Origin: an uncultured Acidobacteriaceae bacterium
GTDB taxonomy: Bacteria; Acidobacteriota; Terriglobia; Bryobacterales; Bryobacteraceae
DNA: 64,000 bases
Direction of reading: 5' to 3'
Assembly: GCA_963795425.1 (NCBI GenBank)
Contig: CAWCHO010000001.1
Coordinates: forward strand, 339,086 to 403,085
Both the position numbers and the translations under genes were made by a program. The notes beneath the pieces are model-generated. The model saw only the letters and a list, made by a program, of their open reading frames with translations. It was not told where the DNA came from and searched no databases. This document shows positions 1 to 64,000 of this stretch, piece by piece. Positions within the stretch are counted from its first letter, which is position 1. Every line of letters begins with the position of its first letter.

Positions 1-680
1 ACCTGGAAGACACGACGGAAGCGACGCGAACGGCGGAAGAGTTGAAAAAGACTGGAGCCCGGGTGCTGCACATGAAAGGCGATGTGGCCTGCGATGCATC
101 GATCCGCGAACTCATTGATCGGGCGGTGCAGGAATTCCACACGATAGACATTCTGGTCAACAACGCCGGCACGGGACTTACCAAGGCATTCGCGAGCATC
201 ACACCCGACGAGTGGAATCGTATGTTGGGCGTCCATGTGCAAGGTGTGTTTCTCGCCTGTCAACTTGCCGGCGAGATCATGCGTAAGCAGAAAAGCGGAT
301 GCATCGTGAACATCGCTTCCGTTGCGGGCCAGCTTGCGTTGCCGCTTCGGGTGATCTATGCAACCGTCGAGGCGGCGAAGATGATGTTCACTAAAGCGCT
401 GGCTTGCGAATGGGCCGAGACGGGGATCCGGGTCAATTGCATTGCGCCGGGGACGATTCTTACGGATCTGGTGCGGCGGAACTTCGACAAAGGCCTGCTG
501 GATGGAGCCAGAGTTCTGGAGCGCACTCCTATGAAGCGCTTCGGCGAGACGCGCGAAATCGCTTCAGCAGCCCTATTTCTGGCGTCGCCTGAATCCTCTT
601 ACATCACCGGTCAGACTCTTTTTGTCGACGGAGGCTGGACCTCCTGGGGCGGATGGCCGGTCACGACACAAGAAGCATGA
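1..680 (+). CDS. SDR-family (short-chain) dehydrogenase/reductase; the 5' end lies outside the window
   Basis: The frame is open from base 3. The ORF-track protein 42..680 has the NNAG motif, the IASVAG serine region, 'IRVNCIAPG' and the C-terminal 'YITGQTLFVDGG', but no N-terminal TGxxxGxG Rossmann motif, so the start is upstream of the window. The stop TGA at 678-680 overlaps the next ATG. Confidence 0.85.
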   Translation, partial: LEDTTEATRTAEELKKTGARVLHMKGDVACDASIRELIDRAVQEFHTIDILVNNAGTGLTKAFASITPDEWNRMLGVHVQGVFLACQLAGEIMRKQKSGCIVNIASVAGQLALPLRVIYATVEAAKMMFTKALACEWAETGIRVNCIAPGTILTDLVRRNFDKGLLDGARVLERTPMKRFGETREIASAALFLASPESSYITGQTLFVDGGWTSWGGWPVTTQEA

Positions 681-2044
681 ATCACCTGAACACGGAGCCC
701 GGAACAGGTTCAAAAGCCGATTCCACTTCTATCGGCGCCGTTCAGCCGAGTGGCGTGCGCTGGCAGATTCTTGGGCTCATGCTTCTGCTGAGCATGATCA
801 CCTATTTGGATCGCGTGAACATCTCCATCGCGGCGCGGCATATCACAAACGAGTATCACTTGACCGATGTGCAAATGGGCAAGATCTTCAGTGCGTTCAT
901 CTTGGCCTACGGACTGTTCCAAGTTCCGGGCGGCTGGCTGGCGGATCGATTCGGACCGCGGAAAGTGCTCACGTTTGCAGTGATCTGGTGGTCCGCGTTT
1001 ACAGCTCTTACGGCTTACGCAGCCGATGTGATGGGCGGGGGCAGAGTATCGATCGTGTTCTCGTTCTGCCTCGTGCGGTTCTGCCTGGGCATGGGAGAAG
1101 CGGCTGCATGGCCGAGCTTCAATCGAACGATTGCAAACTGGATGGCGGAAAAAGAACGTGCTTTTGCAACTAGCGTGCCGCTGGCGGGGGGAGGGGTGGG
1201 AGCCGCCATCACTCCGCCATTCATTGCCTGGCTGATGCTGACATACGGCTGGCGCGAGTCTTTTCTCCTATGCGGAATTTTGGGAGTGGCCGCAGGCGCT
1301 TTTTGGTATTTCGTCGCGCGAGACACTCCGGAGGAGCATCCGCGGGTGAACGTCGCCGAACTCGAGGTCATTCACGCCAGGCCAGCAGAGCGACTGACCT
1401 CACCTGCCGTACTGGGTCGAGCGGCAATCGCGGCGAAAGGCATTCCTTGGACAGCGCTGCTCAGCGAGAAAAACGTGTGGCTGCTATTTTGCAGCGCCAT
1501 GACATGCGGCTACATGGTTTATATCTATATGACGTGGTTCTTCACCTATCTAGTGGAGCAGCGGCATTTGTCTCAGATGAAGAGTTCCTACTACACGATT
1601 GGGCCATTTATAGCGATGGCAGTACTGACGCCTATCGGAGGAGCGATCTCGGATGTACTGGCACGAAGAGTTTCTCTCCGCTTAGGGCGGCGATTCATCT
1701 CGATGGGCGGGATGTTCGCTGCGGGCATGGCGCTGATCATAGGCGCAAGGGTAGAGAGTATTGCGGTTGCGATTGTTTGGCTTTCCTTCGGCGCCGGGGC
1801 CATTTACTTCGCGCTGGCTTCGCATTGGGCGACTACCATCGATATCTCAGAACGGCATGCGGGCACGGTCAGCGGAATGATGAATTGGGGCGGCAACGTC
1901 GGCGGGGTTCTATCTCCCATCCTGACGCCGATCTTCGCTCGCAAATTGGGTTGGGTTCCGGCTCTAGAGATCGCCGCAGTCATCATCATTCTGGGCGGCA
2001 TGTTGTGGTTTCAGATTGATCCCGATCGAAAGTTAGCAGCCTGA
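677..2044 (+). CDS. MFS transporter (anion:cation-symporter-like, sugar-acid type)
   Basis: ORF-track 653..2044. The protein is multi-TM and hydrophobic, with the MFS loop motif 'GGWLADRFGPRKV'. I set the start to ATG 677 (MNHLN...), which forms an ATGA overlap with the SDR stop. Confidence 0.85.
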   Translation: MNHLNTEPGTGSKADSTSIGAVQPSGVRWQILGLMLLLSMITYLDRVNISIAARHITNEYHLTDVQMGKIFSAFILAYGLFQVPGGWLADRFGPRKVLTFAVIWWSAFTALTAYAADVMGGGRVSIVFSFCLVRFCLGMGEAAAWPSFNRTIANWMAEKERAFATSVPLAGGGVGAAITPPFIAWLMLTYGWRESFLLCGILGVAAGAFWYFVARDTPEEHPRVNVAELEVIHARPAERLTSPAVLGRAAIAAKGIPWTALLSEKNVWLLFCSAMTCGYMVYIYMTWFFTYLVEQRHLSQMKSSYYTIGPFIAMAVLTPIGGAISDVLARRVSLRLGRRFISMGGMFAAGMALIIGARVESIAVAIVWLSFGAGAIYFALASHWATTIDISERHAGTVSGMMNWGGNVGGVLSPILTPIFARKLGWVPALEIAAVIIILGGMLWFQIDPDRKLAA

Positions 2045-2908
2045 ATGTTGGAGCCGTCGGATGCATATTCAATGGCGGTTATTCCCCGAGACGGGATTGG
2101 TCCCGAGGTGATTGCGGAAGGGGTGAAGGTGCTGAACGCCGCGGCGACCCGGAACAATTTTGGAATCGCGTGGAAGTACTATCCTTACGGGGTAGATTAT
2201 TATCTCGAGACCGGCGAGGTTTTATCGCGGGAATCGTTGGCGGACGTCGTTTCCCACGACGGCATCTATTTCGGCGCAGGTCGCAAGGCCTGGCTTACCA
2301 GATCGGAGTACTGACGGCGGAAGGGACGCGCCGCATACTGCAATATTCATTCGAACTGGCGTGCAAGAGACGGCGTAAAATCACGCTGATCGACAAAGCG
2401 AATGTGTTGACGGACATGTATTCCTATTGGCGCGAGATCGGCCGTGAAGTTGGGGCGGATTTATCCAGACGTCGAGATGGATTACATGCTTATCGACGCC
2501 GCCACGATGTGGTTCGTCCACAGACCTGAGTTGTTTGACGTGGTCGTCGCGCCGAACATGTTTGGCGACATCCTGACCGATTTAGGGGCAGCGATACAGG
2601 GCGGTCTGGGAACCGCGGCTGGAGCAAACATCTGTCCGGATGGTGTTTCGATGTTCGAGCCGATTCACGGAAGCGCTCCGCCGCTGAAGGGGCAGCAGAA
2701 AGCAAATCCAGTCGCGGCCATTTGGGCGGGCGCAATGATGCTGGAGACACTCGGCGAGGTACGCGCTGCGGCGCAGGTTATGGAAGCGCTCGAAAAGAGT
2801 CTGGCGTCCGGAAAAAAGAGGACTCCGGACCTGGGCGGCAGGAGCACGACCGCTGAGGTCGGAGACGATATCGCGGAGTCCCTGTCCGTTCTGTTCGGGG
2901 CGCCATAA
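2045..2908 (+). pseudogene. Isocitrate/isopropylmalate dehydrogenase-family gene (tartrate dehydrogenase-like), disrupted
   Basis: Family-typical segments sit in three ORF-track pieces. 2045..2314 gives 'IPRDGIGPEVI...IYFGA'. 2170..2529 gives 'TAEGTRRILQYSFELA...ITLIDKANVL' in another frame. 2444..2908 gives '[14 protein letters not shown]...[12 protein letters not shown]...FEPIHGSAP...ANP' back in the first frame. The whole locus is about 288 codons against roughly 350 for intact family members. About 90 residues between IYFGA and the TAEG region are missing. Confidence 0.7.
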
Positions 2909-2915
2909 GGCCACC

Positions 2916-2940
2916 CCGGCGCACCACGCCGGCCTTTCTT
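2916..2940. terminator. Candidate intrinsic terminator between convergent genes
   Basis: CCGGCG (2916-2921), loop CACCA, CGCCGG (2927-2932), then the T-rich 'CCTTTCTT'. It lies 8 nt after the stop at 2908 and upstream of the convergent stop at 2976. Confidence 0.3.
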
Positions 2941-2950
2941 CGGCTAAAGC

Positions 2951-2976
2951 TTATTGCGCGAACTTATTGCGCGAAC
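2951..2976. repeat. Perfect 13-bp tandem duplication (TTATTGCGCGAAC x2)
   Basis: Read directly: 2951-2963 equals 2964-2976. The second copy abuts the stop codon (2976-2978, minus strand) of the basic protein gene. Confidence 0.9.
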
Positions 2977-3272
2977 TAGGCCGCGCGCCTGAGCCCGCTG
3001 GCTGCTCTGGTAGTCCATGCTTTTTTGGCGGTCACGCGGCGTTTTTTTGTTGCAGCCGCTTTTCGTGCGGTGGCCCTTCGCTTCCGTGTGGCAGCAGCTT
3101 TCTTGGCTGCTGCGTGCCGCTTGCGGGTGACACCCGCTTTCTTCGAGATAGCGACGACTTTCTTAATCGAGTGTTTCTTGCGGGTCGTCCGCGTTCTCTT
3201 AGCGGCGGCAGTGCGGGTCCGCCTGGTTTTGGCACTTGCAGTCTTCTTTCGTTTGTGGAGCATACCTATCAC
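2976..3272 (-). CDS. Histone H1-like / AlgP-like lysine-arginine-alanine-rich DNA-binding protein
   Basis: The 98-aa ORF is made almost entirely of K/R/A/T repeats (AAKRTRTTRKK, AAAKKAAATRKRRATARKAAATKKRR). This composition is typical of bacterial H1-like nucleoid proteins. The start is uncertain (MIGM or the downstream MLHK). Confidence 0.6.
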   Translation of the reverse strand: MIGMLHKRKKTASAKTRRTRTAAAKRTRTTRKKHSIKKVVAISKKAGVTRKRHAAAKKAAATRKRRATARKAAATKKRRVTAKKAWTTRAASGLRRAA

Positions 3273-3754
3273 TCATCGGCAGGGCGCCTTAGTTTCTTGT
3301 AATTTTCCATGGCAAAGCACCGCAACTGACACGTACTGCTTCGGGTTCACTTACAGGGGCGCGCAGTTACAATGTCCGTTCCGGCTGAATTGGGTGTGAA
3401 GTGCGTGCCAGCAAGCAGTCTGGAGCGTGAGCCACATCTGCGCGGGATCCTACGGCATGCGCGACATTCGTGAAAAGGTGCTCTTGGACCATATGGACGC
3501 CTCCCGGGCTGGCGGCAGGGCCGGGCAGCCGAGTGTGATCGCGCGTCAAGCTAGCTGTGCGCCGGTTGGTAGTGGCCACCTCCGGGTCGCCGCTTCGTTA
3601 TGTGTATGCAGCGATCTATCGGGCGCATATCGCGTATGCGCTGCGACTGTCGAGGCATCTACCCGGTGTGCAGGCCGTCTATCTCACTAGCGGCGCCGCT
3701 ATTGACGAAACTAAGCCCGGCGTCAACGGGAGTTTTCAGAGGAACAGCAGCGCC

Positions 3755-3985
3755 TCAGCCGTTTGTCACCCCTCTATGACAGTAGTGGACGTAGACGTTG
3801 TCCGCGAAGGCTCGCGGGTTATGCGGAAAGCCCTCCGTCAGGTAATCGTGGACCAGCAAACCGGTTACGTAGTGAGCGGGCTCGTCGGTGTTGAAGCTCC
3901 ACTCGGCGGCATAGGCATTGCCGCGCCACTGCAGAAACACAGTGAGTGCGAGGGCAACACAAAATACCGACCCTATGCGGAGCAC
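3755..3985 (-). CDS. Hypothetical small exported protein (possible gene remnant)
   Basis: This is an in-frame GTG inside ORF-track 3755..4138. It gives 'LRIGSVFCVALALTVFLQWRGNAYA/AEW', a plausible signal peptide with an AxA site. It lies 34 nt downstream of the hydrolase gene on the same strand. I recognised no family. Confidence 0.3.
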   Translation of the reverse strand: MLRIGSVFCVALALTVFLQWRGNAYAAEWSFNTDEPAHYVTGLLVHDYLTEGFPHNPRAFADNVYVHYCHRGVTNG

Positions 3986-4019
3986 GGGCGCGAATAGTCG
4001 TTGGCGAGCGCGTCTTTGG

Positions 4020-5630
4020 CTACGGACTGGAGTGTCCCTGGGCGTGGGGCGCCGGAGTGAAATAAAGATCCTGGTAATCGAAACTGAAATCGGCGAGCGG
4101 TGAGACAGCCACCATCGTGAAGTGATCAACGGTTCCATCGGGTTTCAGGGCGAACGTGAGGAACGCATCCTCGATGCCGCGATCGCGCCAGTGGCTCTTG
4201 AATGTGTTGTACTGCCAGTGCTCCAGGTCGCCGATTGCTTTAGGTGTGTGGTCGAGCGTAAACACCAATTTCCCATTTTCGATGCGAATGGTTGATCGCC
4301 CGTACCAAGCATCGTTATAAACGCCGGCATATTTTTCGAGCGGCAGGGAAGGAGTGGAATTGGATGCTCGCGAGCCAGTCTGTTTCTCCACGACGTCGGC
4401 AGCCTGTCGCTCTTGCGCCACTTCCGTATCGCGAAACGCTCGAATCCAATCAGGGGAAGGAACGTCTAGATAGTGATCGAGGAGGTGGTACGCGATGGAC
4501 TCGAACGCTCCTGCCTCTTCGGCGTTCGTCAGGACCACAATTCCCAGGTGCTCGTCGGGGACTAACTGCACTATCGAGACAAAGCCGGCAACACCCCCCG
4601 TGTGGCCGACTAATTTGCGTCCATGATAGTCTCGCAGCCCCCAACCGAACCCGTAATCTGCAAAGTTCGCTTTGAGGGCGGCGAGCGCCGGAGGCGGATC
4701 GCCGATGGGCAAAATGGTTTGCGGGGACCACATTTCTTTTGATTGTTTCTCGCTGAACAGGCGTTTGTCCGGGTTCGGAAACTTGCCACGGTTCAGTTGT
4801 AAGAGAATCCATTTGGCCATCTCGGAGGCACTCGAATTAATCGAGCCGGCCGGCGCCGCGTTGTCGAGAGGAACAAATTCGATGGACTGCAACCTGCCGG
4901 GCAACTTTGAATGAGGCCAGGCGTAATTGTCGCCTGATTTCCAACTCGCATTCGTAAGCGTGGTTGTGGACATCCCGAGAGGAGTAAGAATCCGCTCACG
5001 GACGTTCTCTTCCCAGGACTTACCCGTGACCGCAGCAACAATCTGCCCAGCGGCTATGTACATCAGGTTGTCGTACGCGTAATGGCTGCGAAAGCTGGAT
5101 TGCGGCTTCATGAACCGGAGGCGATAAACAATGTCCTCTCGCGAGTAGGTTGTATGCGGCCAGAAAAGCAGATCGCCTTCGCCCAGTCCCATTCCGCTCT
5201 TGTGACTGAGCAGGTCGCGAATAGTCATCTCGTGCGATACATACGGGTCATACATCTCGAAACCCGGGAGACGCTCGTAGACTTTGTCATCCCAGGAAAT
5301 CTTTCCCTCATCGACGAGCGATGCCAGAAGGGCCGAGGTGAACGCCTTGGTGTTCGACCCGATTCCAAAAAGGGTATCGGCATCGACCGGAGCTGGATCT
5401 CCCATTTTGCGGATTCCGTATCCCTTGGTGAGCACGATTCTGCCGTCTTTAACGATTACGATCGAGAGGCCCGGCACTTCAAAGGTTTTCAAAACGGTGC
5501 CGATGAAGGTGTCCAGATCCGCGGGCGGCGATTGTCCCCAAAGAGCGGGTGCAAGGATTGCAAGCAACGCGGCGGGGAGCGATCGCGAGATTCTCAGCGG
5601 ATACATGGGTTTGAATGTGTACTTATGCAT
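4020..5630 (-). CDS. Beta-lactamase-fold serine hydrolase (DD-peptidase/esterase class), exported
   Basis: Signal-like N-terminus. SxxK motif 'GSNTKAF', YxN 'YAYDN', and 'GHTGG' in place of KTG. The long C-terminal extension is as seen in PBP4*/EstB-like proteins. Confidence 0.9.
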   Translation of the reverse strand: MHKYTFKPMYPLRISRSLPAALLAILAPALWGQSPPADLDTFIGTVLKTFEVPGLSIVIVKDGRIVLTKGYGIRKMGDPAPVDADTLFGIGSNTKAFTSALLASLVDEGKISWDDKVYERLPGFEMYDPYVSHEMTIRDLLSHKSGMGLGEGDLLFWPHTTYSREDIVYRLRFMKPQSSFRSHYAYDNLMYIAAGQIVAAVTGKSWEENVRERILTPLGMSTTTLTNASWKSGDNYAWPHSKLPGRLQSIEFVPLDNAAPAGSINSSASEMAKWILLQLNRGKFPNPDKRLFSEKQSKEMWSPQTILPIGDPPPALAALKANFADYGFGWGLRDYHGRKLVGHTGGVAGFVSIVQLVPDEHLGIVVLTNAEEAGAFESIAYHLLDHYLDVPSPDWIRAFRDTEVAQERQAADVVEKQTGSRASNSTPSLPLEKYAGVYNDAWYGRSTIRIENGKLVFTLDHTPKAIGDLEHWQYNTFKSHWRDRGIEDAFLTFALKPDGTVDHFTMVAVSPLADFSFDYQDLYFTPAPHAQGHSSP

Positions 5631-6677
5631 TTACTCGGAGGGCGCCGCTTTCGGGATTGCCTCAAACGGGATGTTGAGAATGGGATACTTCTGCCAATCC
5701 TTATAGTCGAAATGCCACCACTCGAATTCGTAGACTTGAAAGCCCTCGTCCTCCATCGCCTGACGCAGCAGATCGCGACGCCAGCGCTCGCGTGAAGTGC
5801 CGCCCGGGTAGTTCGGATAGGAGCGGTCGGACATTTCGTCGTAGACGCCCGTCATCTCTACTTCGCGGCCCGTGCTGAGCTCGTATAGGGTGAGGTCCAC
5901 GGCGCATCCGCGATTGTGGCGCGAGCCTTGTTGGGGATCGGCCACAAATCGTTTCTTGTCGTCCGGCGTCACATCCCAGAAAACCTTCGTGATGTACCAC
6001 GGCCGATAGGCGTCGTGGATGAGAATGCCGTAGCCGAGCGGCTGCAACGTGCGGTTGACGCGAGCGACGGCCTTGGCCGCCGGGCGTTGCAGGAATGCGC
6101 GTGCCTGCGAATAGACCGGGAGTCCGAGAAAATTGTCCGTCGAGGCGTAGCGGATGTCGAGCTTAATCGAGTGATCGAGAGAGGTGATTTCGATGAGATC
6201 GGGTTTCAGAAAATCGCCCTTTTCGGCGGGAGGGTGCTCGGCGAGCGCTTCTTTGGTAAGCTCGGCAACCGGGCGCAGAGGCGTGATGTGGAACACGCCG
6301 CCCGAGACCGCTATCTGAAGGCGCGGATAGGTGGCGTCGCCGATCTTCAATCCTGTCGCCGGGCTGTTTCTCGAGCGAGGAAAGACAACTGGGGTGTGAT
6401 CGCCCGAAAAATGATTTGGCGAGGATTCGACGAGCGCCGTGTCGGTCCCGGAGTGCAGGAGATGTAGGCTGCCGTCTTTCTCAAAGACATAAATCTTGTC
6501 CTTCTCCGTGCCGTATTCGCCGATGATGCCGATCCAATCGGAAGGCGCGGCAGGGGGCATGGGGCTGACGTGGAGAGCGGCTGGCAAGTGTGCGATGAGC
6601 TGGAGCGCAAAAAAGGTGGCGGCTAGAAAAACGCCGAGGACCGAGCGGGATAGGGTTCTTAAATCGGGCTTCGACAT
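5631..6677 (-). CDS. VanX/DdpX-type D-alanyl-D-alanine dipeptidase (M15) with an N-terminal extra domain
   Basis: 'GSRHNRGCAVDL' (SxHxxGxAxD) and 'FEWWHF' zinc-peptidase motifs, plus 'IHDAYRPW'. I set the start to MSKPDL (6677), which gives a hydrophobic signal/anchor. Its stop abuts the next start (5631/5630). Confidence 0.85.
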   Translation of the reverse strand: MSKPDLRTLSRSVLGVFLAATFFALQLIAHLPAALHVSPMPPAAPSDWIGIIGEYGTEKDKIYVFEKDGSLHLLHSGTDTALVESSPNHFSGDHTPVVFPRSRNSPATGLKIGDATYPRLQIAVSGGVFHITPLRPVAELTKEALAEHPPAEKGDFLKPDLIEITSLDHSIKLDIRYASTDNFLGLPVYSQARAFLQRPAAKAVARVNRTLQPLGYGILIHDAYRPWYITKVFWDVTPDDKKRFVADPQQGSRHNRGCAVDLTLYELSTGREVEMTGVYDEMSDRSYPNYPGGTSRERWRRDLLRQAMEDEGFQVYEFEWWHFDYKDWQKYPILNIPFEAIPKAAPSE

Positions 6678-6682
6678 GTTCC

Positions 6683-7807
6683 TTAGACCACAACCGTGCA
6701 GGCGTTCCATTTGTTCGTGCGCACAGTGAGTTTGTCGATGAAATCGCGGCGTACGGAAAATCCAAGGCCAGAAGTTTCGGGGATGCGGATCGTGCCGGCC
6801 GAAGACACTTCGACCTCAGGCTCGATGATGTCGCGCTCCCAGTAGCGGCGGCTGGCGGAGACATCGCCCGGCAGTGTGAAGCCGGGGAGGGTCGACATGG
6901 CGATGTTGTGAGCTCGTCCGATTCCGGACTCGAGCATGCCTCCGCACCAGACGGGCACTGAATGTGACACGCAGAGCTGTTCGATTGCGCGCGCTTCGGT
7001 GTGGCCTCCCACGCGGCCGAGCTTAATGTTGATGATCCGGCAAGCATGCAGCTCGACGGCGTTCGCCGCGGCTCGGGAACTGGCGATGCACTCATCGAGA
7101 CAGATGGCGGTATCGATCTGGCTCTGCAACTTTGAATGCGCGTAGATATCGTCCCAGTACAGCGGCTGTTCAATCATCAGCAGTCGGAATTCGTCGAGCT
7201 TCCGCAGGTGAGGCGCGTCGTCGAGCCGGTAAGCAGAATTCCCGTCGACCGAAAGCAGAATGTCCGGAAACGCGCGGCGCACGGCTGCGACGTATGCGAC
7301 GTCTTTGCCGGGTTTGATCTTGAGCTTGATGCGGCGATACCCGCTGGCAAGCTCTTCCTCGACCTTTTCAACAAGCGCTTGCGGGTTCTCGCGAATGCCG
7401 AGCGAAACGCCACAGGCGATCTCGGTGCGTGTTCCGCCAAGCAGGCGCGCCAAAGGCACGTTCAGCTGCTGCGCGGCGATATCCCAGAGCGCATTTTCCA
7501 CGGCCGCTTTGGCCATTTCGTGTCCGCGGACAGCGGCGACGATCGCGGGAAAATGCTCCGGCGAATCGACCGTCCTACCGATCACTTGAGGAGCGATGAA
7601 TTCTGAAATGATATGCCAGGCAGTGCCGGTGGTCTCGGGATTGTAAGAGGGTGTTTCGCCGGTTGTGACTTCGCCCCAACCCGCCACACCATCGGCGACG
7701 ACTTCGACCAGCAGAATACGCCGGTCTTGGGTAATGCCGAAGCTGGTTTCAAAGGGCGCCTTGAGACGCATGTGCAGCTCGCGCAGAATTATCAATTCGA
7801 TTTTCAT
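6683..7807 (-). CDS. Enolase-superfamily MLE-subgroup enzyme (o-succinylbenzoate synthase / N-acylamino-acid racemase / dipeptide epimerase clade)
   Basis: 'MKIELIILRELHMRLKAPFETSFG' N-terminus, KxK 'IKLKIKPG', metal ligands in 'DGNSAY', 'IEQP' and 'LDE', second lysine in 'INIKLGR'. The start at 7807 makes an ATGA overlap with the permease stop. Confidence 0.85.
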   Translation of the reverse strand: MKIELIILRELHMRLKAPFETSFGITQDRRILLVEVVADGVAGWGEVTTGETPSYNPETTGTAWHIISEFIAPQVIGRTVDSPEHFPAIVAAVRGHEMAKAAVENALWDIAAQQLNVPLARLLGGTRTEIACGVSLGIRENPQALVEKVEEELASGYRRIKLKIKPGKDVAYVAAVRRAFPDILLSVDGNSAYRLDDAPHLRKLDEFRLLMIEQPLYWDDIYAHSKLQSQIDTAICLDECIASSRAAANAVELHACRIINIKLGRVGGHTEARAIEQLCVSHSVPVWCGGMLESGIGRAHNIAMSTLPGFTLPGDVSASRRYWERDIIEPEVEVSSAGTIRIPETSGLGFSVRRDFIDKLTVRTNKWNACTVVV

Positions 7808-9156
7808 CGGGCTCCTCGAAATTTTCGCCTCCATAGGAAGTAAGCTGGCAGGCCGGCGAGAACGATTCCGAGTCCCAGAGCGGCGCGGGCGGGTTGAGTA
7901 GCGATGGTATTTGCGACCAGAACCGCGGCAGCAATGATGAACAGCAACGGTGTGAGGGGATATCCCGGAACACGGTAGGGGCGAATGGCCTCAGGCTGGC
8001 GGCGACGGTAGACGAATACACTGCCAGCCGCGAGACCGTAGAAAATCCAGCCGATGAAGATCACATAAGTTAATAACTGTTCGAAAGTTCCGGTGACGGC
8101 GAGGACAGCCGCCCAAAGGCTAGCCGCCGCTATGGCGAAAGCGGGGGTTCCGAAGCGCGGGTGCACTTCGGAGAGGCGCTTGAAGAAGAGTCCGTCTTTA
8201 GCCATGGCGTAATAGACGCGAGGAGCGGTGAGCACGAGCGAGTTGGCGGCGCTGAACATGGAGACGAGGATGACGGCGGCGACGATTTTCGCGGCGACGG
8301 GTCCGACTACGATCGAGACGGCGGTGGCGGCAACGCGGTTCGAGCCGGCAACACCCACAGGTCCGAGCGCGGCAACATAGCCGAGACTGCTGAAGACGTA
8401 CAGCGCAATGAGGGTGGCGGATCCGACGAGAAACGCGAGCGGAAAGTCGCGTTGCGGATGGATGGTTTCGCCCGCGCTGAAAGTGGCGTACTGCCAGCCT
8501 TCATAGGCCCACAGTACGCTGATCATGGCGAGACCGAAGCCGGAGGCGAGCGATGGAGCAGCGACACGCGCGCCACCCGACGAGTGGATGGTAAAGTTGT
8601 TCCCGAGCAGCAGGAGAGCGGTCGCCATGACCGCGATTGCGATCACTTTGAGCGCTGTGGTGACGTTTTGGAGATCTGCACTGCGACGGGTCCCGAGCAT
8701 GTTTACAGTGCAGATAACGGCAATGACCAGAACCGACACCAGCTTGGCGGCAAACGGGGTGAGAGGGACAAATTCAGCGAAGTAGTTGCTGAATGCCACC
8801 ACCAGCGTGGCGATCGAGCCCGCGCTGATCACGAAGAACAGAGTCCAGCCGAAGAGGAACGCGAGCAGCGGACCGAAGCAGTCGCGGATGAAAATGTAGA
8901 GTCCGCCGGCCTCGGGTTTCATGGCGCTCAACTCGCCGTAGGTGAGTGCACCTAGAAGCGAAAGGACGCCGCCGGTGAGCCACACCGACGTAGCTAGCGA
9001 GACCGAGTTGCCGACCGAACGCAGCACAGCTCCGGGGACGAGAAAAATACCCGATCCGATCACGGTCCCGACGACCAGGAACACAAGATCGCGCATCCCA
9101 AGGGTGCGGCGAAGCTGCGGCTGCCATCGACTCGCGACCATTTCCTGCGGCGGCAC
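7804..9156 (-). CDS. APC-family amino-acid permease
   Basis: 12-TM-like protein. 'GTVIGSGIFLVPG' is the signature of amino acid/polyamine/organocation transporters. Confidence 0.85.
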   Translation of the reverse strand: MPPQEMVASRWQPQLRRTLGMRDLVFLVVGTVIGSGIFLVPGAVLRSVGNSVSLATSVWLTGGVLSLLGALTYGELSAMKPEAGGLYIFIRDCFGPLLAFLFGWTLFFVISAGSIATLVVAFSNYFAEFVPLTPFAAKLVSVLVIAVICTVNMLGTRRSADLQNVTTALKVIAIAVMATALLLLGNNFTIHSSGGARVAAPSLASGFGLAMISVLWAYEGWQYATFSAGETIHPQRDFPLAFLVGSATLIALYVFSSLGYVAALGPVGVAGSNRVAATAVSIVVGPVAAKIVAAVILVSMFSAANSLVLTAPRVYYAMAKDGLFFKRLSEVHPRFGTPAFAIAAASLWAAVLAVTGTFEQLLTYVIFIGWIFYGLAAGSVFVYRRRQPEAIRPYRVPGYPLTPLLFIIAAAVLVANTIATQPARAALGLGIVLAGLPAYFLWRRKFRGAR

Positions 9157-9160
9157 GCGT

Positions 9161-11209
9161 TTAGTAATTCAGATGGAAATTGAGGATTCCCCAGTAGAGC
9201 AAAATCCAGGAGAAACCGATGCAGGCGAGCGCGACGGCAGTGGCGAACAATCTGCTCCATAACTGACGCCCGCGGGGCGTGATAGGCGATGCGGGAGCAG
9301 TTTCCGGCGCGCGAGAATCCCGTGGGGTAGAGCGCCAGACCAGCCATGCATAATAGATCGCGACGAATGTGCCGATCACCGCGAGGATTCCCAAAAATTG
9401 CAAAAGATGGATCCACTTATCCAGAGAATCGTTGAGAGCCGTAATGTCATCGCTCTTCGAGAACACCGCAACGAATCCGGCGACTACGATGAGATCGAGC
9501 AGACAGATCAGGCGCGTGAGCAGGCGCAGGCGGCGTTCGCGAGGAGCCCATTCGAGGCGTGCGCGGTAATGCCTGCGCACCAAAGGCGAGATGGGCCAGA
9601 AGAGTACGGCGAGAATGAGGATCGCGAGGCTTGTAAAGAGGACAAAGTAATTGAACGGCTTTGATTGGAGAACGCCGACCTTCTGGAACACCATGAAGGG
9701 GAAGTCAATGCCGAAATTGGTCCTTCCGTCATAGCCCCGGTAGAACGCGATTTTTTCCTGTCCGTCGACATTCTGATAAACCCTTGGAGCGATCTCGCGG
9801 AATTTCATCGGTTTCCCATTGAAGCCATGCAGTTCCTCAACGGTGACAGTGCCGTCGGACCCGGGCTTGACTTTTGTCTCGCCGGGCATTGAGCTGACGA
9901 AAAGGAAGTTGCCTTCGAGGCGACGGCTGACCATGTAATCACCGGCGACTTGCTTCGCGTCAGAAGAGGCGGACGAGATGGCGGGCGGCGTGGGAGTGCG
10001 ATACGGAAAGTAGCGATCCAGGAAAAACTGCCAGAGGGCGGTGCGATCGCTGATGGTACTCTTACCGGCACTGTTGTAAGAGACAAAAAAGCCGAGGTTC
10101 GCATCGGGCATCAGATGGAGATCGCTGTGAAAGTAGAGCGTGTCTCCTCCATGTCCGATGATGCGGTGACCATTTCTGGTCTCTTCATAGAAGCCCAGGC
10201 ACATCGCATTGAGCGCGTCTCCAGCGGGCAACGCCTGACGCGTGTGCATCATTTGAACCGTTTGCGGCTTCAGGATTTGGGCCCCATTGTATTGCCCATT
10301 TTGAAGGTGCGCCATCATAAAGTGCGTCATGTCCATGGCCGAAACCGCACTGCTTCCAGCGGGCCACGGCTGTATGTACTCGTAGTCCTTCGCGGGTTCC
10401 GAAGCGGTCTTGTAGCCGCACGACATGAGGTCCTTCAGATTGGCCGGAAGAGGCTGATCGAAGGTGCAATGCTGCATGCCGAGAGGCTTGAAAATGTTGT
10501 CTGCAATGTACTGATCAAATGGCTTGCCGGACACCCGCTGAACAATGTAGCCCGCGAGCGTAGTTGCATAGTTTGAGTAAGCGGGCGTGGTACCGGGCGG
10601 GAATATGCGTGCCGGCATATGGTCGATCACATAGGTACGCAGAGGGGTGAGTTTTTTGGGATCGCTCACCCACATGTCCTTGGCAGTCTCACTGAAGCCC
10701 GCGCTGTGAGTCATGATATTGCGCAAGGTGATGGGCTTGTCGAACTTGGCGGGAACTTTGAAATCCAGATAGTCATTCACGTCGCGATCGAGGTCGAGCT
10801 TTCCTTGCTCGACTTGCTGCATGACTGCGGTCCAGGTGAATAGTTTCGAGATGGATCCGGGGCGGAAGAGAGTATCGGTGGGCGAGACGGGCTTTTTGGA
10901 TTTCACGTCGGCGTAGCCGTAGCCTTTTGCGAAAATCACCTTGCCGTCTTTGACAATGGTGATCACCGCGCCGGCGATGTCGTCGCGCTCGAGCGAGAGC
11001 GGCATGAGGCCATCGAGGAACGCTTCGATGTCGGCACTTTCGAGTGCATGCGTGGAGGTGGGAGCGTTTGCCTCGATCTTCGGCTCAGGTTGAGGCTTGG
11101 GAACGAGTGGACCTTGCTTCAGGGTTTGCGAAGCGGCCGCAAACACCGCGATGAGTATTACGACGGCGACACGGACGTGCGCGGCAGAGCCAAGCTTTTT
11201 AGGGGGCAT
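9161..11209 (-). CDS. Beta-lactamase-fold serine hydrolase fused to a C-terminal multi-TM domain
   Basis: Signal peptide, SxxK 'GSISKLF', YxN 'YSNYA', 'GHGGDT'. The last roughly 170 residues contain about four hydrophobic helices. Confidence 0.85.
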   Translation of the reverse strand: MPPKKLGSAAHVRVAVVILIAVFAAASQTLKQGPLVPKPQPEPKIEANAPTSTHALESADIEAFLDGLMPLSLERDDIAGAVITIVKDGKVIFAKGYGYADVKSKKPVSPTDTLFRPGSISKLFTWTAVMQQVEQGKLDLDRDVNDYLDFKVPAKFDKPITLRNIMTHSAGFSETAKDMWVSDPKKLTPLRTYVIDHMPARIFPPGTTPAYSNYATTLAGYIVQRVSGKPFDQYIADNIFKPLGMQHCTFDQPLPANLKDLMSCGYKTASEPAKDYEYIQPWPAGSSAVSAMDMTHFMMAHLQNGQYNGAQILKPQTVQMMHTRQALPAGDALNAMCLGFYEETRNGHRIIGHGGDTLYFHSDLHLMPDANLGFFVSYNSAGKSTISDRTALWQFFLDRYFPYRTPTPPAISSASSDAKQVAGDYMVSRRLEGNFLFVSSMPGETKVKPGSDGTVTVEELHGFNGKPMKFREIAPRVYQNVDGQEKIAFYRGYDGRTNFGIDFPFMVFQKVGVLQSKPFNYFVLFTSLAILILAVLFWPISPLVRRHYRARLEWAPRERRLRLLTRLICLLDLIVVAGFVAVFSKSDDITALNDSLDKWIHLLQFLGILAVIGTFVAIYYAWLVWRSTPRDSRAPETAPASPITPRGRQLWSRLFATAVALACIGFSWILLYWGILNFHLNY

Positions 11210-11235
11210 AAAGGTTTTCTGTAATCAGCTAGCGA

Positions 11236-14200
11236 TCAAAAATTCAACTTCAAAGCGAATTGGATAATGCGCGGATTGACGGCGAGCGAGGTAATCTGGC
11301 CCAAAGCTGGAGACGAATAGTCCGTGACCGGATTTGAGAACTGCGGGTGATTGAAGGCATTGAAGAACTCCGCGCGGAATTCCAGATTCGCCTTCTCATT
11401 CGGCCAGCCCAGGGGGAAATGCTTTGCAGCTGAAACGTCCCAGTTATCCTGCGGCGGTCCGGTTACGATGCCGACGCCGCTGTTTCCGAATCCAGTGCCT
11501 ATGCCGTCAGCGCCGATGATGGGAGGCGGCGCGAGGCAGCTCGTGTTGAAGTAGTTGTTCAATTTACTTTGGATAGAACCGGGAGTGACAAGCTGACCGT
11601 AAGTGCAGCCAGACGCGATCTCGGCACGATCGTAGGAGATCCCAAACACGTTGTTCGCGTTATCACCGTTCAGGAGCGTAAGGCGTTGGCCGGATTGAAT
11701 GGTGGTTACTCCGGCGATGGACCATCCGCCCGCCACCTGCGCTAGAAATGACTTCGAGTTCTTCAGCCACGGCAGCTCGTATACGTAACTGACGACGAGG
11801 CGGTGCTCGCGGATGAACTCGTCCGGTCCGTAGCGAGACGCAGGGCTATTCTGGTTGCCGGTGGCCAAACCACCGTTGGCATTGTCGCTGGTGGAGGTAT
11901 CCGTCGCAAGATCGCGCGCGAAGGTGTAAGCCACCAGAAATTGCAGGCCATTACTGAAGCGCTTGTTGAGGCTTACCTCGAGCGAGTTATACCAGGACGC
12001 GCCAGCGGACTCGATCTCCTGGATCCCCGGGTATGACGCCCATCCCTCAATCGGAACGCGCAGCGGGACGTTGGCGACGGTGTTGGTGGTTTGGCCCCGG
12101 ATAGGATTCTGCGCGCTGGCGAGAGAAGCCTGATTTAACGAGCGTTCATTAAGAAGGTGCAAGCCGCGCTGGCCCACGTATCCGACTTCCAGCACGAGAT
12201 CTTTGGTGAGCTGCGTTTGCAGATTCATGTTGTAGGTCTGGATCAACGGCGGGCGAAAATTGGCTGCAAAGGTGGTGGTGGAGAAAGCCGTCGAAGGCGT
12301 ATAGGGAGTGAAGGACGGAAGGGTCGGGACTGGCGGGAAGGGATTCTGCAGGGTCGCTGCGGCATTGGGCGCGCCGACTAACTCGCGTAGATCTGCAAAC
12401 GGCTGACCGGTGAGCAGTTGGATGAAGGGTTGCCCGGTGATGCGCGAGCGGAAGGTGCCGTAGCCGCCGCGCAGCACGAAACGCTCCGTGTGAGGCAGCC
12501 GGTAGGCAAAACCGATACGCGGATTCCAGGTGTTTTGACCGTTGCCATTGATTCCCAGATTGTTGCCGATCTGCGTGACGCCGGGCGGTATGGTTCCCTG
12601 ATAATTTGAGGGGACAACATATCCAGCGAGGCTGCCCGTGGCGGGTGGATTGGGATTGGCGAGGCCGAAATTGAAGGCGCTGTTGCGGCCGAGATTATCG
12701 CCCTGATCGCCTAAACGCTCATAGCGGAAGCCGAGGTTAAGCGTCAAGCGCTCGCTGACCTTGAAATCGTCCTGAATAAACGCGTCGCCGTCGAGAATTC
12801 GCCAGCGGCGATCGAAGAGGCCGGGGAGATCGATCGAGAGGTAAACATTGCTAAACAGGCCCGTGCCATTCTGCGCGCCGTTTAAGCCGAGTAAGAAATC
12901 GGGGAAGCTGAGAAATAACATCCCGCCGAAGTAATGAAAGTCGGTGAGGTCGTTATAGTAGCGGGAAATGCCGCCGCCAAAGCGGAGCGAGTGGCGCCCC
13001 AGAGTATAAGAAAGAACATCCTTTACGCTATACGTGGTGCGCTCCAACTGCTGACCCTGCCCATTGCCCCCGAGCGCGAGAGACCCGTTGAATCCGATTA
13101 CGGGCACCACGTTGTCAAACGGTGCTGCGGTGATCCCGACGTCGGAGTAATTGAATGCTTCCTTCTGATCGAGACTCAAGGGTACGAGGGTAAAAGCGAA
13201 ATCGGCTTCGTTAAATAAATTGGGACCGAAAGAGTAGCTATGCGAAAACGACAGATTGTAGAACTTTACGCTCGTGATGGCAGGGAAGCCCGGCGAGGTG
13301 GTTCCCACTTGCGACATGGGCAGAGTGACATTCTGGTTATCGTTGCCGACAAAGAATCTGACTGAAAACTTACTCTTTTCGCTCTGTAAGTAGTCACCGT
13401 TCGCAAGGTACTGATCTTCGCTGAACGAACAGGGAACGCTGAACGCCGAGAAGCCCTGGACGGCGAAAGGCTTCGAGGGATTGACCGTTTGGGGCGTGGG
13501 AATGAGGTACTGGCCGTTGGGAAGCTTGTATTGGAGGAGCGCGAGCGCCGCTGGATTAATATTCGAGCCATCGGCGGCAATCGCCGGACCGACACCCCCG
13601 AACGCATTTTGGAGCACTCCTCGCTGGCCGGCGAAGAGCTTGCCGATGGCCGCGGCGGAACGATCATTTGTAAAGGGCGGGCTTGAAAAGGCCGAAGAGC
13701 ATTGGGACCCAAGGCCGTTCAGCTGGCGCGTGCCCTGATAGGAACCAAAAAAGAAGATCTTGTCTTTCTTGATGGGACCTCCAAAGGTAGCTCCGAACTG
13801 ATTTTGACGGAGGATTCCTTTAGGCTGACCGGTCTCATTCAAGAAAAAATCATTGGCATTCAGTTTTTCATTGCGGAAGTACTCCCAAAGACTCCCGTGA
13901 AATTGATTGGTGCCGCTTTTCGTAATGACATTAACGTTGGCTCCGGCGTCTCGGCCAGAAGCAGCGTCGTACTGTCCGGTTTGCACCTTAAACTCTTGAA
14001 TCGCGTCGGGATTCGGAATCGGGATGCCACCGCTAAAACTGCCGCTCGCCTGAATGTCATTGACGTCGACACCATCCATCTGGAAATTGTTATCTGATGT
14101 TGTACTGCCATGCGAAACGGTCGCCGGTGCCCCCGCAACCTGTCCCGTGCCTCCGCGGCCCAGATCCGCCGCGTTGTTCACGTCGGTGGAAATGCCTGGA

Positions 14201-14691
14201 TTGAGACCAATAATTTGTGTGTAATTGCGGGTCACGAGAGGCAGTGCGTTGATGGCCTCGGTGGAGGTGACGCGACCGAGCGCGGTGGTATCGGTTTGCA
14301 GCTGTTCGGACGCCGCTTCGACTGTCAATTGCTGGTTGGTTTGCCCGATTTCGAGGTGTGTCACCAGAGCGTCGGTCTCGGTAACCACGACCTGGACACC
14401 TTCCTGAATACTGACCTTGAAACCTGGCTTGGTGGTCTCGACACGATACCCGCCCGGAGGCAGCAACGGAACGACCCAATTGCCATTCGCCTGTGAGACT
14501 GTGTTGCGTGTCTCACCCGTAGACTGACTGACGACCTTCACCTGAGCGCCCGCCACCAGCGCGCCCGAGGGGTCAACGATAGTACCGGAGAGCGCACCCG
14601 TGCCGGAAGTCTGGCCCGAGCTCGGGAGGACGCTCAGAATCAGAACGCCAGCCCAAAGTGAAACGAACGTCGCAGCGCGAAAGCTCAACAT
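11236..14691 (-). CDS. TonB-dependent receptor, acidobacterial type with CarboxypepD_reg-like N-domain
   Basis: Signal peptide MLSFRAATFVSLWAGV..., then 'GALSGTIVDPSGALVAGAQVKV'. The body is beta-rich and over 1100 aa, and it ends '...ALKLNF'. An alternative upstream ATG is at 14733. Confidence 0.85.
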   Translation of the reverse strand: MLSFRAATFVSLWAGVLILSVLPSSGQTSGTGALSGTIVDPSGALVAGAQVKVVSQSTGETRNTVSQANGNWVVPLLPPGGYRVETTKPGFKVSIQEGVQVVVTETDALVTHLEIGQTNQQLTVEAASEQLQTDTTALGRVTSTEAINALPLVTRNYTQIIGLNPGISTDVNNAADLGRGGTGQVAGAPATVSHGSTTSDNNFQMDGVDVNDIQASGSFSGGIPIPNPDAIQEFKVQTGQYDAASGRDAGANVNVITKSGTNQFHGSLWEYFRNEKLNANDFFLNETGQPKGILRQNQFGATFGGPIKKDKIFFFGSYQGTRQLNGLGSQCSSAFSSPPFTNDRSAAAIGKLFAGQRGVLQNAFGGVGPAIAADGSNINPAALALLQYKLPNGQYLIPTPQTVNPSKPFAVQGFSAFSVPCSFSEDQYLANGDYLQSEKSKFSVRFFVGNDNQNVTLPMSQVGTTSPGFPAITSVKFYNLSFSHSYSFGPNLFNEADFAFTLVPLSLDQKEAFNYSDVGITAAPFDNVVPVIGFNGSLALGGNGQGQQLERTTYSVKDVLSYTLGRHSLRFGGGISRYYNDLTDFHYFGGMLFLSFPDFLLGLNGAQNGTGLFSNVYLSIDLPGLFDRRWRILDGDAFIQDDFKVSERLTLNLGFRYERLGDQGDNLGRNSAFNFGLANPNPPATGSLAGYVVPSNYQGTIPPGVTQIGNNLGINGNGQNTWNPRIGFAYRLPHTERFVLRGGYGTFRSRITGQPFIQLLTGQPFADLRELVGAPNAAATLQNPFPPVPTLPSFTPYTPSTAFSTTTFAANFRPPLIQTYNMNLQTQLTKDLVLEVGYVGQRGLHLLNERSLNQASLASAQNPIRGQTTNTVANVPLRVPIEGWASYPGIQEIESAGASWYNSLEVSLNKRFSNGLQFLVAYTFARDLATDTSTSDNANGGLATGNQNSPASRYGPDEFIREHRLVVSYVYELPWLKNSKSFLAQVAGGWSIAGVTTIQSGQRLTLLNGDNANNVFGISYDRAEIASGCTYGQLVTPGSIQSKLNNYFNTSCLAPPPIIGADGIGTGFGNSGVGIVTGPPQDNWDVSAAKHFPLGWPNEKANLEFRAEFFNAFNHPQFSNPVTDYSSPALGQITSLAVNPRIIQFALKLNF

Positions 14692-14868
14692 AACCTGCCC
14701 CTTTTCGGAAGGCCGCTTGGCCCCGACTTGCACGGAAGATGCCTGGCCGGCGAAGCTCGGCTCCGCGAATCTCCGCGTTAAGTAAATTAGAGAAAGTGTG
14801 CACCAACTGTTGCACCCTTGTCAAGTGCGCGGTAAATAGATTGAGACGGCCCCTGGCGGGCGTGCCGA

Positions 14869-15777
14869 TTACGGGTCGTGGTTCTGATACCAGCGCGCCC
14901 CGGAAGTGTACTCCTGTTCGTTGCGGCGCAGGCGCTCGAGCGTCCGCTTGGGGTGTATGTGTGCGACCGCGGAAATGATGGCATTGATGGCCGCGAGCGG
15001 CGCGACGTAAGAGCCGGTGAATACGGTACTCGAGATCGGCGTCACGATATGTTCATCGCAGAATCGCGCAATCGGGGTAACCTCGCTATCAGTGATGCCG
15101 AAAGTGAATACACCGCGCGATTTGGCGTGCCGAACGCTCTCGACGGTATCGCGCAGACAGCGCCCGAAGCTGATCGCGATTAGCAGATCTGTCTTATCGA
15201 GCAGATCCACGGTGTGCCGCAAGTTGCCCGAGCTTCCGGTTGGCGCGTCGGAGTAAAAGCCCTGTACGCGGAGACTGTAGGCGAACGCTCCAGCAAGAAA
15301 CGCGGCGAAATCCACGCCAATCACTAGAGTTCGCTGCGATTTTTGAATACGTTCGGCGACGAGCAAGATGCGAGTGGTATCGAGGCCCGCCAAGAGAGCT
15401 GTCAGGTTTTCCGTGTCGCGCTCGATATTGTGTCGAATTCTATCCGCCAAGGGGCGCCGGTCACGGGTGGTGGCGCGCATGACGGTATAGGGCGTAATGC
15501 GAGTCACGAAATGGTTCCGCAAATCGCTGGCAAAGTCGGCGAAGCGGTCATAACCGAGCGCCTGAATCGTACGTACGATTGTGGCCGCGTTGACGTTGTA
15601 TCGTTTGGCGAGTTCCCGGGAGGAAAGGAAGTAATTATCCTCCGGGTGCTCGAGGATGGACCGGATCAGATCGCGACGGCTGCCGTTCAACTTGCGCTGA
15701 GCCTGAGCGAAGCGCGTCTCGAGCTCCGTCGCAGATCTCACTGGAGCTCGGTCGTGTGCCTCACCTCGGACGGGCAT
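14869..15777 (-). CDS. RpiR/MurR-family transcriptional regulator (HTH + SIS domain)
   Basis: N-terminal 'SSRELAKRYNVNAATIVRTIQALGY' HTH_6-like segment, followed by a SIS-like phosphosugar-binding half. Confidence 0.85.
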   Translation of the reverse strand: MPVRGEAHDRAPVRSATELETRFAQAQRKLNGSRRDLIRSILEHPEDNYFLSSRELAKRYNVNAATIVRTIQALGYDRFADFASDLRNHFVTRITPYTVMRATTRDRRPLADRIRHNIERDTENLTALLAGLDTTRILLVAERIQKSQRTLVIGVDFAAFLAGAFAYSLRVQGFYSDAPTGSSGNLRHTVDLLDKTDLLIAISFGRCLRDTVESVRHAKSRGVFTFGITDSEVTPIARFCDEHIVTPISSTVFTGSYVAPLAAINAIISAVAHIHPKRTLERLRRNEQEYTSGARWYQNHDP

Positions 15778-15895
15778 GTGTCTCTCCGAACCGGGACGGA
15801 CCAGGTTAGATGCCGCAGAATAGCAGAAAAGACGGGACGGTGCAATATGTGTTGCACGCCCCCGGGGTTTTCAAATCGTTTCGGCCTCCGTCGTT

Positions 15896-18049
15896 CTAGA
15901 ATTTGCTGCGAACGCCTTCCCCGATCTGCTCCTGTTGTTTCAGCGTGCGGTCAAAGAAGTCTGCAGTGGCGCCGTAAGCCCTGATGAAGCTCTTCCACAT
16001 CAGGAATCCATGAATCTCGTCAGGCAATACCAGCTGCTCAAAAGGCACGTGATTATCACGCAGCCGCTGCGCCAGATCCACGGTCTGCTCGAAGGGAACG
16101 TTGCGGTCGTCGTCGCCCTGAATCAGCAGCACGGGCGAGCGCCAGCTATTGACGTATGCATCCGGCGAGGATTCCCACGCGAGCTTGACGGCAGCCTCTG
16201 TATCGGGAGGCCGCAGCGCGAGATTGCCAAAATCCGGCCGCTGTGTCAGAAACACCGACCAATCGTGCACGCCGTGAAAGTCTACTCCTGCCTTGAAAAT
16301 ATCGGAGTTCTTTGCTAATCCCATGGCGGTTAGGAACCCGCCGTACGATCCGCCCCACAAGCCCACGCGTTGCGAATCGACTTGCGGCAGCGCCTGCAAG
16401 TATTTGGCGGCGGCAACGATGTCTTTATATTCGGCTGCGCCGCGCCATATGGTATTCGGTGCCTCACGGAAGTCGCGCCCATACATGACGCCGAGCCGGT
16501 AGTTCACCGAGAGCACCTCGTATCCTCGGCTAGCGAGGTACTGGTTCATCGCATAGGCGTCGTGATAGTAGTCCATGTAGTGGAAGCCGAGCAGCATTTG
16601 CCGAACGGGCCCACCGTGCATAAAGACTAGGCCGGGCAATTTCTTGCCTGCTGCATTCTTCGGGACAAAAAGTTGTCCGTGCAGCGTCACTCCGTCTTCG
16701 CTTTTGAAGATCACCTGTTGCGGTGTAACCAACTGTGCACTGGGGAAAGTTTCGGGAAGCGCCTGCCTGGCAAACATCTCGCGGCCGTGCCCGGTGAGCG
16801 CGTACGGCATTGCCGGCGAGGTTGCGGTCGAACCGAGGCACACGATTTTGTCGCCATTCTCAGTGACGACCGGAGACCACTCGATGGTCGCTCCCTGCGC
16901 GAGCGGTTGCTGCGGCTGACCGCCTGCTGCCTGAACACGCCAAATGTGACGTCGATCAACATCATCCTGGTTGGAGCTATAGATCACCCACTTCCGGTCG
17001 GGACTGAGAACAACGTCTTCCACGTCGAAATCGCCGGGCGTGAGCAGCACCGGCGCGCCACCAACTACGGGGATTGAATAAAGGTGGTTGCGCCCGTCCT
17101 GCTCAGAAGCAAAAACTATGCGGTTGTCGCCGAAAGAAAACGAACCATCCTCAGTGAGCTCGGGTAAGGAATCGCGCGGCGCGATGCCGCTGTGCCAAAG
17201 CTCGTGACCTTGTCCACTCGTTGCGTCGGCAATCCATATTGCCCATGGCCTGGGTCTTACCGGGATTAGCGGTTCCTTCTGCTCGGTACCGTTGGTCTTC
17301 ACATACGCGATCCACTTGCTGTCGGCGGACCAGCGCGGCAGGTCGTCTTTATCCACGCTCGGTGCAAGATAGTGCAGGAAGTGAGCGCCCAGACCGTACA
17401 CGCCGATGAAGTTGTGATCGCCGCGATCGCTGACGAACGCGATGCTATTCGAATCCGGAGACCATTTGGGTTCGCTCACGTTGCCGCGAATGTAGGCCAA
17501 CTCCTTCGCTTGCTGCTTGCCATCCACGCTCGCCAGCCAAAGCTTCTTCTTCGCCGCCCAAACCGCCCACTTTCCGTCAGGTGAGATTTCAATATCCTCG
17601 CAACCTTCTTCCGGACAACCCATTTCACCCAGAAGGCGTGGCGGCTCAGTCGAATCGACATCCTTCGCCCAAACCTGTTGCTTGGGCTGATGGACGCTGT
17701 GGTCGGGATCGGCGCTCTCGCCTTGCTCGTTCAGCTCACTGCCTCGCGCATAAAGAATGGTTCTGTCATCGGGCGTCAGCCGTAAGCTGGCAATCGGCTG
17801 CCCGTCATCGCCGGTATAGTGAGTCACCTGGCGTGCTGTCCGAGCGAAGTCAGGCCCATCCGCCACCCATACGTTGCGTTCACCCTTCGCATCGAAGACC
17901 CAGGCCACACGGCTGCCCCGTTTGGCCGCCGTGAGTTCAGAAGGAAACGGCGAGCTCATTACTTGCTCGAGAGTGAATGTCTGCGGCGATGCGGAAATCG
18001 AGAAAAAGAAAACAGCAGCAACTGCAAGTAAGAGTTTGTGTGGTCGCAT
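15896..18049 (-). CDS. S9-family serine peptidase (beta-propeller + prolyl-oligopeptidase-type hydrolase), exported
   Basis: Signal peptide, TolB/DPP-like WD-type repeats (WSPD..), nucleophile elbow 'GLWGGSYGG', distal 'GDDDRNVP' and 'DEIHGF' catalytic Asp/His regions. Confidence 0.9.
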   Translation of the reverse strand: MRPHKLLLAVAAVFFFSISASPQTFTLEQVMSSPFPSELTAAKRGSRVAWVFDAKGERNVWVADGPDFARTARQVTHYTGDDGQPIASLRLTPDDRTILYARGSELNEQGESADPDHSVHQPKQQVWAKDVDSTEPPRLLGEMGCPEEGCEDIEISPDGKWAVWAAKKKLWLASVDGKQQAKELAYIRGNVSEPKWSPDSNSIAFVSDRGDHNFIGVYGLGAHFLHYLAPSVDKDDLPRWSADSKWIAYVKTNGTEQKEPLIPVRPRPWAIWIADATSGQGHELWHSGIAPRDSLPELTEDGSFSFGDNRIVFASEQDGRNHLYSIPVVGGAPVLLTPGDFDVEDVVLSPDRKWVIYSSNQDDVDRRHIWRVQAAGGQPQQPLAQGATIEWSPVVTENGDKIVCLGSTATSPAMPYALTGHGREMFARQALPETFPSAQLVTPQQVIFKSEDGVTLHGQLFVPKNAAGKKLPGLVFMHGGPVRQMLLGFHYMDYYHDAYAMNQYLASRGYEVLSVNYRLGVMYGRDFREAPNTIWRGAAEYKDIVAAAKYLQALPQVDSQRVGLWGGSYGGFLTAMGLAKNSDIFKAGVDFHGVHDWSVFLTQRPDFGNLALRPPDTEAAVKLAWESSPDAYVNSWRSPVLLIQGDDDRNVPFEQTVDLAQRLRDNHVPFEQLVLPDEIHGFLMWKSFIRAYGATADFFDRTLKQQEQIGEGVRSKF

Positions 18050-18118
18050 AAACTGCTCAGTCTAACGCCAACTGTTTCGCGAGTCTCTCGAACGGTCGAC
18101 TTCGTGCCGGCTGGAGTC

Positions 18119-21100
18119 TCAATTCTGGTTTTGCCAGCCGGGCCTGCGTAAGACTTTGCCGGCCTTCGTCCCCGTCAGTTGCCCAGCTTCGTATTCAAGC
18201 TGCCCGTTAACAAAGACATACTTGACGCCCTCTGAAAGTTGAGTTGGATCTTTGTAAGTTGCCCTGTCTTCGATTGTTCGCCGATCGAAGATGGTGATAT
18301 CGCCGAAGTAGCCTTCCTTTAGCAAACCCCGATCGTGTAGACCTTCTCGCTGAGCAGGCAATGACGTCATCTTCCGAATGGCCTCCGAAAGCGGGAGCAG
18401 ATGCTCATCGCGGACGTAGTGCCCTAAGAAACGCGGCATTGATCCGTAAGCCCGCGGGTGATCGTGTGGCTCGAACAGCGAACCGTCTAGTGATTTCTCG
18501 GACGCATCGAGGCAGAGACTGGTCCAAGGCTGCTTCAGACCGTAGCGCAAGTCGTCCTCGCTCGCGATGAAATAGATCGCGCCCGTCTCAGCCTTGTCAT
18601 CTACAACCAGATCCATCAAAGCATCTAATGGATCTTTTTTCTGTGCGGCCGCGATCTCGGCGATAGTCTTGCCGTCGAATTTTTTAAGCTGAGGATTTTG
18701 GATGCCGGAAACTAGAACTCCACTCCCGCCTCCGCTATCGAGATACAGGTTTTCCCAATCCTGATGATCTGAAGCCATTTCTTTCTTGATCTTCGAGCGC
18801 GTCGCAGCGTCACCCAGTCTTTCGAGGAGCTTTTGAGACCCACCTTCGGCTACCCAGGGCGGCAAGCTCGCCGCCAATGACGTGCCGCCTGCAACGTAAG
18901 GATACATGTCCGCCGAGACATCTTGTCCCGAATCGCGCGCGGCCTGAATCATCCCGACGATCTTTGGCATCGATCCCCAGCGACTCTTGCCGATGACTTT
19001 CAAATGGAAGATTTCTACCGGAAGGTGTGCCTCCCGTCCTATGCGTACCGCCTCGTCGATGGCGGCAATTTCGCTTTGACCTTCGCTGCGCATGTGCGTG
19101 CCGTAAATTCCGCCGTATTGAGCAGCTACTTTTGCCAGCTCGATCAGTTCGTCGGTCCTGGCATAATGGCCGGGCGGATAGATGAGAGCCGTAGAAATTC
19201 CAAACGCTCCCTGTTGCATGGCTTCAGCGACCAGCGCTTTCATCTTCATGAGCTCTTCGGGAGTAGGGGCCCGGTCCGCATGGCCCAAAATGGCCTCTCG
19301 CACCTGAGCTGCGCCCACATAGGTCCCAATGTTTAGAGGAGTTCCGACTTTTTCAAGCCTTTCGAAGTACCCATTCAGAGTGGTCCAGTCCACTTTCAAG
19401 TGAAATTGATTGAGCTGCGGCGCAAGGTCGGCAAGCGTGATGGCGTTTTGAGGAGCAATCGAATTTCCCTCGCCCGTAATTTCCGTCGTAATGCCTTGCG
19501 ACAACTTGCTCAACGCGCGATTGTCGATCAGAAGAGCCACTTCGGATTGGCCGAGCATGTCAATGAAACCCGGTGAGACTACCAGACCAGAGGCATCGAT
19601 TACGCGCTTGGCTTTCGCGTCGCGCAGGTTCCCGATAGCGGCAATCCGGTCACCGTTGATGGCGACATCGGCGGAAATCCAAGGATTCCCGGAGCCGTCG
19701 ATAAGTTTTCCGTTTCTGATGAGGACGTCATAGACCGTGCCGCTCTGGTTTTGAGGCTCCGATTCGACTGGCGCGTCATAAGCCGCGGCCGCGACCTCCC
19801 CCACAGCTTCCCCGGGGATCCTTTGTAGCGCGTCGGCATCGCCCTTTGGGACAGCGACCATGTTCACGTAAATCGCGAATGCGAGGTGCTGTCCATGAGC
19901 AGTTTGCATGTAACCGGCCAGTCCCTTGCCCGTGACCATGACGTTGTTGTTCAACGCGTCCAGGACGGCATATGTCCCGGTTTTGGCGTGTACGTGGCCG
20001 GCAGCGGGCGAGTTCACTTGAATTTTGAACAGAGTGCCATCGCGTCCTAAGATAGGCAGCCCTCGGTAAAAAAAGCTGTAGTCCTTCTGCTTCGAAAAGA
20101 AGGTGAGATAACGAACCATGAAATCCGCCGTGAAGAAGGCATTTCCGCCCGCGCCGTCGCTTTGGGATGCAGCAGTCAAATCCAGTCCGGCCTTCTGCAG
20201 AAAGTCATGCTCGAGATGGAAGCCGGCCTGGTCGGTTTCTGTATTTTTATGGCCGACCAGCGCCTCTAGCAGAAAAGGCGTCGTGCTCGCATGTAGATTC
20301 TGGCTCAGCTTCAGTGTGATTTTCACGTCCTCTTTAAAAGGCGGCGAGATATGTTCCGCGACCATGTTCCCGGCGTTGTAGTTCCGCGAGAGTGCTTTGA
20401 AATTCGGCTCTGCTGCGCTAGGCGCAAGCTGTACGTCGATGCCCCTTTGTCTCAATGCCTCGACAAGAACAGTTGCAGCAAAGCGGCTGGGCTTCTGTAC
20501 GGGGTACGCCATCATGCCGAAAGGCTTGCCGAGCGGTATGCTGCCGCTTACCGTAACTGTGTGCGTACCGTCTGGATTGGTCTTATCGGCGGTGTAATCG
20601 ATGTCTGGCCTGGAATCCGGATTCCCGGTGATCGCCTTATTCACAATTTGCACGTACGACGTTGTTGGGGCGATTCGCAGATTGACGGGCGCGCCCTCAG
20701 TAGCTCCCGGACTCGCGACCACATCGATCAAGTTGTCATTGACCACGATGGGCGAAATGACAACCCCTGTTCCTAATTCGCGGGCGCCCTCAGGAAAGAG
20801 ACTGACGTCGACGAGCAAGTGTCCGCTGACCCGCTTGATTCCTTTTTCCGCAATCTGTTTTGCCAACTCATGGATTACCAGCAGCGGATCGGTTCCGACC
20901 CCTTTGCTGGCGGCTCCTCCGTACGAGTGATCCTCATTTTCAAAACCGAGAGTGTCGTCAGGCTGAATACGCCCGGAGAGATTCGGATCTCCGCTGGCAA
21001 CTAGAACCAGGTCACCTTCGAGGGTTCCATCCTTGTTCACAGCACCGTTGCGATAGACGCGGGTGTGAAAACGGTAGTCGGCGCCAAGCAACTCGAGTGC

Positions 21101-21334
21101 TGTGCCTTCCGTTAAGAGCTTGGTAGTCGAACCCGGAACCAGCAGCTTGTCTGGATTCAAACGGTAGATCACCTGTCCGGAATCCAAAGAATAGAATTCG
21201 ATGCCAAACGTGGAGTGCGCGAATTCCGGACGGCCTATGACGTCCCGAATGCGCGCGGATAAAGTCGGCTGCTGTGCGAGAACAATTCCGCTGAGTAGGA
21301 AGCAAACGCAACAGGTTCGCAAAAAAGTACGCAT
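18119..21334 (-). CDS. Fusion protein: S13 PBP4-type D-Ala-D-Ala carboxypeptidase/endopeptidase (N) + D-aminoacylase-like amidohydrolase (C)
   Basis: Residues 1-495: signal peptide, 'PGSTTKLLT' (SxxK), 'SQN', 'HAKTGT' (KTG). There is an acidic/Pro linker at about residues 496-533. Residues 534-1071: 'YDVLIRNGKLIDGSG...INGDRIAAIG', 'YGTHMRSEG', 'IFHLKV', 'HPRAYGSMPRFLGHYVRD', all as in N-acyl-D-amino-acid deacylases. It is a single uninterrupted ORF. Confidence 0.9.
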   Translation of the reverse strand: MRTFLRTCCVCFLLSGIVLAQQPTLSARIRDVIGRPEFAHSTFGIEFYSLDSGQVIYRLNPDKLLVPGSTTKLLTEGTALELLGADYRFHTRVYRNGAVNKDGTLEGDLVLVASGDPNLSGRIQPDDTLGFENEDHSYGGAASKGVGTDPLLVIHELAKQIAEKGIKRVSGHLLVDVSLFPEGARELGTGVVISPIVVNDNLIDVVASPGATEGAPVNLRIAPTTSYVQIVNKAITGNPDSRPDIDYTADKTNPDGTHTVTVSGSIPLGKPFGMMAYPVQKPSRFAATVLVEALRQRGIDVQLAPSAAEPNFKALSRNYNAGNMVAEHISPPFKEDVKITLKLSQNLHASTTPFLLEALVGHKNTETDQAGFHLEHDFLQKAGLDLTAASQSDGAGGNAFFTADFMVRYLTFFSKQKDYSFFYRGLPILGRDGTLFKIQVNSPAAGHVHAKTGTYAVLDALNNNVMVTGKGLAGYMQTAHGQHLAFAIYVNMVAVPKGDADALQRIPGEAVGEVAAAAYDAPVESEPQNQSGTVYDVLIRNGKLIDGSGNPWISADVAINGDRIAAIGNLRDAKAKRVIDASGLVVSPGFIDMLGQSEVALLIDNRALSKLSQGITTEITGEGNSIAPQNAITLADLAPQLNQFHLKVDWTTLNGYFERLEKVGTPLNIGTYVGAAQVREAILGHADRAPTPEELMKMKALVAEAMQQGAFGISTALIYPPGHYARTDELIELAKVAAQYGGIYGTHMRSEGQSEIAAIDEAVRIGREAHLPVEIFHLKVIGKSRWGSMPKIVGMIQAARDSGQDVSADMYPYVAGGTSLAASLPPWVAEGGSQKLLERLGDAATRSKIKKEMASDHQDWENLYLDSGGGSGVLVSGIQNPQLKKFDGKTIAEIAAAQKKDPLDALMDLVVDDKAETGAIYFIASEDDLRYGLKQPWTSLCLDASEKSLDGSLFEPHDHPRAYGSMPRFLGHYVRDEHLLPLSEAIRKMTSLPAQREGLHDRGLLKEGYFGDITIFDRRTIEDRATYKDPTQLSEGVKYVFVNGQLEYEAGQLTGTKAGKVLRRPGWQNQN

Positions 21335-21460
21335 CCGCTGAACAAGGTAGCACTAGTCTCCTTGAACCGGCGGACCAAGCGCTGGAGCGGGAGAAATTCC
21401 TACTCCAACGCTTGTTTCTAACGGCCACTCAGGCGCGAGATGTCGCGAACCGATAAGATC

Positions 21461-24400
21461 TCAGAACCGGAGCATCCCTTTGATCTCGATGAAACGCGGC
21501 GAACTGCCGGCCCCTACGAACGAGCCCAACAGGCTGGTGGGCGGTCCAACTGCGGCGATGCTGTAACCGAACTGAGGATTGGCGACGTCGTTGACCGGCT
21601 GGTCAAAATTCGGATGGTTGAATAGGTTGTACGCCTGAGCGCCGAACGAGAATTTCACGCGTTCAGTGATTGCGATGTCTTTCATGACTGCCATATCGAC
21701 GTCGAAGAAATTCGGACCGCGGAGCGAATTGCGTCCGGCCGTCCCGAAGCCTGTGAGTACCCCGCTAGCCGCATAGCTGGGAGCAAACTGGGACGTGGTG
21801 AGGCAAGCTGTGTTGACTGCGCTCGTGCAGTTCGCCGAGAGAGAAGAAGTGGGCGAAGCAAAAATTGCCCCGGCGTAATTGAACCCTAGCAAGCTATCTA
21901 AGGCGGAGTTGTCGACGGGCGTGAATGGCAGGCCAGTGCGGAAGAACCAGTTGCTCGAGAGCGTCCACCCTCCAAATATCCGATTGGGCCCCCAATGGAA
22001 CCCCGAATGGCGGAACATGTCGGTGAGCACGAAGTTTGCACTCACGTAATGCCGGACGTCGTAATCCGCACTTGCGTAGTTACCTCGAATATTGAACGGG
22101 TTTTGTGGGAGTGTGATGCTGGGGTCGGTATCGAGGATTCCGAATGGGGAATTGGCGACGCCGCCATTTGAGACGTCATCGAGAGCATGGCTCCACGTGT
22201 AATTTAGATTGAAAGTAAGTCCAGCCGATAGCCGTCTCTCCAAGCTGACGGTCAGGCCGTCGTAATTTGAATTGGCAGCGGAAAGATACTGAGCTACCAG
22301 CCCAAGCGCGGGATCGGGCGGCGCGCCAGGCAAACCAGCAAAGCCATTCGGGCATGCGCCCGGAGGGCAATAGGCGTTCAGACCTTCATCCGCGATCGGG
22401 ATGTGACTGCCATGCATTCCAGAGTAATTGAGAGTGAGCACCATCTTAGACGTGATCGCCTGCTCAATTTGAAAGTTCCATTTGTAATAGGTAGGTTGGT
22501 GGAAGTAACTCGGGAAAGAGAAGAAGCTCGGGGCAGCAAAGCCGGGCACTCCCGCGGAGATGGAATTGAAGCTTCCGCCGGAAGCGAACTGCGAGCGCAG
22601 AGCTTGATTCGCCGCCGCCGTGGTGGTAAACAGGCTTCCCGGCACACCGGGCGCGATTGCGCCGTTCCCGATAGTGAATGCATTCAGCCCCGGGGAATTG
22701 AACGCCGCGTCTTCCGCTAAGACGCCCGGCAGTTCGTCGGCGAAGATGCCCGCGCCGGTTCGGATAATGGTGTTACTGCTGCCGAATGGCTTCCACGCTA
22801 TTCCCAACCTGGGTTCCCAGACCACCGTCTGCGTGTTCGCGTAGGCTTGGTGCTGCCCCGAAAGGATGAATTGGTTGTAAGGCGTAGAGGTGGCGTTGGC
22901 GACGGGCGCGCCGTTGAACGTCGTCGCGAGACGAGAGAAGCAATTTGCATCGCAGGTGGGATTCGCGTAGCTTTCGAGACGCAAATTCAAGGAAACCGTC
23001 AGACCATCGCGGATTCTCCAATCGTCGGCGATGTAGCCGCCGAAAGTATTGAAGCGCAAACCCTGTTCGGACGAGGAGGGAAAGGCCTGGTTTAGAGACG
23101 TATTTACCCCTCCTCCGTTAAAGAAGTCGGACAAGTTTGTCGTAACGGATCCGTAGATCGGACCGCCAAGCGCCTGAAAATCGAGATCGGTGATGTTGGA
23201 ATGCAGCCAGCTAAACCCTGCCCGGAAGGTGTGCCTTCCCCGGACATGCGAAAGATCGTCCAGAATCTGATACTGAAACACGCGCCTTCCTTGCGGGAAA
23301 AAGAAGGGGCCGGGCTCGCCCAGAGCGCCAACCGATGAAAAAGCGCCGCCAGAGAAGTTCATGAATGTCGGCAATGCCGTTAGCGCAGCGCTTTCGTTGC
23401 TTGGCGTGAACACCGCTGCGTAGAAGAGCGCGGACCCGCTGAATTGATTCACAGTATTTGGTCCGAACGTGTGCGTCTCACTGACCTGCGCGTTCATTTG
23501 GGGCTGATTGCTTTGAGCGTTAAAGGTCGGGCCAAAGGGACTGGTAAATGACGGCTGATAGCCGTTGTCGCGCAGCACGCGAATGTAGCCGTGATCTTTC
23601 TCGCTAAAGTTGTGGTCAACTCGAGATGACCATTGATACTCCTTGTTGGTATTGGGGGGCGTCGTGCGGAACTCATCCGCGCACGGAACGCCGGTCGGCA
23701 AGCCCGTGAAACCCTGGCACCCGTATCCCTGAGATGCCGGAACTGGAGTGGCCGCGCCAACTCCGGGCGCACCGTTGTAGACGCCAAAGATCTTGTTATA
23801 GAACGGAATCTCGGCGGCTTCCCCGACGGCTGTCAAATTCGCCAAAGTGGCCGCCTGAAATTGCGGACTGGGAACGAGTGTCAACGCACTTGCTGTGGGC
23901 AGCAGATTGCGAAGACCTTCATAATCTACATCGAAGAACGTGTGGTTTTTCCAGATCGGCCCCTGTACGCCTGTAGCCCACTGATTGAAGTTATTAAAAG
24001 GTGTGGGCTGTCCCACTTGGTTACTAAAGAACTGGTTGGCATTCAAGGCGCGGCCATTCCACATATACACCGCGTTGCCATGAAAGTCGTTGCTCGCCGA
24101 CTTTGTGATGTAAGTGACTTGTGAACCTGCATACTGGCCGTACTGCCCCGAATAGGCGCTGTTGATCACATTGGCTTGGGCGATATCATTCGAACCGAGC
24201 AGCAGGTTAGACGCACCGCTGTTATTGATGCCAGAAAAGGGATCATTGTAATTCTGGCCGTTGATACTGAACAGGTTCGACGTGCCAGGCATTCCGTCGG
24301 CCACGAAGTTACCATAACCGGCCTGTGTGTTCATCACCACGCCAGGCGCAGTCTGCGCCACGTACGTGATATCACCGCCGGGATTCGGCAAGTTCTGAAT

Positions 24401-24859
24401 CATCTGAGTGTTGAATGTCGTCGTTGTGTCCGCATTTTGAGTTTGCAGCGCGGTGACAGATTCAGTGACTTCGACTGTTTGCCGCGACGACGCTAATGTA
24501 AGTTGCAAATTCGCAGACGTAGGTTGTCCGGCGACTACGACGATATTGTTGATACTTTTGGGCTGAAAACCCGATCCAGTGACTTGTAATTTGTAAGTGC
24601 CGGGTGCGACAAATGCAAACCGGTAGTCACCGTGAGCGCCAGTCTGCGCCGTTTGCGAGGTGTTTGTGGCTAATCCGGTCAAGGTGACCGTGGCGGCCGG
24701 AACTGCGCCGCCGCTCGGATCTGTGATGACGCCGGTGATGGCGCCCGTCGTAATGGACTGTGCAAAGACGCCGGTAGGTAAGACGAGGGCGATGAGGCAG
24801 CGCTTTAGAAGTTTAGACAGCGTACCCGGATGGCGGGGTCTCTTCGAGTCATGTTGCAT
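21461..24859 (-). CDS. TonB-dependent receptor, CarboxypepD_reg type
   Basis: Signal peptide, 'GAITGVITDPSGGAVPAATVTL', 1132-aa beta-rich body, terminal '...KGMLRF'. Confidence 0.85.
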   Translation of the reverse strand: MQHDSKRPRHPGTLSKLLKRCLIALVLPTGVFAQSITTGAITGVITDPSGGAVPAATVTLTGLATNTSQTAQTGAHGDYRFAFVAPGTYKLQVTGSGFQPKSINNIVVVAGQPTSANLQLTLASSRQTVEVTESVTALQTQNADTTTTFNTQMIQNLPNPGGDITYVAQTAPGVVMNTQAGYGNFVADGMPGTSNLFSINGQNYNDPFSGINNSGASNLLLGSNDIAQANVINSAYSGQYGQYAGSQVTYITKSASNDFHGNAVYMWNGRALNANQFFSNQVGQPTPFNNFNQWATGVQGPIWKNHTFFDVDYEGLRNLLPTASALTLVPSPQFQAATLANLTAVGEAAEIPFYNKIFGVYNGAPGVGAATPVPASQGYGCQGFTGLPTGVPCADEFRTTPPNTNKEYQWSSRVDHNFSEKDHGYIRVLRDNGYQPSFTSPFGPTFNAQSNQPQMNAQVSETHTFGPNTVNQFSGSALFYAAVFTPSNESAALTALPTFMNFSGGAFSSVGALGEPGPFFFPQGRRVFQYQILDDLSHVRGRHTFRAGFSWLHSNITDLDFQALGGPIYGSVTTNLSDFFNGGGVNTSLNQAFPSSSEQGLRFNTFGGYIADDWRIRDGLTVSLNLRLESYANPTCDANCFSRLATTFNGAPVANATSTPYNQFILSGQHQAYANTQTVVWEPRLGIAWKPFGSSNTIIRTGAGIFADELPGVLAEDAAFNSPGLNAFTIGNGAIAPGVPGSLFTTTAAANQALRSQFASGGSFNSISAGVPGFAAPSFFSFPSYFHQPTYYKWNFQIEQAITSKMVLTLNYSGMHGSHIPIADEGLNAYCPPGACPNGFAGLPGAPPDPALGLVAQYLSAANSNYDGLTVSLERRLSAGLTFNLNYTWSHALDDVSNGGVANSPFGILDTDPSITLPQNPFNIRGNYASADYDVRHYVSANFVLTDMFRHSGFHWGPNRIFGGWTLSSNWFFRTGLPFTPVDNSALDSLLGFNYAGAIFASPTSSLSANCTSAVNTACLTTSQFAPSYAASGVLTGFGTAGRNSLRGPNFFDVDMAVMKDIAITERVKFSFGAQAYNLFNHPNFDQPVNDVANPQFGYSIAAVGPPTSLLGSFVGAGSSPRFIEIKGMLRF

Positions 24860-25144
24860 AGTAAGGCTCCTGGCAACGAAGGAACTCTCGAGGTTTTCAG
24901 CGCGAACCCAAATCTCAGATTGCAGTTATTTCGCTGGCCGTAATAGATTGCGAGTAAAGCAGTGTAACGGCTCTAGAATTCCGCCAACGGAGAATTGCTT
25001 TTTGATTCACTGAAAGACCTTGGAGCGAGTTGCGTAACCCGATTTTGCCACCGACTGAGGCTGTCAATCGCGCACATTCGGCCACCTCGGAGCAGAATCG
25101 GACAGAAAACAGCTTCAAAGGTCCAGGGTGGCCCGGTAAGCAGT

Positions 25145-26059
25145 CTATTTGCGGAGCTCATTGGGTGAAAGTCCCAAGATCCTGCGCATATGCTTCGCGA
25201 GATGGCTCTGATGCGAAAAGCCAGTCTCGAGCGCGACTTGGCTAATCGGCAATTTGCGGTCTATGAGCAAGTCGGCAGCGCGTTCCACCCTTCGACGCAT
25301 GATGTATTGATGCAGTGGCACGCCGAGTGACTTCCGACAATACTGCTTCAAGAATGAAACGCTCATCGCCATTTCGGCTGCAATGGTCGGTAACGTGAGA
25401 GTTTCACCTAGATGATCTTCGATATAGGCAAGCAGTTGTTTGACTGTCCGGGACGATAACTCGCTGCTTGTTGCCGCTCCGCGCTCGATTGAGAGCCCGC
25501 TATCGCGCAGAATCTCAATTGCTAACGCAGTAGCCATGCTCTCTCGAAAAACGCGCCCATTCGGGCAGCCTTGTTCAAATTCTGCTTTGAGTGCCCATCC
25601 GATGTGCTCGATTTGTGGGTTGCGGATTTTGAACCGGTTATGGAGTTCCATCTTGGCTGGATCCTTTCCGTGTGACTCCACAAGGCGGTCGAGCAGGTGC
25701 TGCGATACGCTCAGCGGGAGAGCGCGACACGATCCATACGTCTCCCAACGAGATGCCACACCCGCGGGGACAATGTCCACATCTCCGTAAACCGTAACTC
25801 CCGCGTGAGTGTCATCTCCTCTTCTGCACGCGACCCGTATCGGTTGTCCGGCATGAATCACGACGCGCGGATTCTCCTGCGCTGGCACTTCGATAACGCC
25901 GGGCCCCTCTCTGACGATCGTCAGACGAATTAGATCCGACCCGTTGAGAGAGCAGAGTGTCTTGATCTGAGCCAAGGATTCGGCGAACAGCGAGCGTTCG
26001 GGAGTGTCTCGGTCAGAACGATGCAGCGCGTTCATGTATGCCCCCGATTCAACAGTCAT
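25145..26059 (-). CDS. AraC/XylS-family transcriptional regulator
   Basis: Cupin-like N-half. The C-terminal double HTH reads '...QVALETGFSHQSHLAKHMRRILGLSPNELR'. Confidence 0.85.
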   Translation of the reverse strand: MTVESGAYMNALHRSDRDTPERSLFAESLAQIKTLCSLNGSDLIRLTIVREGPGVIEVPAQENPRVVIHAGQPIRVACRRGDDTHAGVTVYGDVDIVPAGVASRWETYGSCRALPLSVSQHLLDRLVESHGKDPAKMELHNRFKIRNPQIEHIGWALKAEFEQGCPNGRVFRESMATALAIEILRDSGLSIERGAATSSELSSRTVKQLLAYIEDHLGETLTLPTIAAEMAMSVSFLKQYCRKSLGVPLHQYIMRRRVERAADLLIDRKLPISQVALETGFSHQSHLAKHMRRILGLSPNELRK

Positions 26060-26415
26060 TCCCGCAGGGAGGAGGCAATGCCAGAGGTTCTATCGCAACC
26101 TCCACAAGAGCTATCTCTTCGACGGAAAACGAGCCGTTTGTCCTTGGACTAACGACGCAGCCATCGCTGCGCCGGGGTACGGTGGCCATCGCAGTAAGAA
26201 ATTCTAGTGTGCGGATTTGGCACGGCGTTCTGTTCACGACCACACAGCCGAAACGCGTTGGGATGAATTCATCCACAGCCCTACGCCGAGAAGCTGTGGG
26301 CGTATGATTACATGTGCCCTTGCCGCCACTCTGCGGTGATGGGATCTCGCGATTTATTCGCTGACCGGTAAGGCTGCGCGATCCGGGCTGGAGAGATTAA
26401 AAGGGCTTGCATCCC

Positions 26416-28122
26416 ATGACCTTCGTTTTCGCCGTGACCACACCAGGGGAGAAGCTTCTCTCATTAAGCCCCATCGACTTGATCATCATCGCGCTCTACT
26501 TCGTGATGGTTTTGGGGATTGGCTTTTACCTGAAGCGGTTCACGAAAACAGGCGAGGACTTCTTCCTGGCCGGGCGGGATATGACCTCGTGGATTGCGGG
26601 ACTCAGCTTTGTAGCTGCGAATCTCGGCTCCCTCGAATTGATGGGCTGGGCCGCTTCGGCTTACCAGTACGGTATTTTGGCGGCACATTGGTATTGGATC
26701 GGCGCAATCCCGGCGATGCTGTTCCTCGGCGTCGTTATGATGCCGTTCTATTACATTTCCCGGACACACTCGGTGCCGGGGTACCTGAAACTACGTTACG
26801 GCGAATCTGCGCAGGCGCTATCGGCCGTCTCCTTCGGTCTCATGACTGTGCTCATGAGCGGCATCAATATGTATTCGATGGCCTTGGTGCTGAAAATTAT
26901 CCTAGGCTGGGACATCCACTTCAGCATCTGGATCTCTTCGCTTACGGTAGCCGCTTACGTTTTCCTCGGTGGTCTCCTTTCTGCAATCTTCAATGAAGTT
27001 CTGCAGTTTTTCCTCATCTGGCTTGGTGCAATCGTCGTTTCGATTCTGGGGCTGATTGAAGCGGGCGGCTGGACTGGCATGGTGCACCGCATCGCGTTAC
27101 GCTTTCCGGGCCAAGACTTCACGCATTTGTGGGCAGGGCTGGGATCCTTTTCCGACAATCCCATGGGTATCCAGTGGACAGGCATCGTCCTAGGTCTCGG
27201 TTTCGTGATTTCGTTTGGTTATTGGACAACGGATTTTCTGGTGGTGCAGCGCGTGCTTTCCGCAAGAGACCTGCGCAGTGCAAAAATGGCGCCCATCATT
27301 GGCTCAGTTTTCAAAATGGCGCTTCCCTTCATTGTGATCTTGCCCGGGTTGCTCGCTCTCGCGGTCTTGCCGGAGAAGCTCGTAGGAGAATCGCAGGCAA
27401 TAAACGGAGCGCACAGTTATAACGAAGTACTGCCGTTGATGCTTGCGCGTTACTGTGGTCCGGGGCTGCTCGGACTGGGCATCACAGCGCTGATCGCCGG
27501 ATTTATGTCCGGCATGGCAGGTAACGTAAGCGCCTTTGCCACGGTGTGGACGTACGATATCTATCGCGCTTTCATCCGCAAGCGGGGGACCGACAGGCAT
27601 TATGTCGCGGTCGGCCGCTGGTGCACGATATTGGGTGTCCTGGTCAGTATCGGAACGGCATATCTTGTGATGCAGTTTGCCAGCATCATGGATTACGTGC
27701 AGGCGCTGTTCAGTTTCTTTATCGCGCCTCTCTTTGGAACAGTCATCCTCGGCATGTTGTGGAAACGAACCACACCCGCTGCAGGCTTTTGGGGCCTTCT
27801 CGCGGGAACTGTTTCGTCGATCGGAATGTTCGTGTGGGTGCAGCTCGATCCCGCCGCACTGCGCTACATCGCCCTCTCGCCCCGTGCAAAAGACATGGCG
27901 GAGAACATGTATCGCGCTTTGTGGTCTTGGCTGATCTGTGTCATTGTCACCGTGCTGGTGAGCATGGCGACCAAACCGAAACCTGAGTCCGAGCTGACCG
28001 GGCTGGTGTATGGCGCAACCGAGTTGCCGTCCGAAGGCAATCTGCCTCTTATTCATCGGCCTATTTTCTGGGCCGCAGTGGTGGCGGTTGTGTTTGTGAT
28101 TTTGAACATTATCTTTTGGTAG
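26416..28122 (+). CDS. Sodium:solute symporter (SSS/SGLT family)
   Basis: About 13-14 TM. 'FFLAGRDM' and 'GLSFVAANLGSLELMG' are typical of SSS carriers. I chose ATG 26416; a TTG is at 26407. Confidence 0.85.
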   Translation: MTFVFAVTTPGEKLLSLSPIDLIIIALYFVMVLGIGFYLKRFTKTGEDFFLAGRDMTSWIAGLSFVAANLGSLELMGWAASAYQYGILAAHWYWIGAIPAMLFLGVVMMPFYYISRTHSVPGYLKLRYGESAQALSAVSFGLMTVLMSGINMYSMALVLKIILGWDIHFSIWISSLTVAAYVFLGGLLSAIFNEVLQFFLIWLGAIVVSILGLIEAGGWTGMVHRIALRFPGQDFTHLWAGLGSFSDNPMGIQWTGIVLGLGFVISFGYWTTDFLVVQRVLSARDLRSAKMAPIIGSVFKMALPFIVILPGLLALAVLPEKLVGESQAINGAHSYNEVLPLMLARYCGPGLLGLGITALIAGFMSGMAGNVSAFATVWTYDIYRAFIRKRGTDRHYVAVGRWCTILGVLVSIGTAYLVMQFASIMDYVQALFSFFIAPLFGTVILGMLWKRTTPAAGFWGLLAGTVSSIGMFVWVQLDPAALRYIALSPRAKDMAENMYRALWSWLICVIVTVLVSMATKPKPESELTGLVYGATELPSEGNLPLIHRPIFWAAVVAVVFVILNIIFW

Positions 28123-28130
28123 GTGAGCGG

Positions 28131-28346
28131 ATGCACGGGCCCGGTGTTGTTTCGATCTGGTTTTTTATAGGCGTTCTTTTAACTACTTATGGTTTGCTGA
28201 TAACCGCCACGGGTGTTTATGAGCTCGCCACGCCCCCAGCTAACCCGCCGGTGCTCGCGAATCTTCACACCAGCATCTGGTGGGGCGCGGTTCTCCTTGT
28301 GATCGGCCTCATTTATTTCATTCGATTTTTTCCAAAGAAGCCTTGA
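28131..28346 (+). CDS. Small two-TM membrane protein coupled to the symporter
   Basis: AGGTGA at 28121-28126, 4 nt before ATG 28131. Two hydrophobic helices. It starts 8 nt after the symporter stop. Confidence 0.5.
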   Translation: MHGPGVVSIWFFIGVLLTTYGLLITATGVYELATPPANPPVLANLHTSIWWGAVLLVIGLIYFIRFFPKKP

Positions 28347-28383
28347 TGTTCAACCCAGTGAACTTTCCCGACGAGCGCAACCG

Positions 28384-28632
28384 ATGAGCATCGTCGTTGC
28401 CGGCGCGGACTTCGACACGCTGACGGGGGCCATGCATCAGACGCTTGTGCCTCCACATAATACGTACCGACCCGAGCCAGAGAATGTCGCTGTCCATCAA
28501 AAACCCTACGACATTTACGAGCGGATCTATTTCAGTTTTGGCCAACGTAATTCACGGGCGGTGGATGTGGGCGACGTACTGCCTGAGCTTCGAAGAATCG
28601 CCTCGGAAGTGAGGCAGCAGAAATGCGGTTGA
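28384..28632 (+). pseudogene. araB: 3' remnant of a ribulokinase-like (FGGY) gene
   Basis: 'YRPEPENVAVHQKPYDIYERIYFSFGQ...VLPELRRI' resembles the extreme C-terminus of AraB-type kinases (from memory). Only about 80 codons remain, against roughly 550. The frame is open from 28303 with no earlier start. It overlaps the araD start in the usual araB-araD manner. Confidence 0.45.
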
Positions 28633-29324
28633 AGGAATTGCGGGAAGAGGTTCTTGAAGCGAATCTCGAATTGGTCCGCCGCGAATTGGTGATTTTTACG
28701 TTCGGCAATGCGAGTGGGTTTGATCGCGCGAGCGGATTTGCGGTGATTAAACCGAGCGGTGTTCCCTACGAGAAACTGAGGCCGGAGGATCTGGTCGTGA
28801 CCGATCTGGAGGGCAATATTGTGCAAGGAACGTTGCGGCCCTCTTCCGATCTGCCCACACATCTGGCGCTTTATCGCGCCTTTGATGGAGTGAACGGCAT
28901 CGTCCACACACATTCGCGTTACGCGACTGCCTGGGCTCAGGCGAATCGCGAGATCCCCTGTTTCGGAACCACGCACGGCGACTATTTTCACGGATGCCTG
29001 CCGGTAACGCGACCGATGAAAACCGAAGAAATTCAGTCCGAATATGAGTGGAACACCGGGCAGGTCATTATTGAGCGCTTTCGTGACTTAGATCCCATGG
29101 CGACGCCGGCCGTGCTGGTGTCGGGACACGCGCCGTTTTGTTGGGGGCCGTCGCCAACCGAAGCGGCCCACACGGCGGTGATTGTTGAGGAGATCGCTCA
29201 CATGGCATTTCTGACGATTACAATCAACGGCGAGAGCACGGCGATCTCTGAAGCGCTGCAGGACAAACACTTCCTCCGAAAACACGGTCCGGGAGCGTAT
29301 TACGGGCAAAAAACACGGTCCTGA
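28623..29324 (+). CDS. araD: L-ribulose-5-phosphate 4-epimerase (class II aldolase fold)
   Basis: 'ELVIFTFGNASG', 'AVIKPSGVPYEKL', 'PSSDLPTHLALY', 'GIVHTHS..ATAWAQ', 'GTTHGDYF'. This is a full-length AraD pattern. Confidence 0.9.
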   Translation: MRLKELREEVLEANLELVRRELVIFTFGNASGFDRASGFAVIKPSGVPYEKLRPEDLVVTDLEGNIVQGTLRPSSDLPTHLALYRAFDGVNGIVHTHSRYATAWAQANREIPCFGTTHGDYFHGCLPVTRPMKTEEIQSEYEWNTGQVIIERFRDLDPMATPAVLVSGHAPFCWGPSPTEAAHTAVIVEEIAHMAFLTITINGESTAISEALQDKHFLRKHGPGAYYGQKTRS

Positions 29325-29357
29325 AACGGGCTACGGTGAGGTCGTTTGGACATCTGC

Positions 29358-31124
29358 TCAGCGATACCGAACCTGATACACCTTGACGTCGAGCTTCACC
29401 GCGTCCTTCTCTGTTGACGTGCAGCGAACGAGAACGGGCTCTCCTGCCGCGAACGTATCCACTTCGCCAACACCCCACGACAATCCGCTCCAGATCACCT
29501 TGTCGTAGTTAATCCGCACGGGAAGTGGTTGACCGTGCTGCAGCGCTTCGATTTTCAGCACCTTGCCCATGTTTTCACCTTTGGGCGGGCCCCCTGCCCA
29601 GGTCCGGCGAATGTCGCCCTCTGGGGTTCGTTGCTGCAGCACAATGCGCATAACATTGCCGGCTGGCGGCAGGATTGAGGCCTGCACAGCGTGAGAGCCC
29701 ACGGGCTCGAATGTGGCGGGAATCGGGCTGATCCACACCGGAATGACGACCTCCTCTTCAATACCCATGTTGTATTCCGGGCGAGCATATTTCCCGAAAC
29801 CGACGACTGCCATCTGCTCGGGGCCGAGCGATACAGAGTTGCCGGAGAGATGCGGCTCGAAACCGGCATCGCGAAACAGAATGCGTCCACCCGTCGGAGC
29901 CTTTTCTTCCTGTGATAACTGCGGGAGCTCGATGCTGCGCACGGCTTGCGCGGGATTCTCCACGGTGTAAAGCGCACCTTCGGAGCTGAGCGATGCAAAC
30001 CCATAGGGCTCGACGTTGCCCGGGATTCCGCCAAACGTCCTGGGCCGCCCCAGGGCCTCCATCAGCAGATACAGCCGGAACGCTCTCGCCATCCAAGCGG
30101 CCTTCGCGTCATCGATCAGCTCCAGATTTCCGTGAATGGTATTCACCCATCCTCCACGCGCGAGCATCATCATCAGGCCGCTCTTCCAGGCTTGCGTTTG
30201 GCGATAGTAGATGGTGCCGGTCGTTCCATACATTACGCTCGTGGCATCCACTCGCTCGAGCGGTAGGCCGCTATCTTCAAAGCGCCGCACCATGTGATCG
30301 CTGTAAACGTCTTGTGAACGCCAGAAGTTCATCATGGGAACGTCCGATGGCCGTGGGTCGCCTGAATAAATGGAATCGAAAACGGTCAGCCAGCGAAGGT
30401 CGATCGGATGGCGAAAAGGGAACGGTCCTGAAGTCATTTCCATCTCACTGCCGAATCCGTTGAACGCAACCAGAACCACGCCGGGGTTTTTATCGCGGAA
30501 TTGCTTCAATGCGTCGCGGAAGGCGGTCTGATTCCGCCTCTGAATCTCATCGGGGGCCGTCGAAGCTTCGACATCGGGCGGAGCCGCGCCGAAATCCACG
30601 AAATCGAACTTGAACATTCGGACACCGCGGTCATACCAGAGCTGGAGCGTGTTCATGAAATGCGGCAAGAATCCACCTTTGTAGAAGCACATCGCCGTCC
30701 GTTTCGCATTGAGTGAGTCTGCCCATTCGGGTGCGGGATCGAGCTGTACGAGTAAATTGGTCCCGAACCACATACCAGGTTTGATTCCATTTTCACGGCA
30801 CTTGTTTAACCACTGCTCGGGGCCGTTGGGCCACGTTGATTTACGCCATGTGCGGTAGCCGCCGTCTTTCGCGTACCAGAAGGCGTCCATCATGTAGTAG
30901 TCGAAGCGCACGCCATCACGCCGCAAACGGAGTACCTGGTCGAGCTCTTTCATCGCGAGCTGCTCCGTCAGCGGTACGTTGTCGGAAAGCTCGTCGTATG
31001 AAGACCAGTTGTTGTAAACGACGATAGGATCTTGAATCGTTAGGAATCGCGCATCGGGATCGCGAGCAGCCGCCAATGAAAGCGCGCATGTTGCAGCCGC
31101 CAGGACGGGTAGTACGATTTTCAT
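29358..31124 (-). CDS. Exported TIM-barrel protein, distantly alpha-galactosidase-like (clan GH-D-like); specificity unknown
   Basis: Signal peptide MKIVLPVLAAATCALSLAAA. 'NNWSSYDE', 'FDYYMMDAFWY', 'NGIKPGMWFGTN' and 'GVRMFKFDFV' line up with the GWNSWN / DDCW / GLKxGIY / DYLKYDNC blocks of GH27/36 (by eye). The start makes an ATGA overlap with the upstream stop. Confidence 0.7.
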   Translation of the reverse strand: MKIVLPVLAAATCALSLAAARDPDARFLTIQDPIVVYNNWSSYDELSDNVPLTEQLAMKELDQVLRLRRDGVRFDYYMMDAFWYAKDGGYRTWRKSTWPNGPEQWLNKCRENGIKPGMWFGTNLLVQLDPAPEWADSLNAKRTAMCFYKGGFLPHFMNTLQLWYDRGVRMFKFDFVDFGAAPPDVEASTAPDEIQRRNQTAFRDALKQFRDKNPGVVLVAFNGFGSEMEMTSGPFPFRHPIDLRWLTVFDSIYSGDPRPSDVPMMNFWRSQDVYSDHMVRRFEDSGLPLERVDATSVMYGTTGTIYYRQTQAWKSGLMMMLARGGWVNTIHGNLELIDDAKAAWMARAFRLYLLMEALGRPRTFGGIPGNVEPYGFASLSSEGALYTVENPAQAVRSIELPQLSQEEKAPTGGRILFRDAGFEPHLSGNSVSLGPEQMAVVGFGKYARPEYNMGIEEEVVIPVWISPIPATFEPVGSHAVQASILPPAGNVMRIVLQQRTPEGDIRRTWAGGPPKGENMGKVLKIEALQHGQPLPVRINYDKVIWSGLSWGVGEVDTFAAGEPVLVRCTSTEKDAVKLDVKVYQVRYR

Positions 31125-32809
31125 CGATCGGGATACATCTCTGAGTATTGGGGATTGCCGAGGAGTGACCGCAGAAAGAGTCCAAGCTCTCCTGGAGGCG
31201 TCAATCCATCGTGTCGCCACAGCAGCTGTCCGGATGCGTTCGTCAGCCGGAGCGCGGGACGGTGCAATATGGCTGGGCTATCGAGCGGGTTTCCGTCATC
31301 GAAGAGGATCGGTATATCGCCGCTGTTCCAGTCGTATTGCAGATTAGTGGCTGCGCTCTGATCGCGGCGCGCCCCATTCACTACGATTTCTATCTGCAGC
31401 TGCGGAAACTGGCGATGAATGCTTTCGAGTAACGCTATCTGGCCGCGCGATTCATGATCTTGCCTATTTGCAGAAACGAATGCCCGCAAGCACAATTGTT
31501 GGGATTGGTGCGGGCGCTCTTGCGCGCAGTCCTCGAACGAATTGTTGTCAAACCCGACGGAGGGGTTACTCCGAATCAATGTTGGTGAACACGACCGAAT
31601 CGTGTTTTTTTCAAATGTGCCTGTCCCGACAAACTCCGCGTTGTTGACAATAGCAGCCGTGGCCAGGGGAGGATTCCAGAAGATTCGATTGCCCGATATC
31701 TCGAGACCCTTGATCTTTCCACGATTCCACGTTGATAGGAACACTGCCCCTTGGCGGCGGGCCAAACGCGGGCTCAACCCATTCGCCGCACAGATGTTGT
31801 TCCGAACTACGCTGTTGCCCGTCACCCATCCAGCGCCGAAAACGGCCACGCAGTAACCTTCGGTGTCGTGGCCGTAGTTCTCCTCGACAGCGTTGTTGTC
31901 GTTTCCATAATCGATGTCGTAAGCGCCTCCATCCACGCCGGGGCTGTCCGTGAGAAAAGCTTCGTTACCCCGCACCGTGCAATCACGGCACATCCATGTC
32001 CAGATCGCATTAGGCGTGCCGATGGTTTGGGTATCCTGCATGCCGGTTCGCCACGCAACGCTGTTCTCAATGAGCCCCTTGTTCACCTGGAAGAGAACGA
32101 TGCCGTCGCCCGTGACATCGTGAACGATAGAGTTCCGAATTACGACGTTGGTGTTGCGGGAGGCCTCTGGCGGAAATCCATGGCGCACCCCGCCGACAAG
32201 AATCCCGGCCCATTGGGAGGTATGGTAGGCGGTAACGCCGTCAATCAGCAGACCGTCGAAGTGCTGCTGCTCGGTTCCAGCGGCAATCACGACTAGACCG
32301 GTTTCTTTATTCCTTGGCTCGCCGGCTACGTCGTGAACGACGACGTCCTTAAGGTGAATTCCGTGCAGGATCCCTTTCGTTCCGCTGACGAAAACACCGT
32401 ATGGCTGGCCACCGGAAAAGTCTAGATGCTCTATCGTCCAGTACTCCTGGTCAAAGAGCCTCAGCGCGGCCTCCTCGCCCGCTTCAGCATGAATTTGTGG
32501 CAAAGTTCCGGTCCCCCACGCATCGAGGAGGATCGGAGCTGTCGCCGATCCCGATCCTTTCGGGGCCAACATGCCTGCGCAGGTGGAACCCCGCCGGAAG
32601 TAGATGGCGTCACCGGCATTGAACGTGCGGGCGGATACGGCGTCAACGGATTTCCACGCCGTGGAGGGGGACAGCCCGTCCGCTGTATCGTTCCCAACGC
32701 TGCAGTCGACATACCAGGCGCGGCCCCCGGCCGCCGCTACACTGGAATCAACGCCCAGAATGCCGACGAGGACACCCAGCGCGACCGCAACTTGCAATTT
32801 CAAGAACAC
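31121..32809 (-). CDS. Exported right-handed parallel beta-helix (pectin-lyase-fold) protein with an extra C-terminal domain
   Basis: Signal peptide. 'WYVDCSVGNDTADGLSPSTAWKSV' start and repeated 'G..I.N..V.' coils are typical of beta-helix glycanases/lyases. The last roughly 130 aa form a separate domain of unknown type. Confidence 0.8.
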   Translation of the reverse strand: MFLKLQVAVALGVLVGILGVDSSVAAAGGRAWYVDCSVGNDTADGLSPSTAWKSVDAVSARTFNAGDAIYFRRGSTCAGMLAPKGSGSATAPILLDAWGTGTLPQIHAEAGEEAALRLFDQEYWTIEHLDFSGGQPYGVFVSGTKGILHGIHLKDVVVHDVAGEPRNKETGLVVIAAGTEQQHFDGLLIDGVTAYHTSQWAGILVGGVRHGFPPEASRNTNVVIRNSIVHDVTGDGIVLFQVNKGLIENSVAWRTGMQDTQTIGTPNAIWTWMCRDCTVRGNEAFLTDSPGVDGGAYDIDYGNDNNAVEENYGHDTEGYCVAVFGAGWVTGNSVVRNNICAANGLSPRLARRQGAVFLSTWNRGKIKGLEISGNRIFWNPPLATAAIVNNAEFVGTGTFEKNTIRSCSPTLIRSNPSVGFDNNSFEDCAQERPHQSQQLCLRAFVSANRQDHESRGQIALLESIHRQFPQLQIEIVVNGARRDQSAATNLQYDWNSGDIPILFDDGNPLDSPAILHRPALRLTNASGQLLWRHDGLTPPGELGLFLRSLLGNPQYSEMYPDR

Positions 32810-32820
32810 TCACGCGTCCG

Positions 32821-35800
32821 TCACCACTGGAAACGTGCGCCGAACTGCCCGTTGCGCGGCGTCGAACTGACGCTCGTCACATATCCGAAATCTGGGCTGT
32901 TGAGATTTGTATTCGGATTGCTGAAGTTATGTCTGTTGAAGATGTTATAGAACTCAACGCGAAGCTGAAGTAAAAACCTGCCTTCCGAGCCGAAATAAGT
33001 GTTCTTCAGCAGACTGGCGTTCTCACTCTTAATACCGAAGCCCCGGAGCGCGTCAATGCGGGCTGGCCCGTTCCCAAGCTCGCCGTACGCCGGATTCGCG
33101 GCGACCGTAGAAGGGAAGTACTGGTCGGACGCGGGTAGGGTTGAGCCCGTCGGCTGTTGGAAAGTTGCCCCATTAAACTGGCTTCCGTTGTACCCGGATA
33201 GGTTGTAATTGGCGTAGGTTTCGGCCCAGAGTGGGTAGTAATAGTAGTTGGTCGAAGAGAAGCTCAGAGGAGCTCCCGAAGCATACATCACTAAACCGGA
33301 AACCCTCCAGCCGCTAACCAGCGTGTTCGCCAATTTTCCTTTGTTCGACAAGAACTGACGTCCTTTCCCGAAGGGCAACTCATAGGAAACGTAACCCTTG
33401 AACACGTGCTTCTGATCGAAAGGTGACAGCGTATGAGCGGCTTCGGCCAGATTATTGAAATCCTGGATTCCAGAAGTGTCATAGCTATCTCCGAAATTAT
33501 TGAATGTGTCGCCCTCCTGCCGTGAAAGCGTGTAATTCAAATTCATGGACAAGCCGGAAGAGAGCCGCTTGTTTAGTTGGATAACCATGGAGTCGTAATA
33601 GGACTGTCCAAGTGGCAGACCGACGTAGTAAAGAACCGGGTAGAACCAATAGTTTGCTTCCGCCGAAGCAATTTGTGGGTAAGGTGCGATGGCTGCAAAG
33701 GCGGGCGCGCAGAAGCCATTGTACGGGTAGGGAACACCGTTAGCCGCCGCATCCGAACGGCTGCACACATAATTGAACCCGTTTCCTGACCGCGCTAAAG
33801 CCATGAACTGCTGCGCGTTTCCCTGATCATTTTGCAGAGCGGAGTCCTGCAGGTGATGCCCTCGATTGGCGATATAGCTGACTTCAAGACTCATGTTCTT
33901 CGTGAGCTCGTACTGCACGCCCAAATTCCAGTTATCCGTGTATCCTGCCTCCAACGAGTTCGGATCGATACTCACCACGGGGAAAAGCGTAATGGGTGGG
34001 GTCGTAACCTTCGTTCCGGGAGTGAACACTCCGGGGTAACCGCTGTCCCAGTTAAAGGGTGCCGCGGCGGCATTTGTGCTGATATACGCGGGATCGAAGC
34101 CATACGGCACGCCTTGGTAGTACTGAATCCCGATCGGCACGTAGAGAATATTGAAAGCACCACGAAATACAACTTTCTTCCACGGATTCCAGGCAATCGC
34201 GATCGACGGCCCGAAGTTGTGCCAGTCTTCGTTCTTTTCGAAACTGTCACTGCCGCCGTTCGCGTATACGAGCGCCCCCGGAATACCAAGGTTCGGATCA
34301 ATGGCGCTCAGGTCGAAATTGGCCCAATGACCGTATTTCTCGTGCAGGCGAAAAGTTGCATCCCAACGCAAACCAATATTGACGGTCAGATTCGGCGTCA
34401 CTTTCCAGGCATCCTGGGCAAAAAGATCCATCGCCTTCCGCCTTCCGTACAAATCGAACGGCGTTGTTTCGCTTGCCGACTGGACATCGCCCAGCAGAAA
34501 ACTGGCAAAGCCAAACCCAACCTGATTGGCATACGGCTGGCCGGGAGCGCCGGTCGTGTTGTTGGCGAAATTGAACTTAAGCGCGCCAGATCCCCCGTGG
34601 CTGTTGAGCTGCTCCGCGCGGAATTCGCCGCCGAATGTGAACGTGTGCTTGCCCTTCGTCCAGGAGAGATTGTCGCCGTAAATGAACGTGCCGCCTACGT
34701 AATAACCCTGCCATGAATTACCAATGCTGGTCTCATTAAAGCCATTTACGTCGCTGCCAAAGTTAATGACGGGAAAGTTTTCAGCTCCCGTATTGCCGAA
34801 GCCAAGCTGTGATGGCCAATTCGTTCCAGTCGCGGCGGGCGTCGAACCGTTCCGGTAGCGATTGTAAGTCGCATTGAAAACGTTCAGAAGGTTGGGAGTG
34901 ATGGTCCATGCGTCGCTTGCTCGCCATTCATTTCCAATCACCAACTGATCGCGCACATCCGCCAGAGGACCGCCCGTCGTGCTGCCGAGCTGCCAAATAG
35001 CAGCAGCGTCATCGAGCACACGCGGCCGATTGTTGTAAACCCAGGAGCCGGAGAGGTGGTTCTTCTGCGTCAGATTGTGATCGAGCTTGAGAACAGATTG
35101 GATAGGAGTCTGGATTGGGCTATTGCTGGTCGGAACCCGCTCATTTCCCAGAAGTGAGGACGATTGAGGCGCATAGTCGGACTGATAGATAGCTAAGACC
35201 TTCTGTGAGACCGAGCTGAACATGCTCTTCGGTATTTGGTTGTTGACGAACACGGCCCCCGGATCGTTTGGATTGAAGATGGCTCCCGCGTAGATCGGAT
35301 TGCCATGAGTATCAGTGCCCAGTACTGTGCTGGTGTTCAGCAATGCGCTGAAATCGCCATTGAGAAATGCCGTCGTTGGCACGGTAGCTGCCGTATTTCC
35401 CGTGTTATTGGCGCTATTGTTGCCAAGCGTGCCAAGCGTGTATTGGGTCTGCTGGTAGCGCTCAATTGCGGCGAAAAAGAACGTTTTGTCTTTGCGAATT
35501 GGTCCGCCCACGCTTCCACCGTAATCCCAGAAGCGTGACTTTGGCTTATCCGGATCACCCCAGATTCTCGCGTCGAGTAATTCATTGTGGCCGTATCCGA
35601 AACCCGTCCCGTGAAACTGGTTGGTCCCGGATTTGATATTGAACATAATCACGCCGCCGTTAGTGATTCCGTTCTGGGGATCAATGCCGCTGGTCTGCGA
35701 TTCGACTTCCTGAATGGCTTCCATAGTGGGACCAATTTCCATCGAGTCCCCCTGAATCTGAGCCGTCGCAGAGGTTCCGTCTACCGTGAAGTCCTTCGTG

Positions 35801-36363
35801 AACTCCTGGGTGCCGTTGATCACCGCCCCATAGGGGCTGCTGAAGGGCGAATACCCGGGCGTCAGAGCATAAGCGAACGTTTCAATCTGTCTTCCGCCAT
35901 AGATATTGAGTGGCAGATCTGTAACCACTTGCCCGGTCAGGTGCGTTCCTTCGGTGGCTGTTTCGGTGTCGAGAATGGGCGCTTGGGTCGTAACCGTGAC
36001 TGCCTGAGTGGTGGAGCCGACCTCCAGGTGCTCATCAAACTTGGCCACTTGCGTGGACAAAAGTGTGATGGAAGGGATGTCAATTGGTTTAAAGCCCGTC
36101 TTTTCAAATTTGAGCGAATACTGACCGGGGAAGAGGTTGAGGACTGAATAGATCCCGTCATTGTTGGAGATTACGTGCGTTTCTTCGCCGGTACCGAGAT
36201 TCTTCGCCGTGACGTCCACTCCCTGAACCACGGCTCCGCTCGGATCGGTGACCGTACCAGTAATGGTGGCCCGGTTGCCCTGCGCGTTTAGCAATTTCGC
36301 CCCGCCCGGCCCGAATAAGAGCAGCGAAAGCAGACAGGCATAACTCAGAAGCAGATGTTTCAT
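32821..36363 (-). CDS. TonB-dependent receptor, CarboxypepD_reg type
   Basis: Signal peptide MKHLLLSYACLLSLLLF, 'ATITGTVTDPSGAVVQGVDVTA', about 1180 aa, terminal '...GARFQW'. Confidence 0.85.
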   Translation of the reverse strand: MKHLLLSYACLLSLLLFGPGGAKLLNAQGNRATITGTVTDPSGAVVQGVDVTAKNLGTGEETHVISNNDGIYSVLNLFPGQYSLKFEKTGFKPIDIPSITLLSTQVAKFDEHLEVGSTTQAVTVTTQAPILDTETATEGTHLTGQVVTDLPLNIYGGRQIETFAYALTPGYSPFSSPYGAVINGTQEFTKDFTVDGTSATAQIQGDSMEIGPTMEAIQEVESQTSGIDPQNGITNGGVIMFNIKSGTNQFHGTGFGYGHNELLDARIWGDPDKPKSRFWDYGGSVGGPIRKDKTFFFAAIERYQQTQYTLGTLGNNSANNTGNTAATVPTTAFLNGDFSALLNTSTVLGTDTHGNPIYAGAIFNPNDPGAVFVNNQIPKSMFSSVSQKVLAIYQSDYAPQSSSLLGNERVPTSNSPIQTPIQSVLKLDHNLTQKNHLSGSWVYNNRPRVLDDAAAIWQLGSTTGGPLADVRDQLVIGNEWRASDAWTITPNLLNVFNATYNRYRNGSTPAATGTNWPSQLGFGNTGAENFPVINFGSDVNGFNETSIGNSWQGYYVGGTFIYGDNLSWTKGKHTFTFGGEFRAEQLNSHGGSGALKFNFANNTTGAPGQPYANQVGFGFASFLLGDVQSASETTPFDLYGRRKAMDLFAQDAWKVTPNLTVNIGLRWDATFRLHEKYGHWANFDLSAIDPNLGIPGALVYANGGSDSFEKNEDWHNFGPSIAIAWNPWKKVVFRGAFNILYVPIGIQYYQGVPYGFDPAYISTNAAAAPFNWDSGYPGVFTPGTKVTTPPITLFPVVSIDPNSLEAGYTDNWNLGVQYELTKNMSLEVSYIANRGHHLQDSALQNDQGNAQQFMALARSGNGFNYVCSRSDAAANGVPYPYNGFCAPAFAAIAPYPQIASAEANYWFYPVLYYVGLPLGQSYYDSMVIQLNKRLSSGLSMNLNYTLSRQEGDTFNNFGDSYDTSGIQDFNNLAEAAHTLSPFDQKHVFKGYVSYELPFGKGRQFLSNKGKLANTLVSGWRVSGLVMYASGAPLSFSSTNYYYYPLWAETYANYNLSGYNGSQFNGATFQQPTGSTLPASDQYFPSTVAANPAYGELGNGPARIDALRGFGIKSENASLLKNTYFGSEGRFLLQLRVEFYNIFNRHNFSNPNTNLNSPDFGYVTSVSSTPRNGQFGARFQW

Positions 36364-36523
36364 CGCAAACTCCTCCTCACCTATGCACACGCCTAGTAAC
36401 TGCAGATGTGTTGACTAGGACGGCTAAGCCTCAGAATTTCTTTACAAGGGCTGCAAAAAATATTTCGCCGCCGCTGGCTGGAGGCGAGCTGAAATTCGTG
36501 GTACAGTCCTCCTCAAGATCTCG

Positions 36524-37081
36524 ATGTTGAGGTTTGGGCCAAAGCAGCAGCGACTATCTGAAAACAGCGTAGCTGTCGCCGAAAGGGCGCAACGCGAAGT
36601 GAGCGCCTTATACGAAGAACGTGGCGAGGAGTTTTTGCACTACGCCATCGCACTGGGTCGAGATGAAGAATTGGCGCAAGATGCGCTGCAGGAATCGTTC
36701 ATGCGCTATTTCGTCGCTCTTTGCCGAGGCGATGAAATTGCGGCACCGCGCGCGTGGCTCTATCGAGTTCTGCATAACTATCTGCTCGATCGGATCAAAG
36801 AAGCGCGGCTGCGCGATCGATGCCACATTCGCCCGAGGCTGTTTTACGGGCCGGCGCGGGACGTCGAAAGCGAGTGTTTTCGGAGCGAGTTTTTGCGCCT
36901 GCTGCGAACTGCGCTCACACCGAGAGAATACGACTGCTTCCGCCTGCGCAGCGAAGGAATGCGGTACGAAGAAATCGCTGCGACGCTGGAGTTGACATCC
37001 GGAACGGTTGGGACAGTGGTGCACCGCGCGGTGCGGAAATTACGAAAGATCATGATTCCGGAGCGGAGCAAGGCATGCTGA
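36524..37081 (+). CDS. ECF-subfamily RNA polymerase sigma-70 factor
   Basis: Region 2 'DEELAQDALQESFMRYF...WLYRVLHN'. Region 4 'LTPREYDCFRLRSEGMRYEEIAATLELTSGTVGTVVHRAVRKLR'. Confidence 0.9.
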   Translation: MLRFGPKQQRLSENSVAVAERAQREVSALYEERGEEFLHYAIALGRDEELAQDALQESFMRYFVALCRGDEIAAPRAWLYRVLHNYLLDRIKEARLRDRCHIRPRLFYGPARDVESECFRSEFLRLLRTALTPREYDCFRLRSEGMRYEEIAATLELTSGTVGTVVHRAVRKLRKIMIPERSKAC

Positions 37082-37521
37082 GGGGTTTCAAGCACTGGGC
37101 GTGCCGCTACATCCCGGGACCGCATCCCAGCATGGAGAGCCTGGTCGTGCGGGCCGATGGCCGCCAATGCCCGGAACTCGAAGCGCACCTGGCAAAATGC
37201 CCGCGATGCAATGAAGACGCCGAGTTGCTTCGCGCCGCTGTTGAGGCGGGGCGTGACGATAAGCAGTCCGGCCATAAGCGGGCGAGCGCAGTGTTGAACG
37301 AGGTCTTCGGGAATCTGCAGACACAGATGCGCGCATGGTGTTGCTTGGGCGGACGACAACAGCACTGGATGACAGCGCTCGAATTTTATTTCGGCAAAGA
37401 GATATCCAGACAAGCTGGCGACTGCGGGGTACCGCCGGCGACCAAGCCTCTTTTTCATGCATTTCTCGGCAGAAAAGCGGCTGATGCCGTGGCGCGTCAA
37501 ATAGCAAGTGCGGCAATATGA
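37075..37521 (+). CDS. Zinc-finger (zf-HC2/ZAS-type) anti-sigma factor with no predicted TM segment
   Basis: ATG 37075 overlaps the sigma gene end by 7 nt. 'CPELEAHLAKCPRC' contains the H-x3-C-x2-C anti-sigma motif. The rest is hydrophilic. Confidence 0.7.
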   Translation: MLRGFKHWACRYIPGPHPSMESLVVRADGRQCPELEAHLAKCPRCNEDAELLRAAVEAGRDDKQSGHKRASAVLNEVFGNLQTQMRAWCCLGGRQQHWMTALEFYFGKEISRQAGDCGVPPATKPLFHAFLGRKAADAVARQIASAAI

Positions 37522-38438
37522 TGATGAAAATCCCATTTGTCATCTTCCTGAGCACGGCTGTTCTGCTGGCGGCGGGAGTTGCCGCCGACTTGGCCTGGGG
37601 GCAAACTGGTGATCCCATTTGGATCCGCTCTTTTTTTTCTTATCCGGGCGCCATGTTCCTCGTCGGGTGCAGTCTGGTGGGATGTTGGGCGAGTTTTAAG
37701 TGTTGGACCCATTTCTCCGCAGGCGATCTGTTGCGGCCTGCGTGGTTGCTCATCGGGTTGTCAGCCCTCTCGCAATTAATCGGCGGGATTGTCGCGCACG
37801 TGCTCGGAAACCACTCGCTCTTTAACCCATTACTGTTATTCGGGGGCGCGCGCAGGGATTCGTTGATACGCGCTTCGGCAGAATACGCACCCCTGTTCAG
37901 CCCCGTCTACATGGTGTTTCTCGTTCTCGGACTTCTATATGTGTTAAAAGCGTGCCGGCAGAACGGCATCGTGGGGCGATTTCGCAGTATCGACATCTTC
38001 CTCTTACTCGTCGTCGCCGCCTACACGGTCAACTTCTTTGCGAGCGTCGTTTTCGCCCCGCACCAGGGCGAAGCAAAGAGTAGCGTTCAAAACATAATCA
38101 GCTGGACGAGCGATCCACTGCTTTGCATTCTTCTGTTTCAGGCGATTCTCATACGCCGTTCGATCGCGAACATGGGATGGGGCCTTATCGCGCGTTGCTG
38201 GCTTTCCTTCACAGCTGCGATCTTTCTAACTTCGCTCGGCGATTTCGGCCTGTGGGCATGGGCGAACGGATATCTTCCTCGCGTGCTCGAAATCGGTTCC
38301 TGGTATGTTTGGTTCCTCGCAAGTGCCGCATATGCACTCGGGCCTTGCTATCAATTACAGGCGCTGCTTCATGCAACTTCGCGCCGCAGAACGGACGAAC
38401 TTGTCGAATCGAGTGAACCTCTGCACCAGGCTGTCTAG
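37518..38438 (+). CDS. Polytopic (about 7-8 TM) membrane protein of unknown function
   Basis: ATGA overlap with the anti-sigma stop. Hydrophobic helices run throughout, and I recognised no soluble domain. Confidence 0.7.
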   Translation: MMMKIPFVIFLSTAVLLAAGVAADLAWGQTGDPIWIRSFFSYPGAMFLVGCSLVGCWASFKCWTHFSAGDLLRPAWLLIGLSALSQLIGGIVAHVLGNHSLFNPLLLFGGARRDSLIRASAEYAPLFSPVYMVFLVLGLLYVLKACRQNGIVGRFRSIDIFLLLVVAAYTVNFFASVVFAPHQGEAKSSVQNIISWTSDPLLCILLFQAILIRRSIANMGWGLIARCWLSFTAAIFLTSLGDFGLWAWANGYLPRVLEIGSWYVWFLASAAYALGPCYQLQALLHATSRRRTDELVESSEPLHQAV

Positions 38439-38471
38439 CTCGCATCTCCTTTCTACACAGCGGAGCTCGCC

Positions 38472-40586
38472 GTGAACATCCGAAACGTCCTGCGATGGAT
38501 TGGCTGCAGCCTTTTTTTGCTTGCCGGGGCTAGTGGCGCCACTCAACCCTCACCGGGCAGTCTTTCCGATGTGCTCTACGGGGCCGCCTATTACCACGAG
38601 TACGAACCGTACGAGCGGCTCGACAAAGACGTGGAAATGATGAAAGACGCCGGATTGTCCGTCGTGCGCATGGGCGAATCCACCTGGAGCCTTTGGGAAC
38701 CGGAAGACGGCCATTTTCAGTACGCCTGGATGGATCGAGTTGTCGATGCGATGGCCGCCGCCGGCATCAAGGTGATCATGGGTACGCCTACCTATTCGAT
38801 CCCGACCTGGATGTACCACGCGCATCCCGAAATTCTCGCGCGACCCCTTGGCGGCGCACCCACTTTCTACGGCATGCGCCAAAACATGGATACGGATAAC
38901 CTGACGTTCCGGTCGTATGCTCAGCGCCTCATCAGAAATCTCGTCGAACATTACCGCGATAACTCGGCCGTCATCGGGTGGCAGATCGATAATGAAACCT
39001 CTTCTTACGGCGCATCGAACCCCGATGTTTTCGCCGGATTCGTGAATCATCTGCGAGAGAAGTTTGGCACCGTTCAGAATCTAAACAAAGCGTGGCTCCT
39101 CAACTATTGGGGTCAAGACGTGGACAAATGGGAAGACATGCCTTCACGCGACGACGCACAGAGCACGGGATACAAACTCGAGTGGTCTCGATGGCAGCAG
39201 ATGCGTGTGACAAATTACCTGGCGTGGCAGGCCGCGCTCGTTCGTGCATACAGACGTCCCGACCAATTCGTAATGCAGGACTTTGCGGGGGCCATGCATC
39301 GTGATGTGGACGAGTACGAAGTTTCGAAAACGCTCGATATCGCGGCGACGAATATCTATCACGGAACACAGGACAACATGGACGGACAGTGGCAGGCTGA
39401 GGCAGGCGACTACATTCGATCGCTCAAGCACAGCAACTATCTGGTCACTGAAACCAACGCGCAAACCACCGATTGGGACTCAGCTTTTCAATATCCGCCT
39501 TACGACGGGCAGCTTCGGCTAGACGTCTACACGCACCTTTCAAGCGGCGCAAATATCATTGAATACTGGCACTGGGGTTCGCTACATTCTGGACAAGAAA
39601 CCTACTGGAAAGGTGTCCTCTCACATGATCTGGAACCGAATCGCGCTTATGCCGAGGTTTCCCGGACGGCGCACGAGCTTCGGAAAATCAGTTCTCATTT
39701 AGTCAATCTGAAGATTAAGAATCAAGTAGCAATTCTCTATAGTGTCGATTCGGCAAATGCAATCGATTTCATGCCGTTCACCAGCAGTGGTCCACAATGG
39801 TCGGGCGCTAAACCCGTCGCCGACTACAGCAGCCTGATTCATCAATTCCACCGAACACTCTACAAACTGAACATTGGAGTTGACTTCGTTTTTCCCCAGG
39901 AACCAAACTTCTCCAATTACAAGTTGCTCATCGTACCCGCGCTTTACATAGCTGATGACGCACTACTCAAAAAAATCTCTGATTACGTAAAGAACGGCGG
40001 GCACGTGATCATGACATTCAAAAGCGGCTTCTGCAATGAAAACTCCATGGTGCGCTGGGTGCGGCAACCCGGTCCGCTGCGCCAGGCGGCGGGGTTCACT
40101 TATCAGGAATTCTCAAATCTCGAAAAGCCGCTGGCGCTGAAAGGCGATCCTTTTGAAGCCGCGGCCGAAAACAAAGTGATGTACTGGGCCGAATTCCTGC
40201 TTCCGGACCATGCGCAGGCTCTTGCTTACTATGATCACCCGTTTTTCGGGCGCTGGCCTGCCATGACGCGCAACCAGTATGGGGCTGGCACCCTCCTGTA
40301 TGAGGGCACGTTTCTTTCCGATACGTTGCAGAAACAGGTGTTGCTCGACGTATTGAAGTCTGCCGCAATGACGGGTCCAGATCAGGAGTTGCCCGCGCCG
40401 GTTCGCACAAAGCAGGGTGTGAATGGTCTCGGAAAACGTGTTCATTATTACCTGAACTATTCAAGTCAGGCGCAGATGTTCAATTACCCCTATCGCGAGG
40501 GAACCGATATTATGACGGGTCGCAGCATCCGCGCATCGGCAATCCACCTCTCGCCCTGGGACCTGATCATCGTAGAAGAACGGTAA
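38472..40586 (+). CDS. GH42 beta-galactosidase, exported
   Basis: 'GAAYYHEYEP..RLDKDVEMMKDAGLSVVRMGESTWSLWEPEDG', 'WQIDNE', 'VTETN'. This is the GH42 pattern, and about 700 aa is the right size. Confidence 0.9.
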   Translation: MNIRNVLRWIGCSLFLLAGASGATQPSPGSLSDVLYGAAYYHEYEPYERLDKDVEMMKDAGLSVVRMGESTWSLWEPEDGHFQYAWMDRVVDAMAAAGIKVIMGTPTYSIPTWMYHAHPEILARPLGGAPTFYGMRQNMDTDNLTFRSYAQRLIRNLVEHYRDNSAVIGWQIDNETSSYGASNPDVFAGFVNHLREKFGTVQNLNKAWLLNYWGQDVDKWEDMPSRDDAQSTGYKLEWSRWQQMRVTNYLAWQAALVRAYRRPDQFVMQDFAGAMHRDVDEYEVSKTLDIAATNIYHGTQDNMDGQWQAEAGDYIRSLKHSNYLVTETNAQTTDWDSAFQYPPYDGQLRLDVYTHLSSGANIIEYWHWGSLHSGQETYWKGVLSHDLEPNRAYAEVSRTAHELRKISSHLVNLKIKNQVAILYSVDSANAIDFMPFTSSGPQWSGAKPVADYSSLIHQFHRTLYKLNIGVDFVFPQEPNFSNYKLLIVPALYIADDALLKKISDYVKNGGHVIMTFKSGFCNENSMVRWVRQPGPLRQAAGFTYQEFSNLEKPLALKGDPFEAAAENKVMYWAEFLLPDHAQALAYYDHPFFGRWPAMTRNQYGAGTLLYEGTFLSDTLQKQVLLDVLKSAAMTGPDQELPAPVRTKQGVNGLGKRVHYYLNYSSQAQMFNYPYREGTDIMTGRSIRASAIHLSPWDLIIVEER

Positions 40587-40591
40587 TTCGT

Positions 40592-41635
40592 ATGAGTGCT
40601 ATCACTGAGCTTGCGGTCGCTTTGATCGGATTAGCCGCCATTGCTCCGGCACAATCCGTACCGGCGCGCAATATACCTGCGCGTAATATTCCGACGCCCA
40701 CGACCGTAAGTCCCGAAATGCAGAAGGCGATCGCGCCACCGCCTTGGGAGGGCAGCGACTCGAGCAGTACGAAGACGTATCAGCAATGGAAGGCGCTCAC
40801 AAAACAGGCGAATGAGCGTGACGAAGCGCATCTTCCCGAGATGCGACGTCAATTCCACGTGACGGTGGACGCGTTAACGATTGCGGGAGTCCGGGTATAC
40901 AGGGTCAAGCCCGACCGGGTCGCCGAAGAGAATCGGGGGCGGCTGCTCGTTCACGTGCACGGAGGGGCGTACGTCTTCTCCGGAGGTGAGGCGGCCACGC
41001 CCGAGGCGATTCTGATGGCCCACTACGGAAGGACAGAAGTTCTATCTGTCGACTATCGCATGCCTCCGGATTTTCCCTTTCCTGCGGCACTGGACGATAC
41101 TGTTGCGGTCTGGAAGGAGGTCATCAAGTCGCATCCTCCCAGAACTGTTGGCCTGTTTGGCACCTCAGCGGGCGGAGGTTTGGTTCTCGCCACCGTTCTC
41201 AAGTTGAAGGAGTTACAGTTGCCACTGCCGGGAGCCATTATGGCGGGCACGCCATGGTCGGATCTATCGAAGACAGGCGACACGTATTTCTCGAATGAGT
41301 TACTCGATAATGTGCTTGGCACTTATAACGGTGACCTTCCGGCAGAAGCGCGCCTCTACGCCGGCACGCACGACCTGAAAGAACCACTTCTCTCACCGGT
41401 CTATGGCGACGTAAGGGGCTTCCCACCCACTATCCTGATCTCCGGTACTCGCGATCTATTTCTCAGCAACACCGTGCGCGTACATCAGAAGCTTCTGCAG
41501 GCGGGAGTTCCCGCAGAGCTACTCGTTTTTGAAGGCCAATCCCACGCGCAGTATTTGATTGTTACCGATGCACCGGAATCCGCAGCAGCATTTGAAGAAG
41601 TTGCTTGGTTCTTCGACAGAAAGCTCGATAAATAG
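40592..41635 (+). CDS. Alpha/beta hydrolase (HSL/family IV esterase-like), exported
   Basis: 'HVHGGAY' (HGG oxyanion motif), 'GTSAGGG' nucleophile elbow, distal 'GTRDLF' and 'QSHAQ'. Confidence 0.85.
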   Translation: MSAITELAVALIGLAAIAPAQSVPARNIPARNIPTPTTVSPEMQKAIAPPPWEGSDSSSTKTYQQWKALTKQANERDEAHLPEMRRQFHVTVDALTIAGVRVYRVKPDRVAEENRGRLLVHVHGGAYVFSGGEAATPEAILMAHYGRTEVLSVDYRMPPDFPFPAALDDTVAVWKEVIKSHPPRTVGLFGTSAGGGLVLATVLKLKELQLPLPGAIMAGTPWSDLSKTGDTYFSNELLDNVLGTYNGDLPAEARLYAGTHDLKEPLLSPVYGDVRGFPPTILISGTRDLFLSNTVRVHQKLLQAGVPAELLVFEGQSHAQYLIVTDAPESAAAFEEVAWFFDRKLDK

Positions 41636-41665
41636 CCCCTGGTTCTACAGAGCCGTAAACAACCA

Positions 41666-42529
41666 TTGACTATCCTTTGTCGGCGAGAGTTCCTGCAATC
41701 CAGTACTGCCGTCTTGGCTGGCCTTCTCAGACCGGTGATGATTGCCGGTAATGGCATTAAGATCGGTTGCTGCGTCCCTCTCCGCGAATTACTCGCAGTT
41801 GTAGAAACCGGCTTCGATTACATAGAGCCCGGCGCTGCCGACATTGCCGAACTCACCCGGGAGCAGTTCGATCAAGTTAAAGAAAACGTCCTTGCATCCC
41901 CCATTCGCTGCGAAGCGTTCAATAGCTTTATCAGGCGTAGCGAGCTGGTGGTTGTTGGACCCAACGTCAATCTCGCTGCAGTCAAGGAATATGTCGATTT
42001 CACACTTGGAAGATGTCGGCAGCTTGGAGCAAGCATCGTCGTTTGGGGAAGTGGCGGCTCGCGCAACGTACCCGAAGGATTTCCTCGTGAGCGAGCATGG
42101 CATCAGATAACAACGTTCCTCCAGGCCATTGCGCCCATAGCTGCACGTCACCAGTTCGTCATCTCGCTCGAACCTCTGAATCACAAAGAAAGTAACATCT
42201 TAAACACTGGCGGCGAAGTATTGAAGATGGTGAATCAGGTAAACGTGCCCGAGGTGCGGATGATTATCGATTACTACCATCTCCGCGTGGAGAACGAGAA
42301 CCTAAGCATCTTCGAGGAGGCGCAGGGAAAAATAAACCACATCCACTTTGCGTGCCCGGAAGGACGTCTTTGGCCAAAATTCTCAGACAGCGATCCGTTC
42401 GACTCCGCGTTCTTTGACATGCTGCGGCGCTTGCGTTGGACAGGCGGCATATCCATTGAGGGGAATGGTTCGGTCGAAGCCGATGGACGGCAATCGTTGA
42501 CCTTTTTCCGCAACAAACTTGGGAGCTGA
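41666..42529 (+). CDS. Sugar-phosphate isomerase/epimerase (xylose-isomerase-like TIM barrel) with a TAT-like leader
   Basis: 'RREFLQSSTAVLAGL' leader. 'FDYIE', 'ISLEPLN' and 'IDYYH' are typical AP-endonuclease-2/XI-like barrel motifs. The start is a TTG. Confidence 0.8.
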   Translation: MTILCRREFLQSSTAVLAGLLRPVMIAGNGIKIGCCVPLRELLAVVETGFDYIEPGAADIAELTREQFDQVKENVLASPIRCEAFNSFIRRSELVVVGPNVNLAAVKEYVDFTLGRCRQLGASIVVWGSGGSRNVPEGFPRERAWHQITTFLQAIAPIAARHQFVISLEPLNHKESNILNTGGEVLKMVNQVNVPEVRMIIDYYHLRVENENLSIFEEAQGKINHIHFACPEGRLWPKFSDSDPFDSAFFDMLRRLRWTGGISIEGNGSVEADGRQSLTFFRNKLGS

Positions 42530-42582
42530 GGAAGCAACGCGCGGCCTCGTGGCTACGGTGTCTCCCCGACGATGAACTCTAT

Positions 42583-42632
42583 TGGTCGGGGCGGCAAGAT
42601 TCGAACTTGCGACCCCCTGCGCCCAAGGCAGT
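42583..42632 (-). pseudogene. 3' half of a tRNA-Pro(UGG) gene (anticodon arm to CCA); the 5' half is absent
   Basis: The reverse complement reads ACTGC|CTTGGGC|GCAGG|GGGTC|GCAAG|TTCGAAT|CTTGC|CGCCCCG|A|CCA. That gives an anticodon loop CU-UGG-GC, a canonical T-arm, G72/A73 as in bacterial tRNA-Pro, and an encoded CCA. Upstream there is no D-arm and no CGGGGCG acceptor strand. Confidence 0.6.
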
Positions 42633-42896
42633 TTCCGCGCGGAACGGACGACCCTGTACTTTCAAGTGCTTTAGCCTTCATTGAGATGCGGGGTGCGCGT
42701 TGAAACTTGTGGGTCCAAGTTGAAGTGCTAGGCTGTGGGCAGCTACAAAATTGACTACACCGGTGAGGTGACGATCGCCGCAAATCATTGCTTTGTCATG
42801 TAGCAGAAAGCGCCACCAGATAGTGCGGTGCCAACACATTCGAACCGTTTTGCACCGTGTTGCTTGCTGGAGCGTTTGGCTCCGGAGCAGAAGGTT

Positions 42897-42924
42897 GCTG
42901 GTTGGAGTCAAGCTGGGCGCGCCA
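42897..42924 (+). other. Degenerate tRNA-like T-arm/acceptor/CCA relic
   Basis: GCTGG|TTGGAGT|CAAGC|TGGGCGC|G|CCA. There is one stem mismatch and a C56-to-G change in the T-loop, and no convincing 5' partner. A second GGTTCGAAT motif lies on the minus strand at 42833-42849. Confidence 0.3.
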
Positions 42925-43099
42925 ACTACCTCGCATCGAAGGAGTTCTGTGATTCTCAATCACCCTGGATCGTTTCGCTTGTTGCAAACGGCCTAGTTAT
43001 CACATTCGACGCCGATCCTCACCTTTGTGTAGATCAGAGCAGGCAATCAATCCGCACCCGAGTGGGTTTCATGGGGAACGTGAGCGTCAGTAATGTAAC

Positions 43100-43618
43100 C
43101 TAAGCAGAAGGTGCGTCATACGGGGTTGGCGGAATTTCGAGCGCTCGTTCAGGAAGAGTTCGGTCGCCACCTTGGGGGCGTATCAACAGCGTTGACTCTA
43201 TTGCATGTCTAACTGCCTTCTCAGAAGGCAAAGGATCGTGGCCGAAGTGTTGCATCAGCCGATTGATCTTTCTGAAATCGTATATCTGGATGTGATTCTG
43301 CAGCAAAACGAAAAACTCAGAGGTATGCCAGTCGCGCTTTTTGCCTGACATCAAGGTGATCCAGTATTGGAGATAGGGAGCAAGCTCTTCAATGCGTAAC
43401 AGTTTGGCTTCGACAAATGCGGAAAGCCTGACAAGCATCTCCAAGAAACGATCAAAGCAGTCTCTGATGATTGCTTCATTCTTGGAATGGCCGTTTGCGT
43501 CTCGATGTGGTAACAATACCGATAGCAGTAGAGGTTCATCGATTCTTACGGGGACGAACTTCGTGCCCCCTTCGGCGGGAAAGTACAGCACTCGATCATT
43601 CCAATCGAGCATAGTCAT
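43100..43618 (-). CDS. Hypothetical protein, 172 aa, no family recognised
   Basis: Clean ORF in a locally more AT-rich stretch (by eye). The composition looks helical, with no signal peptide. An in-frame stop lies 33 nt upstream of the ATG. Confidence 0.5.
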   Translation of the reverse strand: MTMLDWNDRVLYFPAEGGTKFVPVRIDEPLLLSVLLPHRDANGHSKNEAIIRDCFDRFLEMLVRLSAFVEAKLLRIEELAPYLQYWITLMSGKKRDWHTSEFFVLLQNHIQIYDFRKINRLMQHFGHDPLPSEKAVRHAIESTLLIRPQGGDRTLPERALEIPPTPYDAPSA

Positions 43619-43836
43619 GGCGAGCTGGATTTCTGGCTCCGCCTCGAAATCTTAATCTGCGAAGCAATGAACTCTCGACGTTTCCATTTCTGGCCTAGCC
43701 GGTATTGATGGAGACCGATGCGAAAACCACGACTGCACCGAGAATCTTCGCCCATTCGGTGATCAGCTTCAAATCGACCTGGTTCCACATCGCATTTAGA
43801 TTATCGGCGACGAACCGTCGAACTTCCTCCGAAATG

Positions 43837-44076
43837 TCACTGCTCAAGTGTGCTTGCGGGGGCGGGCTTTGGCCAGGATAACAAGGTGTTCGAGCTGCAG
43901 GTATCGTCGAGCTCTGACTCTTCTTCGGTCGAGATTGTTCCGCTCTCGCTCTTCGCGACCAATTCCTCGACCCGCTGTGTCGCTTCGTGTGACGGACGGA
44001 AAGCTAGCAAGGCGTCTGGCGTGATGCCCGCGGCTAGGAAGTCAAGGAACTCGTCATACGACTTCGTGGTGCTCAT
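43837..44076 (-). pseudogene. Small helical protein gene with a probable 1-nt frameshift near its 3' end
   Basis: From MSTTKSYDEFLDF... to ...TEEESELD the frame is coherent. After about 43903-43910 the annotated frame gives 'DTCSSNTLLSWPKPAPAST'. The +2 frame gives the helix-like 'RYLQLEHLVILAKARPRKHT*', ending at 43844. Confidence 0.35.
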
Positions 44077-44332
44077 CTCTCGCTTCTCAATATACTCGTC
44101 ACTTTCTACTGTGCTACGAAAGGGCCTCAACAACTCGTAGCTCCTTGGCAACGAGATCTTATTTGACGTACACGACTCGCAAGAACATTGAAAATCCTGC
44201 CGACCTCTTCGGTGCTAGCATACTTGCGATTATCAACGACGGGATGCTTGGAAGGGTTGCCATGATTAACGCGTCCTCGGCGCGCCCGCCGACCAACAGT
44301 CGGCTGACTAGTTCTCGGAATCTCCCTCAGTG

Positions 44333-46188
44333 TTATCTGGAATCGTCCTTCTTATACCGGGACAATTTCCTGCTTAGCCAATCATCAAGAATCCGTCTTT
44401 GATCGTCCGCAGCGCCGTCGGCAATCGTCAACCGGTAAGTTCTGTTGATATTCGGCGCCACTTGCACGGTCGCCCTCATCTCTTCGCCGGCTCTGTGCCA
44501 CCGGATTTCGATGTTTGTGCCGGCACCCTTCTTCAGGGCATCACTCAAGACCATCGCGGTGGAGGCGCCCCCTTCACGCTGGTTATGCGGTCGCCCGGCA
44601 CAATGCGGGCCGTGGCTGCCGGTGATCCCGCGGCGATGTCAGTCACCAGCAGCTCGAGAAGAGGCGAGCTGGCCGCCATCTCCTCGGTTCGCGTATCCAA
44701 TCCGATCCAACCGCCCGGCGCGCTCGCGCTCGATGCCTCCAACTTAAGCCCGGCGAGCGCGAAATATGGCGCGTAAGTCATTTCCTTGGCCTCCGACGCG
44801 TACTCGAAGATTCCCGTCAAGTTACCGCCAGCTGCGCTTTCGCACTCAGCGCGAAACTCGTCATCGGTGAACCCACGCTTCTCGGCCAAGTAATACCTGC
44901 GATAAAGATTGCGCATCACGTCATCGAGCGACTTCCGGTTTCCTGTTGCATGGCGGATTTTCAGATCGAGCATAGCCCCGAGCATGGCGCCGTTGTCGTA
45001 GTAAGAAATCGAGACATTGCGATCCAGGCGCACGCCAGAGCCCGAGTTCCACGCCTTGCGGCTCGCGTCCGTGGCCGATTCATAATGCCGCCCGGGCGAG
45101 TTCTCAAATCGCTCGATCTGATTCGCCATATGCGCGAGGTACTCGTCCTGGCTCATCAGGCCCGCCCGCACGAGGAGAAGCTCTTGGTAGTAGACCGACA
45201 AACCTTCCGAGACCCATAGCATATTCGTGACGTTTTCCTGCTCGTAGTCGAGGGGACCAAGCGCTAGCGGACGGATGCGTTTCACGTTGAAGTTGTGAAA
45301 GTATTCGTGGGCGATGAAGCTCAACCATCTCTGGTAACCTGCCGACGACTTCAGGCTGTCGCCATCGAATTGGTTTGCCGAGGAATTGGCATGTTCAATG
45401 CCGCCTCGTTCGCGGCCCATCATCATGAATGTGTAATGGCTGTATGGGACAACGCCCATCAAATCAGTCGCGGCAGTCACAATGGCTTTGAGGTCGGCCA
45501 ACATTTTGCCGCGGCCGATCTCCGCCGGCACATTTTCTATCACAACCAGATGCGGCACACGCTTTACTTCGAACGTCAACCGCTCCTGGCGGCCGATGAG
45601 AATAGGGCAGTCGTATAAAACGTCGAAATCGGGCGCCTCAAAGAAATTGGGCTGCGTCTTCTTCGCGTCCAGTCCTGTTGAAATGGCCCATCCGGCCGGG
45701 GGACGGATCTGAACAGTTACCGGGCGCTGAATCACTCCATCCACATTGACGAACATGCTTGCAGGCGTGATGAAGCCCCGGTCCTCTCCGATATACGAAG
45801 CCGCCGGAAAGGCTGTTGTCGCCAGAACGTCGTAATTCAATACGACTACTGATGCATTAGCGGCCACCACTCGCCACGTGTTGTTCGCAGTCTTCTCCCA
45901 TGGCAAGAGACGGCGCGCACCATCTTCCGCTTTGAAGTGAGATACATTTCTCGCATAGTCGATGATTCCGTAATACCCGGGCGTCCAGCGCGGCAACTTG
46001 AAATCGTGCAATTCGCCGCCAACGCCTTCACAATTGAGCGTCACATGATACAAGTGGCCGGCGCGTTCGGGCATGGACACCGTGAAGCTCATCTTCACGT
46101 CGCCTGCGCAGGCGTACGCTGCCGAGCCGAGCAGAACAATCGTTAGCGCCAGGGCCGGTCTGCTCGACGACGAACGGAGCAAGATCAT
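44333..46188 (-). pseudogene. M61 glycyl-aminopeptidase-family metallopeptidase with PDZ domain, frameshifted in the PDZ region
   Basis: ORF 44545..46320 carries 'HEYFHNFN' (HExxH) and 'WVSEGLSVY'. Its PDZ segment '...GDRITSVKGAPPPRWS*' stops early, and ORF 44333..44554 continues it as '(GGASTA)MVLSDALKKGAGTNIEIRWHRAGEEM...'. The break is at a C5 run at 44570-44574. The start at 46188 makes an ATGA overlap with the upstream gene. Confidence 0.75.
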
Positions 46189-47930
46189 TTGCAGCCGGGA
46201 ACCTTGAACGCTCCGATACGCGTGGTCGAGGATGACGCACCGGCCTTGAGATAGTTTCCCGCAAACCAAAAAGTGCAATCGTCGGAAGGATCGAGGGTGA
46301 TGTCTGTAAAGTCCTCCCACCGCAAGGTCGTGGTCTGCGAAGCCTGTCCCTCGGCGAGAATCGATTCGTGGTACGTGAGGAGACTATTCGGGTCGCCCGC
46401 AGCGCGCGCGGAAAAACGCTGGCCGGGGTAATTTGGGCCGCCACCGAAGGAATACCCAATGGCGACATCGCCTCTGCGGTCGATGGCCATGCTAGCCAGC
46501 CAGCGGGAAAAACGATCGGGCGCATAGGTCGATTGCTGATAGGGTGCGGGGTTGCCCTTGTCGTCGAGACGGAACTCGTACCATCGGATGCCGCCGCCAT
46601 GCGCTGCTGTTGCAACGGAATGCTCGGCTACGAGAGATTGATGATCGCCGAAGTTCCGATAAATGAGTCCCTGCATGAGCTTGTCACCTTGCGAGTCCAG
46701 CCGCCGATTAGTGCCGGGCTGCGAGACGCAGTTACTAAGCTGGCCATTGCAGAGATAATGGTACGGCGCTACCGGGATCTTCCGCGGCTGCGAGACAGAG
46801 GTTTTCGAAAGGTCGTTCCAATCGACGTGAACCTTGTAGAAGTAAATGCCGTCATCTTCGAAGCGCTCGAGTAGCTGCGTGCCGCCCGTAGACATCATGA
46901 TGTTGGGAGCTCGACGGGGCGGCGGGCGCGTGCCGTAAACGTCAGCGTTAAGCATGAAGACCGCCGAATCGATCACGATGCACTGCTCAGTCGCGGGTAG
47001 GCCGCGGAGCATCTTTCGGCGCTCGGCAATGCATTCGTGCTTCTGAGTGACGATGCCGGGCAGCAGGTTGTCGCTCGTGCTGGTCGGATTGTAGTAGCCA
47101 TCAGGCCACACCGCCGGGCGCGGATAATCAGGGAAGAGCGGCCGCTCAAATTCATAGCGGTAGTAAGCACCTAGCGGGTCAGCGGTCGCGCTTACGGCGT
47201 AACACATCGCGTACGGCCGTTGAGGATTGTCCAGCGGGCGAGTGAACACGGGAACTACGATGAGCCAGCGCTTCGCGAGCTGGTCATAGCGCACCACCGA
47301 GTCCGCGTTGTTGCTGACGCTGCAGCGCTCGCCGAAACCCGCGAACACGGTATTGTTGGGGACCGGGCCGTAGAGTAGCTTCCCGGTGGACGCGTACTTC
47401 CTTCCTTTTTTCGTGAAAACCGCCATATTGCCGTTCAGGATTTCGAAGACGTGATCGGTCCCGACCGCGAGACTGATGTCGATGCCTCCGCGCGCGGCGC
47501 CGGCGGGCGCAGCGGTTGTGTTTTCGGCGCCTCCAGGCAAGGCGCGGGCGGTGAAGCTCTGGCCGAGTCCGTCGAAGGCGACTTCGGGCTCGATGGCGGG
47601 CCGCTCGCCCTGCGAAGTTTGTTCGATGGCCCGCGCAGCGGAGGGAATGTCCGGAGCGGGCGGAGGCTCGGGCGGTGGCACCGCTTCTGGCCTGGGTCTG
47701 CGCGCGGATGGCGGGCGCGGCGGCGGCGGAGCCGGCGTTGTAGAACCCAATCCAGCTCCAGGACCCTTTAGTGGACCTTTGCGTACCGGCGTGCTTTCGA
47801 CGGCCGGATGGATCACGACGGGCTTATCCGGAACGAACTGTCCCTTGGCGATGGGCGCGAGAAAGACTTCCCAAGCGAACAAGGCAAGCGTCAAAGATCG
47901 TATTGCCGTGGACCTCTTATTTATCAACAT
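46185..47930 (-). CDS. Exported hypothetical protein with a proline-rich linker
   Basis: MLINKRSTAIRSLTLALFAWEVFLAPIA signal/anchor, a 'PPPPRPPSARRPRPEAVPPPEPPPAP' spacer, then a roughly 470-aa beta-rich domain ending '...DDCTFWFAGNY...'. I recognised no family. Confidence 0.7.
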   Translation of the reverse strand: MLINKRSTAIRSLTLALFAWEVFLAPIAKGQFVPDKPVVIHPAVESTPVRKGPLKGPGAGLGSTTPAPPPPRPPSARRPRPEAVPPPEPPPAPDIPSAARAIEQTSQGERPAIEPEVAFDGLGQSFTARALPGGAENTTAAPAGAARGGIDISLAVGTDHVFEILNGNMAVFTKKGRKYASTGKLLYGPVPNNTVFAGFGERCSVSNNADSVVRYDQLAKRWLIVVPVFTRPLDNPQRPYAMCYAVSATADPLGAYYRYEFERPLFPDYPRPAVWPDGYYNPTSTSDNLLPGIVTQKHECIAERRKMLRGLPATEQCIVIDSAVFMLNADVYGTRPPPRRAPNIMMSTGGTQLLERFEDDGIYFYKVHVDWNDLSKTSVSQPRKIPVAPYHYLCNGQLSNCVSQPGTNRRLDSQGDKLMQGLIYRNFGDHQSLVAEHSVATAAHGGGIRWYEFRLDDKGNPAPYQQSTYAPDRFSRWLASMAIDRRGDVAIGYSFGGGPNYPGQRFSARAAGDPNSLLTYHESILAEGQASQTTTLRWEDFTDITLDPSDDCTFWFAGNYLKAGASSSTTRIGAFKVPGCK

Positions 47931-48071
47931 TGCGTCCTCCCGAGATCCATCCAAGGATCGACCTGATGACGTCATGTCCTGATGCAAAAGTCTATCTCGC
48001 GGCGGGTATGATTTGACTAGCGAATGCTCGAGGACGAGTGCGCAGAGCGTTTCCGATAACGAGCGAGCATG

Positions 48072-48731
48072 CTACAATTCCTGCCCCGTCAATTCCAGAC
48101 GCGGCTCGCGGACACGGGCATTTCCTATACTAACTTCCGACTGCGCGAGCTTAATCAGCTGAATGAATTTCGCGACTGTATCGGTCCGCAGCAGTGGAAG
48201 AAACCAGCGATATAAGTCAAAAGCCTGTTGCGGCTCGCCGTTCTGCGCAACATTGAAGAGTTCTGCCGATTCACGAGGAAAGGCATTCGCCAAGCCTGCT
48301 ATCCGCCCCGTCGCTCCCACGGCCGCGCCTTCGACAATCGCATCATCCACTCCAACGAGCAGTTGCAAACGATCGCGCAAGAGCGCGCGGATGGCAGTTA
48401 CCTGTCGCGCATCGGTGCTCGATTCCTTAACCGATTCCAAGTTCTCGTTCTCAGCCGGCAACTCCACTATCTGATCGGGAAGAAAATCGGTCCCATAAGA
48501 CACCAAATTGTTATATAGCATGCAGGGAAGCGCGGTGGCGCCAAAGACGGAGGATTGTACTTTTTTATCGAATATCAGGGTTGCGCGTTCGCCCAGCGAC
48601 CCTAAAGCAACGATGCCGGTACAGCCGTTATCGATCATCCAGCGGCAGTGATCAGCGATGAAGCCAGTGTCGACCCGACATTGGGCGTCGAAGCAGGTAG
48701 TAATTGCGGGCATCACGCCCTTCCAATTCAT
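48072..48731 (-). pseudogene. DapA/N-acetylneuraminate-lyase-family (class I aldolase) gene, apparently internally deleted
   Basis: The N-terminus 'GVMPAITTCFD...GCTGIVALGSLGERATL' joins directly to 'LPCMLYNN...SVKESS'. The gene is 219 aa against roughly 295 for the family, and about 70-75 residues (strands 3-4 of the barrel) are missing. The C-terminus also looks short. Confidence 0.5.
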
Positions 48732-48937
48732 CCGTTCCTCCTACGGTCACTCAACTTGTCCGTGTGTTGCGTTACCGCTTGACAATTGGACGCGCGCGCG
48801 GCACTGAAATGGCCGGCGTGTCCCCTCTCATATTGCCGCGAACAGCACGTACGGTCATAGGAAGACTTGCTCTCGCAGATTAGACCGGCCCTGTTACGCC
48901 CGAGAAATCTGTTCGAAAACGTTGGATCGCTACGAGA

Positions 48938-51163
48938 TTAGAACTGGACTGCGGTTCTGGGCCCCTCGAATAGAATCTGCTTTCTTTGCCCGCCCATGTG
49001 GAGTTCGATAGCTCTCGGGCCGAGACTGAGCATGCGCGAACCGCGCATGAGCCCGAGCGTCGCGAGGCGCTGCTTCTCATGCCACGCGATGCTCGTGCCC
49101 ATCCAGTCGCCGGCTCGATATCGGAACGACACGCCATCGTCTTCATACAAAAGAAAGCGGCAGTCGGCGCCGGGATAGATGTGAATGGAGAGCGGTTCTT
49201 CGATTTTCTCGGCTGTGTATTGCTTCACTGGCCCCATCGGAATGATCGAACCAGCGCGCACATACAGCGGCATTGTTTCGAGATCAACCGGCCGGCTGAT
49301 CTCGCGCGCTCCCTCAAGAATTTCGCCCGTCCAATAGTCGACCCAGGCACCGCGTGGAAGATAGAGTTGCCGCATCCTTGCGCCGCGTTCGACGACGGGA
49401 GCGACGAGAATGGTCGGTCCCCACAGGTATTCATCGCCGCGCGCGACTGCGACCGCATCCTCGGCATAGTGCAACCACAAAGCTCTCAGTATGGGCATGC
49501 CGCTAACGGTGCATTCCCGCGCGACGCTGTATAGATATGGCATCAGCCGGTAACGCAGCTCGAGATATTTGCGGCAGATAGGCTCGACTTGCGTATTGTG
49601 CAATTGGCTGGGATCTGGAACGGCAGCTCCGCCGTAATTGCTGATCTCCATCGGCCCTGGATCTCCAGTGTTCCATCCCCAAGGCAAACGCAGCTTCCAA
49701 TTACGGCCGTGCGCGCGGAAAAGCGGGCAGAACGCACCGAACTGAAACCAGCGCAAATAGAGCTCGGCGGTGAACTCCGGCGTGGGAACGAAGCCGCCGA
49801 TATCAGTGCCCCAATAGGGAAGGCCGCTTAGCGCGGTATTGATCGCATTCGCAACATGCACGCGCAAGGTCTCCCAGGTCGAGTAGACGTCACCCGACCA
49901 CAAGAACGCGCCGTAGCGCTGCATGCCGGCGTAACCGTTGCGATGGAGCGCATAGGGCCGCTCGTTCGGCCGGTCGATTTGTGGGCCCTCCCAATACAGG
50001 CGGGTGCGAACGAGGCGGGACCGGCGATCCAGAGGATCTCCTTCATCGGGCCACCATCCATCCACGCCGAGCGCAAAGTCCTTGCGATGCGCATCCCAAT
50101 AACAGCTCGCTTGATCTTCGCTGAAGCGCGCGAGTTCACAGGGATCGTGCACAGTGCCCTGCAACTGATCCGTCAGAATTACCACGTGCAAGACGACCCG
50201 AAAATGAGCTTCGTGCAGTTGATCGATGGTTCGCTTTGGATCGGGGAAAATGCGGCGATTCCACTCAAAGGAGCCATTTTCGGTGTTCCATCCAGACGGA
50301 CAAAATCCAGTTCCGAGATAGATCAGGGCATCGCACGGCAACTGTTTTTCGCGAAAGGTCTGCGCCTCCTGAATCACTTGTTCGTTGCTCGAAAGAGTTC
50401 GATGGGACTGCTGATAACCGAAACTCCATAGCGGCGGCAACTCGGGCTTGCCGGTCAGGCGCGCATATTCGGCCATGATGGTGGCCGGGTCGCGCGAGCC
50501 GATGAAAAACAAGTCGAAGGGCAGCGGGAACGCGGGAACGAAGCTTCCTTCCGAGCCCGACAAATCGAATCGCCCCGCGGGAGCGTGGATGAACATCGCC
50601 CAACCCGAGACGCCGATCAGCCACGGAATCGAGAGACGGCCGCCGTGTGTCGCGAGTCTATACCCGCCTTGTCCGTTTCGCGCCGTATCCACAAAGCCGC
50701 GCCGGTCAAACTGGCGCCCGCCTTCACCGAGACCGAGTAGAGGCGCATTTCCCAAATCAAAGAAAAGCGCGCCGGTATTTGCGTCGAGGTTCAATCGTTG
50801 AATTGCGTCTCCCGATGGGCTTTCGACGAGGACGCGAAGCGGCTCGGCAGTAAGCGTCACATGCAAATCGCCGAATTGGTGTGTTTGCGGGCGCCATGCG
50901 CGTTCGATCTTCACGGCCGGCGGCTCGGAAGGGGTCCACACGAGCGACCCGTCGGAAGAAATCTCACCAGCGTGACCATTCTCTATCGGGAGAACCGTCC
51001 AGCGAAATGCGCACCGGCTAAGGCGCGTGAGGCGCACCTCGACGTCCGCTCCTGCAACTTGCAAGCGTTCCTCAGCTTTAGTTGTGCCGGAGTCCGAGAA
51101 TAACAATGTGGCGTTCGCGGCAGTTTGCTTGAGGATCTGCCGGCGAGTCCACGTGTGAGACAT
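48938..51163 (-). CDS. GH31 alpha-glucosidase/alpha-xylosidase, TAT-exported
   Basis: 'TRRQILKQTAA' TAT leader, 'PELPPLWSFGYQQS', 'GVDGWWPDEGD' (nucleophile region), 'FLWSGDV.STWE', 'YWGTDIGGF'. Confidence 0.9.
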   Translation of the reverse strand: MSHTWTRRQILKQTAANATLLFSDSGTTKAEERLQVAGADVEVRLTRLSRCAFRWTVLPIENGHAGEISSDGSLVWTPSEPPAVKIERAWRPQTHQFGDLHVTLTAEPLRVLVESPSGDAIQRLNLDANTGALFFDLGNAPLLGLGEGGRQFDRRGFVDTARNGQGGYRLATHGGRLSIPWLIGVSGWAMFIHAPAGRFDLSGSEGSFVPAFPLPFDLFFIGSRDPATIMAEYARLTGKPELPPLWSFGYQQSHRTLSSNEQVIQEAQTFREKQLPCDALIYLGTGFCPSGWNTENGSFEWNRRIFPDPKRTIDQLHEAHFRVVLHVVILTDQLQGTVHDPCELARFSEDQASCYWDAHRKDFALGVDGWWPDEGDPLDRRSRLVRTRLYWEGPQIDRPNERPYALHRNGYAGMQRYGAFLWSGDVYSTWETLRVHVANAINTALSGLPYWGTDIGGFVPTPEFTAELYLRWFQFGAFCPLFRAHGRNWKLRLPWGWNTGDPGPMEISNYGGAAVPDPSQLHNTQVEPICRKYLELRYRLMPYLYSVARECTVSGMPILRALWLHYAEDAVAVARGDEYLWGPTILVAPVVERGARMRQLYLPRGAWVDYWTGEILEGAREISRPVDLETMPLYVRAGSIIPMGPVKQYTAEKIEEPLSIHIYPGADCRFLLYEDDGVSFRYRAGDWMGTSIAWHEKQRLATLGLMRGSRMLSLGPRAIELHMGGQRKQILFEGPRTAVQF

Positions 51164-51177
51164 TCTGATCCGGCGAA

Positions 51178-52749
51178 CTAGACCAATCGGCCTTTGAGCA
51201 TGGTAAAAGAATGGGCGGGGAAACTGTATTTCAGCGATCGCCCGCTCGCTGCGACGGCAGGTTTCTGCTGTGTCTTTACTTCCGTGCGGTTGAAGTCGTT
51301 TTGCGACTTAATGTCTGGGCCATTCACTTCGAAAACCTGGAAATCGCCGGAAAACTGCCCATTCTCTGCTTCAAAAACAGCGTCGAGCGCTTTGTCGCGA
51401 TGGCGATTTGTCGCGTTCAGCACGAGAGTTCCTCCGGCGTTGTGCGCGGCGGAGACGTCGAGATACGGAACCCGCCCTGCGTGTGCTTCGTAAGTGGGGC
51501 TTTCTACAAGAAGATCGAGCGCGTTTCCGTGAGAATGCGTTGCAAATAGCTGCAGCGGGTAATAGATGGTCTGAAGAAACAGGCCTTTTTCGTTCGTAAA
51601 AATGGGTGCAATGACGTTGACGAGTTGCGCCATGTTGGCGATCTTCACTACGTTCGAGTGATTCACAAAGGTGTTTAGAAAACTCGAAATGACGAGCGCA
51701 TCCTCGAGATTGTAATGTTCCTCCAGGATGTTGCGGCCGTGCTTCGCGTCGCCGCCGGCGCGATACCAGACGTTCCATTCGTCCCACGCGATGTAGATCT
51801 TCTTGTCCGGAGGCGCACCCCAGAGTGCGTCGCGGATGACGCCGGCCGTAGTATCGATCCGATGGGCTAATTGGAGGGTGCTCGCCTGGAAGTTGTAGTA
51901 ATTATCGTCATGATTTCCGACGTACAGGTGCAACGACAGGAAATCGATGTGGTCTTTGAGATAGCTGAGCACCGTTCGATTCCAGCCGATCCAATCGACA
52001 CCGGCTCCGTAGTTGGATGAGCCGGCTGCAACCAGTTTGATATTGGGATCGGTCCAATGCATCAGCTTGGCGGCTTCGAGCGCAAATTTGCCGTAATCTT
52101 CGGCCGTACGATGGCCCATCTGCCACGGTCCATCCATTTCATTCCCGAGGCTCCAGTAGTTCACGCGCCAGGGTTTGTCGCGACCGTTTTTCTTGCGGAG
52201 CCTGGTCGTTGCGGTGTCGCCGTCGAAATTGACATACTCGACCCATTGCTGCGCCTCGTCCCACGAGCCAGTGCCGAGATTGGCGCAGATGTAAGGCTCG
52301 GCCCCGATTTCGGCAACATAGTCCAGAAATTCGTGCGTTCCGAATCGGTTATCTTCAACGGCGCCCCAGGCCATATCGAGACGCCGCGGGCGTGAATCGC
52401 GCGGACCGATGCCATCCTGCCAGTGATAGTTAGAGGAGAAATTTCCTCCCGGCCATCTCAGAATCGAAACGCGCAGATTTTTTACTGCCTCGAGAACGTC
52501 CCGGCGAAATCCTTCGCGATTGGACAGCGGAGAGCCCTCCTCGAAAATGCCTTGCTCAATGCATCGGCCGAGATGCTCGGTAAAATTGCCATAAAGCTTC
52601 GGATCGATCTGTCCGACGATACGGCCGGGGTCAAGCTGGATGCGAGCGGCATCGGAGCCGGTTTGAGCACCCTTCAATAGAGCGGGTGAGCAAGCGAGCA
52701 CGCGAGTAAATTCACGCCGGGACAGGAGTGCGTGTTTCATTCGGGACAA
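51178..52749 (-). CDS. GH51 alpha-L-arabinofuranosidase, TAT-exported
   Basis: 'LSRREFTRVL' leader, 'YGNFTEHLGRCI', 'LRWPGGNF', 'WSLGNEMDGPWQ' (acid/base GNE), about 500 aa. Confidence 0.9.
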   Translation of the reverse strand: MSRMKHALLSRREFTRVLACSPALLKGAQTGSDAARIQLDPGRIVGQIDPKLYGNFTEHLGRCIEQGIFEEGSPLSNREGFRRDVLEAVKNLRVSILRWPGGNFSSNYHWQDGIGPRDSRPRRLDMAWGAVEDNRFGTHEFLDYVAEIGAEPYICANLGTGSWDEAQQWVEYVNFDGDTATTRLRKKNGRDKPWRVNYWSLGNEMDGPWQMGHRTAEDYGKFALEAAKLMHWTDPNIKLVAAGSSNYGAGVDWIGWNRTVLSYLKDHIDFLSLHLYVGNHDDNYYNFQASTLQLAHRIDTTAGVIRDALWGAPPDKKIYIAWDEWNVWYRAGGDAKHGRNILEEHYNLEDALVISSFLNTFVNHSNVVKIANMAQLVNVIAPIFTNEKGLFLQTIYYPLQLFATHSHGNALDLLVESPTYEAHAGRVPYLDVSAAHNAGGTLVLNATNRHRDKALDAVFEAENGQFSGDFQVFEVNGPDIKSQNDFNRTEVKTQQKPAVAASGRSLKYSFPAHSFTMLKGRLV

Positions 52750-52915
52750 TGTCGCTGGAAGCGTTTACAACACTGTATCGCCCACTCAGCGACGTGTCAA
52801 TTTAGAGAACGCCCATATCCAGCCAAAACCGCCGGTCGCCAGCGACAAGCTTCCTATTGGATACCGATACAAGTATGCCAGTATTGTATTTATGGCGCGT
52901 CAATAGGGCTCTCGT

Positions 52916-53266
52916 ATGGCAGCTGCTAATAAGTCCGACGTTTGGCAGGGAACCCTTGCCCTGATGGTGTTAAAGACTCTGGAGATGCTGGGGCCGCTCC
53001 ATGGGTACGGAATAGCCCGACGCATCGAGCAGATCAGCGCTGAGCGGCTGGCTATCAACTACGGCACGCTCTATCCCGCGCTCTTGAAGCTGGAACAGCA
53101 AGGCTACGTTGCCTCAGAATGGAGCGTTTCGGACAAGAATCGAAAGGCAAAGTATTACAAGCTCACGCGAGCAGGCCGCAAGCAAGTCGAGAAAGGGACG
53201 CGGGAATGGGAGCAGACGACGGCAATTCTCGCGCGGTTCCTGTCGCCTCGCCGCGAATCCGTATGA
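52916..53266 (+). CDS. PadR-family transcriptional regulator
   Basis: 'LMVLKTLEMLGPLHGYGIARRIEQ...GTLYPALLKLEQQGYV' is the winged-helix PadR signature. Confidence 0.9.
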   Translation: MAAANKSDVWQGTLALMVLKTLEMLGPLHGYGIARRIEQISAERLAINYGTLYPALLKLEQQGYVASEWSVSDKNRKAKYYKLTRAGRKQVEKGTREWEQTTAILARFLSPRRESV

Positions 53267-55938
53267 GAACGGTACGCGCCTGGCTGTTGCGCATTGGCGG
53301 CCTGTTCCAGAACGAACGGCGCGAACGCGAGCTAGCGGATGAAATCGAGAGTAATCTGCAACTGAACATTGAGGACCACATTTGCGCTGGAATGACAGCG
53401 ACAGAAGCTCGCCGCCACGCGCTCCTCAAACTCGGCGGCATCGAATCGGCAAAAGAAAACTATCGCGACTACCGCGGCGTTCCATTCATAGAAAGTCTAT
53501 GGCGAGATGTGCGCTACGGAATCCGCACACTGCGGAAATCGCGCGGATTCACGCTTATTGCCGTGCTGACGCTTGCTCTCGGTATTGGGTCAGTAACGCT
53601 CATCTTCAGCGCGATCTACGGGGTAATCCTCAACACGTTTCCGTTCCGCGATGCGGGGCAAGTGACGAGTTTCACCATCAAGGATCTAAGCCGGCCTAAC
53701 AATCGCCGTGAGTTTTTGTCGGTCCCGGAATTCCTGTATTTTCGTGAGCACAGCCAAGCCTTTGACGATTTCAGCGGCGAATACGGCGGCTTTGGAAGCT
53801 CGCCAGTTCGCTACACAAACGGCAACGCAACCTATCAATTCGACGCCGATTTCCTGAGCGTGAATTCTTTCCGCCTTTTCGGCGTCGAACCGCTGGTCGG
53901 CCGTCTACCGGCGCCCGCTGATGTAAAGGCGCGCGCCACTCCCGTGTTTGTGATGGGATCCAAGCTATGGCGTGCTCAGTTCAACGGCGACCCAACAATC
54001 GTGGGCAAGAGTTTTACGCTGAATGGCGTTCCTACCACGCTCGTGGGGATTATGCCACCACGATTCCGCTGGGCGTGGGTCGACGTGTGGTTGCCTTTCA
54101 GCGCCGATCCGGCGGAAGCGCTTACGAACCCCGAGCTGAAGAACCAGTTTCTCTACACAGTGGGGCGGCTGAAACCTGGCGTAAGTCTGGCGGCAGCAGC
54201 TGCGGACCTGGATACGGTCGCTCATCAGTACGCGAGAATCGCGCCGGCCGATTATCCCAAGCAATTCACCGTGATTGCCACTTCCCTCGCCGATCGGGTG
54301 ACAGGAGGATTCAAGGAACTGATGTACCCATTGCTCGCGGCGGTCTTCTTGCTGCTTCTGATGGCGTGCAGCAACATTGCGAATCTTCTGCTCTCGCGAG
54401 CCACTGTGCGCGAGCGTGAGATTGCCATCCGGGCATCTCTTGGGGCAAGCCGTACACGACTGGTTCGGCAGCTTTTGATAGAGAGCTTACTGCTGGCGAC
54501 TGCCGGCTGCTTGATGGGATGTTTGCTTGCATGGGTGGGCATAAGGGCCCTGGTGCCGCTCATCCCGTACAACGCATTTCCGCAGGAAGCGGTCATTACG
54601 CTGAACATCCCGGTACTCGCAGCGGCGCTGATCATTGCAATATTCTCGACAATCCTGTGCGGGATGGTTCCCGCACTGCAGTCCGTGCACGCTGACATTC
54701 GACCCCGCCTCGCAGGGGAGGCGAGAGGCTCCGGCTATCAATTTCGACAGGGAAAGTTGCGCTCTGCTCTGGTCATCGCAGAGGTCTCAGTGGCCATCGT
54801 GCTTCTGATCGGCGCCGGTTTGATGATGCGCACTTTTTGGAATATCAAGAAGGTCGATTTGGGATTTGATCCGCATTATGTTCTCGCTGCCAGATTGTCG
54901 TTTCCACAAACCGGGGGCGAGCAGCAAACGCAGCGAGAAAACATTCTCTCTCGTCAAGTGTTAGAACGAGTCGAATCGTTACCTGCTGTCGCTGCGGCGG
55001 CTCTTGTGTCGAGCCCGCCTCCATTTGATCGATTGAGCAGCGGAATTATAATCCCGGGGAAAACTCACGCTGAGCGATGGAACGCGCTTATCGGCCTCTG
55101 CAGCGAACAGTACTTTGACTTACTGCGCTTGCACCTGCTCTACGGACGAGTGTTCTCGCGAGGCGATATCGATTTAGCCCTGCCAGTCACCGTCATCAGT
55201 GGAGCATTCGCTCGCAAGTATTTTGGAACCGTTAGCCCGATTGGACAGAAAGTCCAATTTGCAATCCTCGATGAGGTTCCGAAGTTCAAGGGTAGGCTGT
55301 TCGCAATTATTGGCGTGGTTGCCGACATTAAGAATGGCAACCCAAGGAATCCGCCAGTCCCGGAAGCTTACATTCCTTACACCGTGGCCGGAGCGAACGA
55401 GACTGTGCTCCTAGTCAGGTCTCTCATAGCGCCCGGCTCTTTGATCCCGACGATTCGCCGGCAGGTCTGGCAGGTTGACCGCGATCTCGCGGTCGTTAAT
55501 CCCGCCACAATTGAGGCCATGTTGCAGCGCGACATGTTCTCCTCGCCGCAGTTCGAATTCGTCATTTTGACCACCTTCGCGGCCATCGCGTTGGCTCTAC
55601 TCATGGCGGGAATTTTCAGCCTGATGGCGTACACCGTTTGGCTGCAGACGCACGAAATTGGAATTCGTATGGCGCTTGGCGCCCGACCGGGAGAGATTCT
55701 GGCAATGGTAGTTGTGAGCGGCGCTCGGCTGGCAGCCGTTGGTATCGTGACCGGAGTCGGCATTTCGATGGCGAGTACGAGATTTCTCCAGCATTTCCTG
55801 TTCGGAATTCAGCCAAAAGACTCTATGACCTTTCTCAGCGTTTCTGCATTCGTCATTCTATTGACTTTGCTGGCGTGCTGGATTCCTGCACGAAGAGCAA
55901 TGCGCGTCGATCCGCTAGTGGCGCTTAGGCACGAATAG
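53263..55938 (+). CDS. Duplicated FtsX/MacB-type permease without an adjacent ATPase (acidobacterial duplicated orphan permease, ADOP-type)
   Basis: ATGA overlap with the padR stop. It begins 'MRTVRAWLLRIGGLFQNERRERELADEIESNL', and has two MacB-like periplasmic domains each followed by an FtsX 3-4-TM module. No ABC ATPase gene lies nearby. Confidence 0.9.
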   Translation: MRTVRAWLLRIGGLFQNERRERELADEIESNLQLNIEDHICAGMTATEARRHALLKLGGIESAKENYRDYRGVPFIESLWRDVRYGIRTLRKSRGFTLIAVLTLALGIGSVTLIFSAIYGVILNTFPFRDAGQVTSFTIKDLSRPNNRREFLSVPEFLYFREHSQAFDDFSGEYGGFGSSPVRYTNGNATYQFDADFLSVNSFRLFGVEPLVGRLPAPADVKARATPVFVMGSKLWRAQFNGDPTIVGKSFTLNGVPTTLVGIMPPRFRWAWVDVWLPFSADPAEALTNPELKNQFLYTVGRLKPGVSLAAAAADLDTVAHQYARIAPADYPKQFTVIATSLADRVTGGFKELMYPLLAAVFLLLLMACSNIANLLLSRATVREREIAIRASLGASRTRLVRQLLIESLLLATAGCLMGCLLAWVGIRALVPLIPYNAFPQEAVITLNIPVLAAALIIAIFSTILCGMVPALQSVHADIRPRLAGEARGSGYQFRQGKLRSALVIAEVSVAIVLLIGAGLMMRTFWNIKKVDLGFDPHYVLAARLSFPQTGGEQQTQRENILSRQVLERVESLPAVAAAALVSSPPPFDRLSSGIIIPGKTHAERWNALIGLCSEQYFDLLRLHLLYGRVFSRGDIDLALPVTVISGAFARKYFGTVSPIGQKVQFAILDEVPKFKGRLFAIIGVVADIKNGNPRNPPVPEAYIPYTVAGANETVLLVRSLIAPGSLIPTIRRQVWQVDRDLAVVNPATIEAMLQRDMFSSPQFEFVILTTFAAIALALLMAGIFSLMAYTVWLQTHEIGIRMALGARPGEILAMVVVSGARLAAVGIVTGVGISMASTRFLQHFLFGIQPKDSMTFLSVSAFVILLTLLACWIPARRAMRVDPLVALRHE

Positions 55939-56008
55939 TATCTCCGCTTTCTTTCTCTACCTTCCATTCTGTCGAGCTAAGCAACTGGACAAGCGTTCTC
56001 GCGTGAAG

Positions 56009-58051
56009 CTACGTCACTTCCCAATACACGGAATAGCGCTTCTCAAAAAGGCTGTTCAACGGCATTAATGAGACATCTGTCTGTGGCCCGCTCGTTCGGA
56101 AGGCAAGTGGCTTGTCTGCTGGTTTGATCCAGGCCGCAGGATCTTCGCTCGTTGCACGGAACGTTGGAACATCAATGGGCAGGCGGTCCAGCTCAGGCGC
56201 ATTTGGACCTGTGACGAGTTCCGGCGTGAGGCCGCCGTTACCCAAATCGCCCGCCAGCACCAGCGGTCCGTAAAGGATCGCCTGCATGTGCTGGTCGTCG
56301 GGCATGCGCTCGATGTGCAAATGCATCGGTAAGCTCATGTCGACTTCATCTCCTGTTTTCCAGACGCGTGTGACGGTCAGATAGCCGCCAGGCTCGGCGG
56401 AAGTGTCCAACAACTTGCCGTTTAATTTCACTGTGGGGCTGGAAGCGAGCCAGCTTGGCACGCGCAACCGCAGCGAAAGGCGAGTAGGTGCGTCCACCGC
56501 AACGCGCAATCGGGTGCTCGGCTGCTCGGGGAAACCGGTGTCCTGCCGTAAACGGAAACCCTTTTCAGCCCAGTTCAATTCCGACGGTATAAACAGGTTC
56601 ACGAAGATTCCGCGGTCATCGTGCCAGTAGATACTGTCGTTCAACTTCGAATACTCTTCAACCCCTGTGCCCGTGCAGCACCAGAACGAATCATCTTCAG
56701 TGTTGAAGGTTTTCCAGGCGCCCGGCGTAAGCGATAAATAGTACTGCGTATGCCCGATTTCCGGATGAATGGTACCGATCCGGTGGTTCAACTGAATGCG
56801 TTCGTAATAATCAAACAGCCGCGGATGGGCGGTCCAACTGTAAAGATGCCGCGACAGCTTCAGCATGTTGTAGGCGCAGCAGCACTCGGCAGTGGCGATG
56901 CCCTGCTTCAATTCCGCAGCTAGCAGGCGAGGCTGCGCCAACCAGCCTTCATCGTTGCTGGTTCCGCCAGTCACATACGTGCGGCCCGTCGAGACCGTGT
57001 AAAAGAAGAAGCTGGCGACATCGTGGAAGCGCATATCGCCGGAGATTTCATACCTGCGGGCGGCGCCGATGATCTGCGGAATATGCGTGTTGACGTGCAG
57101 GCCGCGCAGCTCGTCGCGTTGCATGGCGAGTGGGTTGAAAACGCGCTTCTTTGTGAACCGGTCTCCAGTTTTGGCCCAGCGATCGTCATTGGTGATTGCC
57201 GCCAGATTGTATAGCGATTCTGCCATGCCGCCGAACTCGGTTTCGAGTATCTGCTGCATGTGCTCTTCCGGTTTCGACGCGGTCCAATTGTCGGTCCATT
57301 CCGCCATACCCTGGACGACGTCCAACGCCTGCTTATTGCCGGCGAGCTGGTATTGATCGATCATGCCGGCCATGATTTTATGAATGGTGTAAAAGGGCGC
57401 CCACACCGGCTTGCGTGCATCCAGGCGGTCAAACCACGTGGTTGGGAAGGCGCTTAAATAACCTCCGTTTAGCCTCTGCTGGCATTTCGCAAGCGCATCC
57501 ACCATCTCCGCACCTTTCGCTTTGATCTGCTGGTCTCCCGTGGAGGCGTACAGCAGCGCAGCCGCGGAAAGATAATGGCCGGTGAAGTGGCCGCGCAGCT
57601 CGCCTGCGCGCCCGGGCACGTCTAGTTCCCAACCGCCGAGCGGTTTCGCCGAAGAGGGAAGTCCAGCGTTCAATTGGAAATTGCGCACGAGGCGGTCCGC
57701 GCCGAGGCGCTGCATGTAACCGCGATTCCACTCCTCAGCTTGCTTATACGCGCCGCCCAACACGCGAACCTGTGTCATGGGAAACGGCTGCACCTTTTGA
57801 GGAACGTCCGCACGCGTGAACGTGATGGCCTCCTCGAAAGGCGGCATCTCCGGAAGCGTGCCGTGCCGTGGAAGACTTGTGTTCGGATTAGACGCTTTAC
57901 GGGTCGGCTTGTTTTGCGGAGGGGGCGGCGGGAGCTGTCCTGCCGGTTCATGCTCAGTCTGCTGTGCGAGGAGAGAAGGCACCAGTGCACCGGCGCCAGT
58001 CAACAATGCGGCGAAACCGCGCCGACCTATATCTTCCGAAAGTTTGCTCAT
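56009..58051 (-). CDS. GH127 (DUF1680) beta-L-arabinofuranosidase-family protein, TAT-exported
   Basis: '[14 protein letters not shown]' leader, '[11 protein letters not shown]', '[13 protein letters not shown]', '[12 protein letters not shown]' and 'FWCCTGTG' cysteine clusters as in HypBA1-type enzymes. Confidence 0.9.
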
Positions 58052-58146
58052 GTGGTTCCTCGAGGGCCTTACTTATTGGACGAATCTGCGACTATTTTAT
58101 TCCGCCGGTTGCTCACAGTGTATACAATATCGTGTACATACAAACC

Positions 58147-60705
58147 ATGATCCTTCGCGCATTCGTTATCTGTAGCGTCCTGACTGTTCCGGGCCTTTGG
58201 GCACAAGGAACGCTGGCCGATTATGAACGAGCAGAAGGGCTGCGTGCGAAAGCCCGGGGCCTGGTGGTGAATTCGCCCGGTGGAATCACCTGGATCGACG
58301 ATTCCGATCATTTCTGGTATCCGCGCTCGGTAAAAGGCGGGACAGAGTTCGTGATTGTGGATGCCGGCGCAGAAACAAAGAAGTTGGCATTCGATCACGA
58401 GAGAATGGCCGCCGCGATCTCTGCCGTTACCGGGCATAAATATGCCGCGCTGGCGTTGCCGTTTGCTCCTCATGAACCCAGCCGAACAGGTCGGCGCCCT
58501 CCCCCGTTCACGACAGCGCCGCTGAAGTTTGTGGACCAGGAGAAAGCAATTCAGTTCGGCGTTGACGGCTGGCTTTACAAGTGCTCGCGGAGCGAATACA
58601 GCTGTTCGAAACAGGGACCGATCCCTCACACACGGCCCCAAGGGGAGGAGTCCAGTCCGATAGACGTTTCGCAGATCAATCCGCACGAATCGGGCGGCGA
58701 TCCCGTTGATGGGCTGGAGTATCAGTTACCAGCGCCGCAGGACGGTGACGAGGGCGAGTGGGGCGGAGCGCCGCACGGCTGCGCGCCAAAGCATCACGAT
58801 GAGCAGCAGAATCGCGAGGCGCAGCCTGAGCGCATGGACGTTGGTTCGCAGTTTGCGGGTCAGCTTCCCTCCAAACGGCCTGAAATTTGTGCTTCGTTCG
58901 ACGGTAAATGGGAAGCCTTCATTCAGAATTTCAACGTTTTCTTAAAACCAGCGGGCGACCAGCCGGGCTTTCCATTGAGTTTCGACGGGTCGGAGGGGAA
59001 TTACTACACGCTGCGCACAATTGCGTGGTCGCCAGATTCAAGAAAGCTCGTGGCGTATCACACGCGGCCCGGATACGATCGCGAAGTTATGTACATCGAA
59101 TCCTCGCCACGTGACCAGATTCAGCCCAAACACATGACCGTCCACTATCTGAAGCCGGGCGACACGCTCGATGTCGCGCACCCGGTGTTGTTCGACGTGG
59201 CAAGCAAGAAGGCGATCGAAATTGATAACGCGCTGTTTCCGAACCCTTACTCGCTCAGTCCGCCGATGTGGTGGAAGGATAGCCGGGCGTTCACCTTTGA
59301 ATACAACCAGCGCGGTCATCAGGCGTATACCGTGATCGAGGTCGATGCGCAGAGTGGCAAAGCGCGTCCTCTTATTGCGGAGAGATCGAATACATTTATC
59401 TACTACAACCGGCTCGGGCCCGGCCTTTCCGCCGGGAGGCGCTATCGCCACGATGTCAACGACGGGAAAGAAATCATCTGGGCCTCTGAGCGCGACGGCT
59501 GGGAGCATTTGTATCTGTATGACGGCGTTACGGGCGAGGTCAAAAACCAGATTACGAAGGGCAATTGGCTGGTGCGGAATGTAGATTGGGTGGACGACAA
59601 GAAGCGTCAGATCTGGTTCGATGCCGGCGGCACAGTGCCTGGCGAGGATCCCTACTTTACGCAGTTTTATCGCGTCAATTTCGATGGAAGCGGACTTACC
59701 AGATTGACCGAAGCTGATGCTACGCATAGCATCAACTTTTCGCGTGATCACAAATACTTTGTCGATACCTGGCAACGTGTCGATCTTCCGCCGACCGCTC
59801 AGTTGCATCGGACTGAGGATCTGAAGATGATTATGGAGCTCGATCGAGGGGACGCATCGGCTTGGTTGGCGGCCGGGTTTCGATATCCGGAAGTCTTCGT
59901 TGCCAAGGGCCGCGACGGTAAGACCGATATCTGGGGCATTATTATTCGACCCACAAATTTCGATGCGTCGAAGAAGTATCCGGTCCTCGAAAATATTTAC
60001 GCCGGGCCGCAGGGATCGTTTGTCCCCAAAGGCTTCATCCCGTTCTCGCCGGACCAGTCGCTTGCTGACCTGGGCTTTATCGTTGTTCACATCGACGGCA
60101 TGGGCACAAGCAACCGTTCGAAAGCTTTTCACGATGTCTGTTACAAAAACCTTGGTGATGCGGGATTCCCGGATCGCATCCTCTGGCACAAAGCGGCCGC
60201 GGCAAAATATCCGTGGTACGACATCTCGCGCGTGGGCATCTTTGGAACTTCCGCAGGCGGGCAAAGCTCGTTAGGCGGAGTGTTGTTTCATCCCGAGTTT
60301 TATAAGGTTGTAGTCACCAATAGCGGCTGCCACGATAATCGCATGGATAAACTGTGGTGGAACGAGCAATGGATGAGTTGGCCGGTTGGCCCGCAATACG
60401 CGGCATCGTCGAATGTAGATAACGCTTACCGATTACAGGGCAAGGCGCTTATCATTGCCGGCGAGTTGGATACGAATGTGGACCCCGCATCTTCCCTGCA
60501 GGTTGTGAACGCACTGGTAAAAGCGCACAAGCATTTCGAGATGCTCTACATTCCCGGCGAGAACCATGGCGTCCCCATTTTGAATCCCGAGCACTACCGC
60601 GATGATTTCTTTGTTCGCAATCTGCTGCGTCTCGAACCGCCGGATTGGAATAAGGTCTCCATTCCGGAGCCGCACGAGACGGTTTCTCCTGAGGATGGAC
60701 ACTGA
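58147..60705 (+). CDS. S9-family dipeptidyl-peptidase-IV-like serine peptidase, exported
   Basis: I set the start to [20 protein letters not shown] (signal peptide). The propeller half has '[11 protein letters not shown]', then 'GIFGTSAGG' nucleophile, 'GELDTNVD' and 'ENHG' catalytic Asp/His. The ORF-track start at 57964 would overlap the divergent GH127 gene. Confidence 0.85.
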
Positions 60706-60726
60706 GCCGGCTTTAGAGCGCGGCCT

Positions 60727-62472
60727 TTAAGTAATTCCAGCTCGCTGCTTCGCCTCAGCGATCACTTGCGCCATTTCATTGCGATATTTGTCAAAGGTGT
60801 CATCCACAACCGTGATGGTTGGAATCGTGGGCGGGGGCGGCAGCGCCGGATGGAACTTGCCGAATCCTGCTTCGTGCACTCCGGTACTTCCGCGCCCAGG
60901 CGCCGGATGGCTGAGGTGCTGAAACGACCGGCAGTATTTCAGAAAAGCCGGTTTATAGAGAGATGGGCCGGGAACCTGAAAAACGGGAATGCAGCACATG
61001 AGCGCGTCGTACGGCATTTCTCCCACCGCAAGAACATTCGGATGCTTTTCGCGCAAATCGCGCACCAGCCGCACTGTTCCTTCGTGCATATCGGCCTTTG
61101 TGTTATTCATCCATCCGCCCACGATATCGAGAAAATAGGCATCCACGTGAAACTGCGTGATCATGCTGTCGATCCGCTCGAATAGCCATTGCCGCCAGGA
61201 GTCGACGCCCAGATTCATGTACGAAGACCAGCCCTCCATCGCGCGATCGTTGTCCCAGTCGACCCAATTTAAATCGAACGGGTCGCCGTCAACATGCTGC
61301 GTAGTGGCATCGGCGAATTTGGAGAAGACCGGCAGCCTGCGGTTCGCAGCATTGGTCCCGAACATGGGTAAAAAGCGGAAGCCAAGCCGGTGTCCACTTT
61401 CGATCAAGCCTCGAAACCCGTCATCACCGCCAAGGCGTGGCTCTACTTTGTAAATGGGATAGTTCCAGTAATAACGGCCGTCCCAGGCGGGAAGGAAGAC
61501 TAAGACGCGATTTGCCGGAATTTGCGTCGCGACCCACGCCAGTGTCTGTTTCATCTTGGCGAAATCGTTGAATATGTATCCGGTCCAATGCATGCCGTGC
61601 ACTGCGACCACTAACGCCAGATCGCGGCACCATTCCGGGACATCTGCGCGCGTGCCCCAGTCGCCGATGTTATACGTCTTCTCCAGATGCTCAAAATGCG
61701 GCCGCATGGCCGCATCGATACTCGCCGCGTGTCCCGCTCTCCAGATCGGCGTCTCGATCCGATTACTGTGCTGCCAGCCTTCGCGCTCATAGACCAGCTC
61801 GACGCGATAGCCCTTCTCGCCCGGTTGGAAATAAAAGCGGCTGGCGCGAACGTGGTCGTGCAATAGCGACAGGAAGATGTAATCCTTTTCGCCTTTCTCG
61901 ACGACGGCGAGAGGGGTGGTCATGCTACCGAACAGATACGGCGAGCCGTGCAGGACCTCGTTGTCCTTGGGATCGAAAAAGTCGTGAGCGGCGATTGAGA
62001 TGCGACCGCGGGGAACACCGCGAACGATGCTCGCGATGGATTTAACGGGCCGGTCCACCTGGGCGGAAACGGCCCACTCAATCCAATCGCCATTTTTGTG
62101 GACTACAGCGCGCAACGAACCCGAGGCGCTTTGATCGCCGCCCCAGAGGAACTGCGTGCAGCCGATTTCTATGCCGTCGCTCGTGTCGCGAACCGTCATG
62201 CGACTCGGATCGAGGGCGTAGGTGTTCTCGAAAGTGTAAACACGGAACGAGAACAGGAGATTTTGGAACGCGACAGACGGCTCGGGAAAATCGAAGCTGA
62301 ACTTGAAGAAGCTTTCGCCGCGCGGCGGAATGTAAACGTCCGTCGAGGACGTGAGCGGCAGGATGCGGTCGGAAGTTGCGCCGAAGCTCTGGGCCGATCC
62401 CGAAATAAGCAGGGCTGTGTTCGCGGCCAGCCCGGTCTTTAGTAGATCCCTCCGAGAGATTTCATCCATCAT
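60727..62472 (-). CDS. TAT-exported hypothetical protein, possibly a TIM-barrel glycanase of an unassigned family
   Basis: 'SRRDLLKTGLAANTALLISGSA' TAT leader. It has an N-terminal beta-rich part, then alternating beta/alpha-like segments ('VVAVHGMHW', 'VLVFLPAWDGRYYW', 'FRFLPMFG', 'VDAYFLDIVGGW', 'VLAVGEMP'). I recognised no family. Confidence 0.7.
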   Translation of the reverse strand: MMDEISRRDLLKTGLAANTALLISGSAQSFGATSDRILPLTSSTDVYIPPRGESFFKFSFDFPEPSVAFQNLLFSFRVYTFENTYALDPSRMTVRDTSDGIEIGCTQFLWGGDQSASGSLRAVVHKNGDWIEWAVSAQVDRPVKSIASIVRGVPRGRISIAAHDFFDPKDNEVLHGSPYLFGSMTTPLAVVEKGEKDYIFLSLLHDHVRASRFYFQPGEKGYRVELVYEREGWQHSNRIETPIWRAGHAASIDAAMRPHFEHLEKTYNIGDWGTRADVPEWCRDLALVVAVHGMHWTGYIFNDFAKMKQTLAWVATQIPANRVLVFLPAWDGRYYWNYPIYKVEPRLGGDDGFRGLIESGHRLGFRFLPMFGTNAANRRLPVFSKFADATTQHVDGDPFDLNWVDWDNDRAMEGWSSYMNLGVDSWRQWLFERIDSMITQFHVDAYFLDIVGGWMNNTKADMHEGTVRLVRDLREKHPNVLAVGEMPYDALMCCIPVFQVPGPSLYKPAFLKYCRSFQHLSHPAPGRGSTGVHEAGFGKFHPALPPPPTIPTITVVDDTFDKYRNEMAQVIAEAKQRAGIT

Positions 62473-62484
62473 TCATAAGCACTA

Positions 62485-64000
62485 TCAGAACTCGATGTTG
62501 GCTCGCAGCTCGATAACGCGTGAGGCGGGGTTGCCCGAAGGAAGGTACGAAACCACGCCGCCCGTACCGAAACTGAAGCCCTGCGCATTCCAAGCGGGAT
62601 TGCCAGCGGATCCGTAGGCGACGTTTTCGGCAAACACCGGGTGGTTGAAGACGTTCAAGAATTCCCCTTGCAAAACGAAGTGGATTCGCTCCCTTATAGG
62701 AAACGTTTTGGATAGCGACATGTCGTTGAAGGTCTGATGCGGGCCGTGCAGCCAGATGATGCTGCCGAAAACTCCCGGCGTGGTGTTCGGCATGATATAG
62801 GCCGGATTGGCGCCTCCGCCGCTTGGGCTGACCAGGTACTTCGGATCGATGAGATCGACGAAGGTCGCGGCCGAGCCGTTCACGGAAGGTATGCGGTAGA
62901 CGCCCACTGCGCTTTGCAATTGTGACGCCGTAATTCCGTTGAGAACCACACCTCCATCGCCGTAATCATTGACCGTGAGGTTTCCTCCATTTATTTGGAA
63001 CGGAGCGCCAGTCTGGAAGGTAAAGATATCACCCACCGTCCAGCCGCCAAAGACCGCGTTGAGAATTCCGCCTCGGTTCATCCACTGCCGTCCTTTGCCG
63101 AAGGGGAGGTCGACGGTCGTGTTCAGGTGGACGACGTGGCGCAGGTCAAATAAGGTTGGACCGTAGCTCATGCGCAGGTCGCGGAGCGTGTATTGCGGAA
63201 ACGCTGCAGTCCAGTTATTTGGCGTGGCCGTGCCGAGCGTGTGACTCCACGTGTAGTTCGCATCAAATTGAATCCCATGCCACGGTCTCTGCCGGAAATC
63301 AACCTGCAGCGCATTGTAGTTGGAGTATCCGGCGGCTTCCATATCTCCGATGGAGCTGCCGGCCGCGAACGGATTAACTTGAAAATAATTGATCGGATAG
63401 CCTGCGCCTGCACCGGTGAACCCGGCGTTTGTTACGCAAGGTCCGAACGCAGCGCCGACCAAATTGCAGAAGTACGGAACTGGCCCGGCGATCCCGGAGA
63501 GCGCTCCGGCGAATGCTCCGGCTTGTCCGGTGTTCAGATCATTAATAAAGTTCGTATTGCCATAATCGGCAAGTGGCACACCCGGACCACCGGAGGATTC
63601 GCCCGCAAACGCAGCATCGAAAACTGGCGTCGCTCTCTGTCCGGAATATCCGTTGTTGGCGAAAGATGAGATACCGTGCTGCTGGTTAACTGCCAAATTC
63701 TGCTGTGCGGCTTTGAACTGATTCAGAAAACCGTTTTCGAAGATGTTGACTTCGTTCTGATTTAGTGAGATCCACTGGTGGATCGTGCGGTTGCCGTTAT
63801 AGCGCACTTCTAGAGCTCTGGACGGGCCGAATAAATGCTGTATGCCGAAGTTCCAGGATTGCGTGTAGGGCTGTGAAATGTGTGGATCGAGTCCGTTCAC
63901 GCCCACCGTGCCGGTGAACGTGTAATCGGCTTCCGGAGCGCTCACCAGGTATTGGGTCGGTTGAAGGCCAAACGTCGGCAGGGCTTGACCTAGCGAGAGC
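62485..64000 (-). CDS. TonB-dependent receptor, C-terminal part (the 5' end lies outside the window)
   Basis: The frame is open to the window edge. The sequence is beta-barrel-like and ends '...IELRANIEF', like the other three receptors. Confidence 0.85.
   Translation of the reverse strand, partial: LSLGQALPTFGLQPTQYLVSAPEADYTFTGTVGVNGLDPHISQPYTQSWNFGIQHLFGPSRALEVRYNGNRTIHQWISLNQNEVNIFENGFLNQFKAAQQNLAVNQQHGISSFANNGYSGQRATPVFDAAFAGESSGGPGVPLADYGNTNFINDLNTGQAGAFAGALSGIAGPVPYFCNLVGAAFGPCVTNAGFTGAGAGYPINYFQVNPFAAGSSIGDMEAAGYSNYNALQVDFRQRPWHGIQFDANYTWSHTLGTATPNNWTAAFPQYTLRDLRMSYGPTLFDLRHVVHLNTTVDLPFGKGRQWMNRGGILNAVFGGWTVGDIFTFQTGAPFQINGGNLTVNDYGDGGVVLNGITASQLQSAVGVYRIPSVNGSAATFVDLIDPKYLVSPSGGGANPAYIMPNTTPGVFGSIIWLHGPHQTFNDMSLSKTFPIRERIHFVLQGEFLNVFNHPVFAENVAYGSAGNPAWNAQGFSFGTGGVVSYLPSGNPASRVIELRANIEF

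Follow-up and report, generated by a model that had tools for sequence, protein, structure and literature searches.

A probable TonB-linked locus for D-peptide catabolism in a soil acidobacterium

PBP4 enzymes act on the sacculus, and Escherichia coli possesses analogous salvage sets, namely DdpX with an ABC importer, and MpaA/YcjG. In the ong cluster, a TonB-dependent receptor stands together with a MurR/RpiR regulator, the GlcNAc1A-specific D-aminoacylase homologue OngB and a 'D-amino acid deaminase' (PMC9537276). NSAR and D-acylase form an enzyme pair acting on N-acyl-D/L-amino acids, which in vitro drives the conversion of N-acyl-L-amino acids to free D-amino acids (PMC12149444). A passage of PMC12006748 citing Sakai 2006 provides a precedent for NSAR operons dedicated to the opposite, D-to-L conversion. 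The cluster described here probably represents a TonB-linked D-peptide catabolic locus and offers a testable candidate route by which a soil acidobacterium could feed on the cell-wall peptides of dead bacteria. With middling confidence, we read it as a modular catabolic locus of Terriglobia-type Acidobacteriota for small peptides containing D-amino acids, the likeliest substrates being D-Ala-D-Ala and peptidoglycan stem peptides that dead bacteria set free.

Gene content and synteny

The preliminary description of the window (the whole 64-kb stretch of DNA analysed) listed ten minus-strand genes, from 24859 down to 4020. All ten open reading frames were found with these limits, and Pfam and NCBIfam searches bore out the domain calls for every protein (Table 1). 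Intergenic gaps measure 126 nt (receptor 1 to fusion), 69 nt (fusion to S9), 118 nt (S9 to rpiR), 135 nt (rpiR to receptor 2; 177 nt with a receptor 2 start at 14691, which is probably the true one), 26 nt (receptor 2 to TM-anchored S12), 4 nt (TM-anchored S12 to APC), about 5 nt (enolase to VanX) and 0 nt (VanX to DUF3471 hydrolase). PDB alignments of the enolase begin at Met10 (7807), which is probably its true start; with that start, the gene would overlap the permease stop in ATGA. An eleventh same-strand gene (25145-26059) encodes an AraC-type regulator with a single weak match among the 82 other loci compared.

Table 1. Genes and sequence elements of the locus
Feature	Coordinates	Strand	Size and basis
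TonB-dependent-receptor-like outer-membrane protein 1	21461..24859	-	1132 aa; CarboxypepD_reg + OMP_b-brl_4
Hairpin, 16-bp, receptor 1/fusion gap	21376..21414	-	RNA folding
PBP4-type (S13)::D-aminoacylase-like fusion, exported	18119..21334	-	1071 aa; Pfam, TIGR00666 above cut-off
S9 serine peptidase with beta-propeller, exported	15896..18049	-	717 aa; Peptidase_S9 + PD40/DPPIV_N
Palindrome GTGCAACACATATTGCAC, upstream of rpiR	15840..15857	.	YGCAAC-N4-GTTGCR motif
RpiR-family transcriptional regulator	14869..15777	-	HTH_6 + SIS (Pfam)
Palindrome GTGCAACAGTTGGTGCAC, between rpiR and receptor 2	14798..14815	.	YGCAAC-N4-GTTGCR motif
TonB-dependent-receptor-like outer-membrane protein 2	11236..14733	-	1165 aa; OMP_b-brl_4 + CarboxypepD_reg
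S12 (beta-lactamase-fold) serine hydrolase, four C-terminal TM helices	9161..11209	-	682 aa; PF00144
APC-superfamily amino-acid permease, inner membrane	7804..9156	-	450 aa; AA_permease_2
NSAR/NAAAR/OSBS-subfamily enolase, cytoplasmic	6683..7834	-	MR_MLE N + C domains; TIGR01928
VanX/DdpX-type D-Ala-D-Ala dipeptidase, membrane-anchored or exported	5631..6710	-	Peptidase_M15, residues 172-338
S12 (beta-lactamase-fold) hydrolase + C-terminal DUF3471, exported	4020..5630	-	536 aa; PF00144 + DUF3471

Since receptors of this kind are very frequent in the genome (four genes in the 64-kb window), receptor adjacency alone would be weak evidence; it is synteny in relatives that lifts the cluster beyond chance. 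De novo clustering of the fusion gene's neighbours, across 82 non-redundant loci of other Acidobacteriota genomes, returned the window's own genes as the commonest: the enolase (30 loci), RpiR (26), receptor 2 (20), the TM-anchored S12 (17) and APC (15). With the VanX-type gene (15 loci by tblastn) and the fusion gene itself, which is the anchor of the set, seven of the ten genes recur (in up to 30 of the 82 loci), and the expected conservation of the neighbourhood in other Acidobacteriota was thus borne out, in varied orders. Because at least four arrangements exist and the flanks are unrelated singletons, these genes probably form a functional module. Of the other three genes, that for receptor 1 is not conserved, and those for the DUF3471 hydrolase and the S9 peptidase rarely recur. 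Further partners in relatives are an S15 peptidase, GGT, M61 and a D-ser_dehydrat-like gene, the last located just after the fusion gene in three of them. The D-stereochemistry theme is strengthened by the NSAR/NAAAR-type racemase and the intact VanX and PBP4 catalytic residues; relatives enlarge it with this dehydratase-like gene, a GNAT and an S12::VanX fusion.

Importers, exported hydrolases and substrate

The two receptors share only 25% identity. The Plug domain of receptor 1 scores 26.1 bits, above the cut-off of 23.9, whereas that of receptor 2 falls just under it (21.4 bits), alongside CarboxypepD_reg and a 617-bit OMP_b-brl_4 match. Twenty other loci encode a receptor 2 orthologue (46-57% identity), and a second receptor family, with Plug and TonB_dep_Rec matches, is encoded divergently from rpiR in eight. 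Because two distinct TonB-dependent receptor families are thereby tied to the module (about 29 loci), an uptake role gains support. Receptor 2 would be the module's conserved importer, bringing peptides across the outer membrane, and the other family stands in for it in some relatives; synteny establishes this linkage, with peptides as the putative substrate. Receptor 1 had also been counted as part of the scavenging unit, a view left unsupported, as none of the 82 other loci has an orthologue near the fusion gene. It is a lineage-specific gene adjoining the module, of uncertain membership.

Signal peptides or anchors occur on the fusion, the S9 peptidase, both S12 proteins, the VanX-type protein and the receptors, and on neither the enolase nor RpiR, so that imported peptides could be dismantled in the periplasm. 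The fusion has more than 1100 homologues, and a genome scan placed it, among the matches listed, in at least 80 full-length loci of Acidobacteriota, all with both domains (57-79% identity). Peptidase_S13 (residues 26-492) and Amidohydro_3 (577-1046) lie in a single ORF; S69TTK, S344QN and K451TG are invariant across 13 homologues, each of which (13/13) carries a signal peptide. The PBP4 domain would cut D-Ala-D-Ala ends or DD-cross-links. The C-terminal domain, recognized earlier as a D-aminoacylase, is indeed present (E = 3e-91 to PDB 1M7J) but has a non-canonical metal site: relative to 1M7J it keeps the beta-site histidines His220 and His250, Asp366, Arg377 and the YPY motif, with L-G-Q in place of HxH and the bridging Cys96 deleted. 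Activity is known for D-acylases that lack the bridging Cys (PMC12149444). Nonetheless, the substrate may differ because both HxH and this Cys are missing; the domain is predicted to act on D-residues with a free alpha-carboxylate, stripping off their acyl or peptidyl group, e.g., at a C-terminal D-Ala or at the L-Ala|D-isoGlu bond.

One such different substrate would be an N-acetyl amino-sugar acid, deacetylated by this domain while RpiR senses a sugar derivative. OngB, a homologue of the deacylase domain, deacetylates an amino-sugar acid; its structures match the domain at E = 4e-64, and the characterised ong cluster likewise joins a TonB-dependent receptor, an RpiR-type regulator and a D-aminoacylase homologue (PMC9537276). 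The position of the D-ser_dehydrat-like gene right after the fusion gene in three relatives fits as well. We nevertheless hold this pathway to be highly improbable, since the domain is nearer to the true D-aminoacylase, is exported and fused to PBP4, and has VanX, an NSAR racemase and S12 peptidases as partners. Moreover, neither the window nor the fusion gene's recurrent neighbours include GH20, KDG kinase or RidA, and the window encodes no OngC-like D-amino-acid deaminase.

The fusion might also be an ordinary PBP4 with a trimming domain, its neighbours recovering stem peptides and D-Ala released from the cell's own wall. It is near-universal in these lineages, and in about 35 of the 82 loci it occurs without any module partner, six of these adjoining the lipid II flippase gene murJ, a distribution that fits a housekeeping wall function, as do the action of PBP4 enzymes on the sacculus and the E. 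coli salvage sets. Yet periplasmic turnover products need no outer-membrane importer, and here two receptor families accompany the module. Recycling genes of the AmpG, AmpD, LdcA or Mpl type are not recurrent, and the regulator is of a dedicated repressor type with candidate operators at the receptor operon. We consider own-wall recovery unlikely and favour catabolism of imported peptides.

The VanX-type enzyme would split D-Ala-D-Ala. Peptidase_M15 scores 120 bits, and equivalents of Arg71, His116, Asp123, Glu181 and His184 align with PDB 1R44, although the protein stays under both NCBIfam equivalog cut-offs (DdpX, 151 bits vs 176). It has a hydrophobic segment at 20-46, its N-terminal module (about 130 aa) is conserved, and it is 53% identical to residues 504-836 of one S12::VanX fusion, an 872-aa single ORF present in six loci. 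The remaining bonds may fall to the S9 peptidase and the two S12 hydrolases. The TM-anchored S12 (PF00144, 215 bits; SISK, YSN and HGG motifs) has TM segments at 517-546, 561-587, 598-626 and 652-678 and a periplasmic catalytic domain; Pab87, Flp and alkaline D-peptidase are among its remote PDB relatives (E of about 1e-29 to 1e-26), and R61 DD-peptidase matches more weakly (2e-17). The DUF3471 hydrolase (PF00144, 225 bits; DUF3471, 97 bits; SNTK, YDN and HTG motifs) remotely matches Pab87, alkaline D-peptidase, ClbP and D-aminopeptidase, and its family adjoins the enolase in three loci as a minor recurrent partner. The S9 peptidase has an N-terminal hydrophobic signal and is an occasional partner, with orthologues beside the fusion gene in only two loci (70% and 45% identity). 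Freed amino acids may then enter the cell through the APC permease (AA_permease_2, 179 bits), whose best NCBIfam matches, under cut-off, come from the LAT and general amino-acid transporter subfamilies and whose orthologues in other loci are 62-73% identical.

These S12 proteins could instead be D-stereospecific peptidases that degrade, or confer resistance to, non-ribosomal peptides or lipopeptides, with the deacylase and racemase processing the freed N-acyl-D-amino acids or such compounds taken up as free molecules. ClbP cleaves an N-acyl-D-Asn prodrug motif and has an S12 domain followed by a C-terminal TM bundle, the same architecture as the TM-anchored S12. ClbP is, however, not among the top matches of that protein, its remote similarity being to the DUF3471 hydrolase (PDB, 7e-20). 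Remote similarity of both S12 proteins to alkaline D-peptidase, and the pairing of NSAR with a D-acylase as for N-acyl-D/L-amino acids (PMC12149444), point the same way. Against this, characterised PBP4 (S13) and VanX-type enzymes act specifically on the D-Ala-D-Ala termini of wall precursors and stem peptides, and efflux and biosynthetic genes are absent, making a non-peptidoglycan target quite improbable in our view.

A peptidoglycan origin of the imported peptides is plausible. Of the import and use of muropeptides suggested previously, the importer linked to D-chemistry enzymes stands; because the module's recurrent neighbours in the 82 loci include no genes of the amidase, muramidase or MurNAc kind, we infer the 'muropeptide-derived' part, and the D-Ala-D-Ala enzymes are the sole tie of the substrate to peptidoglycan. 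Similarly, the notion that every enzyme has a D-link holds for the racemase family and for the intact VanX and PBP4 catalytic residues; the S9 and S12 proteins, whose families also take in esterases and L-specific peptidases, are only candidates for D-specificity, and the specificities given here for all the enzymes are predictions.

The racemase and D-to-L conversion

By family assignment, the enolase is an NSAR/NAAAR-type racemase: TIGR01928 scores 347 bits against a cut-off of 200, NAAAR/NSAR structures (PDB 1R0M, 2ZC8 and 1SJA) match at E = 1e-100 to 1e-95 vs 1e-29 for dipeptide epimerases, and the KxK, D, E, D and K-L-G-R residues are all found. This cytoplasmic enzyme would turn N-acylated D-amino acids into the L-form, a step that needs an N-acyltransferase and an L-deacylase. 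The racemase of the proposed D-to-L conversion is thus supported at family level, but the route is incomplete in the window, which lacks homologues of GNAT, L-deacylase, GGT and D-Ser-dehydratase. GNAT adjoins the racemase in 13 relatives' loci; an L-deacylase is not found among the fusion gene's recurrent neighbours either.

The same enzymes could run in the opposite sense, GNAT, NSAR and D-acylase making D- from L-amino acids that the PBP4 domain swaps into the wall. The in vitro production of free D- from N-acyl-L-amino acids by NSAR and D-acylase (PMC12149444), the racemase gene immediately preceding the fusion gene (about 19 loci) and the GNAT itself agree with such wall editing. The racemase is, however, cytoplasmic and the deacylase exported, with no exporter present, and receptor, permease, VanX and peptidases are uptake and degradation functions; we give wall editing very little credence and retain peptide catabolism as the preferred reading.

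Transcription units and candidate operators

The ten genes, formerly read as a single unit, probably form three or four transcription units. The receptor 1/fusion intergenic RNA folds at -52 kcal/mol (z = -3.6 vs shuffles), with a strong hairpin 3' of the receptor 1 gene. No T-run accompanies this hairpin, which is a possible terminator parting two units. Receptor 1, and the fusion with S9, probably constitute units of their own.

Orthologues of RpiR in 26 other loci are 50-58% identical to it. It had been described as a MurR-type sensor of MurNAc-6-P, but only the RpiR family can be assigned: every NCBIfam equivalog score is far under cut-off, including MurR (27.8 bits vs 408). The usual effectors of RpiR/SIS regulators are sugar phosphates, yet the cluster contains no sugar enzyme, which speaks against our main reading.

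The regulator may bind a palindrome, YGCAAC-N4-GTTGCR, whose only two full 18-base matches in the window lie in both intergenic regions flanking rpiR, one upstream of rpiR and one upstream of the receptor-2 operon. GTGCAACACATATTGCAC is a candidate RpiR operator for autoregulation, and GTGCAACAGTTGGTGCAC, just downstream of a TTGACA hexamer, a candidate RpiR operator of the six-gene operon that begins with receptor 2 and ends with the DUF3471 hydrolase. Arrays of two to three copies stand beside rpiR in nine other loci. Perfect core matches number 22 in 1.67 Mb vs about 2 expected, and 20 of the 22 adjoin module genes, mostly in rpiR-proximal intergenic regions.

Recurrence of the gene module in relatives

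Ten consecutive minus-strand ORFs, running from 24859 down to 4020, have exactly the limits assigned to them in the preliminary description, which had read them as a TonB-linked system for scavenging D-amino-acid peptides of peptidoglycan origin; Pfam and NCBIfam bear out each of its domain assignments. Gaps between successive genes measure 126, 69, 118, 135-177, 26 and 4 nt, followed by an ATGA overlap, ~5 nt and 0 nt. Past the AraC-type regulator gene lies a divergent sugar cluster (SSF symporter and class II aldolase), and genes below 4020 are carried on the opposite strand.

The fusion of a PBP4 (S13) domain to a D-aminoacylase-like domain belongs to a large family with >1100 matches, the best 120 of which are all full-length and 70-79% identical; the closest relative (79%) comes from an uncultured Acidobacteriaceae MAG. 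A one-genome-per-species scan returned 568 relatives with the fusion, and the best 80 of these 568 are all Acidobacteriota-type MAGs with the two-domain protein. Public annotation covers only one half of it, as 'D-alanyl-D-alanine carboxypeptidase/endopeptidase' (NCBI) or as 'N-acyl-D-amino-acid deacylase' or 'dihydroorotase' (JGI).

Conservation of the neighbourhood in other Acidobacteriota, a check proposed in the preliminary description, was found in several arrangements among 82 loci. Searching 84 fetched fusion-gene loci (82 non-redundant) with the window proteins and, independently, clustering all locus ORFs de novo identified exactly the window's genes as the commonest neighbours of the fusion gene. 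In arrangement (a), S12-receptor 2-RpiR is divergent from enolase-fusion; in (b), RpiR-APC-GNAT-enolase-S12::VanX-fusion share one strand, and the gene divergent from rpiR encodes a receptor of another family; (c) places RpiR (35% identity)-VanX-fusion beside ilvC and a gamma-glutamyltranspeptidase (GGT) gene; and in (d) the fusion gene stands alone, adjoining murJ six times and elsewhere lying near S9, M61 and S15 peptidases. Genes outside the module in (a) and (b) are unrelated singletons. Because the module persists as a unit despite changes in its flanks and gene order, its recurrence argues for functional linkage rather than shared ancestry alone. Recycling of the cell's own wall is the strongest rival to scavenging and would suit a fusion that is lineage-wide, often alone and sometimes beside murJ; the conserved link to receptors speaks instead for uptake of external material.

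That common gene families merely happen to lie together here was rejected as an explanation, since neighbours recur, rearranged, amid non-conserved flanks. Relatives also carry extra genes, namely a D-ser_dehydrat-like gene after the fusion gene in 3 loci, an S15 peptidase in 3 and GGT in 10-11. Homologues of these three, of the relatives' GNAT (best tblastn E = 0.46) and of a 148-aa ORF are absent from the 64-kb window. Six other loci have an M61 peptidase close to the fusion gene. A more distant clade (loci L051, L061-L063, L067-L069 and L072-L075) has another conserved fusion context, in which ilvC comes first and is often followed by the 35%-type RpiR and/or VanX; after the fusion gene come, on the opposite strand, a 130-165-aa ORF without Pfam match and GGT, which could cut the gamma-D-glutamyl bond of stem peptides.

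Features of the window and recurrence of the cluster genes in fusion-gene loci of other genomes (window excluded from counts)
Feature	Position	Strand	Character	Other loci
Split dehydrogenase, first ORF	2170-2529	+	profile positions 148-206
Split dehydrogenase, second ORF	2444-2908	+	profile positions 209-348
DUF3471 S12		-	beta-lactamase fold + DUF3471	3
VanX-type dipeptidase		-		15
Enolase		-		30
APC permease		-	Pfam assignment	15
TM-anchored S12		-	682 aa; beta-lactamase fold, four C-terminal hydrophobic segments	17
Receptor 2	11236-14733	-		20
Palindrome GTGCAACAGTTGGTGCAC	14798-14815		18 nt; upstream of receptor 2, just after TTGACA hexamer
Palindrome GTGCAACACATATTGCAC	15840-15857		18 nt; upstream of rpiR
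RpiR regulator		-		26 (orthologous; second RpiR type, 35% identity, in other loci)
S9 peptidase		-	beta-propeller present (Pfam)	2
PBP4::D-aminoacylase-like fusion	18119-21334	-
Receptor 1	21461-24859	-		0
AraC-type regulator	25145-26059	-	upstream of ten-gene cluster	1 (weak, 28% identity)
ORF without Pfam match	29358-31220	-
Beta-helix protein	31121-32809
Receptor-like gene	32821-36390
GH42 beta-galactosidase	38472-40586
Esterase	40592-41635
M61 glycyl aminopeptidase	44545-46320
ORF without Pfam match	46185-47987	-
GH31	48938-51163
Alpha-L-arabinofuranosidase	51178-52749
ADOP duplicated permease	53119-55938		typical of Acidobacteria
GH127	56009-58051	-
DPP-IV/S9 peptidase	57964-60705	+
ORF without Pfam match	60727-62472	-
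Receptor-like gene	62485-63945		runs off end

Fusion enzymes and their proposed catabolic partners

The fusion protein is a single 1071-aa ORF with Pfam Peptidase_S13 at 26-492 and Amidohydro_3 at 577-1046. Its PBP4 half is homologous to E. coli and B. subtilis PBP4 (2EX2, 1W5D; E = 7e-25), passes the S13 family models (PF02113, 199 bits; TIGR00666, 162.5 against a cut-off of 107.8) and keeps S69TTK72, S344QN346 and K451TG453, invariant in 13 homologues. Relative to these two PBP4 proteins, an 11-residue insertion follows KTG, and the presumed positions of the meso-diaminopimelate pocket fall in gaps of the 1W5D, 3A3D and 2WKE alignments.

The deacylase half is a clear homologue of Alcaligenes faecalis D-aminoacylase (1M7J, E = 3e-91), whose beta-site His220 and His250, catalytic Asp366, carboxylate-binding Arg377 and YPY hinge (1M7J numbering) are kept as H747, H777, D950, R961 and Y811-P-Y813, all invariant in the family. 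In the same alignment, the HxH motif (His67/His69) is not kept, L594-G-Q596 standing in its place, and the bridging Cys96 is deleted (T-G-E622-G), with a conserved Glu beside the gap. Because the HxH and Cys changes are invariant across the family, they point to a conserved variant of the deacylase metal site rather than to decay. Active D-acylases without the bridging Cys exist and may prefer other substrates, according to a recent review (PMC12149444). Compared with 1M7J and the PBP4 structures (2EX2, 1W5D), the fusion puts both activities in one exported polypeptide.

In the VanX-type protein, the Peptidase_M15 (VanX/DdpX) domain is preceded by ~170 extra residues. Aligned with 1R44 (motifs DAYRP, SRHNRGCAVD and EWWH), it has all five catalytic residues, Arg71, His116, Asp123, Glu181 and His184 (His116, Asp123 and His184 being Zn ligands), and it scores below both NCBIfam equivalog cut-offs (DdpX model, 151.2 against 176; VanX model, 102.3 against 320). 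Six loci of relatives (L023, L024, L026, L029, L033, L049) encode S12::VanX as a single ORF of ~800-870 aa (872 aa in L049, 7353-9971), with a linker of ~240 aa between the beta-lactamase-fold (S12) and M15 domains; the window's VanX-type protein shares 53% identity with the last 333 residues of this fusion, including a ~130-aa module before M15. The S12::VanX family appears to be uncharacterised.

E. coli ddpXABCDF combines the DdpX dipeptidase with an ABC dipeptide importer, and Salmonella PcgL is periplasmic. Like these, the locus would use a VanX-type D-Ala-D-Ala dipeptidase for nutrient salvage, not vancomycin resistance, and like PcgL its enzyme appears to be exported. Unlike in ddpXABCDF, import would proceed via a TonB-dependent receptor and an APC permease, and unlike DdpX the VanX-type protein carries an additional conserved module at its N-terminus and, in relatives, exists as a fusion with an S12 hydrolase. 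A cassette for vancomycin or beta-lactam resistance was rejected, as vanH/vanA and sensor genes are absent and both S12 hydrolases score far below the cut-off of every beta-lactamase model.

Both S12 proteins have intact SxxK, YxN and HxG motifs and are only remotely related to solved structures (E ~1e-29 or weaker), which include the D-stereospecific alkaline D-peptidase, R61, D-aminopeptidase and ClbP as well as esterases and class C beta-lactamases. Catabolism of NRPs, lipopeptides or N-acyl-D-amino acids is a rival reading; the architecture of the S12 proteins and the pairing of NSAR with D-acylase agree with it, whereas PBP4 and VanX do not.

The preliminary description had placed the enolase in the MLE subgroup; this holds but can be narrowed to the NSAR/OSBS type, as the MR_MLE protein passes TIGR01928 for that subfamily (347 against a cut-off of 200.65 bits) and its PDB matches include N-acylamino-acid/N-succinylamino-acid racemases of Deinococcus, Thermus and Amycolatopsis (E = 1e-100 to 1e-95). 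On the 1R0M alignment, the segments KLKIK, VDGNS, IEQP, LDE and IKLGR are found, and the KxK pair, the Asp/Glu/Asp metal ligands, the second Lys and the subfamily Arg266 (K-L-G-R) are kept. A 253-aa GNAT lies directly beside the enolase in 13 relatives' loci, matching the acyltransferase-racemase pairing of the known D-to-L conversion pathway (PMC12006748). An L-specific deacylase or desuccinylase was found neither in the window nor among the recurrent neighbours of the fusion gene in any locus.

The NSAR operon of the Geobacillus kaustophilus type mediates irreversible D-to-L amino-acid conversion (Sakai et al. 2006, as cited in PMC12006748), and DgcN/DgcA form a D-glutamate pathway (PMC12363236). 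The module resembles these systems in its logic of acylation, racemisation and deacylation, in having an NSAR/OSBS-subfamily enolase whose gene is not part of a menaquinone operon and in the GNAT adjoining it in those 13 relatives. It differs in that the window has neither GNAT nor L-specific desuccinylase, in the addition of an outer-membrane receptor, exported D-Ala-D-Ala enzymes and S12 hydrolases, and in a sole amidohydrolase that is D-type and periplasmic.

N-terminal signal or anchor sequences are present on the fusion (13/13 homologues), the S9 peptidase, both S12 proteins, the VanX-type protein and the receptors, and are absent from the enolase and the RpiR regulator. D-amino-acid production for wall editing, a further rival, is contradicted by this compartment split between racemase and deacylase. 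E. coli salvages murein peptides with MppA/Opp, MpaA, the L-Ala-D/L-Glu epimerase YcjG and PepD. There, as proposed here, an enolase-superfamily epimerase or racemase and peptidases turn stem-peptide D-residues into usable L-amino acids; unlike in E. coli, the genes form a receptor-linked cluster whose products are mostly periplasmic, and the enolase is of the NSAR type. Its assignment as a dipeptide epimerase was rejected, since it matches such enzymes at 1e-29 versus 1e-100 for NSAR.

Receptors, regulator and candidate operator

Both cluster receptors are of the acidobacterial CarboxypepD_reg + OMP_b-brl_4 type (barrel PF25183, 453 bits for receptor 1 and 617 for receptor 2). When the N-terminal stretch was scanned alone, Plug (cut-off 23.9) reached 26.1 bits in receptor 1 and 21.4, just below, in receptor 2, whose orthologues give faint Plug and weak TonB_dep_Rec matches. 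Judged by these profiles, the receptors would combine the plug and 22-strand barrel by which TonB-dependent transporters are recognised. No tonB or exbBD genes were found in the window. A Bacteroidota-type SusC/SusD polysaccharide utilisation locus fails as an alternative, as there is no SusD-like lipoprotein beside a receptor: the receptors' neighbours are fusion, AraC, RpiR and S12 genes, none with a SusD/RagB Pfam match. Four CarboxypepD_reg/OMP_b-brl_4 receptor-like genes, sharing only 25-31% identity, occur in these 64 kb, so the base rate of such receptors in the genome is very high.

The regulator, called MurR-type in the preliminary description, proved to belong to the broader RpiR family (HTH_6 + SIS): it scores 27.8 bits on the MurR model against a cut-off of 408, and Pfam finds no murQ/murP-type genes in the cluster. 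Two palindromes, one upstream of rpiR and one upstream of receptor 2, are the sole full pattern matches in the 64-kb window; with one mismatch tolerated, just one more site appears, within the S9 gene. The exact 18-base pattern was matched in 0/84 loci, and conserved arrays are visible only with the relaxed core GCAAC-N4-GTTGC. Across 1.67 Mb of loci this core is matched perfectly 22 times versus ~2 expected; 20 of these sites lie beside module genes, mostly in rpiR-proximal intergenic regions and typically in 2-3 copies 85-110 nt apart. A relaxed palindrome pattern is ~27-fold enriched upstream of module genes, and one relative's locus (L011) has a perfect copy also just upstream of the fusion gene. 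The palindrome is a candidate RpiR operator.

A promoter/terminator consensus scan was uninformative, with counts at or below shuffle expectation. Since the window has no good palindrome before the fusion, S9, receptor 1 or AraC genes and a strong hairpin (z = -3.6) follows receptor 1, we read the ten genes as several putative transcription units: receptor 1; fusion and S9; rpiR; and the six genes from receptor 2 through the DUF3471 hydrolase, as one operon. The rpiR unit and this tightly packed operon are read as sharing the candidate operator. RpiR/SIS regulators normally respond to sugar phosphates, yet the locus has no sugar enzymes, so the effector is a puzzle for the scavenging reading.

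A receptor-linked catabolic locus with several operons, a MurR/RpiR-family regulator (there a repressor) and a D-aminoacylase-family amidohydrolase also describes the ong cluster of Pseudoalteromonas, which serves oxidised-chitin catabolism (PMC9537276). An ong-like amino-sugar-acid pathway is therefore a real caution, because a D-aminoacylase homologue, RpiR and a receptor can together serve sugar-acid catabolism (PMC9537276). None of the other ong genes is here, however: GH20 hexosaminidase, KDG kinase, OngC deaminase and RidA are absent among window genes, and, unlike in ong, no glycosidase, kinase, RidA or deaminase accompanies the amidohydrolase, which is exported, Cys-less and PBP4-fused and has peptide and D-amino-acid enzymes as partners.

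Predicted pathway and neighbouring genes

We hold as established the domain families, intact catalytic residues, export signals, gene fusions, conserved linkage with two receptor families and operator-like motif; the following steps would build on them. A receptor would import small D-residue-containing peptides, which exported enzymes would dismantle. The PBP4 domain would cut D-Ala-D-Ala ends or DD-cross-links, and the deacylase-like domain might act at a D-residue with a free alpha-carboxylate, as present in the C-terminal D-Ala of tetrapeptides and in stem-peptide D-isoGlu. D-Ala-D-Ala would fall to the VanX-type enzyme and the rest to the S12 and S9 enzymes; the APC permease would then import amino acids, and the NSAR racemase, with an acyltransferase and an L-deacylase, would convert D- to L-amino acids. 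Peptidoglycan is the most likely origin of the substrate, since those PBP4 and VanX enzymes that have been characterised act specifically on D-Ala-D-Ala; this is the sole tie, and no amidase, muramidase or MurNAc genes recur near the module.

Taken as a whole, the locus might tentatively, and with low confidence, be seen as a Terriglobia 'D-peptide utilisation locus', RpiR-controlled and TonB-dependent, in which two hallmark fusions, PBP4::Cys-less D-aminoacylase and S12::VanX, strip stem-peptide D-residues stepwise in the periplasm before GNAT/NSAR turn D- into L-forms. If so, abundant soil Acidobacteria would have a specific pathway for eating bacterial cell-wall necromass, with a deacylase domain of a new, mononuclear kind that acts as an LD-carboxypeptidase or L-Ala/D-isoGlu amidase.

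Each enzyme family, receptor-linked catabolic loci, DdpX-type salvage and NSAR-based D-to-L conversion are already known; new here are the conserved gene combination, the two fusion families, the Cys-less exported deacylase and the candidate operator. A literature search (Acidobacteria, TonB, peptidoglycan, D-amino acid, D-aminoacylase, D-Ala-D-Ala dipeptidase) found no published description of such a locus, fusions, deacylase or operator. A large share of the organic nitrogen in soils and the sea, and one that turns over slowly, consists of D-amino acids and peptidoglycan fragments, whose consumers and their routes are largely unknown. Acidobacteriota, though difficult to study, rank with the most abundant bacteria of soils. 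A locus that is conserved and traceable by sequence would offer genes to test (a receptor, two widespread uncharacterised fusion enzymes with >1100 homologues in metagenomes and a predicted operator) and would supply marker genes for necromass turnover in metagenomes. Its interest is solid rather than exceptional and lies in giving something concrete to test on how soil Acidobacteria turn over D-amino acids and necromass.

Elsewhere in the window, an isocitrate/isopropylmalate dehydrogenase (2170-2908) is split over two overlapping frames and is likely a pseudogene or an assembly frameshift; since the MFS gene ends at 2044, nothing matches the first ~147 positions of the profile. Three minus-strand ORFs of 581-620 aa have no Pfam match at E <= 0.01, the first of them adjoining the beta-helix protein and a receptor gene. 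The stretch 38472-60705 is a mosaic of glycan- and peptide-degrading genes, in which the divergent longest-ORF starts of GH127 and the DPP-IV/S9 peptidase share 88 nt, which makes it probable that one or both of the start codons are over-extended.

Follow-up and report, generated by a model that had tools for sequence, protein, structure and literature searches.

The window, that is the whole 64,000-nt stretch of DNA analysed here, carries at 18119..21334 a gene whose 1071-aa product joins a PBP4-type DD-peptidase to a D-aminoacylase-like amidohydrolase. The single uninterrupted ORF that a preliminary description had reported was borne out by the ORF list: it begins with ATG, comprises 1071 codons plus a stop codon (18119-18121), contains no internal stop, and its coordinates were verified by translation. 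Like all features given below it lies on the minus strand, which had been left unstated. An identical protein (P0001) is present in a public collection, on a 1.29-Mb contig.

Gene neighbourhood of the fusion

Upstream, 126 bp away, lies the gene for a 1132-aa outer-membrane barrel of the TonB-dependent-receptor type (21461..24859; Pfam CarboxypepD_reg plus OMP_b-brl_4), whose Pfam family is hit together with TonB_dep_Rec_b-barrel on a related protein and which matches no NCBIfam model. Downstream, at a distance of 69 bp, Pfam and NCBIfam identify an exported serine peptidase of family S9 that carries a beta-propeller (15896..18049). For comparison we used 60 related loci, each 20 kb or longer, and the S9 gene adjoins the fusion gene in only 4 of them; an S9 gene also precedes an S12-DUF3471-amidohydrolase fusion (P0132). 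Beyond it are found a MurR/RpiR-family regulator (HTH_6 plus SIS; 14869..15777) and a tightly packed, probable operon of six genes (4020..14733; gaps of 26, 4, -31, -28 and 0 bp). From its first gene onwards, this operon encodes a second outer-membrane barrel (11236-14733), an S12 beta-lactamase-fold protein of 682 aa (9161-11209), an amino-acid permease (7804-9156), an N-acylamino-acid racemase (MR_MLE; 6683-7834; E 1.7e-100 to 1R0M), an exported D-Ala-D-Ala dipeptidase of the M15/DdpX type (5631-6710) and an S12 beta-lactamase-fold plus DUF3471 protein (4020-5630). Promoter and terminator scans gave hits at chance level, so the operon structure is deduced from gene spacing only.

The best matches of the cluster's S12 proteins include D-aminopeptidase, alkaline D-peptidase and AmpH. 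Judged by the predicted functions of its neighbours, the fusion gene is part of a module whose enzymes act on D-amino-acid peptides. Work on marine bacteria had already recorded a TonB-dependent transporter beside a D-aminoacylase gene (PMC3400609). The 60 loci share ancestry, and their counts are not independent events; around the fusion gene they contain the M15 gene 23 times (always upstream and on the same strand), the racemase 19, S12 proteins 18-20, the barrel 15 and the permease 12 times. Neighbourhoods vary and no partner is universal, the most frequent one being the RpiR-type regulator, which 36/60 loci (60%) carry no more than 10 kb from the fusion gene. The surroundings of the M15 and M19 fusions of C-half relatives gave no further pointer.

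The DD-peptidase half and the linker

A Sec signal peptide is predicted at aa 1-20 (21275..21334), in agreement with the preliminary description: the N-terminus, MRTFLRTCCVCFLLSGIVLA|QQ, has the typical hydrophobic core (KD12 = 2.78, a crude hydrophobicity measure and not a dedicated predictor), and cleavage likely occurs after VLA, a site that we infer. Among homologues this region is 7% identical in sequence and always hydrophobic. The domain that follows (aa 26-520; 19775..21259) was assigned to Peptidase_S13 by Pfam (PF02113; residues 26-492, E 1.3e-58, 199 bits against a cut-off of 22.8) and to PBP4 by TIGR00666 (score 162.5 against a cut-off of 107.8). It resembles the PBP4-type class C low-molecular-weight PBPs (MEROPS S13), represented by Actinomadura R39, B. 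subtilis PBP4a and the PBP4 (DacB) of E. coli and H. influenzae, in its full-length S13 profile, signal peptide, motifs and three-domain fold (Foldseek TM 0.73-0.82 to the R39 DD-peptidase, PBP4a and PBP4). Identity to solved structures is only 19-25%, and the score against the enterobacterial DacB equivalog NF008322 is 111, under its cut-off of 527. The motifs previously noted in this half were all found, namely SxxK (S69-T-T-K72; 21119..21130), with the acylation serine and the general-base lysine, SxN (S344-Q-N346; 20297..20305) and KTG (K451-T-G453; 19976..19984), and each is invariant in 120 homologues as well as in 56 species-level homologues at 60-80% identity. Judged by these residues, the N-half is a complete PBP4/S13 serine DD-peptidase with its SxxK/SxN/KTG triad intact. 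Unlike the PBP4-type PBPs, the protein then continues for about 540 aa on its C-terminal side, a stretch predicted to be a second enzyme.

The two halves are indeed separated by a linker, but the 38 residues initially allotted to it (aa 496-533; DNA 19736-19849) are too many, because residues 502-520 form a confident, conserved helix (pLDDT ~96). Stand-alone S13 proteins have this helix too, and one of them (P0125) ends just past its equivalent. The variable, disordered part comprises about 13 residues (aa 521-533, APVESEPQNQSGT; 19736..19774), of which the segment 526-531 is the only part of the structure model with a pLDDT <50. Relatives have linkers of 8-38 aa (median 15) that are rich in Ala, Ser, Pro and Thr.

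Fold and predicted metal site of the amidohydrolase half

The C-half (aa 534-1071; 18122..19735) consists of an N- and C-terminal beta-sandwich and a (beta/alpha)8 barrel with an alpha/beta lid inserted after beta7. Pfam Amidohydro_3 (PF07969) matches residues 577-1046 (E 2.6e-21), phmmer against the PDB aligns residues 531-1066 with the D-aminoacylase 1M7J/1RJP (E 4e-90), and Foldseek superimposes the model on 1M7J, 9G5M, 9KB1 and 3GIP with TM 0.89-0.91. [quoted passage not shown]

Compared to the canonical D-aminoacylase AfDam, the C-half has L594-G-Q596 (19547..19555) in place of HxH at the end of barrel strand 1 (model strand 590-595), so that both histidines are lost, and this replacement is invariant (120/120, 56/56). 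At the end of strand 2 (model strand 615-620), Glu622 (19469..19471), a predicted metal ligand, replaces the metal-bridging Cys96 with a one-residue deletion ('GNCG' becomes 'GE-G'); the position holds 119 Glu and 1 Asp among the 120 homologues and Glu in 56/56. The remainder of the site resembles AfDam. His747 (19094..19096), a predicted beta-site metal ligand at the end of model strand 743-747, is conserved and corresponds to His220. By alignment and conservation, His777-Leu-Lys779 (18998..19006) supplies the counterparts of the metal ligand His250 and of Lys252, which contacts the carboxylate and ligand (PMC12017989). The hinge and carboxylate-binding motif YPY (PMC12149444) is Y811-P-Y813 (18896..18904) and is kept in both clades. 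In H959-P-R961 (18452..18460), also conserved, Arg961 aligns with Arg377, which binds the substrate carboxylate (PMC12017989, PMC12149444). The predicted catalytic general base after strand 8 is Asp943 (18506..18508; 120/120, 56/56), equivalent to Asp366; in the MAFFT alignment it falls on the [ST]D that is universal among the relatives (121/122). A pairwise phmmer pairing had offered D950 as the catalytic Asp, and the family alignment decides for D943. Between YPY and the catalytic Asp the C-half, like most of its relatives, has about 45 aa more than AfDam.

In the model (pLDDT 92.5), E622, H747, H777 and D943 each lie at the C-terminal end of a barrel strand, and the carboxylate-binding residues Lys779, Tyr811, Tyr813, Arg961 and Arg968 are retained. 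By alignment, the C-half is a full D-aminoacylase fold that keeps the catalytic Asp, the two beta-site His and the Lys/Tyr/Arg set for a free alpha-carboxylate, and we infer that it is a mononuclear Glu/His/His metallo-hydrolase. Losing both HxH histidines could be costly unless compensated, since Ala at either of them abolishes activity in PpOngB, a relative of the Cys type (PMC12017989). Precedents exist for each of the two changes. The 'cluster B' D-acylases (Gox1177 and those of Microbacterium natoriense and Streptomyces), which we compared by description, belong to the D-aminoacylase family and lack the bridging Cys, yet their D-acylase activity is proven; none is reported as a fusion (PMC12149444). 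A Glu/His/His set is used by CE9 enzymes (PMC12017989), and NagA/CE9 have the ligand chemistry predicted for the C-half, with Glu/His/His, a catalytic Asp and no HxH, demonstrating that such a site is catalytically competent. NagA/CE9 are a different family with a sugar-phosphate substrate, and the similarity to 3EGJ is marginal (E 7.5e-4 over ~50 residues). The metal-site Glu of NagA comes from a different barrel strand than Glu622.

Distribution and conservation

Relatives of the fusion occur in at least 592 species-level genomes, nearly all of them Acidobacteriota of the class Terriglobia, and at least 120 fusion proteins are present in databases from independent NCBI, JGI, ENA and Logan assemblies. 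A stop or frameshift at the junction, proposed as a sign of two separate genes, was looked for and not found; the ORF passes uninterrupted through the junction in 60/60 loci (median 1080 aa). Given this continuity and the number of genomes, the fusion is not an assembly artefact; the gene is real and conserved across soil Acidobacteria. Our literature search found no paper describing an S13/D-aminoacylase-like fusion, in keeping with the preliminary description, but the fusion is not rare in genomes, as many automatically annotated copies are already in sequence databases.

Fifteen catalytic and binding residues were tested, and every one is kept in the 56 species-level homologues (56/56), indicating that purifying selection acts on both halves at the sequence level. 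Mean identity among fusions is 72% for the amidohydrolase half, 62% for the S13 half and 19% for the linker. At 50% clustering the fusion forms one single cluster, which fits vertical inheritance.

The Glu-type clade and its fusion partners

The replacement of the metal site extends beyond the fusion. Among 121 representatives of the family at 50% clustering, 36 have Glu at position 622 without HxH, 10 have Glu with HxH, 74 have neither Glu nor a loss of HxH, and 1 lacks both (Fisher p = 2e-20); the bridging Cys is present in 71/75 non-Glu proteins. As HxH is lost almost only together with the gain of Glu622, the change is systematic and not a sign of decay. Glu-type proteins carry a hydrophobic leader more often than the others (29/39 vs 3/71, p = 7e-15) and are more often multidomain (16/46 vs 1/75, p = 3e-7). 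In sequence terms, the invariant Glu/His/His/Asp set is the hallmark of an exported clade with frequent fusions to other enzymes. Its members include a stand-alone exported copy of the C-half (P0122; 71% identical, same metal site). Partners fused to relatives of the C-half are the S12 beta-lactamase fold (four proteins, in both domain orders), Beta-lactamase2 (two), M15 D-Ala-D-Ala dipeptidase, M19 dipeptidase, Amidase_3, PCMT and PIG-L, and three partner types (S13, S12 plus DUF3471, and M15) are encoded within the fusion-gene cluster itself.

A second family, represented by P0232 (999 aa), carries both domain families on a single polypeptide in the opposite order, Amidohydro_3 before Peptidase_S13. 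It has the classical HxH and Cys site, is only 35% identical to the fusion and belongs to a different phylum (its cluster has a Verrucomicrobia member), which together mark it as an independent fusion event. The S13 plus D-aminoacylase-like pairing has thus evolved at least twice. The P0232 gene lies between genes for an MR_MLE protein and for a TonB-dependent receptor, the same module as that around the fusion gene.

Proposed function and alternatives

We consider it probable that the fusion is an exported periplasmic two-site enzyme, specific to Terriglobia, for peptides ending in D-amino acids, with peptidoglycan stem peptides as its most likely substrates. The S13 site would cut D-Ala-D-Ala ends or D-Ala-mDAP cross-links and leave a new C-terminal D-Ala, the substrate class of the amidohydrolase site, so that both sites together could convert a pentapeptide or cross-linked tetrapeptide into a tripeptide and released D-Ala. 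The substrate may stem from turnover of the cell's own wall or from imported bacterial necromass. The TonB-type barrels would import such D-Ala-ended peptides; the M15 neighbour would cleave D-Ala-D-Ala, the S12 proteins and the S9 peptidase would attack other D-peptide bonds, the permease would take up amino acids and the racemase (NAAAR) would racemise N-acyl amino acids in the cytoplasm, the whole module being under the MurR/RpiR regulator. In 2009, Cummings et al. reportedly found that Gox1177, Bb3285 and similar family members also hydrolyse L-Xaa-D-Xaa dipeptides. The idea of an exported bifunctional enzyme, already put forward before this analysis, is consistent with both halves conserving all of their catalytic residues, and predicted export and the joined DD-peptidase set the fusion apart from the cytoplasmic canonical D-aminoacylases. 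The accompanying suggestion of channelling between the two sites found no support, as the inter-domain geometry of the model is not reliably predicted (pTM 0.61).

An alternative explanation, which we regard as unlikely, is that the protein is a housekeeping enzyme of wall maturation: the PBP4 of Terriglobia acting on the cell's own sacculus, with an amidohydrolase that trims tetra- to tripeptides and no nutrient role. PBP4 enzymes classically remodel the wall, MurR/RpiR regulators and DdpX have links to the recycling of a cell's own wall as well, and the single cluster formed by the fusion, consistent with vertical inheritance, also speaks for this reading. The gene looks close to universal in the class, a distribution which fits wall maturation as well as scavenging. 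However, TonB-type barrels, the permease, the racemase and exported peptidases repeatedly adjoin the fusion gene, which points to uptake and catabolism, and stand-alone S13 proteins at 50-59% identity exist that could be the housekeeping PBP4. The chemistry would be the same as in the two-site reading that we favour, and only the substrate source differs; trimming tetra- to tripeptides could, for example, control the substrates of LD-transpeptidation.

Less probable still is a general catabolic or detoxifying enzyme for D-peptides and N-acyl-D-amino acids of non-peptidoglycan origin, for example non-ribosomal peptide antibiotics, in which the S13 half would be a D-stereospecific peptidase and the amidohydrolase half a deacylase. 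The S12 best matches and the conserved racemase would suit this role, as would the proposal that TonB-dependent transporters of marine bacteria carry N-acyl-D-amino-acid derivatives (PMC3400609), and the fusion partners PCMT and M19 dipeptidase are not peptidoglycan-specific. The most specific partners are, however, tied to peptidoglycan (M15, Amidase_3 as a MurNAc-L-Ala amidase, the MurR-type regulator and S13), and no non-ribosomal-peptide or antibiotic genes were seen within the window.

It is very improbable that the amidohydrolase half is a dead pseudoenzyme serving binding or scaffolding, as might be supposed from the loss of three canonical metal-site residues (both HxH histidines, replaced by L-G-Q, and Cys96), from the inactive PpOngB mutants and from the score of 201 against the D-glutamate-deacylase-like NCBIfam model NF006560 (cut-off 340). 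Glu622, His747, His777, Asp943, Lys779, Tyr813 and Arg961 are all invariant, this half is better conserved than the S13 half, HxH loss is tightly coupled with Glu gain across a large clade, a stand-alone exported copy exists, and NagA and the cluster B D-acylases are active without HxH and without Cys, respectively. An OngB-like de-N-acetylase with a sugar or sugar acid as its substrate instead of an amino-acid amide has almost no probability, for although PpOngB is structurally close (TM 0.91, E 5e-63) and the fusion partners include PIG-L and Amidase_3, D-aminoacylases proper are closer to the C-half in sequence (35% vs 27% identity for PpOngB), and partners and neighbours are mostly D-Ala-bond peptidases, along with the N-acylamino-acid racemase.

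A single reading frame joins a PBP4-type peptidase to an amidohydrolase

The fusion gene (18119..21334) is, as the preliminary description had it, a single ORF of 1071 codons; it lies on the minus strand and has an ATG start, and Pfam placed Peptidase_S13 at residues 26-492 (E 1.3e-58) and Amidohydro_3 at residues 577-1046 (E 2.6e-21). The N-terminus, MRTFLRTCCVCFLLSGIVLA followed by QQ, has a Sec-type hydrophobic core by a crude hydrophobicity measure, in line with the signal peptide claimed earlier, and cleavage would be expected directly before QQ. A 38-residue linker had been placed at aa 496-533; a linker is indeed present, but this span is too long, since residues 502-520 form a conserved, confidently modelled helix also found in stand-alone S13 proteins, and the true linker is aa 521-533 (APVESEPQNQSGT). 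The S13 and amidohydrolase domains are joined flexibly by this segment, which contains the only residues with pLDDT below 50 in the AlphaFold model (526-531), shows 19% identity among homologues and in relatives measures 8-38 aa, rich in Ala, Ser, Pro and Thr. The model used (AF2) was built with 149 diverse sequences and reached a pLDDT of 92.5 and a pTM of 0.61, and because of this pTM no conclusion is drawn on domain-domain contacts or channelling; an earlier model from 47 close homologues (pLDDT 60.8, pTM 0.38) was discarded. In Foldseek searches, each half alone matched its own family at TM 0.73-0.91, and no solved structure spanned both halves (query-normalised TM at most 0.42).

The fusion is conserved across Terriglobia

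A mis-assembly or missed stop at the junction, raised in the preliminary description, was ruled out: the ORF runs continuously across the junction in each of the 60 related loci with 20 kb or more of sequence (median 1080 aa) and in more than 120 database proteins. The latter came from a word-indexed search of 5.8 billion proteins, which gave at least 120 full-length hits of 1039-1114 aa at 70-79% identity from NCBI, JGI, ENA and Logan assemblies. All of them carry both PF02113 and PF07969. The fusion is not rare. With one genome per species (GTDB), at least 592 genomes contained a relative, and the best 80 of these were all full-length with 59-79% identity. Among the matches listed, nearly all hosts were Acidobacteriota of the class Terriglobia (Terriglobales, Acidoferrum, Korobacter, subdivisions gp1 and gp2), and most of the matching genomes listed were soil and peat MAGs. 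When 1.84 billion representatives at 50% clustering were searched exhaustively with HMMER, all members of the fusion family fell under one representative, P0121; this particular fusion is therefore one clade, with probable vertical inheritance.

Five loci (L018, L021, L026, L066 and L077) come from MAGs titled Eisenbacteria, Saccharimonadales, Betaproteobacteria and Cybelea and carry fusion genes 60-69% identical to acidobacterial ones; these contigs are probably mis-binned or mislabelled. One database protein, P0124 (628 aa), is a truncated or frameshifted copy that passes the linker into the amidohydrolase and then continues as unrelated sequence, which shows that broken copies or sequencing errors occur occasionally.

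The N-terminal half is an S13 peptidase

Both halves belong to well-studied enzyme families. The N-terminal half scored 199.3 against the PF02113 model (cut-off 22.8) and 162.5 against the PBP4 equivalog TIGR00666 (cut-off 107.8), and matched B. subtilis PBP4a, H. influenzae and E. coli PBP4 and the R39 DD-peptidase in the PDB (E 9e-24 to 2e-17). The SxxK, SxN and KTG motifs reported earlier were confirmed as S69TTK72, S344QN346 and K451TG453, invariant in 120 and in 56 homologues, and the model superposed on the three-domain PBP4/R39 fold (1W79, 1W5D, 2EX2, 3A3D) at TM 0.73-0.82. In family models, motifs and three-domain fold the N-half agrees with the PBP4 type of class C LMM-PBPs. Its score against the enterobacterial DacB model NF008322 was 111 (cut-off 527), and by these profiles the half is classed as an S13 family member, not a DacB equivalog. 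Its predicted activity is that of a DD-carboxypeptidase or DD-endopeptidase.

The C-terminal half carries a remodelled metal site

Residues 531-1066 matched the Alcaligenes D-aminoacylase (1M7J/1RJP) with E 4e-90 in a PDB search, and the modelled C-half superposed on 1M7J, 9G5M, 3GIP and 9KB1 at TM 0.89-0.91 (Foldseek). The earlier assignment to the D-aminoacylases therefore stands for sequence and fold, but the canonical metal site is missing. Canonical D-aminoacylases are of subtype V, with a Cys/His/His beta-site metal, a catalytic Asp after strand 8 and HxH after strand 1 (PMC12017989, PMC12149444). In the fusion protein, the D-aminoacylase motif 'DSHTHDD' reads 'DMLGQSE', with L594-G-Q596, invariant in the fusion family, in the place of HxH after barrel strand 1. 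'GNCG' reads 'GE-G', so that the metal-bridging Cys of the beta site is replaced by Glu622 (present in 119/120 and 56/56 homologues), while His747 and His777 are kept. The catalytic Asp is conserved as Asp943; D950, suggested by a pairwise phmmer pairing, was dropped for D943 on the family alignment. Residues assigned to carboxylate and amide binding on the basis of PMC12017989 and PMC12149444 are also retained (Tyr719, Lys779, Tyr811-Pro-Tyr813, Arg961, Arg968).

The L-G-Q stretch, Glu622, His747, His777, Asp943, the binding residues and the three PBP motifs do not vary in 56/56 homologues at species level (60-80% identity) nor, save for one E-to-D change, in 120/120 closer homologues. Mean identity was 72% in the amidohydrolase half vs 62% in the S13 half, the opposite of what would be expected for a decaying domain. 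In the AlphaFold model, L594, E622, H747, H777 and D943 lie at or just past the C-terminal ends of strands 590-595, 615-620, 743-747, 773-775 and 938-940. Active sites of the amidohydrolase superfamily sit at the C-terminal ends of barrel strands.

The nearest NCBIfam subfamily model, NF006560, gave 201 bits against a cut-off of 340. Because this cut-off was missed and the Cys and HxH that define subtype V are absent, the C-half is filed, from its residues and profile scores, as a Glu-type variant (Glu at position 622) and not as a canonical D-aminoacylase. Each feature of this site has a counterpart in an active enzyme. CE9 enzymes have Glu/His/His metal ligands (PMC12017989); the likeness of the C-half to NagA/CE9 is confined to the predicted ligand set, and the sequence search for NagA membership returned only a marginal local match to 3EGJ (E 7.5e-4, residues 546-593). 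The bridging Cys is likewise absent from the cluster B D-acylases, which are active without it (PMC12149444). For PpOngB, a Cys-type de-N-acetylase, HxH-to-Ala mutants were dead (PMC12017989). We predict that the C-half hydrolyses N-acyl-D-amino acids by means of a Glu/His/His-bound metal and Asp943.

The Glu-type site goes with export signals and domain fusion

Among 121 representatives of the C-half family, Glu622 was associated with loss of HxH (Fisher p = 2e-20): 36 proteins with Glu lacked HxH and 10 had it, as against 1 and 74 of the proteins with another residue. The Cys was present in 71 of the 75 non-Glu proteins. A hydrophobic leader of at least 18 aa was found in 29/39 Glu-type vs 3/71 other (Cys-type) proteins (p = 7e-15), and a length of at least 700 aa, taken as multidomain, in 16/46 vs 1/75 (p = 3e-7). 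The switch from a thiolate to a carboxylate ligand may be an adaptation to the oxidising periplasm.

Pfam identified the fusion partners of the Glu-type domain as an S12 beta-lactamase fold (N-terminal in P0132 and P0173, C-terminal in P0166 and P0209), Beta-lactamase2 (P0153, P0162), Peptidase_M15, a D-Ala-D-Ala dipeptidase (P0151), Peptidase_M19 (P0137), Amidase_3, a MurNAc-L-Ala amidase (P0216), PCMT (P0139), PIG-L (P0127), cyclophilin (P0145) and an alpha/beta hydrolase (P0187). Around the genes for P0151 (M15) and P0137 (M19) there was no recognisable module. PCMT is protein-L-isoaspartate (D-aspartate) O-methyltransferase, a partner that hints at a connection with peptides that are damaged or contain D-Asp. 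The amidohydrolase is itself tandemly duplicated in P0123 (1077 aa) and P0126 (955 aa), with both Glu-type copies in one polypeptide.

The C-half domain also occurs as a stand-alone exported protein (P0122), which shares 71% identity and the Glu-type site with it. A reverse-order S13 fusion, P0232, keeps the classical HxH and Cys site, and its cluster includes a member from Verrucomicrobia; given the opposite order, the classical site and this member, the pairing of S13 and D-aminoacylase arose at least twice.

The fusion gene lies among genes with predicted roles in D-amino acid and peptide handling

In the window, the fusion gene is part of a run of genes on the minus strand. On one side lie an outer-membrane barrel (CarboxypepD_reg + OMP_b-brl_4 by Pfam; 21461-24859) and an AraC-family regulator (25145-26059). 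On the other are an exported S9 peptidase (15896-18049), a MurR/RpiR regulator (14869-15777), a second barrel of the same composition (11236-14733), a 682-aa S12 beta-lactamase-fold protein (9161-11209), an amino-acid permease (7804-9156), a full-length N-acylamino-acid racemase (NAAAR/NSAR; 6683-7834, E 1.7e-100 to Deinococcus 1R0M), an exported D-Ala-D-Ala dipeptidase of the M15/DdpX type (5631-6710) and an S12 beta-lactamase fold with DUF3471 (4020-5630). The six genes from the second barrel to the last of these are separated by 26, 4, -31, -28 and 0 bp, and the fusion gene is set off from its neighbours by 126 and 69 bp. Hydrophobic N-termini were found on the hydrolases and barrels, not on the racemase or the regulators. 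A promoter and terminator scan of 14500-26500 was uninformative, with counts at the level of shuffled sequence. No NCBIfam model matched the two barrels, whose putative TonB-dependent nature is read from the Pfam co-hits.

With a third similar protein at 32821-36390 (minus strand), three CarboxypepD_reg + OMP_b-brl_4 proteins of 1132-1189 aa lie within 25 kb. The NCBIfam name of the racemase, o-succinylbenzoate synthase (TIGR01928), is probably a mis-naming in this context. The M15/DdpX-like protein is extended at its N-terminus by about 170 aa, which include a hydrophobic segment and match no Pfam domain, and its relatives at other loci are 382-461 aa long; the extension suggests a product that is exported or membrane-anchored, unlike the cytoplasmic VanX/DdpX.

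Among 60 related loci, the genes lying no more than 10 kb from the fusion gene included RpiR in 36, M15 in 23 (always upstream and co-directional, often adjacent), the racemase in 19, S12 in 18-20, a barrel in 15-21 and the permease in 12, counts that are not independent owing to shared ancestry, which two independent fusions and several distinct arrangements partly offset. The racemase adjoins the fusion gene in two other genomes, and the reverse-order fusion gene of P0232 is flanked by an MR_MLE gene and a TonB-dependent receptor. For three kinds of cluster member (S13, S12+DUF3471 and M15), a covalent fusion with a Glu-type amidohydrolase exists in some protein. A TonB-dependent transporter adjoining a D-aminoacylase gene was seen earlier in marine Gammaproteobacteria (PMC3400609).

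At 19/60 loci the fusion gene is followed directly downstream, on the other strand, by a gamma-glutamyltranspeptidase gene (for example 14715-16412, minus strand, of locus L067); its product could in principle target the gamma-D-Glu-mDAP bond, or its position could be mere synteny. At L053, L065 and L079, loci of a clade at about 60% identity, ilvD-ilvB-ilvN-ilvC lie upstream of the M15 and fusion genes on the same strand. These genes were read as conserved synteny and not counted as functional partners.

Proposed role of the fusion protein

The comparisons show a protein with two predicted catalytic domains, both complete and both with conserved active sites, and a putative export signal; the feature is real and conserved and, as far as sequence and models go, probably bifunctional. 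With some reservation, we favour the reading that it would be an exported hydrolase with two activities, directed at peptides that end in D-amino acids, probably those of peptidoglycan. A more specific scheme, in which a pentapeptide is trimmed in two steps to a tetrapeptide and then a tripeptide, is put forward only tentatively. The S13 domain would cut D-Ala-D-Ala ends or D-Ala-mDAP cross-links and leave a peptide with a single terminal D-Ala, whose amino group is acylated by the remaining peptide, so that the product counts formally as an N-acyl-D-amino acid. The amidohydrolase domain would bind the free alpha-carboxylate and then hydrolyse the preceding amide via the Glu/His/His-bound metal and Asp943. 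Cummings et al. 2009 are said to have found hydrolysis of L-Xaa-D-Xaa dipeptides by members of the family, Gox1177 and Bb3285 among them, which makes peptidyl acyl groups plausible as substrates. The freed D-Ala, D-Ala-D-Ala and short peptides may then pass to the M15, S12 and S9 enzymes encoded nearby and to the permease and racemase. The substrate could come from the cell's own wall or from imported necromass.

A broader proposal, possible though rather doubtful at present, is that the fusion would be the signature enzyme of an unrecognised TonB-import-dependent locus for peptidoglycan-peptide (D-peptide) utilisation, through which the abundant soil Terriglobia could feed on bacterial necromass. 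The Glu-type domain would then be a new periplasmic metal-dependent carboxypeptidase that takes the C-terminal D-Ala off tetrapeptides in sequence with the DD-peptidase, and the Cys-to-Glu change and HxH loss would be adaptations to an oxidising periplasm. If true, such an LD-carboxypeptidase would have no relationship to LdcA, to the VanY/M15 enzymes or to the YkuD family.

In the literature searched we found no description of the fusion or its module, and the architecture, the exported Glu/His/His site variant and the gene module appear to be undescribed there. Public databases hold many auto-annotated copies, named after one half or the other. If the two-step model is right, it would provide a new periplasmic route for D-Ala removal from peptidoglycan peptides, a function for a large clade of exported 'amidohydrolase family proteins' repeatedly fused to DD-peptidase-like domains, and a molecular handle on how Acidobacteria recycle D-amino-acid-rich bacterial necromass. 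Acidobacteria are among the most abundant soil bacteria, and a large part of the organic nitrogen in soil resides in bacterial necromass. If the protein is only a local PBP4 with an extra trimming domain, a useful annotation correction would still result. The exported D-aminoacylase clade without Cys and HxH, repeatedly fused or clustered with DD-peptidase-type enzymes, is of more interest than the single gene. With Cys-to-Glu replacement coupled to HxH loss and export, it offers a natural experiment on how far metal sites can vary within the amidohydrolase superfamily.

Other genes in the window

Three long ORFs in the window (29358-31220, 37518-38438 and 46185-47987; 620, 306 and 600 aa) had no Pfam match. 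The first shares about 100 nt with the start of an ORF for a beta-helix protein (31121-32809), so that a wrongly called start codon is probable in one of the two. The window also contains genes for polymer degradation, namely a GH42 beta-galactosidase (38472-40586), an M61 glycyl aminopeptidase (44545-46320) and a GH31 glycosidase (48938-51163), a gene content typical of soil Acidobacteria.
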